Shown here piece after piece: positions 1 to 64,000 of a DNA stretch of 64,000 nucleotides. The notes under the pieces were generated by a model. The model made no database searches, was not told the DNA's origin, and was given only the letters and a program-made list of their open reading frames with translations. How positions within the stretch are numbered: position 1 is the stretch's first letter; each line of letters opens with the position of its first letter. Source of the stretch: Hormiphora californensis (taxonomy: Eukaryota > Animalia > Ctenophora). The stretch is from contig CM035353.1 in NCBI GenBank assembly GCA_020137815.1, positions 7,254,001 to 7,318,000 on the forward strand, read 5' to 3'. The translations under genes were made by a program, and so were the position numbers.

Positions 1-511
1 TCGATGTCTCTGTCGGTATCGTATTGTTGAAGCTGTGCACCTCCTTGGAAGAACATGACACTACCCCGGGGTGTATTAGCAGATATCAACGCGTCACACA
101 CCTATTAATTAGTTAATCGATATAACATTTCATAATTATTATCGTCCTGGTTATAGCTTCTCATCAGTCATCATGTGCAGAGAAACTAATGCAAGTACAT
201 CACCCTAGTACTAACCCGTTTTCTATTTTCCTTGTAGAGGGTGTTGGGTATTTTCATGGTACCCGGTCCCATTTGAAAGTAATCGGGTACATCTTCATTG
301 TTCCTGAAACACATGAAATATAGAACGATGCTGCGTTCAGTTTACACAGCTGACACAGCAAACACACGTGCAGGTCGAATGATAGAGGGTCAAACTACAT
401 CAGTAATCAGTGTGAATTATTTACTGATACATTGTACCTTGCTTTTTGACACAGTCATATTAAATCAGCAACATACAGCTTCACAACACATTCAAGGAAC
501 ACTTACGGCAT
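1..511 (-). CDS. PEPD: Xaa-Pro dipeptidase (prolidase), 5' exons; gene runs off the left edge
   Basis: Manual splice: ATGCC 511-507 | 303-216 | 101-1, with GT-AG boundaries in phase, gives MPNNEDVPDYFQMGPGTMKIPNTLYKENRKRVCDALISANTPRGSVMFFQGGAQLQQYDTDRDI. This resembles the prolidase N-terminus (F.LG..T.KVP..LF..NR.R.C...GS.V..QGG....Y.TD). Not in the ORF track. Confidence 0.8.
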
Positions 512-1114
512 GGCACGTCGGGGTCGACAATGAAGGGCGGTAGGATAGCTTGCTATTAGGAGAAGTATCAATTTCACTATAACACACAACATCAATACAT
601 GCACCTCACATTTCATGTACTATGTATAGGCCCGTAGATTCTCTTTTTCTCTCTTTCTCTCTCCCTCTCCCCTCTCTTTCTCTCTCTCCCTGAAAAGTCT
701 CCGATTTTGTATTTGACTATATAAATTGGTGTCTGCAGTATTGTATACATTGAAGTTGTGCCAATGCGTTGAAAACAATGCCAGATCTACGTATATTTTC
801 AAGGTTGACTAGCTCACAACAACAGCTTCACAAAAAACACCCTCTTTGTAACTTGAGATCACACTCCACCCGCTCGATAAGACGGAAAGCTAGCAGCTGC
901 TATTGGAGGATGCACACATCACGTGACCGTATTGAAGTTCACCCATTGGCCAACTGATCAACTCTCATTTAGTGGTAATGCAATGACACATCATGGGACC
1001 CTTCAAGTAACACATAGTGTTCAAAAGCTAATTATACAAACAAACATGCAGTATTACTGGTATTGCTACTTGGTACACACACATACAGTGGACTTCCAAA
1101 GTGTAAAAAGATCC

Positions 1115-1503
1115 TTACCCAAACCCATGGATCCAATTTGAACAGTGGATCGTTGCCTGTCGTTCCAAACGATTGCAATTCGGGATATTATACTGGTCCT
1201 TATTCCCACCGCCATTACTGCACTCGTCTGATAAAATTTTGGGATTTTTGTTCCTTCATTGCCCTCGAAACCTTGTTTATATTTCATGCGTGGTGTGATA
1301 GGGTGGAGCTAGGCAACTTGAAACCCAACTTTGTGAAACTCACCCGTCTCAAAAGATGTCACATAATTCTTATCACAAACACACTTGGTAAGTCGTTCCT
1401 TGACTTTTAGGCACTCTTTCTTGTTACCGAGGGATTTTGCGGAAACGCCATAATTATACAAAGCAAGGATACCAATAAACAAAACAACAAGACGGGACAG
1501 CAT
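1115..1503 (-). CDS. small secreted cysteine-rich peptide precursor (90 aa, 2 exons)
   Basis: Exon 1503-1344 (signal peptide MLSRLVVLFIGILALYNYGVSA, donor G|GTGAGT) joins exon 1227-1115 (acceptor TTTTATCAG) in phase. Product has 6 Cys and ends CSNWIHGFG-stop. Confidence 0.65.
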
Positions 1504-1932
1504 TTCTCCAATGGGTTTGTAACTGAATCATCGAGGAGTTTGTTTACACAGTCGCATGTAGTAAAGAATCTCTCTCACTTTCTCTAGCTCTATAGCTCAC
1601 TAGCTCTCTCCCTCCCTTTGGAATATTCCACTTTTTCCTTATATTCCAAAATGTTCCAAAGTATACCATGGTAACCCCCTATCTCTTTCTTCCCCTATCT
1701 CTCACTCCTTATCTCTCTCACTCACTGCAACTGTGTGTGTGAGATTTCCCCATAATCTTTTGCTCAGCGGGCGTGTGTTGTGTGTCAGATATGAAAATTA
1801 CGTCAGCTACGTTAATTAAAAAATAGTATATTATATCAAACACCGTATTTTAAATTATTTACAACACTTCGACTATATTTACAGTAAAAATACGAATCGA
1901 CATGACCCTGAATCCACCTTCTTATTGTCTCT

Positions 1933-3096
1933 CTACGAAAGTTCCACGATAAATAATGTGTCTGTGGTGATTCCAGTGCTGGATAGCGTCTCATGTAAAT
2001 CTATAAGGGTATTACAAGGTGGGGCTGCTAGCTTCAAAACGTAACTCACTCCTTCTTGATCAGCAACATCACCTTGACCAGGAGGAGAATCGAGTGGTGA
2101 TTCGTCGTGTTCTGCATCGTTCCTGGCTGGACTTTTAGCTGGCGACAAGTTAGGTGATATCCAGGAACGGATGGAACCGATTTTTGTGTCTTCTGTAAAC
2201 CTAGAGGGGGAGTGGGAGAGAGGGAGGGAGGGAGAGATAGATAGAGGGGGTTGATGGAGACTGGAGAATGACTGACTACAGCTATAGATTTCTCTGGCAC
2301 TATTTTAGTGTCTCGATGGCTAAAATTATATTTCTATCATTATGTGGGATTGAAGCCCATAGATTTTCAAAGTTGAAATTGTTTTATATTTGAGTGCCAG
2401 AGTAAGGTTCTAAAATTTTTCTAAGACAGCGCCGTGCAAGCAACAAACGCTTAACGCTTTTTCTCTGTCTCAGTGCTTGTCAGTTGTCTCTCGGATTCTA
2501 TACCACTCTCTGTCTCTACTCCCTCTGTCTTACTCTCTGTCTCTACTCCCTCTGCCTCACTCTTTGTCTCTACTCTATCTGTCTATTTTATCGCAATTCA
2601 TGTCTCCATGATAACATACCTTCGGCAGATCCTAGTTCCATCTGGTAATTTTACTGCAACCCTAACTCCACCGCTATCTGGCTCCTTGGGTATGTCTTTG
2701 GATAGAATTTGATTAGAAGTTGTCTCGCACAGCCCACAGTGTGAATACAGTGTGAACAATTCAGATAGCCAGTAATATTGGTGTAGATCTTCTGGATAAA
2801 TTTCACCCTGGTTTTAATAAACGGGCGTGAACCGGCGTGAAGAGAATAAGTTTGCACACACCCTCTCACAAGATATAAAACGGGGACATTATATCTAGCG
2901 AAAGAGGCTTAAATATGCTGCATGAGTTACATACCAAAATTAGTGATGTTAGGTAGAGCGGATGAAGGACGAAACAGGTCAACAGTTCCAGGCCGGATAA
3001 GTAGCCCACTTTGTTCACCTGTCAAACTGATCCTCAGCAGGTTGACATTGTTCCTGCCTCGTCTAACTGTAGGTGATGGAGCATCTCGGCTACCTG

Positions 3097-3156
<60 letters not shown>

Positions 3157-3494
3157 GTGAGGAGATAGAGATAGAGATAGAGATAGAGATAGAGATAGAG
3201 ATAGAGATAGAGATAGAGATAGAGATAGAGATAGAGATAGGGATAGAGATAGAGATAGAGATAGAGATAGCTGATAGAGATAGAGAGAGAAAAAGAGGAA
3301 GGGAGAGGGACTTACTTGCCTAGCTAAACTCTGTTTCACACGCTTTAAAAATGTAGTTTAAAATCAAAAATGTAAAGGAGGGTTAGAATATATAACAAGG
3401 ACTTACATGGCTGGGAAGGTGGTGTGGGGGTTCTTGTAAAGTTCTCCTTAGAAAGTTTGTATCTTTTCATTGACTCACGACCAAATAGTCCCAT
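1933..3494 (-). CDS. UBX-domain protein (UBXN10-like)
   Basis: Exons near 3494-3407, ~3093-2933, ~2725-2620 and 2200-1933 give a Pro/Ser-rich N-terminus, then IPKEPDSGGVRVAVKLPDGTRICRRFTEDTKIGSIRSWI...YVLKLAAPPCNTLIDLHETLSSTGITTDTLFIVE, a UBX fold with a ~30-aa acidic loop insertion. Middle exon boundaries are uncertain. Confidence 0.7.
3098..3290. repeat. (GA)n plus (GAGATA)n microsatellite forming the polypyrimidine tract of a UBX-gene intron
   Basis: Directly visible; lies just upstream of the - strand acceptor near 3094. Confidence 0.95.
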
Positions 3495-3887
3495 GCTACC
3501 ATCGTGCCTTCAGAAGGAGCGAGGTGGAATAAGTTAGGGGAAAATATAATGTTTGCATGACGCGACGGGGGGACTCGAGTCAAGTTAGAGAAAGACAGAA
3601 AGAGATAGAGAAAGCTGTACAATGTATGTTATGGTATAGAGAGATGCGAATGTAGAGAGAGTTGTGGTAGTCATGACAACATAGTGATTGAGCACATTAA
3701 AACTATATTGCTACAAAAATGATAGTATTTGTTACATAAATTATGTACAGTTAAGTAGTAATATACATTTGATAAAAATATTTTCTTCTAATAAAAATAC
3801 TTTCTGATATGATTCCTAACTTCAGTTTAATCTTTAATTTAGTCACCAATTGTCATCTGTATTGGGCGTACACAACTTTCCAGCATG

Positions 3888-5615
3888 TCACTGCTCATTT
3901 ACCCGTCTCTCAATTTCCCTTTCAATTTCCCCAATTTGATCAATGACAGTACAATATCGATCCACAAACACTCCAACTAACTCATCATTTAAATTGTCCT
4001 TGATATTCCTCAGGTGATACTTTAATTCCTCCGAGGATCGAGTGTTTTCTGCTTCTTTAGTTGTATCTTGTGAGTGTTGTGTCACAACCTCAGTTTCTCC
4101 TCCCCGGGAGTCTACTTGACAGATTATACTTTCAGGATCGTTCCTGATATCTGATGAGGAAGGATCTTCTTGTTCCACAGTTTCCCCTACACCAGGACTA
4201 CTCACATGATGGTCAATCTCACACTCATGAGGTGGTAATGGTGTTGCCCGGTCGTCACTCACAAGAGTACCATTTAAACTCCCAACCTTCCTATCACCTC
4301 CCTCCTCACCGATCAATTGATTGTCTTCTTCCTCATCACTTAGATCCAAATCTGAAACTGCCGTCAGGTCATCAGTAGAAAAACTGGAAACTGAAAAGTC
4401 AGAGAGAGAATCGGCGTACTCCGCCTCACGTATGACACGATTGTGACAGGGCGAGTGGAAGGGTTTGTTCCGTTTGTAAGGTGAAGAAGTCTGGCAGGAA
4501 CTCTCCATTTTCTCAGCATCAGTCTGAACCTCCCTAGAACAGATACTGGAAAAGTCTGGTACAGGAAGCTTGGTAGCTGTTATATCACCTTCGCGGCTGA
4601 CCTGTGTCCTGTTATGTATTTTATCATGTGATTCATTGACCTCTCCCTCAGTTTGGGTTTCTGGAACGAGGTTCTCTCTCTTGTTTGCCCACTGTCCCTC
4701 TGTTTGTGTGCCCGGAACGAGGTTCTCTCTCTTGTTTGCCCACTGTTCCTCTGTATGTGTATTCCTAACGAGGCTCTGTATATTGTCAAAGTTAGCCCGA
4801 TCCACCTCCCTTGCACCTGATTCATGTGCATCAGCTATTCGGCGTTTTAATCGCCACTGAAACAACAGGTCATTAGCCTCAGATGTGGGCTGAATTACCT
4901 CTTTGGGTACCTTATCAACCACATTACCCTCAGATTTAAACCGTTCAAAAGGCAATTTAGATGATGTTGGGTAGTGTGTTGTTTCAGTTGCACCACCTGG
5001 ATCCGTCGAGTCTGTTGAGGAGCTGATATCAGTGCTAAGAAACTCAGACCACATTGAAGAGGCATTCACACTGTTAACAGTAAGATCTCCTAGGGACGGG
5101 AGATCAAAATCATTCAATGATTTAGTAGCAGGAACCTCTGTTGGGGGAACACCCCGTTCAGATGGATGAGATGGCGCTGAGCTTCGAAAACGGTTTATGA
5201 AAAAGTTAAGCGACTCTGGTGACATTACTTTTGTCGAAGCGTCAGAGTTTACACTAACAGATAGGATTTGATTGATATCTGCTTGCTGGGATGGTTTGGG
5301 CATGTTTTTGTCTGGACTTGGTCCTAGGTCCGCATCAATCTTCCTGATCAAATCATCCACAGAAGTGCTTGCGGATGTGAAGATTTTCTGGGTTTGGGGT
5401 GGGAGGGTGGATTTTAAATCAGCTGTTTTTGAGGTCAATTCGGAATACTGATTCGTGGGATTTAGTGCAGCTGATTTTTTGTTTGTGTTGACGTTTTCTT
5501 TATTCAGGTTTGTAGTCAGTTCATCTTCCTCTTGTAATTTATCAAAGGGGGTAGGGTGATAATAACCACGCGGAAGTACTGGTTCAGGATCAAACACACT
5601 TCGTGGAGCAAACAT
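3888..5615 (-). CDS. proline/serine-rich protein 3-like, single exon, 575 aa
   Basis: Motifs FFINRFRSSAPSHPSER, NDLLFQWRLKRRIADA and a C-terminal coiled coil resemble PROSER3 blocks recalled from memory (YINRFRQAQPTSREER, DILYQWRQRRKLEQA). Contains an internal 51-bp (17-aa) tandem duplication at ~4645-4750. Confidence 0.65.
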   Translation of the reverse strand: MFAPRSVFDPEPVLPRGYYHPTPFDKLQEEDELTTNLNKENVNTNKKSAALNPTNQYSELTSKTADLKSTLPPQTQKIFTSASTSVDDLIRKIDADLGPSPDKNMPKPSQQADINQILSVSVNSDASTKVMSPESLNFFINRFRSSAPSHPSERGVPPTEVPATKSLNDFDLPSLGDLTVNSVNASSMWSEFLSTDISSSTDSTDPGGATETTHYPTSSKLPFERFKSEGNVVDKVPKEVIQPTSEANDLLFQWRLKRRIADAHESGAREVDRANFDNIQSLVRNTHTEEQWANKRENLVPGTQTEGQWANKRENLVPETQTEGEVNESHDKIHNRTQVSREGDITATKLPVPDFSSICSREVQTDAEKMESSCQTSSPYKRNKPFHSPCHNRVIREAEYADSLSDFSVSSFSTDDLTAVSDLDLSDEEEDNQLIGEEGGDRKVGSLNGTLVSDDRATPLPPHECEIDHHVSSPGVGETVEQEDPSSSDIRNDPESIICQVDSRGGETEVVTQHSQDTTKEAENTRSSEELKYHLRNIKDNLNDELVGVFVDRYCTVIDQIGEIEREIERRVNEQ

Positions 5616-5880
5616 TAGTTGGTTGTCCTAAATAAATTGTTAAGTTAAATGTTAATACTGGGAGGAGTTAGCAATTATTTAGCCTTAAAGGGGGATGGAG
5701 GACTGTAGCGCATGCCCTTGTGCGCTCGTTTCTTTGCTTTAAATCTCGATAAAGTTCCTGACGAAAAACGGGCGCCGTTACGATTTGGGTGTTTCGAGGC
5801 ATGTTTACAGGTTCACGCTGCCACAAACCCTGCGGCTCTAACGGCTAACCGCCAAACCACTCAATTGTTTTGGCTAATCC

Positions 5881-7323
5881 AAGTTTACAACAAGTTTACA
5901 AGTTTACAATAAAAGTTTTAGTGTACACAACAGGCCTTCCCTTAGTGGGTCCACCTAAATAAATTAAACACGTATCACCTCTCAGCCACTCTCAGACATT
6001 TACAGCACATTGAGGGGAAATATCATTGGGAAGTGATGGATAGCCTCTGACAGGGGGACGGTCATAAAAGCCTGTCAAGTAATTGCCCAGGGATGATTTG
6101 AATTGACCTAAGCTTCCGCAAGAGTTAACGGCCGCTGGCAACCTGTTCCACAGGTGAGCAGCTCTCGGTCCGAAGGAAGAATGGTACTGATTCGCTCTCC
6201 AGGTCTCAGCCCGATAAGGAAACACTGGTGGGACTAACCTCATACCCAGCCTTGCACTGTGTTGGAACACAAGATTTGCAGAATTCGGAACAAACCCATG
6301 GATCGTCTTCCACACATGTATCAACATGTAACGTTGTCTCCTACGTTGAAGAGACATCAGGTTGAGAACTTTTAATCTCTCCCAATAGTCGAGATTCTGC
6401 ATTCCATCAAGTCTTCTAGTAAAACACCGTTGGACGTTCTCAATTGACTTGATGTCCCCAGACTTTGACGGATCCCAGACCAGACAACAATACTCCAAAA
6501 TTGGTCTGACCAGTGATTTGAAGAGTTGCAACATTACCTCTGGTGAACGATCTCGAAAAACACTGAAAATCCACCCAGATAGGAGAGAGGCTCTCCTCAC
6601 AATGGTGGCAATGTGCTTAGACCAAGAACCATCCGAGGACATCTGGACACCCAAGTCACGGACATCAGCTTCAGGAAACAGTTGTACTCCAGATTTTGTG
6701 GTATACGAACATATGTCAACTGAAAAAGGGAATTGTAGATTGTAGATTGCCGACTTGTTCAGTCTGTAACTCAGGAGTTGAAATTTCTGATCATGTAGCA
6801 CCATATTGTTTATCTTGGCCCATTCTGTAACCTTCAAAAGATCAGCTTGTAAACCCTCCTGATCAACAATATCTGTTATGGCTTTCATTAACTTGGTATC
6901 ATCCGCAAAGGTGAGACACATACTACCATCCAGTACAGATTCCAGGTCCAGTATATAAATAAGGAAGAGGAGAGGGCCCAGGACACTACCCTGCGCCACC
7001 CCGCTGAGCACCTCCACCCATGGTGACCTAACCCCATCCACCATCACACACTGCTGCCTGCCCAGGATCCACGCACTGATCCACTGATGAAGTTTTCCTC
7101 CAATCCCGTACCTTTTCAACTTAGCTAGCAACACATTGATATCCACCGAATCAAAAGCTTTAGAAAAGTCTAAATAGAGAACATCAACTTCTCTATCTCC
7201 ACAGAGTTCAGTTAGGATGTAGTCAACATGAGATAACAGTTGGGACATAGTACTACGTCCCTTTCGAAAACCGTGTTGCGTTTCACTCTGTAACTGCATT
7301 CACAAATACTAACTAGTTCTTTC
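5881..7323 (-). mobile_element. 5'-truncated CR1/L2-group LINE (RT and C-terminal domain)
   Basis: ORF 5992-7299 has QHGFR, YLDFSKAFDSV, SGVAQGSVLGPLLF, FADDTKL and the CR1-type C-terminus (VRPILEY..VW.P, VQR.FTR, LQRRRQR). 3' tail of short (TTGTAAAC) repeats at 5881-5910. Confidence 0.92.
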
Positions 7324-9817
7324 CACGACAAATATCCCATGCTACCATCGTGCCTTCAGAAGGAGCGGGTGGAAATAATTAGGGAAAATATAATGTTTGC
7401 ATGACGCGACGGGGGGACTCGAGTCAAGTTAGAGAAAGACAGAAAGAGATAGAGAAAGCTGTAAAATGTATTGTTATGGTATAGAGAGATGCGAATGTAG
7501 AGAGAGTTGTGGTAGTCATGACAACATAGTGATTAGCACATTAAAACTATATTGCTACAAAAAATGATAGTATTTGTTACATAAATTATGTACAGTTAAG
7601 TAGTAATATACATTTGATAAAAATATTTTCTTCTAATAAAAATACTTTCTGATATGATTCCTAACTTCAGTTTAATCTTTAATTTAGTCACCAATTGTCA
7701 TCTGTTGGGCGTACAACACTTCCAGCATGTCACTGCTCATTTACCCGTCTCTCAATTTCCCTTTCAATTTCCCCAATTTGCAATGACAGTACAATATCGA
7801 TCCACAAACACTCCAACTAACTCATCATTTAAATTGTCCTTGATATTCCTCAGGTGATACTTTAATTCCTCCGAGGATCGTTGTTTTCTGCTTCTTTAGT
7901 TGTATCTTGTGAGTGTTGTGTCACAACCTCAGTTTCTCCTCCCCGGGAGTCTACTTGACAGATTATACTTTCAGGATCGTTCCTGATATCTGATGAGGAA
8001 GGATCTTCTTGTTCCACAGTTTCCCCTACACCAGGACTACTCACATGATGGTCAATCTCACACTCATGAGGTGGTAATGGTGTTGCCCGGTCGTCACTCA
8101 CAAGAGTACATTTAAACTCCCAACCTTCTCACCCTCCCTCCTCACCGATCAATTGATTGTCTTCTTCCTCATCACTTAGATCCAAATCTGAAACTGCCGT
8201 CAGGTCATCAGTAGAAAAACTGGAAACTGAAAAGTCAGAGAGAGAATCGGCGTACTCCGCCTCACGTATGACACGATTGTGACAGGGCGAGTGGAAGGGT
8301 TTGTTCCGTTTGTAAGGTGAAGAAGTCTGGCAGGAACTCTCCATTTTCTCAGCATCAGTCTGAACTCCCTAGAACAGATACTGGAAAAGTCTGGTACAGG
8401 AAGCTTGGTAGCTGTTATATCACCTTCGCGGCTGACCTGTGTCCTGTTATGTATTTTATCATGTGTTCATTGACCCTCTCCTAGTTTGGGTTTTGGAACG
8501 AGGTTCTCTCTCTTGTTTGCCCACTGTCCCTCTGTTTGTGTGCCCGGAACGAGGTTCTCTCTCTTGTTTGCCCACTGTTCCTCTGTATGTGTATCCTAAC
8601 GAGGCTCTGTATATTGTCAAGTTAGCCCGATCCACCTCCCTTGCACCTGATTCATGTGCATAGCTATTCGGCGTTTTAATCGCCACTGAAACAACAGGTC
8701 ATTAGCCTCAGATTGGCTGAATTACCTCTTTGGGTACTTATCAACCACATTACCCTCAGATTTAAACCGTTCAAAAGGCAATTTAGATGATGTTGGGTAG
8801 TGTGTTGTTTCAGTTGCACCACCTGGATCCGTCGAGTCTGTTGAGGACTGATATCATGCTAAGAAACTCAGACCACATTGAAGAGGCATTCACACTGTTA
8901 ACAGTAAGATCTCCTAGGGGACGGAGATCAAAATCATTCAATGATTAGTAGCAGGAACCTCTGTTGGGGGAACACCCCGTTCAGATGGATGAGATGGCGC
9001 TGAGCTTCGAAAACGGTTTATGAAAAAGTTAAGCGACTCTGGTGACATTACTTTTGTCGAAGCATCAGAGTTTACACTAACAGATAGGATTTGATTGATA
9101 TCTGCTTGCTGGGACGGTTTAGGCATGTTTTTGTCCGGACTCGGTGCTAGGTCCGCATCAATCTTCCTGATCAAATCATCCACAGAAGTGCTTGCGGATG
9201 TGAAGATTTTCTGGGTTTGGGGTGGGAGGGTGGATTTTAAGTCAGCTGTTTTTGAGGTCAATTCGGAATACTGATTCGGGGGATTTTGTGCAGCTGATTT
9301 TCTGTTTGTGTTGACGTTTTCTTTATTCAGGTTTGTAGTCAGTTCATCTTCCTCTTGCAATTTATCAAAGGGGGTAGGGTGATAATAACCACGGGGAAGT
9401 GCTGGTTCAGGATCAAAAACACTTCGTGGAGCAAACATTCTAGTAGGGATTTTAGTAAACAAATTGTTAAGTTAAATGTTAATACTGGGAGGAGCTGATT
9501 AGTGTTAGCAATTATTTAGCTCTAAAGCGGAATATAAACTTTATTTGTATAGATCTTTAGTCCTTCTGAAGTGTATCCAGTGGAGAGATATGATGTGTCG
9601 TGTCTAGTGTGCACTGTGCTTTTGCTCGAAAATTTTGGCGATTCCTGACAAAAACCTCAAGTCGAATTTTTGATAAAGTTCCTGACGAAAAACGGGCGCC
9701 GTTACGATCTGGGTGTTTCGAGTCATCTTTACAGCTAGGTGCACGCTGCCAAAAACCCTGCACTAAAACGGCTCTAGCCGCCAAACCACTCAATTGTTTT
9801 GTCTAATCCAAAGTTTA
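7324..9817 (-). pseudogene. second copy of the 3476-5887 segment including the PROSER3-like gene, frameshifted
   Basis: Near-identical to 3476-5887. Mostly 1-bp indels over 7324-8945, substitutions over 9060-9460. Could be an uncollapsed haplotype or low-quality consensus. Confidence 0.6.
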
Positions 9818-10660
9818 TCTGATAGGAAATGTCAAGCCCTAACCCCAATAAAACTCCCAGCCCTAACCCTAACCCCACTTTGGCCCTAACCCTTAAAAAC
9901 CGTGAGTGCACACCCAGATTTTAACGTTCGGGTTGGCCAGCGTTAAAATCTGGGTGTTTTGGGAGTGCTGACAAACGGTTTTTTAGGGTTAGGGCTAAAG
10001 TAGGGTTAGGGTTAGGGTTGGGGTTTGGGTTGGGGTTAGGCCTTGACATTCCCTACCAGATAAACTTTGAATCAGCCAAAACGGTTGAGTGGTTTAGCGG
10101 TTAGAGCCATTTTAGTGAATCAACTTTTTTGGCAGCGTGCACCTGTAAACAGGCCTCCAAACACCCAGATTTTTTTTTTTTGGAAGAATTCAAAAAAAGA
10201 AGAAGGAACACGTGTGCGGGTGTACCATAGGTATATTGTGTTAGGACACGGAGAAAAGAGGTAGAGACACAATAAAGAATGGCTGCATAATTCACCACTC
10301 CTGGTACACCACGCACGTCCCTAGCGATTTATAAAAGTAAACACAGAATAAATTACGTCACTCTAAAATCAACTTCGCTCGGCATAAATGGTATACATCG
10401 CCTCTTAGTGCCCCTCAATGCTACCAAGGTTGATCTCAACAGGCTAAATCTGATCTTTTGTCTCATAAAAGACATCGTCTCACTGAGTCCTTCTTGGTGC
10501 TTGGAGCAGATTTTGTGTCCAACGCATTCCAGAACTCGTTTAACCTCTGGTGCGAAGCCTCCTGAAGTAGCAAACACAAGAGGAGTGAAGCTACCCTGCT
10601 CTACGTTTAGAACCCTCCTCAAATAGGCCATTTTCTTCTGGTTCTGGTGAGTTCTGTGTA

Positions 10661-10811
10661 AAGTCAATTTTTATTCAACTGTTCACCCCTCAGCTCGTGC
10701 GCGTGCGATGTTTTAATTTACGCTGCGCACGCTACACGTTAACATGTGATAAACGCGCAAAACAATTCCGCGCACGACTTTGGGGGGTGAACAGTTGAAA
10801 AAAATGGACTT
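10661..10811. mobile_element. ~150-bp MITE, TA TSD (copy 1)
   Basis: TIR AAGTC...TTCAACTGTTCACCCC / GGGGTGAACAGTTGAA...GACTT. Excision restores the RLE reading frame. Confidence 0.85.
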
Positions 10812-10851
10812 TAGCTGAGCGATTGATGTTTTCTGGTAGGAGGGAGCATTA

Positions 10852-11003
10852 AAGTCCATTTTTTTTCAACTGTTCACCCAAAAACTGAAATTTAATAAAA
10901 ATTAGAATTTGGGTGGCGCGCGCTACACGTTAACATGTGATAGACGCGCAAAACAATTCCGCGCACGACTTTGGGGGGTGAACAGTTGAAAAAAAATGGA
11001 GTA
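10852..11003. mobile_element. ~150-bp MITE, TA TSD (copy 2, same family)
   Basis: Same TIRs as copy 1. Excision restores VFHP-NAPS in frame. Confidence 0.85.
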
Positions 11004-11105
11004 TAGGGTGAAACACCCGCACATCGAGGTAGGATGTCTCCATATCCCGCCATAGACCTCGGCATACTATGTCCAAACACCCAGATCGTAACGGCGCCCG
11101 TTCTA

Positions 11106-11323
11106 GTGGAAGCTCTTACGGTATTTCCCACGCCCCGTGGGAAAGTTTTCGACCGTGGGAAAGTTTTCAAACCGTGGGAAAAGAGAGATACATACAATAA
11201 AATTTAAAAAATAATTATTTTTTTAATGTTATTGTATGTATCTCTCTTTTCCCACGGTTCGAAAATTTTCCCACGGTCAAAAACTTTCCCACGGGGCGTG
11301 GGAAATACCGTAAGAGCTTCCAC
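11106..11323. mobile_element. palindromic MITE, TA TSD
   Basis: GTGGAAGCTCTTACGGTATTTCCCACG...CGTGGGAAATACCGTAAGAGCTTCCAC, with internal CCGTGGGAAA repeats. Confidence 0.85.
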
Positions 11324-12077
11324 TATTCGGGTTGGCCACGAAAAACCAAAATCCACGACAAAAAATTACCGCGCGGCTCAAGAAATTGGATTTTTGCAGC
11401 GTTTAAACTATTTTGTGTTCGCGCGTTACATTTAATTGCGACTTTTTTTGCGCACGCGATATTTTTAACCATCACTTCAAAAAAAAATTTCCCTTTCAAG
11501 TCGCAATTTTTTAGAAATTCTTTATAAATTGTCGGAAATGTTCTGATCTGTACCACGTGACCGGTTTCAACCAATCCAGGGGCGAACACAGAAGAAAGCC
11601 TGGGTTTAGTGGGTCCGGGACCAACTTTTTTGGCGAAGGAAGAGAGAAGGTAGAGAAGAAAATGTCCAAAAATGAAAAATGGCTTGAATGAATAAGCATA
11701 AAAAATTGGAATAATAATGTTCCAGTTCTGTGGCATGTGGAATTGAGCTGGTCACGATAGTGGGTTGTGTAGTATTCTCCTCGATCTTCTATACCTTGTA
11801 CTTCATTCCTTTGCAAGTTGCAACTGATTATTGGTGGACAGTGGACTCTACATAGCGATGATTAAAGATAATCTTTTAGGCCAACACCATCAACTCTTCT
11901 TCCGCCCAAATTGTCATTTCCATCATCACACTTCTGATTTTTTGAAGTTGGCACCCCCTCCCCCACTTCTCGTGCGCTCGTTTTTGGCGTGCTTATCACA
12001 ACAGATCGGGAGGGAATGGGGGAGAGACCTGGTGAGGGTCAGTAATTTACCTCACACCACTACTTCTATTTAGCGGA

Positions 12078-15000
12078 ATGCCCCTTTTTGGGATCTCCCA
12101 GTTTGATAAGCTCCTGTCCAAGGCGACTGATGAACAAGTGAAGGAGCCCGACTGGACGGGGATAATGGCAATGTGTGATCTAATCCGGCAACAGGAAGTC
12201 ACACCTAACATTGCCATTGGTTCAATCAGGAAAAACCTTTTCCATCGGAACTCACAGGGTAGGGAAATCGTGTTTCTTCATTTTCGTCTTTCTTTCTCTC
12301 TCTTTCTTTCTCTCTTTATTCTCTTTCTTTCTCTCTCCCTCTACCCTTCTCTACATTTCACAGTTGTGTTAAATAATTTGCTTGTGCTGGAGTGTATCGT
12401 TAAGAACTGTGGACAGCCCATGCACGAGGAGGTTACCCAGTATGAATTCCTCGAGGACCTGAAGGACTTAGTTCGGGTAGGATTAACAAACCTTCCTGGG
12501 TTAAATGTAATTTATTCCTGACGGTATTATGTTATCAAATTCCCAAGTTAGTTAAGCGAGAATCTAGAGCGAATGAAGGTTTATCATATATAATCCACTC
12601 CCTAGACGGGTTACGTGACTGTTCGAGTAAAGGTGCTGGCTCTCATTGCCAGTTGGTATGAAGTGTTCAAGAACGAGCCAAAGTATTCAGGGATTAAAGA
12701 AATCTATGACACGCTCAAAGGGGACGGGTTCCTGTTTCCTGAACTCAACAACTCTGAGGACCTGTTTGACGCGACCAGGGTAAGAGTAGAACACATGGCA
12801 CATTATAATATGTACGATCATTTAAATGTGTACGTGATATATAATGTGTAATATTGATACAAATTTCCTCAATTTAGCAAACACTTCCACAATATACAGT
12901 GTAGTGTCAGCCTCGTTTGTTCCAACTTGTTTTTTAGGTTTCCAGCTTCATTCGCCCTTTACAGTAATAGAGTTTACACAACTAATTACACTAATCACAC
13001 TAATTATTACACTAATTACACTAAATACACTAATTATTATTGACAGGCACCAGAGTGGGAAGACGGTCGGTTTTGTCATCTTTGCAGAATGGCCTTCACC
13101 ATGACCAAACGGAAACATCACTGCCGAAACTGCGGTCAGATATTCTGTGCGGAGTGCACAACTGACAGGGTACCACTGCCCCATTTTGGAATTGAGAAAG
13201 AGGTAAATTCAAGAGAGACACGATATATTATGTATCAAATATATTCACTATATTAATATGATATATCTGTTACTTATATCATGCAGGTTACTCATTTGAT
13301 ATTTATTGCATACTATTTTCACAGGTACGGGTTTGCAGTATCTGTGCCGGGAAATTATCTGCAAAACAGAAGGCTGGGGGCTCTGCTGCTGCTGCTGCAA
13401 CTGGAGGAGCGTCTACCAGCTCTGTAGATTCCTTGACTGCTCGACAACCGGCATCAAATCCGGAGGTAAGGAAAGGTCTCTTAGTTTCTCTAGAATATAC
13501 GTATATAATATTACACAACACCGGCAGTGTGCATCGTTTAAATAATACAACGAATTTGCAGCCAGTTCGCTAAAAGTACATTACTCTGGAATACTGTAGA
13601 TTGTCGGGTGTGTATCAATAGAGAAGATCTGATTTAATGTGGACTTTTTGTAACCTTAAATTCCCATTAGATTGAAGCAGAAGAAAAGAGAAAACAACTT
13701 GAGTTAAAGGAAAAAGAAGACATTGATCTAGCCATTGCTCTATCTCTTTCTGAAGCCTCTTCGGTAAATATATTCTCTGCTATAACATCCATTTATAAAT
13801 CAACTATCTAACTGTAAAACTATACATCTCCAACTATCTTATGCTCCTTTCTCGGAACGCGTTCGTCTAGTCATCGCGCGTCGCGGGCCGCCCCGCCAGC
13901 CCTCCAAACCCGGGTGAACAAGCGAACAATAGTGAAATTACATGCGATATACTACATGACTAGACGAACGCGTTCCGAAAATGCAGCATTAAACTCTTAA
14001 AAATTCTACATCGCATCTCCATTCTACAACTATTTAAATTCTAAATCTAAAATTCTACATTTTGTTGTCATCGTAACACACCATGACAACCAGCAACTAA
14101 CACAACAAATATCAGTCAGGTAAGGGCCGACCTGAGCCGACTGTGCAGGCAGTACCGGTACCACGTGAATCTGCCCCTACTGTTGAATATGCAGAGGTCG
14201 AGAGGACTCCTACTAGTACTTCCTACTACCCTGACCTCTCAGCTGCCGCACCGCAGGTATGATACCGAGTCCACGGCGTGCCTGGTGAAATTTTAACACG
14301 ACCTAGCATGCGACGGGAAACCACCACTTGTACGTGGTAGCTGAGGGTCTACAGAATGGCGCTACGGTGCGGGAAAAAACATTCCATTCCCTAAAATCGT
14401 TTTTTTTACTTTTATTTGATTTGGGTCAAAATTGGCTATATTAAACGTGGTCCCGAAAAATCCATAATGACTTAGCACACGAAATATGTCACCCCCACCT
14501 ATTTTTGCACGTAGAATCGATTGCCGTTGAAGTCGAATCTCTAAAATGACTGTGAAATGGTCAAAAGTTGATTTTTTACCATTTTTTGGAGGTTTTTGGC
14601 CCCTAAACCATTGAAAACGTTGAGATAGGAATTTGAAACTAGTGCCAATCGTTAAAATGGTCATTTTTCTACCAAGAACCAAGTTTTCGTGTATATCCGA
14701 TTTATGGTTAGATTTGGGTAAATTGTTGAAATCTGCCAACTAGGAGAACCGTAACTTGATTTTCTTGTTTTTTGGATTTTGGCATTTTTGACAAACTTCT
14801 GATTGAAATGGTCAATCGGGACCATGCTTAAGTTGTTTATGGGACAATTTTCGACTAAAATCCAAGATTTCATACCAATCCAATAACAGATCGTTGATTT
14901 ATAGAAAATTTAAGTAGGCAAAACGGTCAAAATAAGCAAGAAAAGTTGTCATTTTGACCGTTTTGCCTACTTAAATTTTCTATAAATCAACGATCTGGAT

Positions 15001-15894
15001 TGGTATGAAATCTTGGATTTTAGTCGAAAATTGTCCCATAAACAACTTAAGCATGGTCCCGATTGACCATTACAATCAGAAGTTTGTCAAAAATGCCAAA
15101 ATCCAAAAAACAAGAAAATCAAGTTACGGTTCTCCTAGTTGGCAGATTTCAACAATTTACCCAAATCTAACCATAAATCGGATATACACGAAAACTTGGT
15201 TCTTGGTAGAAAAATGACCATTTTAACGATTGGCACTAGTTTCAAATTCCTATCTCAACGTTTTCAATGGTTTAGGGGCCAAAAACCTCCAAAAAATGGT
15301 AAAAAATCAACTTTTGACCATTTTACAGTCATTTTAGAGATTCGACTTCAACGGCAATCGATTCTACGTGCAAAAATAGGTGGGGGTGACATATTTCGTG
15401 TGCTAAGTCATTATGGATTTTTCGGGACCACGTTTAATATAGCCAATTTTGACCCAAATCAAATAAAAGTAAAAAAAACGATTTTAGGGAATGGAATGTT
15501 TTTTCCCGCACCGTAGCGCCATTCTGTAGACCCTCAGCTACCACGTACAAGTGGTGGTTTCCCGTCGCATGCTAGGTCGTGTTAAAATTTCACCAGGCAC
15601 GCCGTGAGTCGTACACCGGTTTGCCGGGCAGTATATGGCTTCCGAGTATCCTAATGTAGATGAAAACAGACAAGACAGAGACCAGATATATATTGATGTA
15701 GACCCCCTCCCCTCTCAGCCCGTTACCAATGGCCTCTACCCGAGTTTCCAGCAACCCACAACTACCACTGCAGCAGCAGTACCTGATAACAACAACTCTT
15801 TTGCACGGGCCTATAATGGTCCTCAAGCTAGTACAGCTGTTAACAATGGATTACCACAACAGCAGGTAAGAGAGAGATAGAGAGATGGAGAGGA

Positions 15895-15989
<95 letters not shown>

Positions 15990-18900
15990 TAGGAATAGAG
16001 ATAGGCCAAGTCTGTGTATATTGTTGCAGATGTGTTTGTTTTCTTCAGTACACACTACACACGCCTGTAAGCAGGTCATGTACTCAATGCTCACACTGTA
16101 CAAAGTAAAGTGATAATACACGTGATCCTTACATTGACTCATTATAAAATTTGGTTTGTACCACATGTTCATTGCTACGTATCCCAGGTACAGGCAGCAA
16201 CAGAAGAGCCAGCACACCACGCACAACAGATTAAGGATCTAACTGAGATGCTAATGAGGAAACTTAACCAGGCCGCGATGAAGGGTAATTAAGGGGTGAT
16301 TAATTAACTAATTAAAGGGTGATTAATTAACTGATTAAGGGGAATTAATTAACTAATTAAAAGGGGTCATTATAAGTGAATAACAATGTTCAACTCCGTT
16401 TTCAGGTCAACACGTTGGTACGGATCCACACATCCAGACACTACTGGCATCACTAACTACCCTTCACCCAAAGCTAGTTTCGGATATTGAGGAAACTGAA
16501 CGTGAGTCTTGTCCCATGGGAGGTTGACCCACAATATAGTTCTTCCCTTTACATTGGACGTACAACTGATCCCTGGGAGGGGGTTTGGGTGGTTTATCAC
16601 TTTGACACCACCCCCCCCCCCCCCCATGTCACCCCATTCCCTGAATGTATAGGTTTAACAACTATTCACCCCTCTATATACAGAGATCTAAGAGTGATAT
16701 ATTATAACCCGTGGTGTGATTTCAGGTAAGATGAAAACTCAGAAAGCCATCCTTGATAAGATAGCGACGTGTCGTCAGGCCAGGGAGAGTCTCAATAAGA
16801 TGAGGGAGGAGCACCTTCAGAAGGTAGAGAGAGAGAGTTAACATAATGAGTGTCTGATAACATGTTAATATACCATGTTAACATGTACGTTAGGGTTATC
16901 TATTTGCGCAACGAAAGTCATACTGGAATGTTCGGGCGTCCAGCATGATGACCAGGGGACTTAAGGGGTTCAGAGAATCACTTGCGCGTAGGCAGCAACC
17001 CTGTGGGCGAGCCGTACGGGCCGATAGTTAATAATAGTTTTTTAAAGTTAATAAAAGTTATAAAAAGTTAAAAATGCGTGGCACCCTGAAAAGCCGAAAA
17101 AAATCAACTTTTTCAGGGTTCCGCGCATTTTTAACTATTTATAACTTTTATTAACTTTTAAAAACTTTAAAAAACTATTATTAACTATCGGCCCGTACGG
17201 CTCGCCCACAGGGTTGCTGCCTGCGCGCATATGATTCTCTGAATCCATTTAGACCCCCGGTCCTCATGCTGGACGCCCGAAGTCTCGAAAAGCCAATTCC
17301 AAAGATCGATAACCCTAATGTACGTTATCATCATGTTAACACATACATTGGATGAATCATGTCAGATTTTGTTAGCTCTGAATGCTGTAGAGTTTATCGA
17401 TAAATTTGACTGCCATTTCTGGAATTTCACAGGTCTCCTTTTATAGGTCCGGCTCACATCTCTCCTTTTATAGGTCCGGCAGCAAGAAGAAGAACAAAGT
17501 ATTTTGATGAAACTGCAGATGGAACAAAAGTTGGAGCTCCTAAGACAACAAAAGTTGGAGCAACTGAAGTACCAGGTACAATTTACATCAAACCTCGATT
17601 TACCGGACTTGATTTACCCGGACGGAAAATTTTCCCCCCATTATTGGTATTTTTGATACGTTTTTCACCTTTGAATAATTTCGAATCTCCTTATTTTCCT
17701 CTTTATACACCCCTTCATTGTCCTAACAATACCTATCACAGGAGGAATTAAAAAGGCGCCATGAGCAGGCTCTACACCACAAGGAGTTGGCCTACCCAGC
17801 ACAACCTGTATACCAGCCACCTGCAGGGGTTCCTGTGAGTAACCAACCCGCTCCTCAACCAAGAATGACAGTACCCCAGTACCAAATGCAACAGGTGGTG
17901 GTCCAATGCAGGCAGGAGGTGGTCCAATGCAGCAAGGTCCGGTAGGGGGCAGTGCTGAGCAAGGCCCGGGTGTGGTTATGTCTACTCACGTTACGCCAAC
18001 ACCCGCCCCAGTTTCGCAGGTGAGGCTCTGACTCTAATATCACACACAATGCCGCTATGTATGAAACAGGAAACTGAATTTATCGGCCGGGAATGCTCTT
18101 GTTATTAGCTTTAAGTATTAGAAAGCTCATCAAAATAAAATGTATTATACCGCGTGGGCCAATAAAAAGGGAGGGTCTTAAATCTTAGATTTCTCCAGCA
18201 CCTTAATTCCAATGGTTCTGAAATTTTTACACAATGTTGTTGAGCTTATGCCAGATATGTGTACAGAGTTTCAAGTCCAAAAATGCAGAAATTCATTAAT
18301 GAACCTAAATTCCTTTTTTTATAGTTAATCGAAGATTTTCCCTTGTTCCAAGTCGATTTGGATCGCAAAATTGCAGCCACTCAATAGTATTAACATTTAT
18401 CAATGGCAATCTGAAATTTCATTGAAAATGAATAAAGTTTAGTGGGTGAAATTAATGAATTAAAAATGGTAATTTTTTCAAAAAACATATTTTCGCTGAA
18501 AATGAGAGATTTGCACTGTAGAGATGAAATTAAAACCTAGCTGGGTTATGCTTTAATCATTTAAGTTCATTCTGGTATGAAAAACTGTTTAATTTAAAAA
18601 AAAATTATTTTTCTTAAATTTCCGATTTTTTTAAAATTTTTTTAATTTTTTCGTTAATAACTGCATTAATTAACATTAAACCGATAGTTCATTAACAAAC
18701 CGTTAGTTGAGACATTAGTAAATCGAAACCTTGCTAATGGAAGCTTACCATTGCCTATACTGATTGGTAACAACAAGCGTCATGTGACCTCCATGTAAGC
18801 AAGAAAAAACGTAATCAGGATGTGACAAAATCATGTTAGCAAGATTGCAATAGGTTTCGAATTTCCTTTGTTGTACCCAGTATCACATATCCGGTGTGGA

Positions 18901-19972
18901 GTGCAAAAGAAGTCCCTAAAAACGAAAAATACCGAATAGAGAAAACCTACATTGGCCTAAAAACATGAATTTAGGTTCATTAATGAATTTTTTCATTTTT
19001 GGACTTGAAACTCTGTACACATATCTGGCATAAGCTCAACAACATTGTGTCAAAATTTCAGAACCATTGGAATTAAGGTGCTGGAGAAATCTAAGATTTA
19101 AGACCCTCCCTTTTTATTGGCCCACGCGGTATATATCCTTCTCTTCCTCCAGCAGGGTCCACAACCAGCGTACTACCAGCCGGTACCTCCTGGCTACAAC
19201 ATGCCGCCCCCTAACATGCAGCAGCCCCCTAACATGCAGCAGCCCCCTAACATGCCCCCACAATACTACGGAGCGCCACAACACTATCATGGGGGACCCT
19301 ACAGGGGATACTATCCTCCCCACCCTGGCCAGCAACAACCCCCTCCTCAACATCCTAATATGGGTGGTCAGCAACAACCCCCTCCTCAACATCCTAATAT
19401 GGGTGGTCAGCAACAACCCCCTCCTCAACATCCTAATATGGGTGGTCAGCAACCACCCCCTCCTCAACATCCTAATATGGGTGGTCAGCAACCACCCCCT
19501 CAACAACAACATCCTAATATGGGTGGTCAACAGCAACCCCCTCCTCAACAACATCCTAATATGGGTGGTCAACAGCAACCCCCTCAACAGATGGGTGCTG
19601 GCCCACAACAACCACCGCCACATACTATGCAGGTCAGTGCGTATTAATAGTTAATACCATATATATTGGTGTTGGTTTCTATTATATTTGATGACTCTCA
19701 ATATCTAACAATATCTAGTAGTTTCTGGTGCCCCTCCAGCCCCCCCCCCCCCCCCCCGTAGTTTATGTTGGTTACAATTACCCCCCCCCCCCCCTCAGGA
19801 GCCAGTCCAGCCTCCTGTCCAACCCCCTCCTGCTAGTAGTGGTGCCCCGCTCACTCAAGATGCTATGTTGGCGGCAATCAATACAGCTCCAGCACCCCCT
19901 ACTGAGCGCCTCCCTACCCCTGAGCAACGTACCCGCGGTGAACCCGCTGTGGCTGACCTTATCTCTTTCTAG
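12078..19972 (+). CDS. HGS: hepatocyte growth factor-regulated tyrosine kinase substrate (Hrs/Vps27, ESCRT-0), multi-exon
   Basis: VHS domain (FDKLLSKATDE...PDWTGIMAMCDLIRQ; LECIVKNCG); FYVE exon 13047-13202 (WED..CHLC...RKHHCRNCGQIFC..C); UIM (EKEDIDLAIALSLSEA, ~13671-13763); coiled coil (MEQKLELLRQQKLEQLKYQ); Q/P-rich tail; terminal clathrin-box-like ADLISF-stop. Confidence 0.93.
13842..13988. mobile_element. small intronic MITE
   Basis: TCGGAACGCGTTCGTCTAGTCAT inverted at ~13956-13978; flanked by TTA on both sides. Confidence 0.7.
14272..15606. mobile_element. 1.3-kb near-perfect foldback, Chapaev(CMC)-like non-autonomous element, in an HGS intron
   Basis: Termini CACGG...CCGTG, 4-bp TSD AGTC (14268-14271, 15607-15610), ~660-bp arms, ~19-nt loop near 14933-14951. 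Confidence 0.9.
15870..15985. repeat. (GA)n microsatellite just after an HGS donor site
   Basis: Directly visible. Confidence 0.95.
16891..17317. mobile_element. hAT-type palindromic MITE in an HGS intron
   Basis: TIR TAGGGTTATC/GATAACCCTA, 8-bp TSD ATGTACGT, long internal inverted arms. Confidence 0.88.
18148..19131. mobile_element. Tc1/mariner-type non-autonomous element with ~165-bp TIRs in an HGS intron
   Basis: TACCGCGTGGGCCAATAAAAAGGGAGGG... inverted at the right end; TA TSD. Confidence 0.88.
19330..19600 (+). repeat. coding 39-bp tandem repeat (QQQPPPQHPNMGG, about 6 copies) in HGS
   Basis: Seen directly in the sequence and in ORF 19117-19647. Confidence 0.9.
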
Positions 19973-20450
19973 AGCAATATTGTCTCCTTCTAGAGATATG
20001 ACTCCTTCTAGATGTATACTGGGACATTGGGATATTGATGTAGATATATATGTGTAGTGTATGTGATTAGAAGTCTGTTTAAATCTTTGAAAGGTGATTG
20101 ATATTTCCTGATATATTGCTAGAGCCTGGGATTTTTTTTCGTAATTTCTTTTTAAAATGACAAGGTAAAGTTGGTGTGAATTTCCAATTTTGAGTGTACC
20201 AAACTTAAATATTTCAGTGTTTCATTGTCTTACCATGTTTTGCATCTTCCCTTCTTTCGTCACGTATACACAAGTGAGATCCTGTCTCAAATCTTTCTAG
20301 ATTATCAAACATGATAATCTAAACACAAATCACAATCTCCTAACATTATCTCTCCTAACATAGAATTCTCTCCACCCTATTATAATCTCTCATGTTCTTC
20401 TAACCGGTTCTAACACAATCTAACATTTTCTCTCTGACAGAGTCCTCAAG

Positions 20451-23400
20451 ATGGAACAGATATCTCGAAAATGTCCAAATTGCGGGGAGGCAGGTCACTC
20501 CACGATGGACTGTCCCAAACTAACAGGTGGACCCACCCAGACCATCACATCAAACTACAGTCCCCACAAGGCCGCTAAACGGAGGTCCAGCGAGGGTCTA
20601 ATCAGTGGAAATCTCAGGAAACGGCTCCGAAACGAGCAGTCAGGCTCCGAACTACAACGGAGACACAATTCTGACTCACGTATAACAGTGAAACTGGGCA
20701 GTATGTCAAATAGTTATCTGAGGGGTGAGGGGAAGAAGACGGGTGGTGTGACATCATCAACATCATCACGGAGACTCCCTGCTAACATGTCCGGTATTAA
20801 AATCAGGACTACCAATACCAGGAGAAGGTCGTCAGGTGACCAGAGAAGACGTCATGATAGTTCTGATGATAGTAGCAGGGAGGACGACCATGTGAGAAGG
20901 GGTGGGAGCCCTCCTCTTAGAGTCAAGGTAGACTACCACCGAGCGAACCGGCACAAGATGCTGGACTCGGGCCCCAATGTGAAGCTGTCCCTCAGGCCGC
21001 AGGGTGATCTCCGTCGTGAGATGAGATCGAAACCTCTTGATCCCGCCCTAGTACCTAACTACCGGGCTGATGATCTCAGGTTCACCATACCTCACAGACG
21101 GAGAAGACGGAAGGGTAGTGCTGAGCGGCACCACAGTAGTGGTGGGGAGGGTGAGGGTGACAATGAGGAAGATGATGATGAAGATGAGGAGGATAGTGAG
21201 CTGAAAGAGGAGGGAGAGGAACTAACTGGGGTATCAGACATCAAGAAAACCAAAATGGGTTCTGTCATCAGGTTTGATAGTACTGACGAAGAAGAGGAGG
21301 AAAAGGAGGAGGAGGTTAAACCGGTGGAGAAGAGTAGTGAAAAGGATGAAAAGGAAGAGACCCAATCATCTTCAGAAGAAGAGGAGGAGGGAGATGTTAA
21401 AAAAGATAGCTCCTCTTCCTCCAGTTCCTCTGGGAGCAGTGGGGAGGAGGAATCCGAAGAGGAGGAGGGGAAAAAGGTTGATTTGAGAGATAAGTATGAT
21501 GATACAGCTATTGTAAAGCGACCCCTACCCACCTCAGATCCTACTCCCCCTCCTACAGCAGCAGCAGCCCAACCTCAATCACCTGCTAAATCACCAGATC
21601 GGAAACGAAGCAGGAAAACTAAAAAGCCGTCCTCTTCGCCAAAGAAGGCCCCCTCCCCTCCCCCTCCGGCTGAAAGCAGTTCAGAGGAAGAAGAAAAGAA
21701 GAAGAAACCAGATGAAAAGAGTAGGAAGAAGAAGAAGTCTGGTTTGAGTGTGCTGCTCCGACCACGAACCAAGGAGGAAGAAGAGAAGGAAGATGAGAGG
21801 TCAGATGATGGGGAGGAATCAAGGGATCACACCGGACAACTAGCTGCCATTCAGAAACAAATCTTGGAAAAACAGGAGAAAATTGTGCCCAAATTTCCCT
21901 TCAAAACACGCTCAAAACCAAATAATTTCCCGGAATCTAGAGTACCATTTATCGACTCGCACTGCCACATTGATTACATGTTTGTGAGGGATCATCATTA
22001 CTCTTCATTCGCTGATTATGTCTCCCGAAATGAATACCCCCGAAACTTCTCGGGTTGTGTGGCGAACTTCTGTGATCCCATTGCGTGGGACTCTGATAGA
22101 ATGTATCCTGATATCATAGAAGAGGAGGGAGTTTGGGGCGCTTTTGGTCCTGCACCCTCATAACGCACCGCAGTGGTGCAAGTCCATTCAGAAAAACCTC
22201 GTTAGGGCTGTGTCACACCCAAAATGTGTGGCATGGGGCGAGATGGGATTGGATTACGGGCAGAAGGGAATACACGAGATGGACCCCGATGTTATTGTCG
22301 CACAAAAGGAGGCATTTCAGAGACCAGATGAAGTTAGCGTTAAAAATGGAAAAACCGTTTGTTATCCACGGGAGAGGCGCTGAAAATGATGCCTTTGAGA
22401 TGATGAAGGTAGCGAATACAGTTTCTTTGATTGCCTGTCTTTTGCTCCTTTTTCTCAAATCTTCATCACTGTTCATGAGACTTAGCCCTTGACTCAAGGG
22501 CCTTGACTCCTCCCTAAGCCCCCCCCCCCCCCCCCCCCGACTCCTCCCTAGCCCTTTATCCCCATCTCCCCTCTTCTCTCCACGATCCCCCTCCCTCGTC
22601 TCCAACCCCTCTGTCCCCCACATAATACATGTGGCACGTATATCCACCATCCCCCTCTGCCATTCACTCCTCTAACAACTCCCCCTCTCTCCCGCCCCCG
22701 CCCCACATATATCCACATTCCACCACCTCCCCCTCTTCCATTCACTCTTCTAACAACTCTCTCCTCTAGGAGTTGGCACCTCGGGATCACAAGATACACT
22801 TCCATTGTTACACAGGAAGCTGGAACATCGCCAGAAAGATGCTGGACCACTTTGATAATCTTTTCCTTGGAGTGACAGGTAATTAATTAAATTAAATTAT
22901 TGATCTACCGAACTACCGGCTTTTAGTTTCGGGTTTTTTTGGCCGAATTTCTGTTGAATAAACAATTATTGACACGCCATTATGAATGATATTATCTCTA
23001 AAGATAACTACAATAATAGCAGCTGTTCATCTCATGGAGGTCATATATGAAGTTGAATGAGTTTTCTAAAAAAGGAGGTTGATACATCAACGATGTAGTA
23101 AAATGTCCGCACAAAAACTAGCGGACATTGTATTTGGTTGTGATGCAAGTGGTCATTGTTTCGCGCGCGCCTGGAGCTGCACCTCTCGATCTTGCAAGCG
23201 CGCATGAGACGGAAGCGATTGACACTGTCAGTGACAGTGTCCTCCAGCATCGGATTGACTTTATTTATTCATTCCCTCCCTTATTCATTTTATTGTTATT
23301 GGTGTAGAATCGAGTTTCAATGGCCCAGCATCACCAACTAACATTCAACACTTTTTCAGGTTTGGTTACATTTGGTACGGCGTCAAATGTTAGAGAAGTT

Positions 23401-23610
23401 GCTCGAAAGTGCCGACTAGATCGCATCTTGATAGAAACAGACGCACCTTACATGAAGCCTACGAATGCAAGCCATATGAATGACTCTAAAAACAATTCGC
23501 CAGCCATGGCCGTTTGGATAGCTCAAAAAGTGGCAGAGATTAGACATATGGAGTTAGATGAGGTTCTGACTCAGGTCAGACAGAATGTGAAAGCGATGTA
23601 TGGAATTTAG
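20451..23610 (+). CDS. TATDN2: TatD-family nuclease, TATDN2-like, with N-terminal CCHC zinc knuckle
   Basis: CPNCGEAGHSTMDC; long RS/acidic region; FIDSHCHID, GCVANFCDP, VAWGEMGLDY, KPFVIHGR, IHFHCYTG (exon ~22770-22878), ILIETDAPY (exon ~23360-23610). Two 1-bp frameshifts near 22150 and 22320. Confidence 0.82.
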
Positions 23611-24119
23611 TCAACTTGATATGATTATGTCAATATGTGATAGAGACAGTATAGACTATCTGCAATCAGTGTTGAACGTAATCTGCAGTGTAATCTGCAG
23701 TGAGAGGGGGGGAGAGAGAGAGAGGGAGAGAGAGGGAAAAAAGAAGAGATATTCAGGTTTCTGCGGACGCTTACTTTTCTCCGCTACTGCTTTTTCAAGA
23801 GTTTTTTAACAAAGACCATTTTGTCAGTTGACCAAATTTATCCAAATCTGATATGATGCGTTTAGAACTTTGTCTAAAATGTGAAAGTGAAAGTATTTCT
23901 TGACCCAAGAACCATCTTAACTTTCACTTTCGTATTCGGAACCTTGTTATATTTTCCGGCTTGTGGGTCAGGATATTGTTCTAGCTTGCAGGGCTAGCGT
24001 GTTATACATATGATATCATCATATGTTAGACAATGCAAAAACAAGGAAATAGCTGTGCCAACTCTCACATGATGTGGTAACACAAACTATAAATATGTCT
24101 CAATCCTCTTTTATATCAT

Positions 24120-24201
24120 GCGGACGTGGCCGAGTGGTTAAGGCGATTGACTAGAAATCAATTGGGCTCTGCCCGCGTAGGTTCGAATCCTACCGTTCGC
24201 G
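24120..24201 (+). tRNA. tRNA-Ser (anticodon AGA)
   Basis: Acceptor stem GCGGACG/CGTTCGC, D-arm TGGCCGAGTGGTTAAGGC, anticodon arm ATTGA-CTAGAAA-TCAAT, long variable arm, T-loop GGTTCGAATCC, discriminator G. Confidence 0.95.
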
Positions 24202-24591
24202 ACGGAAATACTTTTTGTTTCCACCTTTACATTTTTTTCAAAGGTGTAAACTTGAGTTGCCCGACTAGACGTTGTGGGTAAACCTTGTCTCCGAATTTTG
24301 TGCTCCAAGCACGGGTGTGATAGGATTGGTGACATAGACACCTGGCGCGACCCCCTGATCAAGTTGCCATGCTACGCAGTCTGTCTGTTCGGCACTTTAA
24401 GCGCTTCGGGCTCGCGTAATTTAAGCTCACACCGGGCGGAAGGCCGGCCGGTGTGAGAGCTGACAGGCAAGGAACATGCCAATATCTCAGTATCAGAGAG
24501 AGTGAGTAATGAGTTTATTACCTCCAAAGAACACATTCACCAAGTACAAGACGTTGGCGACGTTCAGACGTGTTTTTAGACACACGATAAA

Positions 24592-24929
24592 AATTAAGAA
24601 TTAAAAATTGACGTTTTTGGCCATAACTTAGCCATTTCTTGGCCAAATTGCTTTTTCTTGGGCTCGTTGGAAAGAGGACATCGAGCTCGTCGCAAGCAGC
24701 TCAAGAAATTTGAAATCGGTCCGAAAATAGCGAAGTTTCAGCGCAAAATTAAAAGCACGTTTTTGAAACGCATATTTTCCGCTAAAATTACGCCATTTTT
24801 GGACCGATTTCAAATTGCTTGAGCTGATTGGAACGAACTCGATGCCCTCTTTCCAACGAGCCCAAGAAGAAGCAATTTGGCCAAAAAATGGGTGTTATGA
24901 CCAAAAACATCCATTTTTGATTTTTAATT
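24592..24929. mobile_element. palindromic MITE
   Basis: Imperfect arms, e.g. TTGGCCAAATTGCTT.TTCTTGGGCTCGTTGGAAAGAGG vs CCTCTTTCCAACGAGCCCAAGAAGAAGCAATTTGGCCAA. Confidence 0.8.
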
Positions 24930-25044
24930 TCTAGAGAGTTTTAAACTTTATAGTTACTAACTAAGTTAGGGTTAGACCAATACTTTGACAGTTATTTCTC
25001 TCTTTTATCTAAAATATATTTTGTCTGTCAGTTGCGCCTTTTTT

Positions 25045-25075
25045 GTCGTTAACTTCGGTAGTGCACATGTACTGT

Positions 25076-25107
<32 letters not shown>

Positions 25108-25110
25108 CAG
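25045..25110 (+). pseudogene. 3'-truncated U6 snRNA fragment
   Basis: ATATACTAAAATTGGAACGATACAGAGAAGAT (25076-25107) matches U6 including the ACAGAGA box; CTTCGG 5'-stem remnant at 25053. No ISL or 3' half follows. Confidence 0.8.
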
Positions 25111-25558
25111 AGAACGCCTTTACTGGATAATGGGCATTTACCATCGACACTATTACAGGCCGGTAATTGTAACTGCTCAGTTCCGGGTGATCATAGTTTT
25201 GTTTGGCGGTTACCATGGGATTGGGAACGTTTACCTATCACGTGATATGCCAGCCACGTGATATGTCAGCCACGTGATGCCCGACTAGCATTGCCAGTGC
25301 TTGTTGCCACAGGAACACCAAATTGTGGAGACATTGTCTAATAATACATCTCTTTCCCCACACACACGCTTAACCTCTAATCTCCTTCCCCACAAGACCT
25401 CCTATGCAAATGCGCTGCTGCTCTTTCTCTCAACTGTCACATGATGCAATTCTCTGTTGTCATCAACCAATAGAATGGCTGGAATCAAGTCACGTGGTAC
25501 TAACTGAGCCAACCAGCTGTCAGCACTAGAATAATGGCATCATTAGTGCAGATGGGAG

Positions 25559-25564
<6 letters not shown>

Positions 25565-25640
<76 letters not shown>
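25565..25640. repeat. (GA)n microsatellite upstream of alpha-tubulin
   Basis: Directly visible. Confidence 0.95.
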
Positions 25641-25644
<4 letters not shown>

Positions 25645-25753
25645 AATAAGGTAAAGAGACATCACAAGTGGAGGAAGCTTCATTCGTAGTGAATCTTTGT
25701 TTGAGCCGTTACTCGAGAGTCCTTCTCTTCAAACCTATACCTTCTACTAAACC

Positions 25754-27450
<1,697 letters not shown>

Positions 27451-27895
27451 TCAATACTAGCTATCTGATCGAGTTACCATGTATTGCTAAAGCGACTGTT
27501 TCTCAATATCTGATCGGATGGAAGTTCCCGAATTCAATGCTGTCACTAATTTAAACTGTTATTTCACTATGACTATATTCGATAGTTTTCCCAATGCTTA
27601 TGTGTGCTTGCCATGCTGTGAAAATTTTCGTTTAAATTTCTTGATTCCCCAGCCTGAAAAAAGTTTTTTGAGATTTTGAGAATAAAATTAGGTCAACTTC
27701 AATCCAACTCAGCATGAAAAATAACTTTGGCATAATACATTTCCGCCTTCGATGCAAACTAACTTCAAGTGCCAGATTAGTACAATATGAAGCTGTCACT
27801 TCATCGTTGGTGATGCCATCCCCTATTATGTTTAGTGGCTATTATGTTTAGTGGCTAGTGTAGGGGTGGCCGCGTCACAAAACTTCATCGTGTAA

Positions 27896-30800
27896 TCATT
27901 CATCCTCCAAAGTTCCATAAACCCGCTCCTCGCCTGGGCACGGATTGTCATCTGTTGTTGTTACGTTATCATTAGTACATGTAATTGTAAGAGCAACTGA
28001 TCTCGTTGCTGCAGTGCTAGTGCTGGCGCCACTCGAATTCATAGCAGAGGTATGATCATTATAAATATGGTCCGTCTCTGCTAGATGGTGGGAAACAGGC
28101 CGGAATGTCTCCACTGAATCATTAGCAGGGGTGATGTTGTCATATTGAATTTTGTTCGCTGTTATTTCCTCCATTTCCATCTCTTCATCAAGTTCCCTGA
28201 CTTCAGAAGTCACCAGCTTCTCCCTAATCAAACTGACGTAGTAGGAAAGTTTACATTTCAGAGTCTTAGCTGCCGTCTCGGCTGATTTGTTGTAGATAAG
28301 GGGGTTCACTAGGGAGTTCAGGGGTAGGAAGATGATGGAGAACAAGGCGTAGGTTGGTGTGGCATCAATTACCAGTCCTGAGTGCAGGCAGCTCACCACG
28401 ATGAAGGGTATCCAACATAAAAAGTCCGTTAAAACTATCACTGTAACCTTTCGTTGGAGTTGTTGGTTCCGTTGGATTACCTGGTGATTTACACACGGTC
28501 CCGTAACTAGACCTTTGCTTCCCGATAGGGTGAAGATGGTGATGAGTATGTAGGAGATTGCAATGATCCCAAAGCAAAGGACATCTGAGAAAAGGACCAA
28601 CCAGACGTAAAGGAGTTGGGGATCTTCTCGGGTAACGAAGAATTTGAAGGAGCATACACCGTGGTTACCATAGAAACTATTACGGTGAGATCTGATTAGG
28701 GAGTAATCCTGGGAAAACATCTCCTGGATCAGGGACCGGATTTGTGACCACCGTAGGAACTTTCCCGAGTGACGCCGAATGCCTCCATAGTATCCCTCAA
28801 TGACAGATGTATGCATGGCTTTGTTGGGCATTCCTATAAACAGTGTGTTGTTCCGATCGTAACTAAGGCCATTTACAAAGAAATCCTCAAACTGAGGAAT
28901 CAGAGGGATGGTATAGAGAAACACCGGGAAAATGAGAACAAAAGCAAAGCAGATTACTACTTTCGCCTTGCACTTTGGGCTCAGCTCAGCTCTAGGACCA
29001 CGAACTAAATCATTAGAACGAATACTGCAGACCCTGATGAGACTTAGGATTGTCATGGAGACGACGGAGAGTTGTGAGCCGACTGAACTCAGCACTCCAA
29101 GTGTTGCACAGGGCCACTGTGACAACCATGTGACCTGGTGATCGCAATATGTGTGACCCAGAATAATGTCGTAGAAGGATAAAACCAATAGGTAGGCCCC
29201 TGTAAACATGTCTCCAATGGCAATTGACATTGTCAGGAATTTGTTCAGCATTATTTCCTTACTTTTGAAAGTCTGTTGTCGCATTTCCCAAACGGAAATC
29301 GAAAGATTCAGTGCATTCAGTGCAAAGGAAAGAATCCCAATCGCCCAAGCACACACCTTTAAGGAAACTCCATTCAATATCTCTTGTCCACAATGTTCGT
29401 TGCACTCATCAGAGAGGTCCACACAATCTAATGTTCCATCACATACCTGACTCAACCTTATTCCTTGCTCCATTCTTGCACTGGAAGCTGTTCCTACATC
29501 TTCGCTCGTCGCTAGAATCTCCACAATTATCAGCTAGGTCACAAACCGTGTCATAAGATATACAGTTACCATTATCGCAAACAAAATATCGGTTATGATA
29601 TCGACCTTGTTCCTGTACTAAAAATGTCAGATAGTCATTGTTAACAATGGTGTACACTTGATTCTTCGCTAGGTTCCGACAAGAGTCCTTCAAGACAACC
29701 CTTCCTTCTAGTGGACATTGTGTTGTATTGTCCAGGCATTGTCCTTCACATGCTATGTGTAGGTAAATCTCTCCATATAGTGACCTACAATCTAGTTTCT
29801 GGTTAGGTATGGTTATTTCTAGAGTGTCGTTTTTGCCAAACACATTCAGTCCAGGGGGATAATTCCACGCTTTGACTGAGTGACAAGGTGACAACTGCTG
29901 TCGGAGATTTTCTAAGCCTGGTAGACACCAAAACCCGATTTTGTTGATTTTCTTTCGACCGGGAATGTTGTTTGCAGTTGGAACTGTTTACGGGAAATAG
30001 TACAAACACGAGTCTCCGCTCCACAGGTGTAAACCAAATCACACAACTGGGGCAGCTCAATGTACCCTCCACGTGCACCCGGACACACAAAGACATCACT
30101 GCAGGTCTTGTTGGATTTTAGTCTGGTTGATGTCCCTGATCCGCATCTGGGCCACTGATCAACTTCATCCTCCCCTGACAGACAGTCAACCACACCATCG
30201 GAAATCCAATCTAGGGGGATTCGGTCCATCTTGTCCCGGACACCAAAGAACCTAGCACAAAACTTTCCAGATACTGTCAAACATATTGGATGGGTCTCAT
30301 CGGAAGAGTCAGGACAATCAGGGATTCCATTGCACATCCGGTGCTTATGGACAGTGCACTTGGGCGAGGCTTCAACACACTTCTCATTTAACCGGTCATC
30401 ACAGAGGGCCACGGCGCGAAGATCGGTACATATGACATGTCTACTGATAGTCGACAGAAAACCATCCACTAAACACACCCCTGCTACCTGAGAAACGTAT
30501 AATTACGTATACAGTCGGACCCCGATTTACCGGGATGCTCGGGGGAAAGGGTTTTGCCCGGTAAATCGGGGTGCCCGGTATTCCGGGGTAAAATATTGTT
30601 AATTGCCTATTTCGGGGGAAGATTATCCTCCCGGTAAATCGGGGTTCTGGTAAATCGGGGCCCGGTATATCGGGGTCCGACTGTAATTACAGTTGCCTGG
30701 TAACATAGACACCTAGCGCCGGTGTGCGGGGGTCGCGCCAGGTGTCTATGTCACCAATAATTACAGTAGGCGCTGCTTTGACGAGAATTTTGCGTCACGT

Positions 30801-33800
30801 GACGTTAATTGGCGAAAGAAGTCATTTGACAATCGCCAAGTTTTGGCAAGATTTGGCGGGAAATGGAAGCATAGAGGTTCAAATGTAAATTTTAGCAAGT
30901 GCTAAGAAGAAAAATCAGCATTCTGAAAGTTTCTACATACCCTGTCTGGGTCCGTACAGTTAGTTTGATCATGGAAGTTTGCACACACAGGATCGTACAC
31001 CTATAAATGCATAGTTGTTAAATAATTATTCAACAATCAACTACTTATAGATACTATCAACATATCGCGTCGAATGCAAATCAATTAATCTGTGTTTGGC
31101 GAAATATAAATTTGACTAAAGTCGGATTTTTTGAAGTTGTCACCCCCTTTTCACGCACGGCGTCGTATTTGGGCGTGACAGCCCCCACTTGCTCTCACTT
31201 TTCGGTAAAAAACCGCATATCATCAGAAAAGGCATCATTTTAGGAGTCCGTAAAGTTTTTGTTTGACGAAATTGGTCAAGAAATAAAGGCCAAGGCATGA
31301 GCGCCAAAAACAAGTTTCCAGCGCGCAAATAAAAATTAAAAACTCGCACGCCACCCAGTGGGGTGGCAATTTCAAAAAATCCGACTTTAACCTTTCCGGG
31401 TTGTTTAAAGCTGTAACAACGGGAAGAATTTATAAGGGCAACCTCCTCCCCGTAAAGGTTTATACAGATCTGTGTAGCTTGAAGACATTTTAAATTTCCA
31501 TTTCCAATGTACCAATAGCCCTCTCGACACATCATAAATGGTGTTGCGTACGTATCGATAATCCCATTCTGATGGTCGCTATAGTACTCACCATACCTGC
31601 AATGCAGCAGTTGGGAGAGTGATCGAGATACAAAGAGAAATATGGGAATTGGGGGCGATTTGGGAAAAAGGAGAGACAGATTGAAGATTCCTCAATTTGT
31701 GATCGGTACGATCGCTCCAGTTCTATACTAATACTATTTATAAACGCAGTGCAGGTACCTGTATCCATTGCACATCGCTTCATCCTCACAACCGTATAAA
31801 TTGCAAATGTCATCACACAGAATACTCCATGGCATTCGGGTACCAATAATGCTGGTAAAGGTGCTGTTCGCCTCACATTGTATTTCATCTACACCACCAT
31901 TCACACAATCAATCTCATCGTCACACCTGCAGCAGAGAATAAACGGTTTTCAAAAACGGTACGCATACGCATCATTTGTGTAACGGCTGTGATTGGCCAA
32001 CCTTGCGCGTCTTCTTGTAACGTTATTTCACCGAAACGTTTTTTTGCGACACCGTTTTTGACTGTATGGCGGCGCCATACCCCATTTGATTCTCAACAGT
32101 GCGCGACAGTGCGCTCAGATGGGTCGCGGCGCCAGACAGGTTTTTGACACTACAATTGCAGCTCCTTGCTTTAAGGGTACGCTAACCAAAAATTTTTTTC
32201 GAGTGCAGGGAAATCTCTCACCGTAGGGTTGTAGGCCATGCCAAGGAGACCTCAAATATGCAATTTGAGCTCTCAAGTCGAATTCATATTTTTGCTACAG
32301 CTGTTTAAAAAATGTCCTGTAAATACGTTTTTGGCATCTCAAAAAATTTTTATAAAGATAGGAGCATGAAAATTTGGGGATTTGAAGAGGACATGAAGGT
32401 GAATAACCACAAAAATTTTTTTTGCAATCCGAGCTGATTTCCGGTCCTGAGATGGATTTCTTTTTTTCCACTTTAACGCCCTATTTAGCAAAGTTCCGAA
32501 AACATGTGAAAGCTGTAAATTGGTGAAAAGTTGCGTCTAACGATTATCTAAGTGGCCATAAATTTTGGGCGTGTCCTTATTTGAGATAAGCTGTACAGAG
32601 TTTTTTTTGTGAAAGCCGTCATTTCAGAAATAAATAAATTCCCTGTATCTCAAAAACGGCTGATCGTAGAGACCTGAGACTATGCTTAAACGATTCAGAA
32701 GGTCCGATTTTGGGGGGGTCTTCTGAGAGACATTTTGCTCCTACTTCAACCGTTTTTGCTGTAATTGCGAAAAACAAAAACCCATCTTCGCCATCGTGGA
32801 TTTTTTGTGATTTGGTTTTTGGTGATTATAGGGACCCATATGGACCAAATAGTGAAGGAATTAGCTTGTTACACATTTTTCCATAGTTTCGGTCCTTTCT
32901 TAGCTAAAATTCCCTAATTACAGGATATTGGAGTTTAGCTTTTGCCCTTTTCATAGAATTTGTTTTTCGCAATTACAGCAAAAACGGTTGAAGTAGGAGC
33001 AAAATGTCTCTCAGAAGACCCCCCCAAAATCGGACCTTCTGAATCGTTTAAGCATAGTCTCAGGTCTCTACGATCAGCCGTTTTTGAGATACAGGGAATT
33101 TATTTATTTCTGAAATGACGGCTTTCACAAAAAAAACTCTGTACAGCTTATCTCAAATAAGGACACGCCCAAAATTTATGGCCACTTAGATAATCGTTAG
33201 ACGCAACTTTTCACCAATTTACAGCTTTCACATGTTTTCGGAACTTTGCTAAATAGGGCGTTAAAGTGGAAAAAAAGAAATCCATCTCAGGACCGGAAAT
33301 AAGCTCGGATTGCAAAAAAAATTTTTGTGGTTATTCACCTTCATGTCCTCTTCAAATCCCCAAATTTTCATGCTCCTATCTTTAAAAAAATTTTTTTGAG
33401 ATGCCAAAATCGTATTTATAGGACATTTTTTAAACAGCTGTAGCAAAAATATGAATTCGACTTGAGAGCTCAAATTGCATATTTGAGGTCTCCTTGGCAT
33501 GGCCTACAACCCTATGGTGAGAGATTTCCCTGCACTCGAGAAAAAATTTTGGTTAGCGTACCCTTAACTAACCGTACTGCTTGGACGTCTCCAGTTGTGA
33601 CGCCTTGATCACCTTTATAGACACACACGTATCTCTCACACAAAAACCGACTCGACTGAGACATGTGGGTAAGTGTTGACTCCAATGTCCCACAAACCTA
33701 CAAATGGAACAACATCTTTTAACATTATTAGCTCCAACGCTTAGTTTCCCTCCGTCACTGAAGCCTGAGATGTCAGGTCTCAGTGGAAAATAGCCGTGGC

Positions 33801-36800
33801 CTGAACCTGAGGTTTAGATACGACTAACGACTGTTTGCCACAGTGTTTTACCTGGTATGCTCGTGGATCATAAGGGCATGCTACATCAAAATCTGTAAAC
33901 CCAACAGCTTGGATTCGAATACTGTAGAAGTCATCCGATGCGGAACATTGAAAGTAGTCTCTATCGCTTCCGTGAAACTTGCATACCTTCTTCAGGTACC
34001 CATGAATTTCTTTTATCTCACAAACCTCTATAAAAATAATAACACGGGTTTAATTGAAATGTACCCAGCCAAAAATGGAGGATAAACTTCACCCGATATA
34101 GGAAATTTACGGTATTTGACCCCGATTTACCGGGCAAAACCCTTGCCCCCGAGCATCCCGTTAAATCGGGGTCCGACTTGCTTGACTAGTTATATATGAA
34201 CAATTTCTAATATAATATCTGCTTCCCTACAGTTTAGTAGCCTAGGATACAAACTGAAACTTACCCAATTCGCAGTACGGTAGATCGGGTATGTCGCATT
34301 CCTCCCACCGAGGATTGGTTGATGCCGCGTTGTAACACCACGGAGCATCTTCAACATCTGGGTTTCTGCAGTAATTATGATCTCCCATATTCTTCGTAAT
34401 TACATCCCTGCAAAAGTAATAGCCATTAAATACAAATTAAATACAAATTTTGTATCTTTAACTAGGTAAGTAAAAACTAAAAATAATTTAAACTACAGAT
34501 AATCCGATAAGTTGTGAATATTAGTCAGGTCTTTTGACATGATTAGGGGGTATGTATAATCCCGGATAGCTCGGATAGCCCGGATAATATATACTTTCGG
34601 GAAAGCCGGGATTATACCCCCTATACCCCCTATAGTATGTACATATCACTGCGCTGGCAAGCGCAAAGGTTGCCATTCCCCCCCCCCCCCCCAAAGCGCC
34701 GCCAGAAACGCAGTTATACGTTTTATGGGTGTTTTGGCTGAAAACCCAGACTTTAGAAGGCTATAGCGTGGCTCCCTTTCATCCATTTGACTTGAAATTT
34801 GGAATGTATAACCGGCTTGGGGTCTTTGACTCAAGTTTAAAATTTCAAGTCTTTATCTCATCTGGAACCGAAGTTACAGATAGGTCCCATTTGCCATAAA
34901 TTCAGTGTAACACGCATATACGCGCGCGCGCGCGCGCGTAGGAGAGACGCTTTTTGTAAACCATATTCACGCCAAACGAAAAGAGATAGAAACTTCTCGT
35001 TTTCACAGCTGGTAGATCTACTGGATGTGTGTGCATTAGTCGATATGGGGTCTCTTTTCATCGCCAGGAACGTCCTACAGAACGTCTTAAAGTCGTCATT
35101 TTTCAGACTCTGACCAAAATTCTTTGAGTTCAATTTAGACCCGGAAGACGGATTCTAATCGAAAAACGAAGACTATATCATGGAAAGAGAATTGTCTAAA
35201 CTTTCAGAAACTATATAGCGAATTTTCAAAACTACATGTATAAGGGTCTTAAAACGCGTCTGAAGTGTTATGACTGTTTAAAAATAGATATGACGATATG
35301 GGTTTTTTCGCCATAGCGGACTCAAATCTCATCCAATCGATCTCAATAGTCAGGGCATATGATGTTAGATTTTCGGCATAATTGTTATAAAGCTAATTCC
35401 ACTTCTAGGAGGTCCTATTGGGTCCCTAGAACCACCAAAAAAAATGTTCGCGATTTGGTGGATGAAGAAGTTGGGTTTCCGGGCCACGCCCTTCTACCTA
35501 TGTTTTGAGAACGAGGCAAAAAACGCCAAAACTGCGCTTAGGGGAGGAGTAGGGACAAAATCAAGGGCACTAGAGTGTTCAGCGTCCTCGCATTAGTGGG
35601 GGTAGATGCTGGAATTAAGTCTCTATCTTATCTGGTTAATTGGATAATTGGATAATTAGCTCTACGCATAGCCGTTTTTGGCCATATGGCTATAGCCATG
35701 TTAGGAAAGGAGTAGAGACAAAACCGAGGGCACTAAAGTGTTCAGCGTCCTCGAATTAGTGGGGGTAGGTGCTGGAATTAAGTCTCTATCTCATCTGGTT
35801 AATTAGATAATTGGATAATTAGGTCTGGGCATAGCCATTTTTGGCCATATGGCTATAGCCACTTGGGAATGATTTATCGACTTTTCCTTAGTGCCATTTT
35901 GTTCAGAAAAAAATTTTAATCTAAGAGTTGTGGAAAAATTTAGAGCCTATCTCTTACAGTTTTGGCGTTATTTGCGGTCAAAGTATGCCAAATCAGCCGA
36001 AAATGCCAAAAAATTAGTTAATTGGCCTACTTTGACCGCAAATAACGCCAAAACGGTAAGAGATAGGCTCTAAACTTTTCCACAACTCTTAGATTTTAAC
36101 AAAATGGCACCAATGAAAAGTCGATAAACCATTCCTAAGTGGCTATAGCCATATGGCCAAAAATGGCTATGCCCAGACCTAATTATCCAATTATCTAATT
36201 AACCAGATGAGATAGAGACTTAATTCCAGCACCTACCCCCACTAAAGGTCCTCCCAAACTATTATGTCCCTTGCTGCGCGCGACCGGATTTTAGACAGCC
36301 ATAGCTCCACCCCCTGATGGGATAGAGACTTGAAATTTGTTTTGTGAGGAGATCTTGTCGAGTTCTTCCTACAAAACAAATTTCAAGTCTTTATCTCATC
36401 AGGGAGTGGAATTATGACCGTGGGAAATTTCACAAAACCCGAGTGAGGGACATAGTAGTTTGGGGAATACTTTAATTCGAGGACGCTGAACACTTTAGTG
36501 CCCTCGGTTTTGTCTCTACTCCTTTCCTAACATGGCTATAGCCATATGGCCAAAAAACGGCTATGCGCAGAGCTAATTATCCAATTATCCAATTAACCCG
36601 ATAAGATAGAGACTTAATTCCAGCACCTACCCCCACTAATGCGAGGACGCTGAACACTCTAGTGCCCTTGATTTGTCCCTACTCCTCCCCTAAGCGCAGT
36701 TTTGGCGTTTTTTGCCTCGTGCTCAAAACATAGGTAGAAGGGCGTGGCCCGGAAACCCAACTTCTTCATCCACCAAATCGCGAACATTTTTTTTGGTGGT

Positions 36801-37916
36801 TCTAGGGATCCAATAGGACCTCCTAGAAGTGGAATTAGCTTTATAACAATTATGCCGAAAATCACCATGAAATTGACATCATATGCCCTGACTACAAACT
36901 TGGTCAGTATCTTTATCTAGGTAATCCCGATGATATGACGTTTTAATTGTGACGTCATGACGTCGTGAAGTCATTTTATGACGTCAAAATGACGTCAAAA
37001 ATGAAATTTTTTCAATTTAGCGATTCCATACTCTCCGTATCTGTTCTACTACATCTAAATGGATAAAAAATCCCAAAAATGATGCAAATTATACCAAAAC
37101 TAATTGAAATTAGTAGGCGGAAAGGTTGCCCTATGATTTGAGCTACCTTTGCCACTGTAACATTCACGGGCCGGGGTGCAGACAGGGTAAAACATATGCT
37201 TCGTCTATCTTCAATTTAAGGGAATGTATTGGTGCCAAAGGTAGCTCAAATCATAGGGCAACCTTTCCGGCCTACTAATTTCAATTAGTTTTGGTATAAT
37301 TTTAGATAAATACTATGTTACACGGCGAATTACGGAGTAATTCAGGAAACATGACCAGCAAATGAGGACAGCAAATGAGGACAGCAAATGAGGACAGCAA
37401 ATGACGTCATCAAAGCACAAACTAGGAACCGACCGAAACAAGTAAACAACCACTCAGAACTCGTTATTTAGGTCACGTGACTGGTTATCAGCCAATCAGG
37501 GACCAGTATTTCCTGGTTCGGTAGGTTCCTGGTACAAACTGTGTACAAACTGCGTACTTGAGATCAGAGAATAGGCGGCATGTGTGCTACTTATATAGCC
37601 ATCTGATGCGCAATTGAGGTTTGCTGTCCATATTTGCTGGCTCCCGGTCTCAACAAGGTACTAACCTGTCAGAGCATTGGCCTGACCCTATTCTCTGAAC
37701 TGTGGTCAGAGCATGACGGGTACTTACCAAGGCCCATGGCCCCCTCTTAACAAGGTACTACAGCTTACCAAGATGGGGGTAAATCTGATCCTTGGAATAG
37801 CCAGGTGTGTTCATTGGGTGTATGAGATAGCCAGTTCTGACAGGGAAGGCCTGACTTTGTCACATTCCTCGTTCCTCTATACCACAGCCCCTTGGGATCA
37901 TCGATTACCTTACAAA
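27896..37916 (-). CDS. kringle + Cys-rich/LDLa-repeat rhodopsin-class GPCR (GRL101/LGR-type 7TM, no LRRs)
   Basis: Phase-consistent exons 37916-37769, 34407-34265, 34027-33852, 33697-33573, 31926-31759, 31596-31392, 31000-30941, 30487-27896. Kringle (YRG...CQNW...HNYCRNPD...PWCY...WEECD), LDLa repeats ([25 protein letters not shown]), TM6 [11 protein letters not shown]7 [12 protein letters not shown] few frameshifts in the last exon. Confidence 0.85.
30512..30683. mobile_element. CAGTCGGACCCCG MITE (Tc1/mariner-pogo type), TA TSD
   Basis: TIR CAGTCGGACCCCGAT. Further copies at 44890-45046 and 61488-61659; fragments near 17590 and 34085-34178. Confidence 0.9.
30697..30760. repeat. short hairpin-like dispersed repeat
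   Basis: CATAGACACCT...AGGTGTCTATG; its right half is also present, inverted, at ~24325-24353. Confidence 0.55.
31119..31387. mobile_element. MITE, TA TSD, 4 nt inside a GPCR donor site
   Basis: AAGTCGGATTTTTTGAA.TTG.CACCCC / GGGGTGGCAATTTCAAAAAATCCGACTT. Confidence 0.8.
32175..33563. mobile_element. 1.4-kb foldback, TTAA-flanked with GG..CC ends (Kolobok-like), in a GPCR intron
   Basis: TTAA-GGGTACGCTAACC...GGTTAGCGTACCC-TTAA; ~600-bp near-identical arms. Confidence 0.88.
34647..35340 (+). mobile_element. dispersed repeat starting CACTGCGCTGGCAAGCGCAAAGG (possibly Chapaev3/CMC-like)
   Basis: 34647-35060 is closely similar to 63612-64000; the same start motif occurs at 63309. Confidence 0.7.
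35347..36894. mobile_element. 1.5-kb foldback with internally duplicated arms
   Basis: TAGTCAGGGCATATGATG...CATCATATGCCCTGACTA; centre near 36010; ~160-bp direct repeat within each arm. Confidence 0.88.
36246..36472. mobile_element. MITE nested in the right arm of the foldback, TAA TSD (PIF/Harbinger-like)
   Basis: The left arm preserves the empty site (GAATTAGTGGGGG, ~35753). Imperfect TIRs CCCAAACTA.TATGTCCC/GGGACATAGTAGTTTGGG. Confidence 0.8.
37088..37301. mobile_element. palindromic MITE
   Basis: AATTATACCAAAACTAATTGAAATTAGTAGGC...GCCTACTAATTTCAATTAGTTTTGGTATAATT. Confidence 0.8.
37423..37531. mobile_element. 109-bp hAT-type MITE
   Basis: TIR AGGAACCGACCGAA/TTCGGTAGGTTCCTG, 8-bp TSD G(C/T)ACAAAC. 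Preceded by a 13-bp tandem repeat (AGGACAGCAAATG, ~37355-37403). Confidence 0.8.
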
Positions 37917-38279
37917 CTGCGAAGGAAAGTTGGGATATATGGACCAGTTGCAATTATAGGGAAACACGTGATAATATAATCTGTAATCGGTTTAACGGTT
38001 AAAGTATATGGTTGTATATGGTATAATGGGTATAATATGCTTGTATTGTATTTAGTATGGAGAATGTTGGTAAATGTGGGCTCCACATAAAATTATGCAA
38101 GTTGTCTTTGTTTTATCAAATGCGTTATATTCAATTGTTTTGTTCAACCGGGCGCGGGGAAGGGAGGGTTGAACAAGGCAAATATTCACTCAAGTATATA
38201 TTCTATTATAATCTTAATCTTGCGTTATATTCACTAAATTTATTATATTATATTCTTGATCTTGGTCAGCTCTTTGAAA

Positions 38280-41200
38280 ATGTGGTTCGTTTGTGCTAAC
38301 GTATGTGCTATTTTCACTGCAGGTAAGGGACTGTAACTTTACAAATAAATTTAGTTGAATTGTGTACACAGTTCAGAAAGATTTATCAAAGAATAGAAAA
38401 TGTAATGTTTTACGTAAGCTCTTCAAGCTCATTTATGTTTCAGTGTGGTCTACAACATTAGTGAACGACTGCGATCTAGTGGAGCTGGAGGGAGCCAGGT
38501 GGTCGTTATTTGAAGTTGGCCTGCCGTTATCGCAACACTGTACTATACAAATGCCCCAACTCCCTTGAGCTGTACAGCATCATACTCGACTCTTCCCAGT
38601 TAAACTCTCCCACCGGTTTCTTCGCGTCATACAGTTGGTTGTGTTCCAATGATCCGTATTTCTTCCAAGCGTGCGGGCACAGCATGGCTACAGAGCCACT
38701 AACCCTCACAGGGAGCACGAACTCTGTGCGGAACAGCCGTGTGCGACAACCATTCCAAGATTATCAGTGGTAGCTGGCTGGAAGAGCAAGAGTGTGACGG
38801 TGCTAGGCAATGCTGGAACTATGATGATGAAGGGAAGGACTGTGGAGATAATTTCACGTGCCCCTCAGGGACACCCTGGTCCCTGTCAACACGTCTCAGG
38901 GGGGAGAGGGTTTGTGATGGTCAGTGTGATTGTACCAGCTGTGCCGATGAGAGTGGCTGTGGGTACAAATATGGGATGTGGTGTGACACACTTTTCACAG
39001 ACACCATGGTCTTCATTCCGGATGGCCTTTTGTGTGATTTTATAACACACTGTAGCCAGGATGAGGACGAGAAAGGGTGTGATACAGTTGATTTCACGGC
39101 GGATGATAATCCGTGGTGTATGCAGGGGCTGTGGAACAGGACGGTGCTGGATAGACACCGGTGCACGCCCACATCGCAAACATATCCCTTTTGTAGTGAT
39201 GGGAGGAACCAGGTATGTAGTGAGATTGTTACATTTACTAAAGAGAGATTGTTACATTTACTAAAGGGAGTGAAAGAGAGATTGTTACATTTATAAAGAG
39301 AGTGAAAGAGAGATTGTTACATTAACTAAAGAACCTCTATATCAGGTGAATTGTACGGACCCAGCGAAGGTGGTACTGAATTGCACCATGGGCGGCTATC
39401 CCACAGGGTTATCTCAAGAGGCACTCTGTAAAGGCTACTCCCTTTGTGATGATGGTTATGAGAACCTGTGCCGAGAAGTGGAGGAAGGATGTATAGTCCA
39501 CCGTAGTGCACTATGTGACGGAGTGACGGACTGCCCTTATGGACGTGATGAGGTGGAATGTAGTGAAGTGGTAACTCTCTGTCCCTCCAGAGTCGGGGGA
39601 GGGGCACAGGCCCTGCTGAAATCATGGATCAATGATGGGTATGATGATTGTCGTGATGGTGTGGATGAGGATGGTACCTTTGTGGTTTGTGGCTATCCAC
39701 CGTGGAATTATGAAGTTGAGAGGAAGTGGGGGGATTGTAGGGAGATGTTGAGGTGTGAAGGGGAGGTAGGGTGTGGGGTTATCCCTTCACGATACACCCC
39801 AAACACGGTAACCCTTGAAGAACCGATCAGGTATACATCGCCTTACTGTCTCCCAGGATTATCCCTTCTCAGGACACGACTCAAGATCAAATGTTTCCAA
39901 GGACACTTCATACCGAACCCTGAAACTGACTTTATCGCTGTACCACATCTGGAGTTAGAGTTACCGGACCCTTCTAATTATATTGATCCCAGGTTCATTT
40001 ACGGAGCGGCATATGTCATTGCAAAATGTGAGGACACCATCATTGGATGCCCTACAAAGGAAATCCCAGAGCTGACTTGTTCCAACCACCGAGATCGTCA
40101 CGTGTTGGCATTGACCAAGACCAACACCCTCACGACACTTCTCAGAACGACCAACACCCCTGGAAACACCCACTACACCCGACTAATCTACCCCTGCACC
40201 AACGGGCAATGTATCCCACTAGACAAGTTATGTGATCTGGTTGATGATTGTGGTGATGGTAGCGATGAGATGAACTGTGAGAATGGATTCCAGTGTGATC
40301 CAGGCTCCCAGGTGAGGGTACCACTGACAGCACTCTGTGACGGGGAGGTTGACTGTCCGGGTCACCAAGACGAGTGTGGGTGCAGTGATCAGGCAGGTTC
40401 TGTTGTCATGGTAACCATGGGTACTACCCAGTGTTTAATAGCGATCACAGTCCTCATTGTTGTAGCTCACCCGCTGGAAAACACCTACATCCTAGGGTGG
40501 CTGTTGATAGGACTACACTTGGTTTTTCTCAGTGTAGCACACTTGATACGCCTCACTGACCCCTGTCTAAATCATCACCCCTGGAGATGTACTAATATCT
40601 GCTGGTACGTGAGCAGTTTCCATAGCACTGGGAAAATCATGACACTACTCTCCTGTGCCACCATTTCTCTGTTACCAAAAAAAGTAAACCGGAGAGTTCT
40701 CAAAGGGCTGAGTATCTCGATAATATTTCTTTCTGTCATAGTTTCCGGAATTCCCGTGTTTTTCTTCAATGATTCCCTCGTCGACCGGGTATACATATCC
40801 AATGCTGCAGAACTACACCGTCCATTCAGTAACGGTGAGATAAGACAAGTCATCAGCCAGGTACTTGGTCGGGTAAAGTTGACCCCTGATCATGGTACTA
40901 CTACCCTGAAGGAACTACTTAGGTCCTTGTTTACAGAACGCCATGGCGGTGTGACCTTCCATAGTGAGCACCCTGGAGAGTTCTGTCACTTGGATTCCTG
41001 GACAGGTGAAATTGTCCTGTTTTTTGTTTTTCTTTTGATTGGTTGTGTAAGTATTGGTAGGGCTAAATACAGCTTGGCTGTGAGGTGTTTGTTGCATTCT
41101 GTTTCCTGTGTTTTTACCGTAGGAGTTGGTATACTGTGTGAAAATAACTGGTGGTCTACTGCCGTTGGAAGCCCAGTGGTTGGATGTCTAACTGTGGCTA

Positions 41201-41937
41201 TCCTCGGAGTGAAATATATTTTGCGTTCGTATTTCAGCAAAAAGTCACGTCATGCGAGGGTGAAACGAGTCGAAACGATCGAATTAAAACAGTTTTCATC
41301 AAGTTCAGCAAATGGCTTGACTGATCAAAATAACGAAACGAGAGAAAATGTGGAAATTTACGAAGAACCAGATGTCGAAGAAGATGTGGTTATTGATGAA
41401 GGAGCAGATTCGGTTTTTGATAAAGGAGTGGATGTAGTTATTGATGAAGGAGCAGATGTGGTTACAAATGAAGGAACAAAGGTGGTTATTGGTGAAGGAA
41501 TATATGTCAAAAAAGATCATGGATTACGCTTCTTCTTTTCATCTATTCGCTCTAGAAAACCACTCCATCGAGAGCAAGTTATTGATGAAGGAACAGATGC
41601 GGCTTTTGATAAAGGAGTGGATGTGGTTATTGATGAAGGAGCAGATGTGGTTACCAATGAAGGAACAAAGGTGGTTATTGGTGAAGGCACAGATGTCAAA
41701 AAAGATCATGGATTACGCTTCTTCTTTTCATCTATTCGCTCTAGAAAACCACTCCATCGAGAGCAAGTTATTGATGAAGGAACAGATGCGGCTTTTGATA
41801 AAGGAGTGGATGTGGTTATTGATGAAGGAGCAGATTCGGTTTTTAACGAAAGAGTTGATACGGTTATTGATGAAGGAGCAGATTCGGTTTTTAACAAAAG
41901 TGTTGGTGTGGTTATTGATAGTAGATGTGGTTTCTAA
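38280..41937 (+). CDS. LDLa-repeat membrane protein with degenerate 7TM and repetitive C-tail; paralogue of the - strand GPCR
   Basis: Exons 38280-38322 (signal-like MWFVCANVCAIFTA), 38444-39212, 39346-41937. Shares C.NDP..FQ.CG, Q.NCTDP and LDLa blocks with the - strand receptor. Short hydrophobic helices lack CWxP and NPxxY. Confidence 0.8.
41380..41925 (+). repeat. coding 24-bp (VIDEGADV-like) repeats organised in a 189-bp higher-order tandem
   Basis: GATAAAGGAGTGGATGT recurs at 41419, 41608 and 41797. Confidence 0.9.
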
Positions 41938-42300
41938 TGAAGGAGAAACTAAATATGAAGACCCTAGCATACTACATTTTACACATTGTGCTTAGCTTTG
42001 AATGCATTCTGTTTGTCATCAATCATTACTTATCGTCTATCGATAGCATCTATATTTACTTGCTGTATCATTTTCTTGTTGTACTCTTTTGTGGTTACAT
42101 AATTACTATTTAGTGCAAAGAATTTGTCAAAATCTCTCCCCTGCCATAATGCGATGGTAACGACTAACGCTCCTATTCAAAGCCACCAAAGTTGTAGGTA
42201 CCCCCGGCCCCGACCCCCGTTTGCCTCTTTCTTTACAGATGTAAAGGAGGGTTGGAATATATGTGTTATAGCAACCAATCCCGCTGCACGAACAACCCAC

Positions 42301-43113
42301 TTATTCCAAACAAGTTATTCTGGAGAAATACCTCCGGCATTCATCATCAACATATGCTTGTAGAGAACATAATAGTAACCTAAGTCTAACGACGAATCTT
42401 TAAAAAGTACCTTCATCAGTGGTTTTGCAGATCGGGACATCACATTTCAGCATTCGAGGTGATGTACCATTGCCGTTGTAGCACCACAAGTACAGCTCCT
42501 GATCAGGATTTCGACAGTAGTTGTGATCACCCATACCAAACTCTGGGTATAACTGAACGGGGAAGGATGGTTTGGGCCTTGGGGAGGATTAATCCCTGCA
42601 GCATTATATAACTGCACAAGAAAAATATTTTACTTTAGAACTTATACCATTAAAATTGCCAATTAGTTGGCATTTCTGTTATAGAATTAGAAATACACGT
42701 ACGTACATTAATTTAAATACGTACATTAATTAAAATATATTTAACTAATTTAACTAAGAATTATGAATCTTATGAATGAACAAGCGGATATGTTGTGATA
42801 CCCAGGAGTCCATAAATACAATACTAACTGAAATAATGTGGTTGTTGGGGGACTGATCCGTCCATTTTTGGCATGTTCTTCCATCCTTACCCTTGGCCAT
42901 CGTCCCTCGATAATTCAACCCCGCCAGGTCACCCAACTCCCGACACTCTGAACAATCGGTGATTTAATTAACTAACTGATGATTGTTCAGTGATTGAATC
43001 ACTGAACAATCATCAGTTAGGTAAATGTTTGCAGACCTCTTACCTCTCTTACCTTTTGGTTTTCCAGTTTGTATAACAATAACTGCACAAGCAATCAACG
43101 CCAACAGAAGCAT
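42301..43113 (-). CDS. signal peptide plus kringle domain exons (5' end of the GPCR, or a stand-alone mini-kringle protein)
   Basis: Exons 43113-43053 (MLLLALIACAVIVIQTGKPK), 42947-42829 and 42552-42411 ([18 protein letters not shown]) end in phase 1. That fits either a short terminal exon 42356-42301 or the exon at 37916. Confidence 0.8.
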
Positions 43114-44389
43114 TGTCTGATTGTCTGAAAGCGTAGCAAACAAGATGTCAAAAAAGATAAACTTTTGAAGCGGGTTATGGTGATTTATATAGCTATATCA
43201 AATCGAAGAAGACAATAACATCCAATGGTGGGCAAGCTAGACAATTAGAATCTCAGCAGAACTTCTGTGCCATAACAAGAGGCCAGCTGTGATTCGCCCG
43301 GCTGCAATTTCGCTAAGGTATCGCGGACTCAATATAATATAATGACCGGAGAGCTCAACAAATAGCGACTACTTGTAAAGATGGACTAAATATACTCGGC
43401 TCTAGTTCTAGAATCTAGCCAACCAAATCGCGGACTCAAATCTCAATATATAATGACCGGAGAGCTCAACAAATAGCGGCAGGATCAAGTCTTGGAGCTA
43501 TCTTGAAAAACTCTCTTGATTTGCTTACTGAAGAGTCGGGGAAGGATACGGACGCTGAGGAAATGTTTGTCCCTGAGTCACTACCTGTTACCCCGTGTAC
43601 TCAAGATCTAAGCTGTGATGGAACAATGATGATCAGTGAGACGCCGCCTGTTCATGATTGTACAGTGTACACCCCCTGTTCATGATGGTACACCCTACAT
43701 TCCAGCTGCTGTTCCCAAAGGTAAGAAAATACAATTCATACTAGTGTAATACTGCTTATAATTCATATTTTTATCTGTGTAACTGCATTTAGTGTTTCGA
43801 GTCATCGAAAGCTTTTCCTTTCAGGAAAATCGAAAAAAAAGAAGAGAATCAAGCGAGCTCGAATCCCGGCCCAAATGTCATCCGAGTCTGGGTTAGAAGC
43901 TGAAGAAGTTGAAGTAGACACAAAAATAAAATCGACAAGAACAGTGCCTCGAGATATCAGAAAGAATGAATTCAAAGCCATGTTAGAAGTGGAAAAAGAA
44001 AAAGTGGAGGCACTTAGGGACATCACAGAAATGCTGATGGTTATATATCAAAAATTTTTTTAAAAAATTATATTTTCTATTTGAAAATTGCTTGTATAAA
44101 GTTTACATTATATGCCATAGTAAAAACTAATCGATCACAATGTACTCGTCATCATACAAGATCATACACTAGCCCTGAAGAGCTGGTCTTTGGAGTTTGG
44201 TGTCATGTTCACATGAGCCGTTATTGTTCAATGGTGGTCACGTGACTAGAATATCATTGGTTGGCAACACCCATGTGACATATTTGGGGTGCGTGAGCTT
44301 TTTTCCTTATTGCAGTTTCATGACAGACAAATTCCATAAAATGGTAAGAAAAAAAGATAATTAGTTTCCTAAAGAGCGTTCATGACCGT

Positions 44390-44785
44390 TCAGAATCACC
44401 GAGAGGGGCTTAGTCTACCAACTGTACCGCAAGGAGACAGATGCTAGACTGTACTTACAAACACCTGGAGGACTTGAAGCACGATTTAGTGAGGAGTGGC
44501 CTTGATATGCCAATATTGGAGGAGTTGGAACCTTCTTTATTGCCCACGAGAAATTCAAGGTTACCGAGTCAACGAAAATTCATATAATTTTAGAACATGT
44601 GGTGCCTTTCATCGAACACACGGACACTCCACTTACCACTAGCCCAGTACTCCGAGCAAGAGCTCGAGAATACCCATCACACGTTTGTGTGGGAAAACTC
44701 GTACAAGGTGAAAAACATTAACCTGCCATCATATGGCCCACAGCTTTTGAAAGCTGTGTTAGACTTCAACTCAACAAACATCTAG
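44390..44785 (+). pseudogene. degraded Transib/RAG1/Chapaev-related transposase C-terminal fragment
   Basis: STKIHIILEHVVPFIEHT..PLAQYSEQELENTHHTF..WENSYKV across a small frameshift: an HxxxxH motif followed by SEQ..E..H. Confidence 0.5.
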
Positions 44786-44889
44786 TTATAAATTTTCCAA
44801 GTTGTTGTAGTTATATAATTTATAAGCAAAAGAAATTGTTCATGATGCAGTGAGATTGATCTATGATTAATAAATCTATGAGCTATTTA

Positions 44890-45046
44890 CAGTCGGACCC
44901 CGATTTACCGGAACCCCGATTTACCGGGAGGGTGAACTTCCCCCGATATAGAAAATTTACGGTATTTCACCCCGATATACCGGGCACCCCGATTTACCGG
45001 GCAAAACCCTTTCCCCCGAGCATCCCGGTAAATCGGGGTCCGACTG
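44890..45046. mobile_element. CAGTCGGACCCCG MITE copy, TA TSD
   Basis: Same family as 30512-30683. Confidence 0.9.
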
Positions 45047-45459
45047 TATTACGTAATAATTTAACATAATATATAATCAAAGAAACCCCTAGATAGAAGT
45101 GTAATGGAATTATTAATTGGAAAATGCATTGTACTTCAACTTCTCTCATCTCTTGTATGTTGCTCTTATCAATCGCGATCGAATAGTAAGATAACACACC
45201 GATCATGAGGACCGCATCGCAGCAACACCGAGAGACTGGGCCGCCAGGGCTGGTTGCCTATTTGTCAACCATGCCCTCTGATACCTCATACCACCCTGGC
45301 ACCCACTCCTATACCAGGTGAGGTATACCTGCTGACCGACAGAGAAACACGACTACTACATAGGAACGAAATGAAGGAGATATTGCACAGAGATAGGGAA
45401 GAGGAAGCAGATACTACCACTGCTATAGACACTTTAAATGAGAAATCTGCAATAGACTA

Positions 45460-48946
<3,487 letters not shown>

Positions 48947-49195
48947 TATTTAATTGATGATGTAGATGAGTTGATCAGCGCCATGACACTGTCTATCATG
49001 TCTACCCCTACAGGGTGACCCGCTACATACCCGGGTTAATTGATTATATAAGTAAGGATTTATTTATTATAACTTTTAGCGGCAAGAACATCCACGCTTT
49101 TTATAGCGGGCGTCTTGGAACCCTAAACTTTTTCATGCCGGCATAACACACTTTTTTATTGGCTCACAACACAATTCCTTCTTTAACTCTTCCGA

Positions 49196-49427
49196 ATGGT
49201 CCAAAACTACAAGCGACAGGTATTCCTCTGAGGACCTCAAAACAGCGATTACTAAATGTCATACCGGGGTTATTCACCTCTGTAGTAACCATTATTAAAT
49301 TCCATACTCTACGCTAAATAAAGGAGTGGGCCAACTGCCATACAGAGGGTACTGGACCGACCAGGAAATCGAGGAGGAGTACACGGAGACAGCTCGGAAG
49401 TTAGAGGAGAGTCACCGGAGAGTTTAA
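49196..49427 (+). pseudogene. possible pogo/psq-type HTH relic
   Basis: MVQNYKR..YSSEDLKTAITKCHTG...IPYSTL, broken by a stop and frameshifts. Confidence 0.35.
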
Positions 49428-49933
49428 TTTGTAAGATTTAAGTGTATATTTTATTGATTCATGATTGTTTATAGAAACCACGGATTCAACCACTCGGAAA
49501 ACTCTGGGAATCTAAATAGGGGTCAACTCTTAACTAACAAAGGAGAGGTGCCCTACTGGGAGAGGAACTACCCACTTGCTAGCCCAACCAAGATTAGCCC
49601 GAGGACGAAGGGCACCTACTGGGGAATGGCGGTAGAGAGAATATGGCCACCTTCCAACCGACTGAACCACACACAACGACTATACCTACATCCAATCCTA
49701 AGACAGATATAAATACTAACTCACTCGTAATTATCATAGCAAAAGTAGTAATACTCCTAGTGAGTGAGATTAGAATGTGGTATGGAGACCCGGAGATATA
49801 TACGCCTGTTCCTTCCTCTAAGAGGCCACCTTCTCCTACCTAACGTTTGCAATTTATGTACAATAACTCTCACATTTAGTGTTTGCCAATCAATGATTGA
49901 AGACATGGTGAGTTTGTTGGTGGACGTGTATGT

Positions 49934-50001
49934 TGTATTTTTACTCGTCACTCTATTGGGGGCCTTATAAGGCCCCCAATAGAGTGACGAGTACAAATAC
50001 A
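49934..50001. repeat. loopless palindrome
   Basis: TACTCGTCACTCTATTGGGGGCCTTA|TAAGGCCCCCAATAGAGTGACGAGTA is perfect over 49942-49993. Confidence 0.95.
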
Positions 50002-53000
50002 CAATAAATTAAACTACAATAAATATTGCTCGAGATGGTGTTCATCTGAATAATAATCTAAACGGATCTGATTTATAATGACATTGTTTGATATGGTGTA
50101 TATCACAACAGTTTCACTCGGTGGCTCCGGTGTAGCGGGCAATGAAAAGAGTACGTGTTGTCAGATTCGTGGTGGAAGTCCAACTTTTGAGTGGGAAGGA
50201 TGTTGGATATGCGCGTGTGATCCTTTATTCTCACACTGACTGAAACCAGATTGAGATCAGACTCTATCAGCTGTAGAAGCTGAAGCTTTGTTGTTTTTTG
50301 TTAATCATTTATATCTGTGTAAATAGTTATTAACCCCTGCCTATCTTTTATGAGCATCCTTCCATGACAAACCAGTAGTCGTCCTTGTCCTCCATACAGC
50401 GCAACAACATATATTGCGATGATAAGATTAAATTTGTTCGTGTTTCGCATTATTACAATTTTATCAATTTTTTAAATTGTTTTTAGATTCTCGTATGCAA
50501 TCTTTTGTACTGTTTGGTTTCTTTTGTAGCATCTTTTCTGTTTTAAACTATCTTTATCTGTTTTCTTTCTTTCCCCTCCTTTTTCCCTTCACCACAGAAA
50601 AATTCACATGTTTCTTTCTTCAAATGGGTAACCCATTCAAAGCACCATTTTCACGGGACAGCTATGTTTGTCTTGGAATGGCAACAGCCAATATCGCATT
50701 CTTTTCATATGGAATGTCATTTTTCAAAGTAATTCACTCGTTTCATGTTATGTATGCTAGCATTTGTTATATTTATATTCTAACCTTCTTTTTACATTTT
50801 TCCCAAGAGAGGGTCGAGAGAGGGTCGAGCTAGACAAGCTAGCGTTTGGTTTGATGTCTTTTGTTCTTTCAGATTTTCTATTGTTCATTATTTTCGATCA
50901 GTCATTTTTACTTTTTATCATCTTAGTTGTTGACATTTTTTAATATTATCGATTTTCATCATGTTTTTGTATCCCACATCTTCATTTTGTGGGCCGGGAA
51001 AAGACCCTCGGTACTAGGCTTCCCTAAGTGAAAATTGAAATTCATTATAAAATTTTCGGTCAATTTGTATCGAAAAGAGAACACAAAAAGAAAATTTTTG
51101 GCGAAAATATCAAGTCATGGGTCTTCCTGGTTGCGCGCCGACAGGCGGAAGTAAATGACAAGTAAATTCTAAGACAAATAGCGCTGCCACCTAGAGTTGC
51201 ACCATCCTCGAAGAGTCCGACTCCATTATCCTCCTCGACCATCACTCCACCATTATCTTCTTCTTCCCCAGCAATTATTAATGCGGTACCCATTATACCA
51301 GCACCGAAACATGTACGGCCCGGTAACGATACAACCACTGCTACCGGCATCGGTACCAGCATTCTCAGCGACAAGACCCCCTAAAGGTCGTCCTGCAATT
51401 CCTATCACTGAAAAAGCCAGACGGCTGCAAGTGGCGGCAGACTTCAGGATTGGGTATACAGTACCCTCTGCGAACGAGGAGTTGGAGCTATTGCAAAAGG
51501 ATTACAACAGTTGCATTGCCCCAGTAATCTCTGCAAGAAGACTGCACACAGTGCCACTACAATTAGTGTAATCCCGGTATCATAATAAGTAATCATAATG
51601 TAATATTATTAGTGTGTCATACCCTATTACTTGGGTTACTGCCTAGTGCCTACTGCACTATGTGGTAACAGGGGTGAACCAATGAGTTAGAGTGAGTCGG
51701 CGACAAGTACTGTAACTAGAGTTAGTGTGTTTAGGAAAGTCAGAGATGCAGGGAGTAGTTCCGACCAGTTCGATTTTATCCTTCCGTCTATTTTGCACCA
51801 CCAAGTTCTGTGTTTTATAAAAGTCTAAAAGGGTACCTAAAAGCCCGCTGACGGAGAGCATTTGGAACCCCCGGCGGGACTTCATACACCAGTGAGACGC
51901 ACCTTCCTTACCGAAGCTATTTCCCATCCATCTTTGCATAATTTTGCTGTTTATCAATTTTATAATTATTAATTAGTTGCCCACAGATACAACAGGTTAC
52001 TTTATTTTCAGATGGGTTTGGATACAATGGATCAGCAAACTCCAGACCGGTCCGTACCTCCTGCACCACGTCGAGATGCCTCTACAACCACGCCTTTCAA
52101 ATACCAAGCTACTTTAGACTCTTTGACTGAGGAGCAGAAGGCAGCAGTTCGTGCGTACACCACCATCACCATGTGCAAGAAGCCACGTCATTGGCTGCGG
52201 TCATGAACTCAGGAAGAACACTTCAGTGAATCCCTCAGCATATCAAAGTACTTTGCTAAGAGACCAGTCATGTTTCCAACACTTGAATGATATGATATGA
52301 CTTATCCTCGACCGATTTAGGATTTTTTGGGCCATACAGTGATTGCGGATAGCGACAAGATCCGGTTTTTCTGTTCATACTTGCCCGACAAATTAAACAG
52401 ACGTCTCTCGCAGCAGCCGGATGTAAAAGCTAGGGAGGTATCCTGGGAGGAGTTTCAGGAGCGAGTGAAGGAGGCCGTGATGATTATGACACAGGAGACT
52501 GGGCGGCTGGCTAGAACCAAAACTGAGAGACGGAAACAGTTGGAAGGAGATCACTGAGAGACATGCCGATGAACTGTTTCAACTTGCCAAGAAAGCCTGG
52601 CCCAGGGATGAGGATCATGCTGTCCGAGAGGTGATGCTGAAAGATATTTTAGCTAACGGTGCCAAAGTGGAGGAAGTAGCTGTTTACATTCTCCAGCATG
52701 CAGATACTAAAACATTCAACACTGGTTCATGACGCAGATAATGGAGTCGTCTACAGGGGGTCAGAGCTGAACTGAAATCAAAAAGGGATGTGGAGGTAAA
52801 CGTCCTCAGGGTCCAACAACAACACCTACCGAGCGAGGAACCAGATCCCTACCGACCTGTTGAAACAAGATTACTATCCCTCTGTGCAGTATGGAAACGG
52901 ACCCCGGCCCTCTTACTACTACAATCGAGATCATCAAGGTACGGACCGCGTCAGAGGAGGAGGAGGAGGAGAGCCTCGCAGATGCTGGAACTGTGATCGC

Positions 53001-53088
53001 CCTGGCCATATTGCTCGGAACTGCCGGAGCCCACGTCAACAACAAAACCGGTACCAAAACAATCATGCCGGTACCAAAACAATCATGC

Positions 53089-53406
53089 TAACTCCTTCAA
53101 ACCCCGTCCTGCTGGCATCTCCATCAAACCTAGATCTCCCAAACCTGTTTCCTAATTCTCTTCAGCTCGGATCACCTCTTCTCCTTCCCGTGGATCACCT
53201 CCCCCATCCCCTCCTCTCGGATCGCATCTTCCTTCTCGGATCTCATCCCTTCCTCTCTCCTCCCCTCCCCGGATCCATATCCTCTTCTCCACTACATCAA
53301 CACTTCATTTTCATTGTTGTTATAGCTGAAGACGTCTGACATAGATCAGTCGAAAGCTCCTGTTCTTAATTGAATATTAGTACTGCAAAATCGTTGTTTC
53401 TCTTTA
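53089..53406 (+). mobile_element. Penelope-like pLTR fragment inserted in gag
   Basis: Flanked by AACAATCATGC repeats; gag resumes in frame after it; contains a hammerhead motif. Confidence 0.6.
53322..53363 (+). ncRNA. minimal type I hammerhead ribozyme
   Basis: ATAG-CTGAAGA-C-GTCTGA-CATAGA-TCAGTC-GAAA-G-CTC-CTGT: core boxes CUGANGA and GAAA, stem II, a CUC cleavage triplet, and stem I ATAG/CTGT. Confidence 0.7.
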
Positions 53407-53565
53407 ACAATCATGCACATAGGGACCAATCTCACATGTTAGGGTACCAAGTCTATAATGATAGGTGGGGGCAGCCCATGGGAAATCACCAAAATTATCC
53501 AGATCACCACACTACGCACAGTCCCCACATTTCTCAAAATACCCAGGCCCCGCTTGGTAATGAAA

Positions 53566-54124
53566 TTCCCCCTCTGCGCTAGCTCACGGAGGGGTAATAA
53601 TATCGCTTGTACGGCGGGAAAAAAATTCCTGTGTCCAACTACAAAACAGAAATTTCTAATTTTTTGAACATACCGAGGAAATTGTCTGAGCTACCATTAC
53701 ATACCGGAATTTTTCGATATTTTGGCCATTAACACGTTTTTTGTTTTGGAAAACTATGAAGATGCTGGAATTTGGCTACAAAAACCTTCAGAAATGTGCA
53801 AAATGCCATTCCAAAGGTATTAGAGGTGGATTCATTGATAACTACCTATAGTCGAGTCAGAAAAAAATTCCACAAGATTGGAATTTTATGCCCATATAAG
53901 GAGTTATGTCGACACACCTTGCTTTTGTTAAACATGTGGTGTAACGCTACCGGTCGTTACTTTCTGTAGAATTCAGGTCCTGGTTCCTATACAAACTAGT
54001 TACCATAACGTTTTAGATAGGTTTTAGACAAGTTTTCAATAACTTTTATGAGAAGGTCCCGTAAATTTTCATTTTTAGGTAGGCGGTATTGTCACCCCTA
54101 TATGCAATAATAGGGGTGACTTCG
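53566..54124 (+). mobile_element. Helitron/Helentron-like non-autonomous insert in gag
   Basis: 5' hairpin CCCCTCTG..CGGAGGGG, 3' hairpin GTCACCCCTA..TAGGGGTGAC, no TSD. Removal at an A|T site restores the gag frame (GNE-I-TKAPQG). Confidence 0.55.
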
Positions 54125-54170
54125 TAACCAAGGCCCCGCAAGGTAGTGATCCTCAATCTGCACGTGTGTC

Positions 54171-54204
54171 AAAAAACTAGAAGATCCCTCTCTCGGCGAG
54201 AGGG
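54171..54204 (+). promoter_or_regulatory. -1 programmed ribosomal frameshift signal at the gag-pol junction
   Basis: A AAA AAC slippery heptamer in the gag frame, then TAG; hairpin CCCTCTC-TCGGC-GAGAGGG 8 nt downstream. The -1 frame is open into the protease motif. Confidence 0.85.
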
Positions 54205-57200
54205 TTTTTGAGAGCCTGCACTTTGAAATCTCGTCTGTAGAGTGCACCGCTCCGAGCATCGCTAGGCCTTTACTCATTGGAACCTGTTCTGGATGTCTTT
54301 ACTTGGGAGTTACTATTAGAGAGAATTTGTTTCAAGCGCTTATTGATTGTGGAGCATGTGTCAATCTTCTTTCTTACAAGTCAGCTAAACGCTTGGGCAT
54401 TTGTGAGCATCTACGGGCTAGCAACGTTATTTTGGCTGGAGTTTCAGGGGCAAAGGTACAGACTCTTGGTAGTGTGTCCTTGATGGTTGAAGTGGGTGAA
54501 TTTTGTGTTCCAGTTCGGTTTGTTGTGGCTGAAGTAGTGGAAGACTGTATTCGTGGGCAGGAGTTTCTCCACTGAAAACAGCTGGTGGTTAATTTCGGAA
54601 ATAGGATGCTGCTTGGGTCTGGGATAGAGGTTAAGCTCACAATGCTTGATCGAGGGAATCAAAAGTACGGCTTGTGTACTACAGAAGAGTACAGTGAGGT
54701 TGGGAACTGGGTGATGAATGTTGTGTATGATGGAAGAGAGCTTGAGGAGCCGAGGGACGGTTCTTATGTTCTCAAATTTCAAGAGGAATTAAAATGGATG
54801 GTTGATGAAGATGTGGAAGACCCGTTGGTAGTAGTAGTCTCAGGAGGAACACTGGATCTACCAGTTAGTTTGGAGGGAAAAACTGAGCTGAGGATACCGA
54901 AGGGTTACCGAGTGGCTACAGTGGAACCTGTACATGATTTGTCTAGTGTAACGGCAAGGCAGCAGTATTCTGGGGATTTCGATAAGGAGCGTGTGAGTGA
55001 ACTTCATAAACTGCTGAAGATTGAAAATAAGGAGTACCTTACACCTGATCAGCAGCAGTCCCTCAAACAACTCACACATGATTTTGCTGACATCTTTGCA
55101 CTTGACCGGAGTGAGCTAACTTGCACAGACTTGATCGAGCATCATATCGATCTCACTACAGACAAACCGGTGAGAGCTCCTTATAGGCGTGTTCCATTGC
55201 ACCTCAGAGAAGATTGTATAAAGGAGTTAGAAGAGTTGCTGCATTGTGGGATCATCCAGCATAGCGAAGGTGGCTATAACACGCCGGCTTTGGTCTTGAA
55301 GGGTAAAAATAAACTGAGGATAGTTCTGGATTTTAGGGAGTTGAATAAGATCACTGACAGATCGTACTGCACTGTACCTGCCCTCAACACCATTATTGCT
55401 GGTTTTGCTGGTGCTAATTCTTCAGTTCATTTGATTTAAGGATGGGTTTCTACAGATCCCATTAAGGGAAGAGCATCGCAAGTTTACCGCGTTTGCGATA
55501 CCAGGGATTGGCCATTTTGAGTTTTGTAGAATGCCGCTGGGTCTGTGTTCATCTCCGGGTGTGTTTCAAACATTGATGGATCGTCTGTTAGCCGGATTAC
55601 CTCCCACTGTTGCATCTGCTTTCATTGATGACATTCTGTCTCCAGGAGAAACGGTTGAGCAGGCCTTGGAAAATTTGAAGGTGGTTTTTGGCAGACTGAG
55701 GATTTCGAAGTTGAGACTTAGCCCTCACAAATGCAAGTTGTTGGAGACTAAAATTAAATTTTGTGGGGGTCTACTTGAGTGCGAAGGGGATTGAGGCGGA
55801 TGCTGAGAAGGTAGCTGCACTAAGGGAAATGCCGCTTCCCAAGTCGATTAAAGAGGCCCGGTGTATGATGGGAGCGTTTAATTGGTTTCGAAATCACATT
55901 CCTAAGTTCTCGGATAAGGCCAAGGGATTAACGGACTGCTTAGAGCAGTGAGAAGTTTGAAGTAACGCCCGAGCTCAAGGAGAGCATTGAAACCCTTTTG
56001 GAGGAGCTCTGTAATCCTCCCATTCTTACGTACCCTGATACTAAGAAAGAGATGATTGTGTACACGGATGCTAGTGAAAAGGGTATTGGTGGATCAATTG
56101 GACACATCATTGACGGGGAATATCATCCAATCGCTTACAGTTCAAAAGCGCTCACTCCAACTGAGCAGAGATGGCCTTCCTTTAAACGCGAGTTTTATGC
56201 ATTGTGGTACCATATTACTCAAGCATGGCGTTTCTACTTGGTTGGGGCTAAATTCAAGTGCTACATCGACATGAAATCAATAACGCAGGAGGGTTTCTTG
56301 AAGCACAGCAACCAAGCCATTATGTTGAGGTGGTTCATGGACTTGTCGGCTTTTGATGTTGAGTTGATTTTTAAAGCGGGTAAAGAGATGGATCTACCTG
56401 ATTGTTTGTCGAGGTTACCTAAAACCTCTTCAGAATTGTTTGAGTGGTGGTCTCAGGACAAACCTATAAAGTGAGGATGAAGATAAGGAGTCGGGGGAGT
56501 GTGCAAGGGTTGCGTGGGTGCAGATTGGTAGCTGTTTGCCTGTGAATTGTTACAGTGATGAAGCAAGTGATGGGAATGTGGTTGTGAGTGGTTCTAAGGT
56601 AGGGGCTCATAGTGATACAGAAGGGACATTTGATAAACCTTTGCCGCCTCCAAACAGTGACCGGCTGCGTGAAGTACAAAAGGGGAGTTCAGAAGTGCAA
56701 GAAGTGGTAGTTTGGTGAAAGAAATGAGACCGAAACGTCCGAGGTTTTCAAGTTCAAGCAATGGGCGTGGAGATATTTTGAGCATCTGGTTTGATGAATG
56801 ATCAGCTCTGCTACAAGTACTTTAGATCTCCGTCGAGAAAGTTTGCAGCTCTCATAGTTGTTCCTGATGAAGAGATTCAAAGAGTCATAGAGCTACATCA
56901 TGATCCCGATTCTCAAGGCACCAGGGTCCTAAGAAGACCCTAGGCAAGGGAGGGACAAGTACTTTTTCAGGGGTATGACGTCAGCAGTTAAGTTATTTTG
57001 TGAAACTTGTCCTTATGTTCTTACACATCAGATCCTTACAAACGAAATCCCGCAGCACCTATGAAGATTTTCGGTCATCGAGGCCCATCAGCATGTTGCA
57101 ATTGACTTGGTAGGCCAATTAGAGGGGGCTGTAAACAAGTGGATCTTGACGATCGTGTGCAAGTTAACTAGGATGGTTGAGGCTGTTCCGTTGGCAAACG

Positions 57201-60200
57201 CTACAGCTGTTGTGATAGCACGGGGTCTAGCAAACAATTGGGTTTTTAAGTATGGGGTGCCAGATGGCATAGTGTCTGATAGAGGGGCGAATCTAACGAC
57301 GGCTGTTGTAATTAAGGAGTTGTATGACGTTTTGGGGATAGAGAAGCGCCAAACAACAGCTTATCACCCCAAGGGTAATGGCCATGTCGAAGCCTATAAC
57401 AAGGTGATGGTAGTGACACTACGGAAAATGGTTGGAGAGTTTCCCAATACGTGGCCAAACAAATTGCCTGCGGCCATATTTGCCATCAACAACTCTGTCT
57501 GTGAAAGTACGGGATTTGCGCCTGCGTGTTTGTGGTTTGGAAGGGCTCTCAGAACCCCCACTGATTTAGTCTTTGGGACGACCACTACGGAGTATTATGC
57601 TAGCAGTTATCACTGGGCTAGTAAGCTGTTTAAAGATGTGAGGGATACATTTAATATTGTAAGAGTGAACTCTAACAACACCCTCATGAAACATAAACTA
57701 GCTCATGACAAGAAAAAGAAGTTTCATCACACATATCAAGTGGGTCAGCGGGTGTTGGTGTGGAAACCTATAGCTCCGTGGGTAAAGGATTTTCGGAAGT
57801 TCAAGGTTGGGTTCTCTGGGCCGTGGGAAATCATTAAGGTCATCAGTGAATGGACATATTTGGTAAAGTATGAAGCCACGGGGAAGCAAGAGGTAGTTCA
57901 CTTTGACAAACTGAGGTTTATCGAAGACAGTTTACGAGCTACTCATTGGAACAAGAAACCTATGGGGCTGGGCACGAACAAAAATGTGACAGAGAAGGGA
58001 CAAGAAACAGACTGTCACGTGGTGGATGAGGAAGATGAAAGTGATGAGGAGTTTCCGGGTGAGGAGATTTCTATAATGGACAACACTGGTTCTAATGTAG
58101 AAGAGCCAGAAAATTTCACTCTGGATAGTGAAGTGGTTCCTCAGCCCACACCGGTTGATGAAGGTCCAGTTGAAGAGGTGCAGACGGAAGAAAGCGATGA
58201 AGAACCTGATGTACCTAGGTATAACCTGAGACCTCGTTAGTGTATCGGGTAATGGGGTGAAAGATCATGGTGGGGTCCTGTATTCTATCGGTAGACGGTA
58301 CCTTAGCATTATCACTTGCATCATTCAAGATCACCTAGTTTTAGAAAGAAAAAGAAAATGTTCAAAAATATTATGAGAAAGTGTGTGAAAATCGTGTGCA
58401 TATAGGTATAATAAGAAGGAATTCATATATCACATTAGAACACTCTAACCGTGTAAGAGATGAACTGAAAGACTCTACAGGGTGATAAGAATTGTGATTA
58501 TGATTGATTTGCATATTTATTTTTTGTGTTGATACCCCCTGCATCTCCCCCACGAGAAAATTTTGGGTCATCGTGAGTAGAAGAGTAGTTTGGAGTTTGA
58601 GTTGAGACTAGTATGCGAGGTATACTAGAGATGTAATTAGTTGTTTGGTTCACCTCTGATAGTGTTATTATATAGCCTCTGTTTACTGTTAGTATGAATA
58701 ATTGAGAATGAGATACAAGTGATATGAAAGTGATATGAACGTGATATGAAGTGTTGAAATGAATAAGAGATTAAGGCTCGATCGAGCATGGGGTTGTATT
58801 GAGACAAGCCTCAGTTTTCCTACCTAAGACAGCTGCTTTAGATATCAGATATAATATTTACTTAAATTTACGCATGTATAATCGCGTTCGAGTAACTGGG
58901 TACAACTGGTACACCCCTAGAGCTCACTTTTCCATGGTTGTACCCCTCCATCTTATTGTCCTAAAAGTGATGTCTTAAGTGGCAAGTGTTCACGAAATGA
59001 GAAATGAGAATATGTGAAAGATATATGTGATGAAATGATAAGATTTACAGAGGTTTATTAAAGAGTTGAGGAGAGAGTTCAAAAAATGTGGGGGAGAGAG
59101 TGAGGAGTTACAGTACTCCCTCAGTGTCTAGCTCGACGTCTCAATTTACAGTACGGGAGAATCTCATTCCCGCTTGAAAGTTTGTTCCTGATCACACCAC
59201 AAACATGGATCTCATCCAAGCCTACTAACATCAACCAACCTGAAACCTCGGACATCTACCTAAATGAAAGCCAGTTCCCGATCTACACAGTTGATTGTGA
59301 AGCACCCTGTACTATGACGCCTGCCACCACGCTGAACTTGAAGAGGATTCCTACTCTACTGCATTCACTGCTGCAGAGGACCGGAATTGATTGCTACGTT
59401 TGAAATTGGCGCTGGACACATGGGGGATACTGAGAGAGAAAAAAAAAAAAAAAAAAAAAGAGGAAAAAAAAGGAAAAGAAAAGAAATAAAAGAGAAAAGT
59501 TTCTAGACTTCAATTTGTTGCTGTAATTATTCTAATCCATTCATCTTAATCGTTCCATTTTGAAAATTCTTCAATGAAGACAGCACTAATAACGTCAGCG
59601 AAGGATCAAACTCCGCGATGAAGCGGTTCTTCGGAGCTTCTAAGCCGACATTGTGGAATTGGATCAGAAGGTTAGGCTAGCAACAGTTAAAAACGGACTT
59701 GATAATTATTCAAAATGCTGCAGGGCACTCGAATGCACCTAAAAATAAAAAATCACAGGCGGAGAGAAATCAACAGATTTTGAATGAAGTTTCTTACCCA
59801 TTTTTCCAGAACGGGCACTTTTTAACAACATCGAGTTCAGCCCAAGGAAACTATGGGACGCACGGATCCAGGTTTTTGATTGTGTAAGCCTACAGAACGA
59901 GTACACAACGAGATAATGATGGAATTAACAACATAATTTGTGAGGAAGAGAACGCACAGGAGGCAAAAAACGTTGTAGAGGCGTTAAACATAATGAAACG
60001 TTTAGCTCTTCGAACAGAGATAGATAGTAATAATATACTATCCCTCATACCCTTTACACCCTCCTCCGAGACAAGAAGTGTGTAGGGAGTGCCGTGACAG
60101 AGAGGGTCGGATACGCGGAGTGATAAAACAACTTCAGGACATATTGGGCGAGAAGGTAAGGGTGACGGGTTGTAGGGACATGGGCCCCTTTCCCCTTCCA

Positions 60201-60937
60201 GAACCTGGTTTCCAAGGATTTAAGGAGGGGGAAGGCACTCCCTTCTAGAATTAGAGGGGACAGAACTGGAGGAAAAAGTAAAGGATCCGATATTGACCTC
60301 CAGTCAACCTCCACTAGATATGGATGTTCCGATGGAGGAGCAGCAGGAGGTGGAGGAGCTGGTGATAACAGAGTCCCAGCTGACCTGGACACAATCATCG
60401 GAAGAAGGGGGCGCCAGTGTATCTGGGGCGGCGACGGAAGGAGAAGCATTAGCCTGGAGGCAGGTACGAAACAGGGAAAAGAAAAGAAATAAAGAGAGAA
60501 AGAGAATTTAACTTGTTTGTTTAGAATTATGCTAATAATAGATTTTCTTTTAACATAGTAGGGTACAGTGGTTGTAATTGTGCTGTCTGCAGGAAGGGGT
60601 GTATGCACACAGTGCCACTACAATTAGTGTAATCCCGGTATCATAATAAGTAATCATAATGTAATATTATTAGTGTGTCATACCCTATTACTTGGGTTAC
60701 TGCCTAGTGCCTACTGCACTAGGTGGTAACAGGGGTGAACCAATGAGTTAGAGTGAGTCGGCGACAAGTACTGTAACTAGAGTTAGTGTGTTTAGGAAAG
60801 TCAGAGATGCAGGGAGTAGTTCCGAGACAGTTCAGATTTATACCTATCCTTCTATTTTGCACCACCAAGTTCTGTGTTTTATAAAAGTCTAAAAGGGTAC
60901 CTAAAAGCCCGCTGACGGAGAGCAAGACCACTCTTAA

Positions 60938-63308
60938 CCCTTTGAGGACCATAACGATTGGCCGAACAGAATTTTCTAATTTTTTGTGGAGAAGGTCAGG
61001 AGAATAGTCTAAGATTATACGAAAAGGGTTTACTGAAATCGGGTTTTTACTTTTTGTGTTATGACATGGGTCATATATGACCCAGTGGTACTTATATGGT
61101 ACAAAAAGGTTAGAGACGTCCTGTGTGAGCTATACTGTTATCAGGGACATAAAAACCGGCTCATTGGTGTGCTAGAGGCATGACTAAACTGTTACAACCG
61201 GAATATTACGTCTCAGACGGTTTTTTACCTGATTTGGGTCATATATGACCCAGTGGGCCGTTTGGGAAAATTTCAATGATATTGCCGAAAACTAACGAGT
61301 TTCGCTATTTCAACACAAAATAAGCATTTGAAAGTTATTAATATGCTATATAATGATTGTTTAACCATTCAAATTAGATATTATGGGAATATTTACTAGA
61401 TTTGGGTCATATATGACCCAGTGGGTCGTATAGGAAAAAATCATACTTCGAATTCAAAAACTCAAATTTCAATCCTTATTTGATGTACAGTCGGACCCCG
61501 ATTTACCGGGATGCTCGGGGGAAAGGGTTTTGCCCGGTAAATCGGGGTGCCCGGTATATCGGGGTCAAATACTGCTAATTTCCTATTTCGGGGGAAGATT
61601 ATCTTCCCGGTAAATCGGGGTTCCGGTAAATCGGGGCCCGGTAAATCGGGGTCCGACTGTACAACCAATTACTCGTATCAATACAAATCCAATCAATAAT
61701 AGTCCAATCATTCTAACTGATGGTGATGATAAAAACAGTTGCGCTTTTGAGTCAGACAGAACCCCTCCCTTTACAACCACTAGCCGAACAACCAATATAG
61801 GTTTTCTTGTCCGATTTGCAAACATTACACTTACGCCTCTGATCGACGTAAACTGGAAGATGGCTCCCAGAAAGAGCTGGAGCAGATGATCCGTCTTTCT
61901 TAACCTGTTGCAATGGGAATGCCCGTTCTATACAACTAAAGTCCTCAACTATACCTCTACAAACTGCCAAACGAAATTCTTTCGAAGTTTCAGTTTTGTT
62001 CGGATGGATGGCCTGGTAAGCTATTCGTGAGTTCATGAGTGATTGATCCATAATATTAAACACTAGTCTGAGATAGTACCTGTGTTTCGACCTCCTATCA
62101 GTTCCACAAGTAATAGACAGTCTGTCGTGCAAGTCGACTCCCCCATTATATAGGCATTGTAGGACTTGATCACTTCTGGGCATGGAAAGGACGTCTTTGT
62201 TGCCTTCCCCTTCACTCTTCTCAGGACTGTTTCGACTTTTTCACAGCTATTGGCGCTTGTAATGACATGAACAGGCTTATTGTCGATCCATTTTACCACG
62301 TTTGTTGCCGTAGATGCTACCGCAGATGCTGCAGGTGACCGGAATATCTTCATCTCTCCACGTGACATGTCCTTATCTGCAGGAAACGATGGCATTCCTT
62401 TTCGACCTGCTGAAACTACCCCGGTATAATCCATTCTCGAGAAGATGCAAGAGTAAAACTGGTTGCCTTTATCAATTTGCCTTATACACGGGACGGAAAG
62501 AATCACCTGAGCTGGGGCTAGGCGAATCTGTTGCTGTTAGTCTCACAGAATCTCTGTAGGACACCTGGGTCAACGTGTACGCCGACAACTACTTCTCAAC
62601 CCCCGCCCTAGTCCTCAATCTTCTCGAGAATGGTATCTATTATACCGGGGTAGTTTCAGCAGGTCGAAAAGGAGCCATCGTTTCCTGCAGATATAAAGGA
62701 CATGTCACGTGGAAAGATGAAGATATTCCGGTCACCTACCGCATCTGCAGTAAGTAACAAGGCTGTTCATGTCATTACAAGCGCCAATAGCTGGGAAAAG
62801 TCGAAACAGTCCAGAGAAGAGTGAAGGGGAAGGCAACAAAGTCGTCCTTTCCATGCCCAGAAGTGATCAAGTCCTACAATGCCTATATGGGGGGAGTTGA
62901 CTTGCACGACAGACTGTCTATTACTTGCGGAACTAATAGGAGGTCGAAACACATGTACTATCTCAGACTAGTGTTTAATATTATGGATCAATCACTCATA
63001 AACTCACGAATAGCTTACCAGGCCATCCATCCAAACAAAACTGAAACTTCGAAAGAGTGGTTGTAAATGGAGGGGGTTCTGTCTGACTCAAAAGCGAAAC
63101 TGTTTTTATCATCACCATCAGTTAGAATGATTGGACTATTATTGATTGGATTTGTATTGATACGAGTAATTGGTTGTACATCAAATAAGGATTGAAATTT
63201 GAGTTTTTGAATTCGAAGTATGATTTTTTCCTATACGACCCACTGGGTCATATATGACCCAAATCTAGTAAATATTCCCATAATATCTAATTTGAATGGT
63301 TAAACAAT
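60938..63308. mobile_element. rearranged piggyBac with inverted duplication of its 3' half
   Basis: TTAA-CCCTTTGAGGACC end; repeated TGGGTCATATATGACCCAGTGG. Transposase pieces (DNYFS, WIDNKPV, YNAYMGGVD, C-terminal Cys-rich CNVC..C...C) on - at 61752-62446 and on + at 62446-63066. Confidence 0.88.
61488..61659. mobile_element. CAGTCGGACCCCG MITE in the left piggyBac arm
   Basis: TA TSD; the empty site is preserved in the mirror arm (TGGTTGTACATCAA, ~63171-63184). Confidence 0.92.
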
Positions 63309-64000
63309 CACTGCGCTGGCAAGCGCAAAGGTGGCCCCATCCAACCCCCCGAAAAAAATTCCCCCAAAAAACGGCCCGCTTGCTCACAGCGTATATATAG
63401 TTATTTCATACTTTTAGCCCATTTTGGCACTTTTTGACACGCCATAACTCCGGAACCGGATGAGCTAGGAAGCTGAAATTTTGTACTCAGAAGCTTCTTG
63501 TAGACATCTATCGATGGTAAAAATTTCAAGTGGCTAGCTCATTTTGTTCAAAAGTTATAACACCACCCCCAAAACAGAAAATTCAGTGTGGGGATAACTA
63601 GGTTGATACATCACTGCGCTGGCAAGCGCAAAGGTTGCCATTCCCCCCCCCCCCCCAAAAAGCGCTGCCAGAAACGCAGTTATACGTTTTATGGGTGTTT
63701 GGCTGAAAAAGCCGGATTTCAAAAGGCTATAGCGTGGCTCTCTTTCATCGGTTTGACTTGAAATTTGGAATGAATACCCGGCTCGGGGTCTTTGACTCAT
63801 GTTAAAAATTTGAAGTCTCTATCTCATCTGGGTCCGAAGTTACAGACTGGTCCCATTTGCTATAGATTCAGTGTAACGGACACGCGCGCGCGCGCGCATA
63901 GGAGAGACGCTTTTTTTGAACACGGTTCTGAATGAACGGAAAGAGATAGAGACTTCTCGTTTTCACTAGCTTGTAGATCTACTCAATTATTGTGTTATTA
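63309..64000 (+). mobile_element. CACTGCGCTGGC-family repeat truncating the right piggyBac arm
   Basis: Start motif at 63309 and 63612; similar to 34647-35060; runs off the window edge. Confidence 0.7.

What the first reader, a model, noticed from the sequence alone, without database searches (positions are those of the whole stretch)
13842..37531. Introns filled by palindromic elements from many superfamilies, often against splice sites
Seen: in HGS and the GPCR nearly every long intron owes its length to self-complementary inserts with different TSD types (4-bp, 8-bp, TA, TTAA, TAA). Several sit 4-25 nt from a splice site (31387 vs donor 31391; 33563 vs 33572; 19131 vs ~19152; 30512 vs 30488). 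The LINE, LTR and piggyBac insertions in this window are all intergenic. Known: ctenophores are reported to lack the canonical miRNA Microprocessor and to have many RNA-editing enzymes. Inference: a filter in which foldback insertions are preferentially tolerated in introns, producing long intronic dsRNA for ADAR or Dicer.
Basis: partly seen in the sequence, partly recalled or inferred. Interest (0 to 1): 0.72.

Follow-up and report, generated by a model that had tools for sequence, protein, structure and literature searches.

The report
Foldback transposons inside comb-jelly introns
The long introns of two comb-jelly genes are ordinary short introns swollen by small mirror-image DNA transposons that also lie between genes, so this is likely tolerated transposon clutter of the kind known in the worm C. 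elegans, not a demonstrated intron-specific filter.

Summary
The elements are real. Ten intronic inserts in a ctenophore HGS gene and a kringle/LDLa GPCR gene have inverted ends and exact target duplications of 2-10 bp. Removing them leaves ordinary introns of 120-215 nt. Several belong to highly repeated families, and one has an empty-site allele in another sample.

The proposed filter is not shown. Long foldbacks also lie outside genes (5, against 7 in introns; P 0.06-0.25), the same families occur in both places, and the 'intergenic piggyBac' is itself a foldback. The two longest GPCR introns keep 1.4 and 4.5 kb without long inverted repeats.

No genome or RNA reads were available, so editing and small RNAs are untested. 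The closest known case is the palindromic DNA transposons in C. elegans introns; this scan has noted similar tolerated intronic hairpin elements in other genomes. Verdict: an ordinary transposon landscape with a weak, testable hint of intronic excess.

The parts
12078..19973 (+). HGS (VHS-FYVE) host gene, 15 coding exons, 14 GT-AG introns; one 1-nt frame slip in exon 17742-18019, likely an assembly error
13842..13988 (.). 147-bp MITE, 34-bp arms, TTA duplication; intron 13764-14115, empty 202 nt; 78 nt from the donor
14272..15606 (.). 1,335-bp near-perfect foldback, 611-bp arms with 2 mismatches, CAC...GTG ends, AGTC duplication (CMC/Chapaev-like, label recalled); intron 14257-15718, empty 123 nt; 15 nt from the donor
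   Evidence: its 125-aa ORF has no Pfam match
16891..17317 (.). 427-bp element, TAGGG...CCCTA ends, 8-bp duplication (hAT-like, recalled), inner palindrome about 85%; intron 16824-17473, empty 215 nt
18148..19131 (.). 984-bp element, 176-bp arms, 636-nt loop, TA (or TATA) duplication; intron 18020-19152, empty 147 nt; 21 nt from the acceptor, pyrimidine tract intact
27896..43113 (-). Kringle-kringle-LDLa-7TM GPCR host gene; 5' model of 615 aa open across 10 GT-AG introns; extension beyond 37916 inferred from phase and domain continuity
30512..30683 (.). 172-bp TA-duplication MITE (Tc1/mariner-like), 25-bp arms, highly repeated; 24 nt from acceptor 30488; full copies outside genes at 44890-45046 and 61488-61659
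30693..30757 (.). 65-bp mini-element with a 9-10-bp duplication, 22-bp inner arms, poor terminal match; a fragment also lies between genes at 24326-24355
31119..31387 (.). 269-bp TA-duplication MITE, 30-bp arms, inserted at the TA at +3/+4 of donor 31391; it changes +5/+6 and lowers the match to the donor consensus from 7 to 5 of 9; empty intron 120 nt
32062..32139 (.). 78-bp mini-MITE with an 8-bp duplication; empty-site allele in runs X5 and X6 (one sample)
32175..33563 (.). 1,389-bp foldback, about 609-bp arms at 98.7%, TTAA duplication, GG...CC ends (Kolobok-like, recalled); 9 nt from donor 33572, at the only TTAA of the 167-nt empty intron
34645..35346 (.). Non-palindromic repeat inside the 3,361-nt GPCR intron; its first 378 nt are 86% identical to intergenic 63610-63983
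35347..36894 (.). 1,548-bp compound foldback, TAG...CTA ends, CAA duplication (Academ-like); holds a nested palindrome at 36253-36464
37086..37302 (.). 217-bp decayed palindrome (79%) in the same intron
9707..11325 (.). Intergenic control: nest of inverted-repeat elements (9707-10170, 10659-11000, 11104-11325 with TAG...CTA ends and a TTC duplication)
24588..24933 (.). Intergenic control: 346-bp palindrome (83%) between tRNA-Ser and alpha-tubulin
45450..48956 (.). Intergenic control: long inverted arms with 16-bp tandem repeats round a 2.7-kb spacer
60937..63310 (.). Intergenic control: piggyBac-like remnant whose transposase segment is duplicated in inverted orientation, so it is itself a foldback

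Best explanation
Short ctenophore introns (about 165 nt) have been lengthened by insertions with inverted ends and target duplications, likely non-autonomous cut-and-paste DNA transposons of several superfamilies that insert genome-wide and would persist in introns whenever they leave the donor and the acceptor signals usable. They are self-complementary because such elements carry terminal inverted repeats, and some have become almost wholly mirror-image. Copies in exons would be purged. Large retroelements are absent from these introns probably because of their length and their internal processing signals, or by chance at n=3. Closeness to splice sites follows mostly from the small target. 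The four long young foldbacks are predicted to form dsRNA in the pre-mRNA and would probably be A-to-I edited by ADAR2-like enzymes as a by-product, not as the reason they are there. SHOWN: element anatomy, empty-intron lengths, intergenic copies, high repetition, one empty-site allele. INFERRED: transposition mechanism, purifying selection, correct splicing, folding in vivo, editing.
For: Exact duplications at 10 of 10 intronic and 3 of 3 intergenic elements tested. Seven empty introns of 120-215 nt, median 167, against a median of 166 for 17 other introns (Mann-Whitney P 0.50). The same families lie inside and outside genes: the 30512 family at 44890 and 61488; fragments of the 30693 and 31119 families at 24326 and 11933. 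Summed contig depth in run X4 is about 50-180 over exons and 1e5-7e5 over bins holding the elements; this is no copy number, but 113-141 contigs per run leave position 30510 with unlike flanks. An empty-site joint 32053>32140 appears in X5 and X6, with an overlap that fits the 8-bp duplication. Five long-arm elements are intergenic against 7 intronic, P 0.06-0.25. No exon base lies in an arm (0 of 17,712). Donors here are loose: 11 of 28 lack +5G, and four others match the consensus as weakly as the one changed by the 31119 insert. The same picture is published for C. elegans (PMC6239182), and editing of young repeats is reported across animals including Mnemiopsis (PMC9989829).
Against: Intron bases are 1.6-5 times more often in long arms than intergenic bases under every setting tried. 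Five of 9 elements lie within 25 nt of a splice site where a uniform model expects 2.2 (P 0.045; combined per-element P 0.037), and TA is not denser near the ends of other introns (8.8% against 8.8%), so my motif-aware correction (P 0.16) rests on the few rebuilt sites. The purely neutral view predicts depletion next to splice sites, and none is seen. In C. elegans inverted repeats are enriched in introns (56.3% against 34.7% of the genome, PMC6239182), so a real intronic bias is possible here too. One 64-kb window has little power.
Confidence: 0.75

Rival explanations
1. Folding filter. Splicing here would favour short introns; a foldback insert closes into a stem and restores the original donor-to-branch distance, so foldbacks survive in introns while unstructured inserts of equal length are removed.
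For: All 7 simply expanded introns return to 120-215 nt once the elements are removed. Long arms cover 34% of intron bases against 13-21% outside genes. The inserts of about 1 kb or more that I catalogued in HGS and GPCR introns all carry long arms. Four of 7 expanded introns fold below -0.5 kcal/mol/nt at 15 C, against -0.11 to -0.45 for 17 other introns.
Against: Return to normal length is automatic for any insertion into a normal intron. The 3,361-nt intron keeps about 1.39 kb outside inverted repeats, and a probable 4,494-nt intron holds a nested gene and no foldback. Hormiphora has 1,654 genes hosting nested genes in introns (PMC8527503, passages), so long unstructured introns are spliced in this phylum. 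Counts of 7 against 5 are not significant.
Confidence: 0.13
2. Insertion bias rather than selection. The transposases favour transcribed, open or AT-rich DNA, so young elements with still-perfect arms are commoner in genes, while intergenic copies are older and broken by nested insertions.
For: The intronic long arms are 97-99.7% alike, whereas most intergenic ones are 78-87% (one is 95%). Contigs leaving 30510 have AT-rich flanks. Preference for genes is a stated MITE trait (PMC5199201, passages) and is raised for C. elegans (PMC6239182).
Against: Decayed palindromes (73-85%) also lie in introns. Polishing of an assembly can make two arms look more alike than they are (general knowledge, not tested). 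There is no map of new insertions.
Confidence: 0.08
3. Co-opted dsRNA sources. The intronic hairpins are kept because they supply endo-siRNAs or editing substrates that matter to an animal without miRNAs.
For: [quoted passage not shown] Ctenophores have ADAR2- and ADAD-like genes (PMC4323055, passages).
Against: The elements come from unrelated families, one is polymorphic, and unique Mnemiopsis endo-siRNAs show no bias to coding genes (PMC6211395). PMC4323055 says dramatic expansion does not characterise the ADAR family. No orthologous intron could be compared.
Confidence: 0.03
4. Assembly artefact: the long palindromes are chimeric or fold-back reads.
For: The assembly has many 1-nt indels in coding sequence; two in the GPCR are absent from independent contigs.
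Against: Each tested element has discrete ends, a target duplication and collinear exons on both sides; the families laid are highly repeated in two samples.
Confidence: 0.01

Closest known systems
Palindromic non-autonomous DNA transposons in C. elegans introns (PAL5A_CE, PALTTAA3_CE, CELE1, IR3_CE) and editing-enriched regions (PMC6239182)
   Same: Unrelated palindromic DNA-transposon families sit in introns and make highly structured introns; 4 of 7 expanded introns here pass -0.5 kcal/mol/nt (different program and temperature). Function there is left open, as here.
   Different: In the worm, intronic enrichment (56.3% against 34.7%) and editing are measured genome-wide; here there is one window and no RNA. 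Native introns here are about 165 nt, the host is a ctenophore, and three elements exceed 1.3 kb.
MITEs and long-TIR (foldback) non-autonomous DNA transposons, classified by TIR and TSD (PMC5199201, PMC4455052)
   Same: Terminal inverted repeats, target duplications, no transposase, high repetition, occurrence in and near genes, presence/absence variation.
   Different: Four of the ten exceed the 800-bp MITE limit and are better called long-TIR or foldback elements; autonomous partners were not identified, so superfamily labels rest on ends and duplications only.
ADAR hyper-editing of young repeat-derived dsRNA across Metazoa (PMC9989829)
   Same: Young, near-identical inverted arms inside transcripts are the typical substrate; the survey includes Mnemiopsis.
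   Different: Editing is not shown for this species or these arms; in the ctenophore 45% of sites lay in regions with antisense transcription, a second source of dsRNA.
Introner elements (transposon-derived introns; PMC11282704, search listing and abstract start only)
   Same: DNA transposons associated with introns and splice sites.
   Different: These elements do not create introns: each lies inside an intron whose own GT and AG are outside the element.

Membership tests
Non-autonomous TIR DNA transposon (MITE / foldback) | Terminal inverted repeats | tested here: met
   9 of 10 intronic elements match at 11-14 of 14 terminal bases; the 30693 element matches at only 4-5 of 14 but has 22-bp inner arms
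Non-autonomous TIR DNA transposon (MITE / foldback) | Target-site duplication | tested here: met
   10 of 10 intronic and 3 of 3 intergenic elements tested; confirmed by an empty allele for one
Non-autonomous TIR DNA transposon (MITE / foldback) | Dispersed, many copies | tested here: met
   Shown for the five elements laid (30512, 30693, 31119, 32062, start of 32175) by depth and loose ends, and for the 30512 family; not tested for the four HGS elements or 35347
Non-autonomous TIR DNA transposon (MITE / foldback) | No transposase coding capacity | tested here: met
   The only stop-to-stop frames of >=100 aa wholly inside the ten elements are two mirror copies of 125 aa in 14272-15606, with no Pfam match
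MITE in the strict sense | Length under 800 bp (PMC5199201) | tested here: inconclusive
   Met by 6 of 10; not met by 14272 (1,335), 18148 (984), 32175 (1,389) and 35347 (1,548), which I file as long-TIR/foldback elements
Named superfamilies (Tc1/mariner, hAT, CMC, Kolobok, Academ, MULE, PIF/Harbinger) | Superfamily-typical TSD and termini | tested here: inconclusive
   TA (Tc1/mariner), TTAA (piggyBac) and 3 bp (Academ) are given in PMC5199201. The other labels, and Kolobok rather than piggyBac for 32175, are recalled; PMC3093488 was not held
Named superfamilies (Tc1/mariner, hAT, CMC, Kolobok, Academ, MULE, PIF/Harbinger) | Shared ends with an autonomous element | not testable with these tools
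   No genome held and no repeat library
C. elegans-type edited structured introns (EERs) | Intronic inverted repeats with strongly negative folding energy | tested here: met
   -1.10, -0.97, -0.74 and -0.56 kcal/mol/nt for 4 of 7 introns folded (ViennaRNA, 15 C); the 3,361-nt intron was not folded
C. elegans-type edited structured introns (EERs) | Clustered A-to-G changes in RNA | not testable with these tools
   No raw RNA reads offered
C. elegans-type edited structured introns (EERs) | Genome-wide enrichment of inverted repeats in introns | tested here: inconclusive
   One window: excess by bases, not significant by count
Introner elements | The element itself supplies the new intron's splice sites | tested here: not met
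   All donors and acceptors lie outside the elements, 4 nt or more away

The most novel reading that the evidence does not exclude
In ctenophores, with native introns near 165 nt, splicing sets a limit on unfolded intron length that only self-closing inserts escape. Foldback transposons of any superfamily are therefore selectively kept in introns, can sit within 4-25 nt of splice sites without blocking them, and make pre-mRNA the main source of long dsRNA for ADAR2-like enzymes and the endo-siRNA pathway in an animal without miRNAs.
Probability: 0.12. Interest if true: 0.6.

Novelty: new member of a known kind. Interest (0 to 1): 0.25.

Why it matters
As it stands, this extends a pattern known from C. 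elegans to a ctenophore and gives a clean catalogue of young foldback elements. They are good targets for asking where ctenophore editing and endo-siRNAs come from. The 31119 element, which rewrites +5/+6 of a donor, and the polymorphic 32062 element are ready-made tests of splicing tolerance. If the folding filter were real, it would show RNA structure deciding which transposons survive in genes, but the window cannot show this. My searches returned no paper devoted to intronic palindromic transposons in ctenophores; most subscription journals are not in that library.

Tried and rejected
Whole-genome comparison: no genome is held. RNA: no RNA holder was listed for 12001-22000, which is no evidence either way. 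Run X18 (RNA is a guess) gave only 8 short records, all on the 30512 family at about 87-93% identity, so it says nothing on editing or splicing. No empty-site joint for the 30512 or 31119 elements appears among the 15 joints shown, but 165 were not shown. Contigs from both samples run from unique flank 22-28 letters into the 31119 element, under the tool's 31-letter bar, so its sharing between samples is only a hint. A metagenome scan for the 30512 terminus gave 4 contigs of 1.1-1.5 kb, too short for an intron-versus-intergenic test. The idea that the LINE lies in an intron of the gene at 1933-3460 was dropped: homologues show the PROSER3-like frame is a separate gene ending at 3888, which leaves the LINE between two tandem copies. 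Look-ups of earlier notes by place found nothing. Supplements of the papers were not opened; per-species figures in PMC9989829 may bear on ctenophore editing in introns.
Full report
SETTING. The window is from a ctenophore: the first HGS exon is 68-72% identical to Bolinopsis and Mnemiopsis HGS, the only 2 hits among 9 candidates. No whole genome is held, so all statistics come from this 64-kb window. The assembly has many 1-nt indels in coding sequence. Two in the GPCR (near 29462 and 29936) are absent from contigs of all three DNA runs laid and are likely assembly errors.

GENE MODELS. HGS (+, 12078-19973) has 14 GT-AG introns and aligns exon by exon to Mnemiopsis P0002; one frame slip lies in exon 17742-18019. 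The GPCR (-) reads without a stop for 615 aa across 10 GT-AG introns from a start at 43113. It has two kringle domains, each split by an intron (four half-domain hits, E 8e-10 to 4e-6), then LDLa repeats and a 7TM domain. The kringle split across 37769 and 34407 fixes the 3,361-nt intron. The 4,494-nt intron 37917-42410, holding an antisense LDLa-receptor gene, is inferred from phase and domain order, not from RNA.

THE ELEMENTS ARE REAL. An inverted-repeat scan found 51 pairs of score 18 or more within 2.3 kb, against 0 in each of 3 resampled windows. All 10 intronic elements tested have an exact target duplication: TTA, AGTC, an 8-mer, TA/TATA, TA, a 9-10-mer, TA, an 8-mer, TTAA and CAA. Three are long foldbacks with near-identical arms (14272-15606, 2 mismatches in 611; 32175-33563; 35347-36894), one is a decayed palindrome (16891-17317), one has 176-bp arms round a 636-nt loop, and five are small MITEs with stems of 34 bp or less. 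Laying contigs on 29400-32300 gave summed depths of about 50-180 over exons and 1e5-7e5 over bins holding the elements in run X4; the tool warns that this is no copy number. In each DNA run 113-141 contigs leave position 30510 with unlike flanks. A joint skipping 32054-32139, with an overlap that fits the 8-bp duplication, appears in X5 and X6 (one sample) and not in X4: an empty allele.

INTRON LENGTH. Removing the elements and one duplication from the 7 simply expanded introns leaves 120-215 nt, median 167, against a median of 166 for 17 other introns. The core observation therefore holds for these two genes. It does not extend to the other genes: none of 2,960 nt of other introns lies in an arm of 50 nt or more.

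INTRONS AGAINST INTERGENIC DNA. Arms of 50 nt or more at 70% or better cover 5,057 of 14,789 intron bases (34%), 3,832 of 18,569 non-retroelement intergenic bases (21%) and 13% of all intergenic bases; adding the nested-gene intron lowers the first figure to 26%. A stricter setting modelled on PMC9989829 gives 31%, 11% and 6.5%. By count there are 7 intronic and 5 intergenic long-arm elements, one-sided P 0.25, 0.06 or 0.14 by denominator. The 30512 family has two full copies outside genes, and a non-palindromic intronic repeat has an intergenic twin. 'Intergenic' for 43113-64000 means only that I found no host exons there.

SPLICE-SITE PROXIMITY. Five of 9 elements lie within 25 nt of a splice site; uniform insertion into the rebuilt introns expects 2.2 (P 0.045). 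Restricting TA, TTA and TTAA elements to their motifs raises the expectation to 3.3 (P 0.16); the 32175 element uses the only TTAA in its intron. Against my reading, TA is no denser near the ends of other introns, so a mild excess is not excluded. Both acceptor-side elements leave 21-24 nt, including the pyrimidine tract. The 31119 insert weakens its donor from 7 to 5 of 9 consensus matches, a score shared by four other donors of 28, and 11 of 28 donors lack +5G.

FOLDING AND EDITING. Four of 7 expanded introns fold at -0.56 to -1.10 kcal/mol/nt, against -0.11 to -0.45 for 17 others, so long duplexes are predicted. Editing and small RNAs could not be tested. A strict need for folding is contradicted by about 1.39 kb outside inverted repeats in the 3,361-nt intron, by the probable 4.5-kb nested-gene intron, and by 1,654 host genes with nested genes in Hormiphora (PMC8527503).

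MECHANISM. Most likely (0.75): highly repeated non-autonomous DNA transposons insert genome-wide, are removed from exons, and persist in short introns when the splice signals survive; hairpins come with the element type, and any editing is a by-product. Rivals are a folding filter (0.13), insertion bias towards genes (0.08), co-option as dsRNA sources (0.03) and artefact (0.01).

COMPARISON WITH WHAT IS KNOWN. The pattern works like the palindromic DNA transposons of C. elegans introns, where 56.3% of inverted-repeat sequence is intronic against 34.7% of the genome and structured introns overlap edited regions (PMC6239182; parts 1 and 4 of 7 and passages read). Editing of young repeats is reported across animals including Mnemiopsis (PMC9989829, passages). 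Mnemiopsis lacks miRNAs and has structured endo-siRNA clusters (PMC6211395, passages). Ctenophores have ADAR2- and ADAD-like genes but no ADAR1 (PMC4323055, passages). Classification by ends and duplications follows PMC5199201 and PMC4455052 (passages); the labels hAT, CMC, Kolobok, MULE and PIF are recalled. PMC8527503 was read as passages. Earlier notes of this scan describe tolerated intronic hairpin elements in other genomes; they are unchecked and not used as support.

VERDICT. Observation partly confirmed, interpretation not established; a new member of a known kind; interest 0.25.

Noticed in passing
27896-43113 (-): The GPCR model has two kringle domains ahead of LDLa repeats and a 7TM domain; none of the 120 homologues listed shows a precomputed kringle domain, so the architecture may be uncommon.
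   Followed up: partly
37917-42410, nested gene about 38430-41937 (+): A second LDLa-repeat receptor-like gene lies antisense inside the probable 4.5-kb intron of the first.
   Followed up: partly
3476-5696 and 7324-9533: 2.2-kb tandem duplication (96%) of a PROSER3-like gene (name recalled; homologues) with a LINE RT fragment between the copies; the upstream copy has many 1-nt deletions, so it is a pseudogene or an assembly artefact.
   Followed up: partly
61978-62446 and 62618-63056: A piggyBac-like transposase segment is duplicated in inverted orientation (87%), a possible snapshot of how a foldback arises from an autonomous element; a MITE of the 30512 family has since entered one arm.
   Followed up: partly
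42968-43024: A 57-nt hairpin inside a 105-nt intron; removing it would leave about 48 nt, far shorter than any other intron here.
   Followed up: no
15604-15609: The end of the 14272 foldback plus its target duplication spells a consensus-like donor (GTGAGT) inside the intron; use is unknown.
   Followed up: no
31391-31387 (-): The 269-bp MITE sits at +5 of a GPCR donor, replaces +5/+6, and its stem could extend to +3 through the TA duplication; the best single test of splicing tolerance.
   Followed up: partly
about 25065-25115: A short stretch resembling part of U6 snRNA (resemblance recalled); no Rfam match at the gathering score.
   Followed up: no
24119-24203: tRNA-Ser (AGA) gene between the TatD-like and alpha-tubulin genes.
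   Followed up: yes
31631-31727: A moderately repeated, non-palindromic stretch inside a 162-nt GPCR intron (summed depth about 6,400 in X4).
   Followed up: no
37426-37531 and L003:283-388: A 106-bp dispersed repeat in the long GPCR intron, 93% identical to a stretch of a metagenome contig.
   Followed up: partly
about 51543-60924: A degraded LTR retrotransposon with 97%-identical terminal repeats and an integrase-like frame; described only.
   Followed up: no
tubulin 27280-27340, TatD-like 22150-22330, HGS 17742-18019, GPCR 29462 and 29936: Frame-breaking 1-nt indels in conserved genes; the two in the GPCR are absent from independent contigs, so pseudogene calls in this assembly are unsafe.
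   Followed up: partly

Follow-up and report, generated by a model that had tools for sequence, protein, structure and literature searches.

A predicted two-kringle, LDLa-bearing class A receptor without leucine-rich repeats in the ctenophore Hormiphora californensis

The closest described receptors each share some features with the gene considered here. The LDLRR-GPCRs of Ciona, described by Kamesh et al. 2008 (PMC2396169), are LDLa receptors devoid of leucine-rich repeats (LRRs) that have a relaxin-receptor-like seven-helix domain (7TM) and form a lineage-specific expansion (14 members), all of which is alike here. They carry 1-10 tandem LDLa modules, whereas in our candidate LDLa modules are interspersed with other cysteine-rich segments, and the word kringle has 0 occurrences in the text. 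The likeness is at the level of features. The type C LGRs RXFP1/2 and GRL101, as described in PMC4079206, likewise combine an LGR-type 7TM with an LDLa ectodomain and have a second extracellular loop (ECL2) that is similar up to the conserved cysteine. They differ in having an LRR domain (the relaxin-binding part), a C-phi-P-phi motif and LDLa at the far end of the ectodomain, whereas here the LRR domain and the motif are missing and LDLa sits directly on TM1.

Kringles in GPCRs have precedents as well. The Platynereis dumerilii sequence comp420306_c0_seq26, from a class A GPCR data file (PMC11087051 supplement), has LDLa and a kringle; within its first 400 of 1107 residues the single kringle lies between LDLa modules and not at the tip. 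Amphioxus adhesion GPCRs with kringles (PMC2246102) resemble our candidate in having a kringle in a GPCR ectodomain and in their lineage-specific expansion, but belong to the adhesion class, whereas the present receptor is of the rhodopsin class (7tm_1, no GPS hit). For a kringle front on an LRR-less class A receptor of LGR type, precedents are known for the parts, and the kringle is unseen among the relatives listed below. Neither this ctenophore family nor a class A receptor combining kringle and LDLa was found described in literature outside subscription journals.

The window, the whole stretch of DNA analysed, comprises 64,000 nucleotides of Hormiphora californensis (GCA_020137815.1, contig CM035353.1, positions 7,254,001 to 7,318,000). 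From 43113 to 27896 on its minus strand we modelled a gene of 11 exons, in which 10 of 10 introns have GT-AG ends and compatible phases. Its features, in order of transcription, are as follows.

43053..43113, minus strand: exon 1, start codon (ATG) and a hydrophobic stretch resembling a signal peptide, ending in phase 1
42829..42947, minus strand: exon 2, first half of kringle 1 (Pfam Kringle 27.5 bits, E 4e-06)
42411..42552, minus strand: exon 3, second half of kringle 1, ending in phase 1 (Pfam Kringle 31.4 bits)
38280..41937, plus strand: nested antisense gene, a divergent LDLa-7TM family member in a 4494-bp intron (family profile 242, 66 and 28 bits)
37769..37916, minus strand: exon 4, first half of kringle 2, starting in phase 1 (Pfam Kringle 28 bits)
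34265..34407, minus strand: exon 5, second half of kringle 2, ending in phase 1 (Pfam Kringle 39.3 bits)
34028..34264, minus strand: intron between kringle 2 and receptor core, 237 bp, phase 1
33852..34027, minus strand: exon 6, first exon of the cysteine-rich core, where the family profile starts (model residue 205)
33573..33697, minus strand: exon 7, cysteine-rich core (joined model and family profile)
31759..31926, minus strand: exon 8, part of the cysteine-rich core that includes a degenerate LDLa-like repeat (family profile 39 bits)
31392..31596, minus strand: exon 9, cysteine-rich core, aligning within the joined model and without a profile match by itself
30941..31000, minus strand: exon 10, 60 bp, family motif DQTNC.DP (family profile E 7.8e-05)
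27896..30487, minus strand: exon 11, LDLa-like repeats, a disulfide-rich beta domain of about 110 residues, LDLa pair, 7TM and tail (Pfam, profile and fold)
29929..29936, minus strand: frame break 1, window one base short relative to short-read contigs
29461..29463, minus strand: frame break 2, window one base too many relative to short-read contigs
28291..29359, minus strand: class A 7TM of LGR type with long ECL2 (PDB sequence matches)

The original prediction had joined the eight exons from 37916 to 27896 by GT-AG sites in matching phase, and all of these introns check out. The 3.4-kb intron that it placed within a kringle measures 3361 bp and interrupts kringle 2, the phase-1 opening at 37916 is borne out by exon joining, and its signal peptide and further kringle at 43113-42411, ending in phase 1, correspond to three confirmed exons. 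It had, in error, read the last exon as continuous, overlooking the frame breaks near 29930 and 29463. An alternative candidate acceptor for exon 3, at 42611, is off frame by one base.

By domain, helices and motifs the candidate is likely to be a class A (rhodopsin-like) GPCR. Pfam 7tm_1 is matched at 41 bits (cut-off 30.5), GPS and 7tm_2 gave no Pfam hit, and the predicted fold of a relative (P0001) contains seven long helices matching class A structures. The motifs N1.50, D2.50, C3.25, R3.50, CWxP and NPxxY, in the usual class A helix numbering, are found at model residues 839-1181, the DRY motif being reduced to L-I-R-V. The top ten PDB sequence matches of the 7TM are LGRs, the best being C. 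elegans LGR (8w1z), RXFP1, TSHR, LHCGR and FSHR, and the top three fold matches of P0001 are RXFP1 (Z 29.9, rmsd 4.5, 274 aligned), TSHR (Z 28.9, rmsd 2.3, 267 aligned) and the C. elegans LGR. ECL2 aligns with the RXFP1 segment YYGTNGVC, and the hinge spacing SDEC-x3-C is identical in 227 of the 239 relatives listed. The C-phi-P-phi motif of ECL2 (10.1101/2022.01.22.477343) is absent in the model, which reads C-S-F-K, and in all 210 relatives with a readable motif, where the counterpart is mostly C-L-F-K.

The ectodomain has LDLa matches in three stretches of the last exon, one above the Pfam cut-off (29.7 bits) and two below it (21.3 and 18.6). Two LDLa modules abut TM1, the last ending about 15 residues before it, and the C-terminal tail has 130 residues. 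LRR families were found by Pfam in none of the pieces scanned, which covered exons 2-9 and 11; the motif LxxLxLxxN is absent from the model, and three such motifs occur in 0 of the 239 relatives listed. The prediction of several LDLa modules and an LGR-type 7TM in the absence of LRRs holds on Pfam and PDB evidence, and Kringle, LDLa and 7tm_1 were each recovered from pieces of the exons. Its label "LGR/GRL101-type" holds in the first half, given the PDB matches, and fails in the second: judged by its sequence, the kringle receptor is not a GRL101 or RXFP member, because it has neither LRRs nor the C-phi-P-phi motif. Residues 637-790 were predicted with a pLDDT of 88.5, and in a fold search with them only LDLa was matched (best Z 3.4, rmsd 1.2, 34 aligned; no Foldseek hit at E 0.001). 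The beta domain of about 110 residues had no fold match, which does not in itself make the fold a novel one.

The kringle receptor belongs to a large ctenophore family, with at least 239 relatives listed; members include Mnemiopsis ACHWQZ_G010191, ACHWQZ_G007220 and ACHWQZ_G019622, Bolinopsis LOC134818431 and Pleurobrachia bachei sb/3472353. The family profile matches the core over its full length (1075 bits, positions 38-1062 of 1108), and identity to the best relatives is 35-40% over about 1000 residues, between residue 205 and the end of TM7. The present gene has ten introns, whereas the majority of relatives listed were called on contigs as single open frames. A kringle occurs in 0 of the 239 relatives listed, while seven of them have front modules of SRCR, F5/8, TSP1 or Eph-like type, in most cases attached at the same joint; those of P0019, P0004, P0020, P0146 and P0167 end where the family profile begins, at exon 6. 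The claim of an unrecognised architecture is partly supported, no listed relative having a kringle, and has to be qualified in that the receptor is not a one-off but part of a family with swappable front modules. A profile search aimed at proteins combining kringle and core, its power estimated at 0.7 at most, brought back 24 family members but no kringle protein of any sort, and so carries no weight on whether kringle-bearing relatives exist. Three LDLa/7tm_1 clusters were retrieved from the ESM Atlas with the 7TM as query, none with a kringle listed; in one look-alike cluster the commonest phylum was Chordata (score 0.93). Neither the exon 6 nor the 7TM scan found relatives in metagenome contigs. 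The CRNP motif was absent from the M. leidyi GPCR table (PMC9525235 supplement 4) as far as its cells extend (about 255 residues, from models that are often 5'-incomplete). Data file 1 of PMC11087051, as far as listed, contains no ctenophore sequences.

Pfam kringle halves are present in all four kringle exons (27.5-39.3 bits), of which only the 34407 exon passes the cut-off of 34.3 alone. Both kringles have six cysteines and the YRG, CQxW, NYCRNPD and WC motifs, and exon 5 matches the kringles of plasminogen, tPA, uPA, Kremen and ROR. Alignment with a plasminogen kringle shows that D-x-E, W and R-W, residues that presumably serve in the lysine-binding site, are retained in kringle 2. Kringle 1 has no second Trp. 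A representative search with exon 6 gave three hits, of which one was real: the P. bachei model sb/3472353 (P0229), which contains the same kringle half (85% identical to exon 5 over 34 residues) followed by exon-6 sequence (78% identical). The two other hits were bacterial repeat proteins and were rejected as chance. P0229 is evidence of conserved adjacency and not proof of splicing, because this genome-based model reads through the intron and mis-splices. Both the acceptor at 37916 and that at 34027 are rich in pyrimidines (0.81 and 0.75, respectively), against a background in which 0.69 is reached by 7% of 424 YAG sites. No in-frame Met lies upstream of exon 4. The 237-bp intron contains a single ATG, with a stop 9 codons on. 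That no source of a signal peptide lies between kringle 2 and the core counts for kringle 2 being joined to the receptor. Signal-like exons at 34676-36868 were rejected because of their position upstream of the second kringle-2 exon; one of them falls inside a palindromic repeat.

From these sequence features we consider it very likely that the kringle 2 exons are spliced to the receptor core, and probable that kringle 1 and the signal peptide are spliced on too, so that the front end likely has one kringle and probably two. The whole, one gene from 43113 to 27896 encoding a 1312-residue class A GPCR with a signal peptide, two kringles, an LDLa ectodomain and no LRRs, is our favoured and reasonably probable reading. 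Its main rival is a secreted two-kringle protein separate from the receptor: the kringle exons would yield only a signal peptide-kringle-kringle product that terminates shortly, by a few codons, inside the 237-bp intron, and the LDLa-7TM part would be a separate gene or a 5'-truncated remnant. Mnemiopsis ML107912a (PMC9525235 supplement) is exactly such a stand-alone secreted protein, both second-half kringle exons hit a stop a few codons beyond their donors, P. bachei has almost the same first eight codons in the intron that follows kringle 2, an ATTAAA lies at 34054 inside the intron, and the want of kringles among the listed relatives points the same way. However, the core would be left without a signal peptide and would have its first Met only at residue 275, exon 6 starts exactly at the family boundary behind a good phase-1 acceptor, and the core is conserved, with 51 of 53 cysteines at family positions conserved in at least 90% retained; we regard two separate products as quite improbable, although a short secreted isoform beside the receptor is compatible with the best explanation. 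Somewhat less improbable, yet still unlikely, is a receptor with kringle 2 only and some other first exon, the exons at 43113-42411 encoding a separate small secreted kringle protein. The kringles are 45% identical, the introns that split them differ in phase (0 and 2), reading past the donor of exon 3 meets a stop after four codons, and between the kringles sits an entire antisense gene that has a first exon of its own. Against this, no AATAAA or ATTAAA occurs between 42410 and 41938, and among phase-1 first exons with a signal-like stretch on the minus strand of 37917-46000 exon 1 scores highest (hydropathy 3.53); the other two start sites there reach 2.2-2.4 and are unconvincing, one lying antisense within the repeat tail of the nested gene and one upstream of exon 1.

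A third alternative is that the gene is a decaying family member, its frame breaks being real in the sequenced individual. The uncorrected model stops at residue 640 owing to the two breaks in exon 11, the branch is long in a 7TM tree that comprised neither tunicate nor bilaterian sequences (best 7TM identity 44% among relatives listed), and conserved ECL2 positions are altered. At the two break sites in exon 11 we compared the assembly with short-read contigs of organism A, X1 and X4 coming from a single sample and X5 from a different sample and study, and with X8 contigs of organism B. The extra base at 29929 or 29936 is present in 65.3 of 65.3 of depth in X1, 123 of 123 in X4 and 526.7 of 526.8 in X5. 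One base fewer at 29463 is found in 53.8 of 53.8, 93.8 of 93.8 and 664.4 of 1196.1 of depth, respectively, another X5 contig (depth 531.7) missing a base at 29461. In X8 part of the depth supports the second correction, and the first site has no row. Both frame breaks are very probably assembly errors, since contigs from two samples are free of them. One of them sits in a homopolymer run, and the adjacent alpha-tubulin gene has two comparable one-base breaks, which indicates that the assembly is indel-prone. Mini-introns as the cause were rejected, as conserved family residues would be lost, and are also contradicted by the one-base differences in the contigs. Correction of both breaks gives an open frame of 1312 residues without an in-frame stop, and the model keeps 182 of the 207 family positions conserved in at least 90%. 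Decay is, on this evidence, very unlikely. Of the 25 positions that differ, some may be further assembly errors. X1 and X4 possibly derive from the window's own source sample, and some short-read contigs are more than 10% divergent and may come from close paralogues.

The original prediction overlooked the antisense receptor gene inside the 4494-bp intron (42410-37917) that separates the two kringles. An exon scan gives it its own signal-peptide-like exon (38280-38322), and it has a Pfam LDLa match of 47.7 bits, six hydrophobic segments and 26% identity to the kringle receptor model over 525 columns. Its frame is broken near 38470 and again near 38700; a short repeat occupies 39230-39320, and the tail is repetitive.

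For the two-kringle receptor that we favour, the most likely mechanism would run as follows. The kringles may have been gained by phase-1 exon shuffling at the joint used by SRCR, F5/8, sushi or TSP1 modules in relatives. They would capture an extracellular protein or a protein surface, kringle 2 having residues that correspond to the lysine-binding pocket of plasminogen, and a disulfide-locked stalk would transmit the movement to the LDLa pair and the short hinge atop TM1. The long second extracellular loop would then be freed, and the helices and G protein switched on. In RXFP1, ECL2 and hinge are reported to switch on the receptor (10.1101/2022.01.22.477343), and the proposed switch is likened to this. 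Since C-phi-P-phi is absent, the RXFP1 switch is an analogy only.

Ctenophore GPCRs number in the hundreds; 538 full-length models were used in PMC9525235, where peptide-receptor pairings were predicted computationally, without empirical validation. A kringle-tipped class A receptor, belonging to a family whose adhesion and immune modules are exchanged at a single joint, would point to large protein or surface ligands over short peptides. Separate front modules would offer a handle for ligand fishing, and removal of the ectodomain would bear on whether an RXFP1-type ECL2 switch predates LRR-bearing receptors. Single-frame gene calls and fragmentary models may hide such front modules. More tentatively, and in our view doubtfully, ctenophores may have a large repertoire of sensor GPCRs built on an LGR-type bundle, in which a ctenophore-specific disulfide-rich stalk with its own folded domain stands in for LRRs and modules (kringle, SRCR, F5/8, TSP1, sushi) are plugged in by exon shuffling at a fixed joint, for pattern recognition or the sensing of prey or partners, the kringle version reading lysine-bearing or proteolytically exposed surfaces. 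The kringle receptor would be one plug-in version of this large ctenophore receptor family.

Joining candidate exons by script gave a minus-strand receptor gene model of 11 exons, running from 43113 to 27896, in which all ten introns have GT-AG sites and compatible phases. This confirms and extends the eight minus-strand exons of the original prediction. Exons 1–3 encode a signal-peptide-like start and kringle 1, the exons at 37916 and 34407 encode kringle 2, whose halves lie 3361 bp apart (the 3.4-kb interruption noticed earlier), and the exons downstream encode a cysteine-rich ectodomain and then the 7TM. Each kringle has six cysteines. The proposed Pfam check, run on pieces of the model, returned matches in all four kringle halves, LDLa in three stretches (one above the cut-off) and 7tm_1 above the cut-off, with no LRR match in any piece scanned.

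The last exon (30487–27896) had been read as a continuous part of the full frame. It instead comprises three overlapping frames, with two overlooked one-base breaks near 29930 and 29463, and the uncorrected model ends at residue 640. We compared window positions 27860–30520 with contigs of four sequencing runs: X1 and X4, which share a sample that may be the source of the window; X5, from a different sample and study; and X8, from another organism. At the first break, one additional base at 29929 or 29936 is present in all depth of X1, X4 and X5. At the second, the base at 29463 is absent in all depth of X1 and X4, and two X5 contigs lack one base at 29463 or 29461; in X8 a fraction of the depth supports this second correction, while the indel rows listed contain no entry for the first break. 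With both breaks corrected, the frame is open over 1312 residues. Several substitutions against the window are common to all runs compared, so the model may contain errors at individual residues. A convergent gene at 25927–27450 (plus strand), by its sequence alpha-tubulin, has similar one-base breaks near 27280 and 27340, probably assembly errors; the assembly is thus indel-prone. We conclude that the receptor gene is real and probably intact. Contigs from the organism of X1, X4 and X5 are about 87–94% identical to the last exon (27860–30520), which suggests that this receptor has close paralogues or highly divergent alleles.

A further member of this receptor family lies antisense in the 4494-bp intron between the kringles. 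It is divergent and could be either an intact gene or a relic: its frame is broken in several places, no more than six hydrophobic segments are clear, and its tail consists of 24-bp and 189-bp repeats. Receptor introns also hold two large palindromic elements, both probably non-autonomous transposons.

Features accompanying the receptor gene in the window
38280–41937, plus strand: nested antisense family member, own first exon at 38280
32171–33567: palindromic element in receptor intron, arms 438 bp, 100% complementarity
35368–36863: palindromic element in receptor intron, arms 192 bp, 99% complementarity
3888–5627 and 8938–9471, minus strand: the start of one protein, present as two near-identical copies; no Pfam match in the longer copy
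5992–7299: presumably a reverse-transcriptase-like frame, flanked by near-identical copies
12036–19650, plus strand: VHS-domain-like start and proline/glutamine-rich repeat frame, suggesting what we take to be an HRS/STAM-type trafficking gene
20424–22500, plus strand: long low-complexity frame, frame break near 22160, no Pfam match; its end is, from its motifs, presumably a TatD-like nuclease start
52800–58240, plus strand: broken retrotransposon frames, presumably gag-pol-like from their motifs

Gene structure makes it very likely that kringle 2 belongs to the receptor, and reasonably likely that kringle 1 does. The kringle exons might instead yield a separate secreted product, apart from the receptor exons: the second-half exons of both kringles reach a stop soon past their donors, and ATTAAA occurs in the 237-bp intron that separates kringle 2 from exon 6 (34027–33852). 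A stand-alone secreted two-kringle protein does occur in Mnemiopsis (ML107912a, in the PMC9525235 supplement); supplementary table 3 there gives it as a predicted neuropeptide precursor, and by sequence it is the secreted two-kringle protein. Yet the single ATG of the 237-bp intron is closed after nine codons and the first Met of the core is residue 275, so that the receptor would have no signal peptide unless through the kringle-2 exon. This argues against separate products, although a short secreted isoform may coexist with the receptor. The exon at 37916 requires an upstream phase-1 exon, and the strongest signal-like candidate up to 46000 is that at 43113. Searching exon 6 against 1.84 billion representatives gave one real match, the Pleurobrachia bachei gene model sb/3472353 (P0229), in which the same kringle half is followed by exon-6 sequence; since that model reads through the intron, it shows only conserved adjacency.

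A 7TM search returned 386 proteins (best 120 listed), a search limited to proteins of more than 1120 residues returned 366 (best 120 listed) and a third returned 24, together 239 distinct proteins among the matches listed. By precomputed Pfam, 7tm_1 is present in all 239 and LDLa in all but one. The named relatives among these matches all belong to Mnemiopsis, to Bolinopsis or to the gene set labelled 'sb', as P0229 is. The model aligns to positions 38 to 1062 of a profile of 137 relatives. The alignment begins at residue 205, which is encoded by the opening codon of exon 6, and the model keeps 182 of 207 highly conserved family positions and 51 of 53 conserved cysteines. It has no close relative, the best 7TM identity among the 239 listed being 44%. 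No kringle occurs in the 239, most of which are single frames called on contigs, where spliced front modules would be absent. Only 15 are named gene models; five of these have recognised front modules N-terminal of the core (SRCR, F5/8, TSP1, Eph-like, and SRCR with TSP1), and F5/8 recurs in two unnamed listed relatives. In five module-bearing relatives the front module ends where kringle 2 ends in the model. In a subfamily (P0201, P0209, P0219, P0226 and others) the N terminus is greatly extended by a short cysteine-rich repeat that ends C..C.DYR and has no Pfam name.

LGRs are nearest to the model 7TM by sequence, and their structures are nearest to the predicted fold of the relative P0001 (pLDDT 81). 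The GRL101/LGR-type assignment holds for LGR likeness and fails for membership: by analogy the receptor likely works like an LGR-type sensor, yet it belongs to neither the RXFP nor the GRL101 receptors (GRL101 as defined in PMC4079206). Two LDLa modules immediately precede TM1, the SDEC-x3-C hinge spacing is fixed in 227 of the 239 listed relatives, and residues 637–790 have a confident predicted fold (pLDDT 88.5) of a beta/disulfide domain and an LDLa module. Kringle 2 keeps residues that align with D-x-E, W and R-W of a plasminogen kringle, residues with a role in lysine binding in plasminogen. The final part of the long ECL2 can be aligned with the corresponding part in RXFP1, in which ECL2 occupies the orthosteric pocket and is kept off by ectodomain and hinge (10.1101/2022.01.22.477343). 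By analogy, the kringles would attach to a protein surface, movement of the disulfide-rich stalk would follow, and hinge and ECL2 would then switch on the helices. The parallel is incomplete: neither the model nor any of the 210 relatives with a readable motif among the 239 listed has the LGR C-phi-P-phi motif, and the relaxin-binding LRRs of RXFP are missing as well.

Partial precedents exist in several sources: Ciona LDLa receptors without LRRs but with relaxin-type helices (PMC2396169), kringles in amphioxus adhesion GPCRs (PMC2246102) and among adhesion GPCR domains (PMC12716839), one Platynereis sequence that combines a kringle with LDLa modules, collected among the class A receptors in a data file of PMC11087051, and additional CUB and fibronectin II domains in cnidarian and placozoan type C LGRs (PMC9545775). 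The available parts of PMC11797021, PMC11184263 and PMC11521371 do not describe this receptor, and our literature search outside subscription journals found no account of the architecture or of the ctenophore family, though such journals or further supplements may hold one. The claim of an unrecognised kringle-LDLa architecture survives in that no listed relative has a kringle, and is weakened by these precedents and by a large family with module swapping. The kringle-tipped form is a new version inside this large ctenophore family, in which module swapping is already visible in databases.

What the first reader, a model, noticed from the sequence alone, without database searches (positions are those of the whole stretch)
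38280..41937. Antisense, probably nested, paralogue with a collapsed 7TM: candidate decoy or co-receptor pair
Seen: a + strand gene lies wholly between the two kringle exon groups of the - strand locus. It keeps the same ectodomain blocks and the long second extracellular loop (LFTERHG vs MFSQDYS), but its helices are short, loops are minimal, and CWxP and NPxxY are gone. The 863-aa terminal frame is intact, which argues against a dead pseudogene. Inference: a non-G-protein-signalling partner encoded inside or beside its canonical paralogue.
Basis: partly seen in the sequence, partly recalled or inferred. Interest (0 to 1): 0.7.

Follow-up and report, generated by a model that had tools for sequence, protein, structure and literature searches.

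The report
Comb-jelly receptor stripped of signalling face
This comb-jelly gene encodes a seven-helix receptor that keeps its outer parts but has lost the inner loops and motifs used to switch on G proteins, so it likely works as a non-signalling ligand trap; it likely sits in an intron of a normal relative, which is common in these animals.

Summary
The observation mostly holds. The + strand gene (three exons, about 1,130 codons) belongs to a large ctenophore family of LDLa-repeat, LGR-like class A GPCRs. The loss is one-sided: the three segments that carry intracellular loops are 21, 14 and 37 residues shorter than the family median, while the extracellular segments are near full length. D2.50, R3.50, CWxP and NPxxY are gone; the TM3 and ECL2 cysteines stay. 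Short-read contigs confirm the deletions, and Pleurobrachia bachei has an orthologue (80% identical) with the first two. Substitution patterns and polymorphisms (pN/pS about 0.3-0.4) point to purifying selection. Against this: frame-broken copies lie beside intact ones in both samples, the P. bachei model shifts frame in ECL2, and no RNA was available. Nesting in intron 3 of the two-kringle - strand receptor is likely (about 0.75) but unproven, and it is common in pleurobrachiids. Nothing ties the two genes as a pair; trees lean away from sister status. Best reading: a ligand-binding receptor uncoupled from G proteins (decoy or scavenger). New variant of a known kind.

The parts
38280..38322 (+). 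+ gene exon 1: start codon, short hydrophobic leader (likely part of the signal peptide), phase-1 donor
   Evidence: sequence and translation; no RNA
38444..39212 (+). + gene exon 2: start of the family's cysteine-rich/LDLa ectodomain; two one-base frameshifts as assembled (near 38497 and 38711)
   Evidence: contigs lack the extra bases
39346..41937 (+). + gene exon 3: 863 open codons; LDLa repeats, 7TM and tail
40393..41244 (+). collapsed 7TM: seven modelled helices, intracellular loops of 2-6 residues, long ECL2; TM3 and ECL2 cysteines kept; D2.50, R3.50, CWxP, NPxxY lost
41245..41934 (+). cytoplasmic tail, about 230 aa, acidic, with 24-nt unit repeats and a 189-nt duplication (41389-41766); keeps a short IEL motif common in family tails
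43053..43113 (-). host exon 1: signal-peptide-like, the only strongly hydrophobic ATG/phase-1-donor exon in 5.4 kb upstream of kringle 2
   Evidence: 28 candidates scored
42411..42947 (-). host exons 2-3 (42947-42829, 42552-42411): kringle 1
37917..42410 (-). inferred host intron 3 (4,494 nt, phase 1) that holds the + gene
   Evidence: splice model open over 449 codons; not shown by RNA
42301..42356 (-). rival terminal exon that would end a single-kringle gene; its acceptor ends in AAG, while the 10 model acceptors end in CAG or TAG
34265..37916 (-). host exons 4-5 (37916-37769, 34407-34265): kringle 2
   Evidence: second half joined to the receptor ectodomain in the P. bachei model P0150
30941..34027 (-). 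host exons 6-10: family ectodomain
27896..30487 (-). host exon 11: LDLa repeats and canonical 7TM with CWxP and NPxxY; two frameshifts as assembled (near 29950 and 29460), absent in P. bachei P0022

Best explanation
The + strand gene is a member of the ctenophore LDLa-repeat, LGR-like GPCR family that has lost its intracellular loops and activation motifs while keeping its ectodomain and outer loops, so it likely binds ligand without switching on a G protein, as a decoy or scavenger, and it is likely still under selection. Shown: family membership, the one-sided loss, an orthologue in P. bachei with the ICL1 and ICL2 deletions, and an excess of synonymous variation. Inferred: that it is expressed, folds as a 7TM bundle, reaches the surface with its LDLa ectodomain outside, and competes for or internalises the ligands of canonical members through its long tail. 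The 7TM would then act mainly as a membrane anchor, which fits its faster change (74% identity to P. bachei against 92% in the LDLa part). It likely lies in intron 3 of a two-kringle canonical member; the nesting is likely incidental.
For: Anchor distances, + gene against family median (range) in 110 of 119 members: TM1/ICL1 47 vs 68; TM3/ICL2/TM4 51 vs 65; TM5/ICL3 41 vs 78; extracellular ECL1 30 vs 31, ECL2 77 vs 85 (78-90). D2.50, R3.50, the W and P of CWxP and the P of NPxxY are invariant in 67 of 67 canonical rows and absent here. Orthologue P0142: 210 of 261 identical, distances 47 and 50. Its substitutions are conservative: mean BLOSUM62 0.35 against -0.61 +/- 0.23, reached by 0 of 2000 neutral simulations; chance of no stop in 863 codons at that divergence 0.017. 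Variants in and around the 7TM: 18 synonymous, 22 replacing (40 of 101 rows shown), pN/pS 0.44, P 0.009; ectodomain 12:9, P 0.002. Positive charges lie on the inner loops. Model with alignment: seven helices, best match RXFP1, Z 10.2, rmsd 5.1 over 179 residues, all 50 rows 7TM folds.
Against: Contigs with several frame-breaking indels in the 7TM lie beside intact ones in both samples; they may be null alleles or a decayed duplicate. The P. bachei model leaves the frame in ECL2 and stops. The 7TM changes about 2.6 times faster than the host's (26% against 10% different). The fold model leans on an alignment of canonical members, pLDDT is 65 (44 without alignment), Foldseek gave no match at E 0.001, and Z 10 is within the range of common helical bundles. 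TM3 has no hydropathy peak. Variant tables were cut and my split into intact and broken contigs was by eye. No ligand is known for the family; loss of motifs does not prove loss of all signalling.
Confidence: 0.5

Rival explanations
1. A dispensable gene under relaxed selection, or recently dead: the 7TM eroded because signalling was lost, and the gene is now decaying in both species.
For: Frame-broken contigs in both samples, at about half of the summed depth in places; P. bachei model broken in ECL2; very long branch; fast 7TM.
Against: Every listed part of the 7TM also has gap-free contigs in both samples. The broken contigs are about 11-14% diverged with several indels in 250 bases, like an old dead duplicate, while the window copy stays open. 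Synonymous excess and conservative substitutions. The deletions are in frame and confined to the inner face.
Confidence: 0.25
2. It still signals, by a route other than the classical G-protein cavity: arrestin or an adaptor bound to the long tail.
For: The tail is 233 aa with 28 Ser/Thr and keeps an IEL motif found in 52 of 119 family tails (3.4 in shuffles); a basic helix-8-like stretch follows TM7, and a tyrosine lies at the same distance from the TM6 cysteine as the family's Y7.53. LGR4-6 act without classical G-protein coupling (recalled).
Against: Most of the tail is a recent repeat expansion, and one contig skips 351 bases of it. The TM6 switch and ICL3 are gone, so ligand could hardly move the helices in the usual way (inference).
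Confidence: 0.15
3. One reading: a dedicated co-receptor or dominant-negative partner of the - strand host, kept in its intron for joint or mutually exclusive expression.
For: Same family, opposite strand, inside the host's span; start codon only 363 nt from the host's exon 4. Ectodomain-only AU test does not reject sister status (p 0.54).
Against: Host ranks 69 of 84, 117 of 131 and 122-131 of 131 in similarity to pieces of the + gene and is not among 29 hits of its 7TM (the host was split into pieces, which lowers its scores). Careful tree puts the + gene with P0070 and P0077 (100/100, long-branch warning), AU p 0.04 against a clade with the host. Intron positions differ. 2,357 nested genes are reported in Hormiphora californensis (PMC8527503), so nesting needs no special cause.
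Confidence: 0.1
4. On the arrangement only: the genes are adjacent, not nested. A small secreted single-kringle gene ends at 42301 and the receptor starts from another first exon or a trans-spliced leader.
For: An in-phase terminal exon exists. The P. bachei model P0150 starts inside kringle 2. Trans-splicing is common in ctenophores (PMC8527503).
Against: Its acceptor ends in AAG; no AATAAA or ATTAAA follows (none follows the other two genes either); no ATG with a donor lies in the 363-nt gap; the only strong signal exon is at 43113. A leader spliced to 37916 would give half a kringle and no signal peptide.
Confidence: 0.25

Closest known systems
Ctenophore LDLa-repeat 7tm_1 receptors (unnamed; e.g. 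Mnemiopsis leidyi hypothetical proteins P0035, P0051, P0105, P0116, P0125; P. bachei P0022)
   Same: Ectodomain blocks, LDLa repeats without LRR, long ECL2, TM3-ECL2 cysteines, tail motif
   Different: All three inner loops cut, activation motifs lost; none of 110 measured members comes close (that set was picked by likeness to the host, so it is biased against collapsed members)
Ciona LDLRR-GPCRs; GRL101 and RXFP1/2 (type C LGRs)
   Same: LDLa repeats ahead of an LGR-like 7TM; the Ciona set also lacks LRRs and is a lineage-specific expansion (PMC2396169 passages; PMC4079206 passages). Host 7TM best matches LGR, RXFP1, LHCGR, TSHR, FSHR structures
   Different: No LRRs unlike GRL101/RXFP; long ECL2; host adds kringles; the + gene has lost the coupling face. 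Orthology with the Ciona set was not tested
Atypical chemokine receptors, and LGR4-6 as co-receptors (both recalled, no call)
   Same: Class A fold used for binding or trafficking without classical G-protein output
   Different: Those keep normal loop lengths and change a few residues; here about 70 residues of the inner face are deleted. No homology claim beyond class A
Nested intronic genes of pleurobrachiid ctenophores (PMC8527503 passages)
   Same: A gene inside one intron of a host, opposite strand
   Different: Here guest and host are of one family; how often that occurs was not tested

Membership tests
Ctenophore LDLa-7TM family | LDLa repeats and family ectodomain blocks | tested here: met
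   Pfam LDLa E 1.7e-12; 31% identity over 384 columns to P0070, E 1e-55
Ctenophore LDLa-7TM family | Homologous 7TM with long ECL2 | tested here: met
   family profile aligns last LDLa to ECL2, E 2e-23 (LDLa adds to that score); the 7TM alone finds canonical P0143 at E 5e-5 among 1.84 billion proteins
Canonical rhodopsin-class GPCR | Match to 7tm_1 | tested here: not met
   no hit up to E 1; 15 of 17 aligned rows hit, the + gene does not
Canonical rhodopsin-class GPCR | D2.50, R3.50 (E/DRY), CWxP, NPxxY (features as listed in PMC12716839) | tested here: not met
   all four lost; C6.47 and perhaps Y7.53 remain by position
Canonical rhodopsin-class GPCR | TM3-ECL2 disulfide cysteines | tested here: met
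   both present at near-family spacing; the bond itself is inferred
Canonical rhodopsin-class GPCR | Seven-helix bundle | tested here: inconclusive
   seven helices in both models, pLDDT 44 and 65; RXFP1 Z 10.2, rmsd 5.1; alignment-biased
Canonical rhodopsin-class GPCR | G-protein coupling | not testable with these tools
   needs a cell assay
Type C LGR (GRL101/RXFP) | Leucine-rich repeats between LDLa and 7TM | tested here: not met
   no LRR family in Pfam scans of the + gene, host or 17 aligned rows
Decoy or atypical receptor | Binds the ligand of a signalling relative without G-protein output | not testable with these tools
   no ligand known; only the loss of motifs is shown
Nested intronic gene | Transcript lies within one intron of a host transcript | tested here: inconclusive
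   splice model favours it; no RNA joint could be read
Pseudogene | Fixed frame breaks and neutral change | tested here: not met
   breaks in exon 2 look like assembly errors (second one shown in 1 of 3 runs); synonymous excess; but broken copies also exist

The most novel reading that the evidence does not exclude
A class A 'pseudoreceptor' in the earliest-branching animal lineage: a GPCR pared down by in-frame deletion of its whole G-protein face, kept by selection in two comb-jelly species as a ligand-holding co-receptor or decoy for a large orphan family, and placed antisense in the intron of a signalling member that it regulates.
Probability: 0.15. Interest if true: 0.75.

Novelty: new variant of a known kind. 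Interest (0 to 1): 0.45.

Why it matters
Ctenophores have a large orphan family of LDLa-bearing, LGR-like receptors, and my searches found no description of it. A member that kept the outside and deleted the inside would show that decoy or co-receptor GPCRs arose independently in the lineage that split first from other animals, and it offers a natural minimal 7TM and a control for finding the family's ligand. If it is a decaying gene, it is only an example of how a receptor erodes. The nesting by itself is ordinary.

Tried and rejected
No whole genome is held, so copy number and other collapsed members in this species could not be counted. No RNA holder was listed; the one run guessed to be RNA laid a single 37-base piece: no evidence on expression either way. 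Run X7 (another organism) laid only 31-base pieces, so no interspecies dN/dS. The first homologue search, with the last LDLa and 7TM of the + gene, returned only LDLa proteins (21 of 2650 candidates). The single-sequence model gave no useful Foldseek match. The protein Atlas gave no answer, and the complex predictor was not available, so binding between the two receptors is untested. Rejected: that the collapse hides compensating frameshifts (the other two frames of the 7TM are full of stops; contigs are gap-free); that the + gene is a recent copy of its host. Summed contig depth was not used as copy number. Four look-ups of earlier findings returned nothing. Ten literature searches showed no paper on this family or on a collapsed member; the library lacks most subscription journals, and I opened no supplements, where GPCR lists of ctenophores (PMC11087051, PMC12716839) could bear on novelty.

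Full report
Setting. The window is animal DNA with introns. The best named relatives of both receptors are Pleurobrachia bachei proteins (host 7TM 90% to P0022, + gene 80% to P0142), and 5 of the 120 listed family hits are named Mnemiopsis leidyi. So this is a ctenophore close to, but not the same as, P. bachei. The assembly carries one-base errors: alpha-tubulin shifts frame twice near 27280-27340 and a TatD-like gene once near 22160.

Gene models. The + gene has three exons: 38280-38322, 38444-39212 and 39346-41937, about 1,130 codons. Exon 2 has two frameshifts as assembled. Contigs of all three DNA runs laid lack one base at 38497; one run is listed as lacking a base at 38711, with 55 rows hidden. 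The - gene can be spliced through ten GT-AG introns; exons 1-10 give 449 open codons: signal peptide, two kringles, then the family ectodomain. Its last exon has two frameshifts that P0022 reads through. These were not checked against reads.

Family. The host 7TM finds 238 proteins among 3449 candidates; the 120 listed carry LDLa and nearly all 7tm_1, none a precomputed kringle or LRR family. Its best solved relatives are a nematode LGR, RXFP1 and the glycoprotein hormone receptors. The nearest described kind is the Ciona LDLRR-GPCR set, LDLa repeats on a relaxin-receptor-like 7TM without LRRs (PMC2396169, passages), and GRL101-type LGRs (PMC4079206, passages). The + gene matches the family along its ectodomain and through TM1-ECL2, but not Pfam 7tm_1.

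What is lost. Distances between conserved anchors were measurable in 110 of 119 family members and the host. The three segments with an intracellular loop measure 47, 51 and 41 residues in the + gene against medians of 68, 65 and 78, each below the family minimum. The two extracellular ones measure 30 and 77 against 31 and 85. The anchors in the + gene were set by eye from the alignments. D2.50, R3.50, the W and P of CWxP and the P of NPxxY are invariant in 67 canonical rows and absent here; of 145 columns conserved in at least 90% of 40 members the + gene keeps 49 and the host 103 (host row lacked the first LDLa). The TM3 and ECL2 cysteines stay. Models give seven long helices: pLDDT 44 alone, 65 with a 125-row alignment, spans of 20-26 residues and inner loops of 2-6. 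The second model matches RXFP1 best (Z 10.2, rmsd 5.1, 179 residues), with 7TM folds in all 50 rows; this leans on the canonical alignment, and Foldseek found nothing at E 0.001. From established class A biology (motif roles as given in PMC12716839, passages), a receptor without R3.50, the TM6 switch, NPxxY and the cytoplasmic ends of TM5 and TM6 should not open a G-protein cavity. That step is inference.

Is it alive? The 7TM alone finds 2 of 1.84 billion representatives: P0142 and one canonical member. So the collapsed form is known only from this species and P. bachei, within that library. P0142 shares the ICL1 and ICL2 deletions. Its 49 substitutions are far more conservative than neutral change of this sequence would give (0 of 2000 simulations), and an open 863-codon frame would survive such neutral change with chance 0.017. 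Variants in contigs: one search showed 40 of 209 rows, 26 in the coding region; I dropped one beside an indel and four from 40341 onward, leaving 12 synonymous and 9 replacing (P 0.002). One search showed 40 of 101 rows for 40300-41340: 18 and 22, pN/pS 0.44, P 0.009. Split by eye, 25 rows on contigs without a frame break give 13:12 (0.33, P 0.006), 11 on frame-broken contigs 4:7 (0.63, P 0.33), 4 unassigned 1:3. Against function: both samples hold contigs with frame-breaking indels (40462-67, 40548, 41016-20, 41111-22) beside gap-free ones. Their divergence of about 11-14% suggests an old dead duplicate, but null alleles are not excluded. P0142 itself ends by moving into another frame in ECL2, by draft error or true break. 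The covered 7TM part is 74% identical to P. bachei, the LDLa part 92%, the host 7TM 90%.

Nesting. Kringle 2 begins at a phase-1 acceptor and needs an upstream exon. Of 28 ATG-to-donor candidates in 5.4 kb, only the one at 43113 looks like a signal peptide; the 363-nt gap has one ATG and no in-phase donor. The rival stop exon at 42356-42301 has an AAG acceptor, while all ten model acceptors end in CAG or TAG. I put nesting at about 0.75. It is not rare: 2,357 nested genes in 1,654 hosts, 12% of exonic bases, are reported for Hormiphora californensis (PMC8527503, passages).

A pair? Similarity ranks put the host low among family members. The careful tree (43 rows: 40 of 124 full-span members, P0022 for the host, the + gene and P0142) joins the + gene to P0070 and P0077 at 100/100 with a long-branch warning; holding it with the host costs 4.8 log units, p-AU 0.04. 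On the ectodomain alone (28 rows) the test does not reject it (p 0.54). Host and guest share only the phase-1 intron ahead of the family core. So a special tie is not shown.

Verdict. A real and odd receptor: outer half kept, inner face deleted, likely still selected, likely nested by accident. Most likely use: ligand binding without G-protein output (0.5); rivals are decay (0.25), tail-based signalling (0.15) and a dedicated partner of the host (0.1). Comparisons with atypical chemokine receptors and LGR4-6 are recalled, not tested. Also read as passages, with nothing on this family: PMC11797021 and PMC11087051. Other papers were seen as search listings only.

Noticed in passing
window 27896-43113 (-): The host would be a two-kringle + LDLa + LGR-like 7TM receptor; no kringle family is listed for any of the 120 shown relatives, which carry F5/8C-like or TSP1 modules instead when they carry any. 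Looks like phase-1 exon shuffling ahead of a fixed core.
   Followed up: partly
window 25927-27400 (+) and 20424-22500 (+): Alpha-tubulin has two frameshifts and a TatD-like gene one; likely one-base assembly errors, so broken frames in this assembly need reads.
   Followed up: partly
window 27165-27507: The tail of P. bachei model P0022 matches the antisense of the alpha-tubulin end, so receptor and tubulin are neighbours there too.
   Followed up: yes
window 41272-41290 (+): A short [IM]E[LM] word occurs in 52 of 119 family tails (3.4 in shuffles) and is kept in the collapsed receptor; possible trafficking or adaptor site.
   Followed up: partly
window 41338-41690: One contig of run X1 skips 351 bases (117 codons) of the repetitive tail; length variant or contig artefact.
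   Followed up: no
window 32171-33567 and 35368-36863: Long near-perfect inverted-repeat elements (arms up to 438 nt) fill two host introns; MITE- or foldback-like.
   Followed up: no
window 3888-5627 (-) and 8938-9471 (-): A 579-codon frame without Pfam match and a near copy of its start lie on either side of a reverse-transcriptase frame at 5992-7299.
   Followed up: no
window 52800-58240 (+): LTR-retrotransposon-like pieces in several frames: zinc knuckle by eye, RNase H and integrase by Pfam.
   Followed up: no
window 47105-48112 (-) and 61752-62536 (-): Frames that look by eye like a LINE ORF1 and a piggyBac-type transposase piece; Pfam gave no confirming hit.
   Followed up: no
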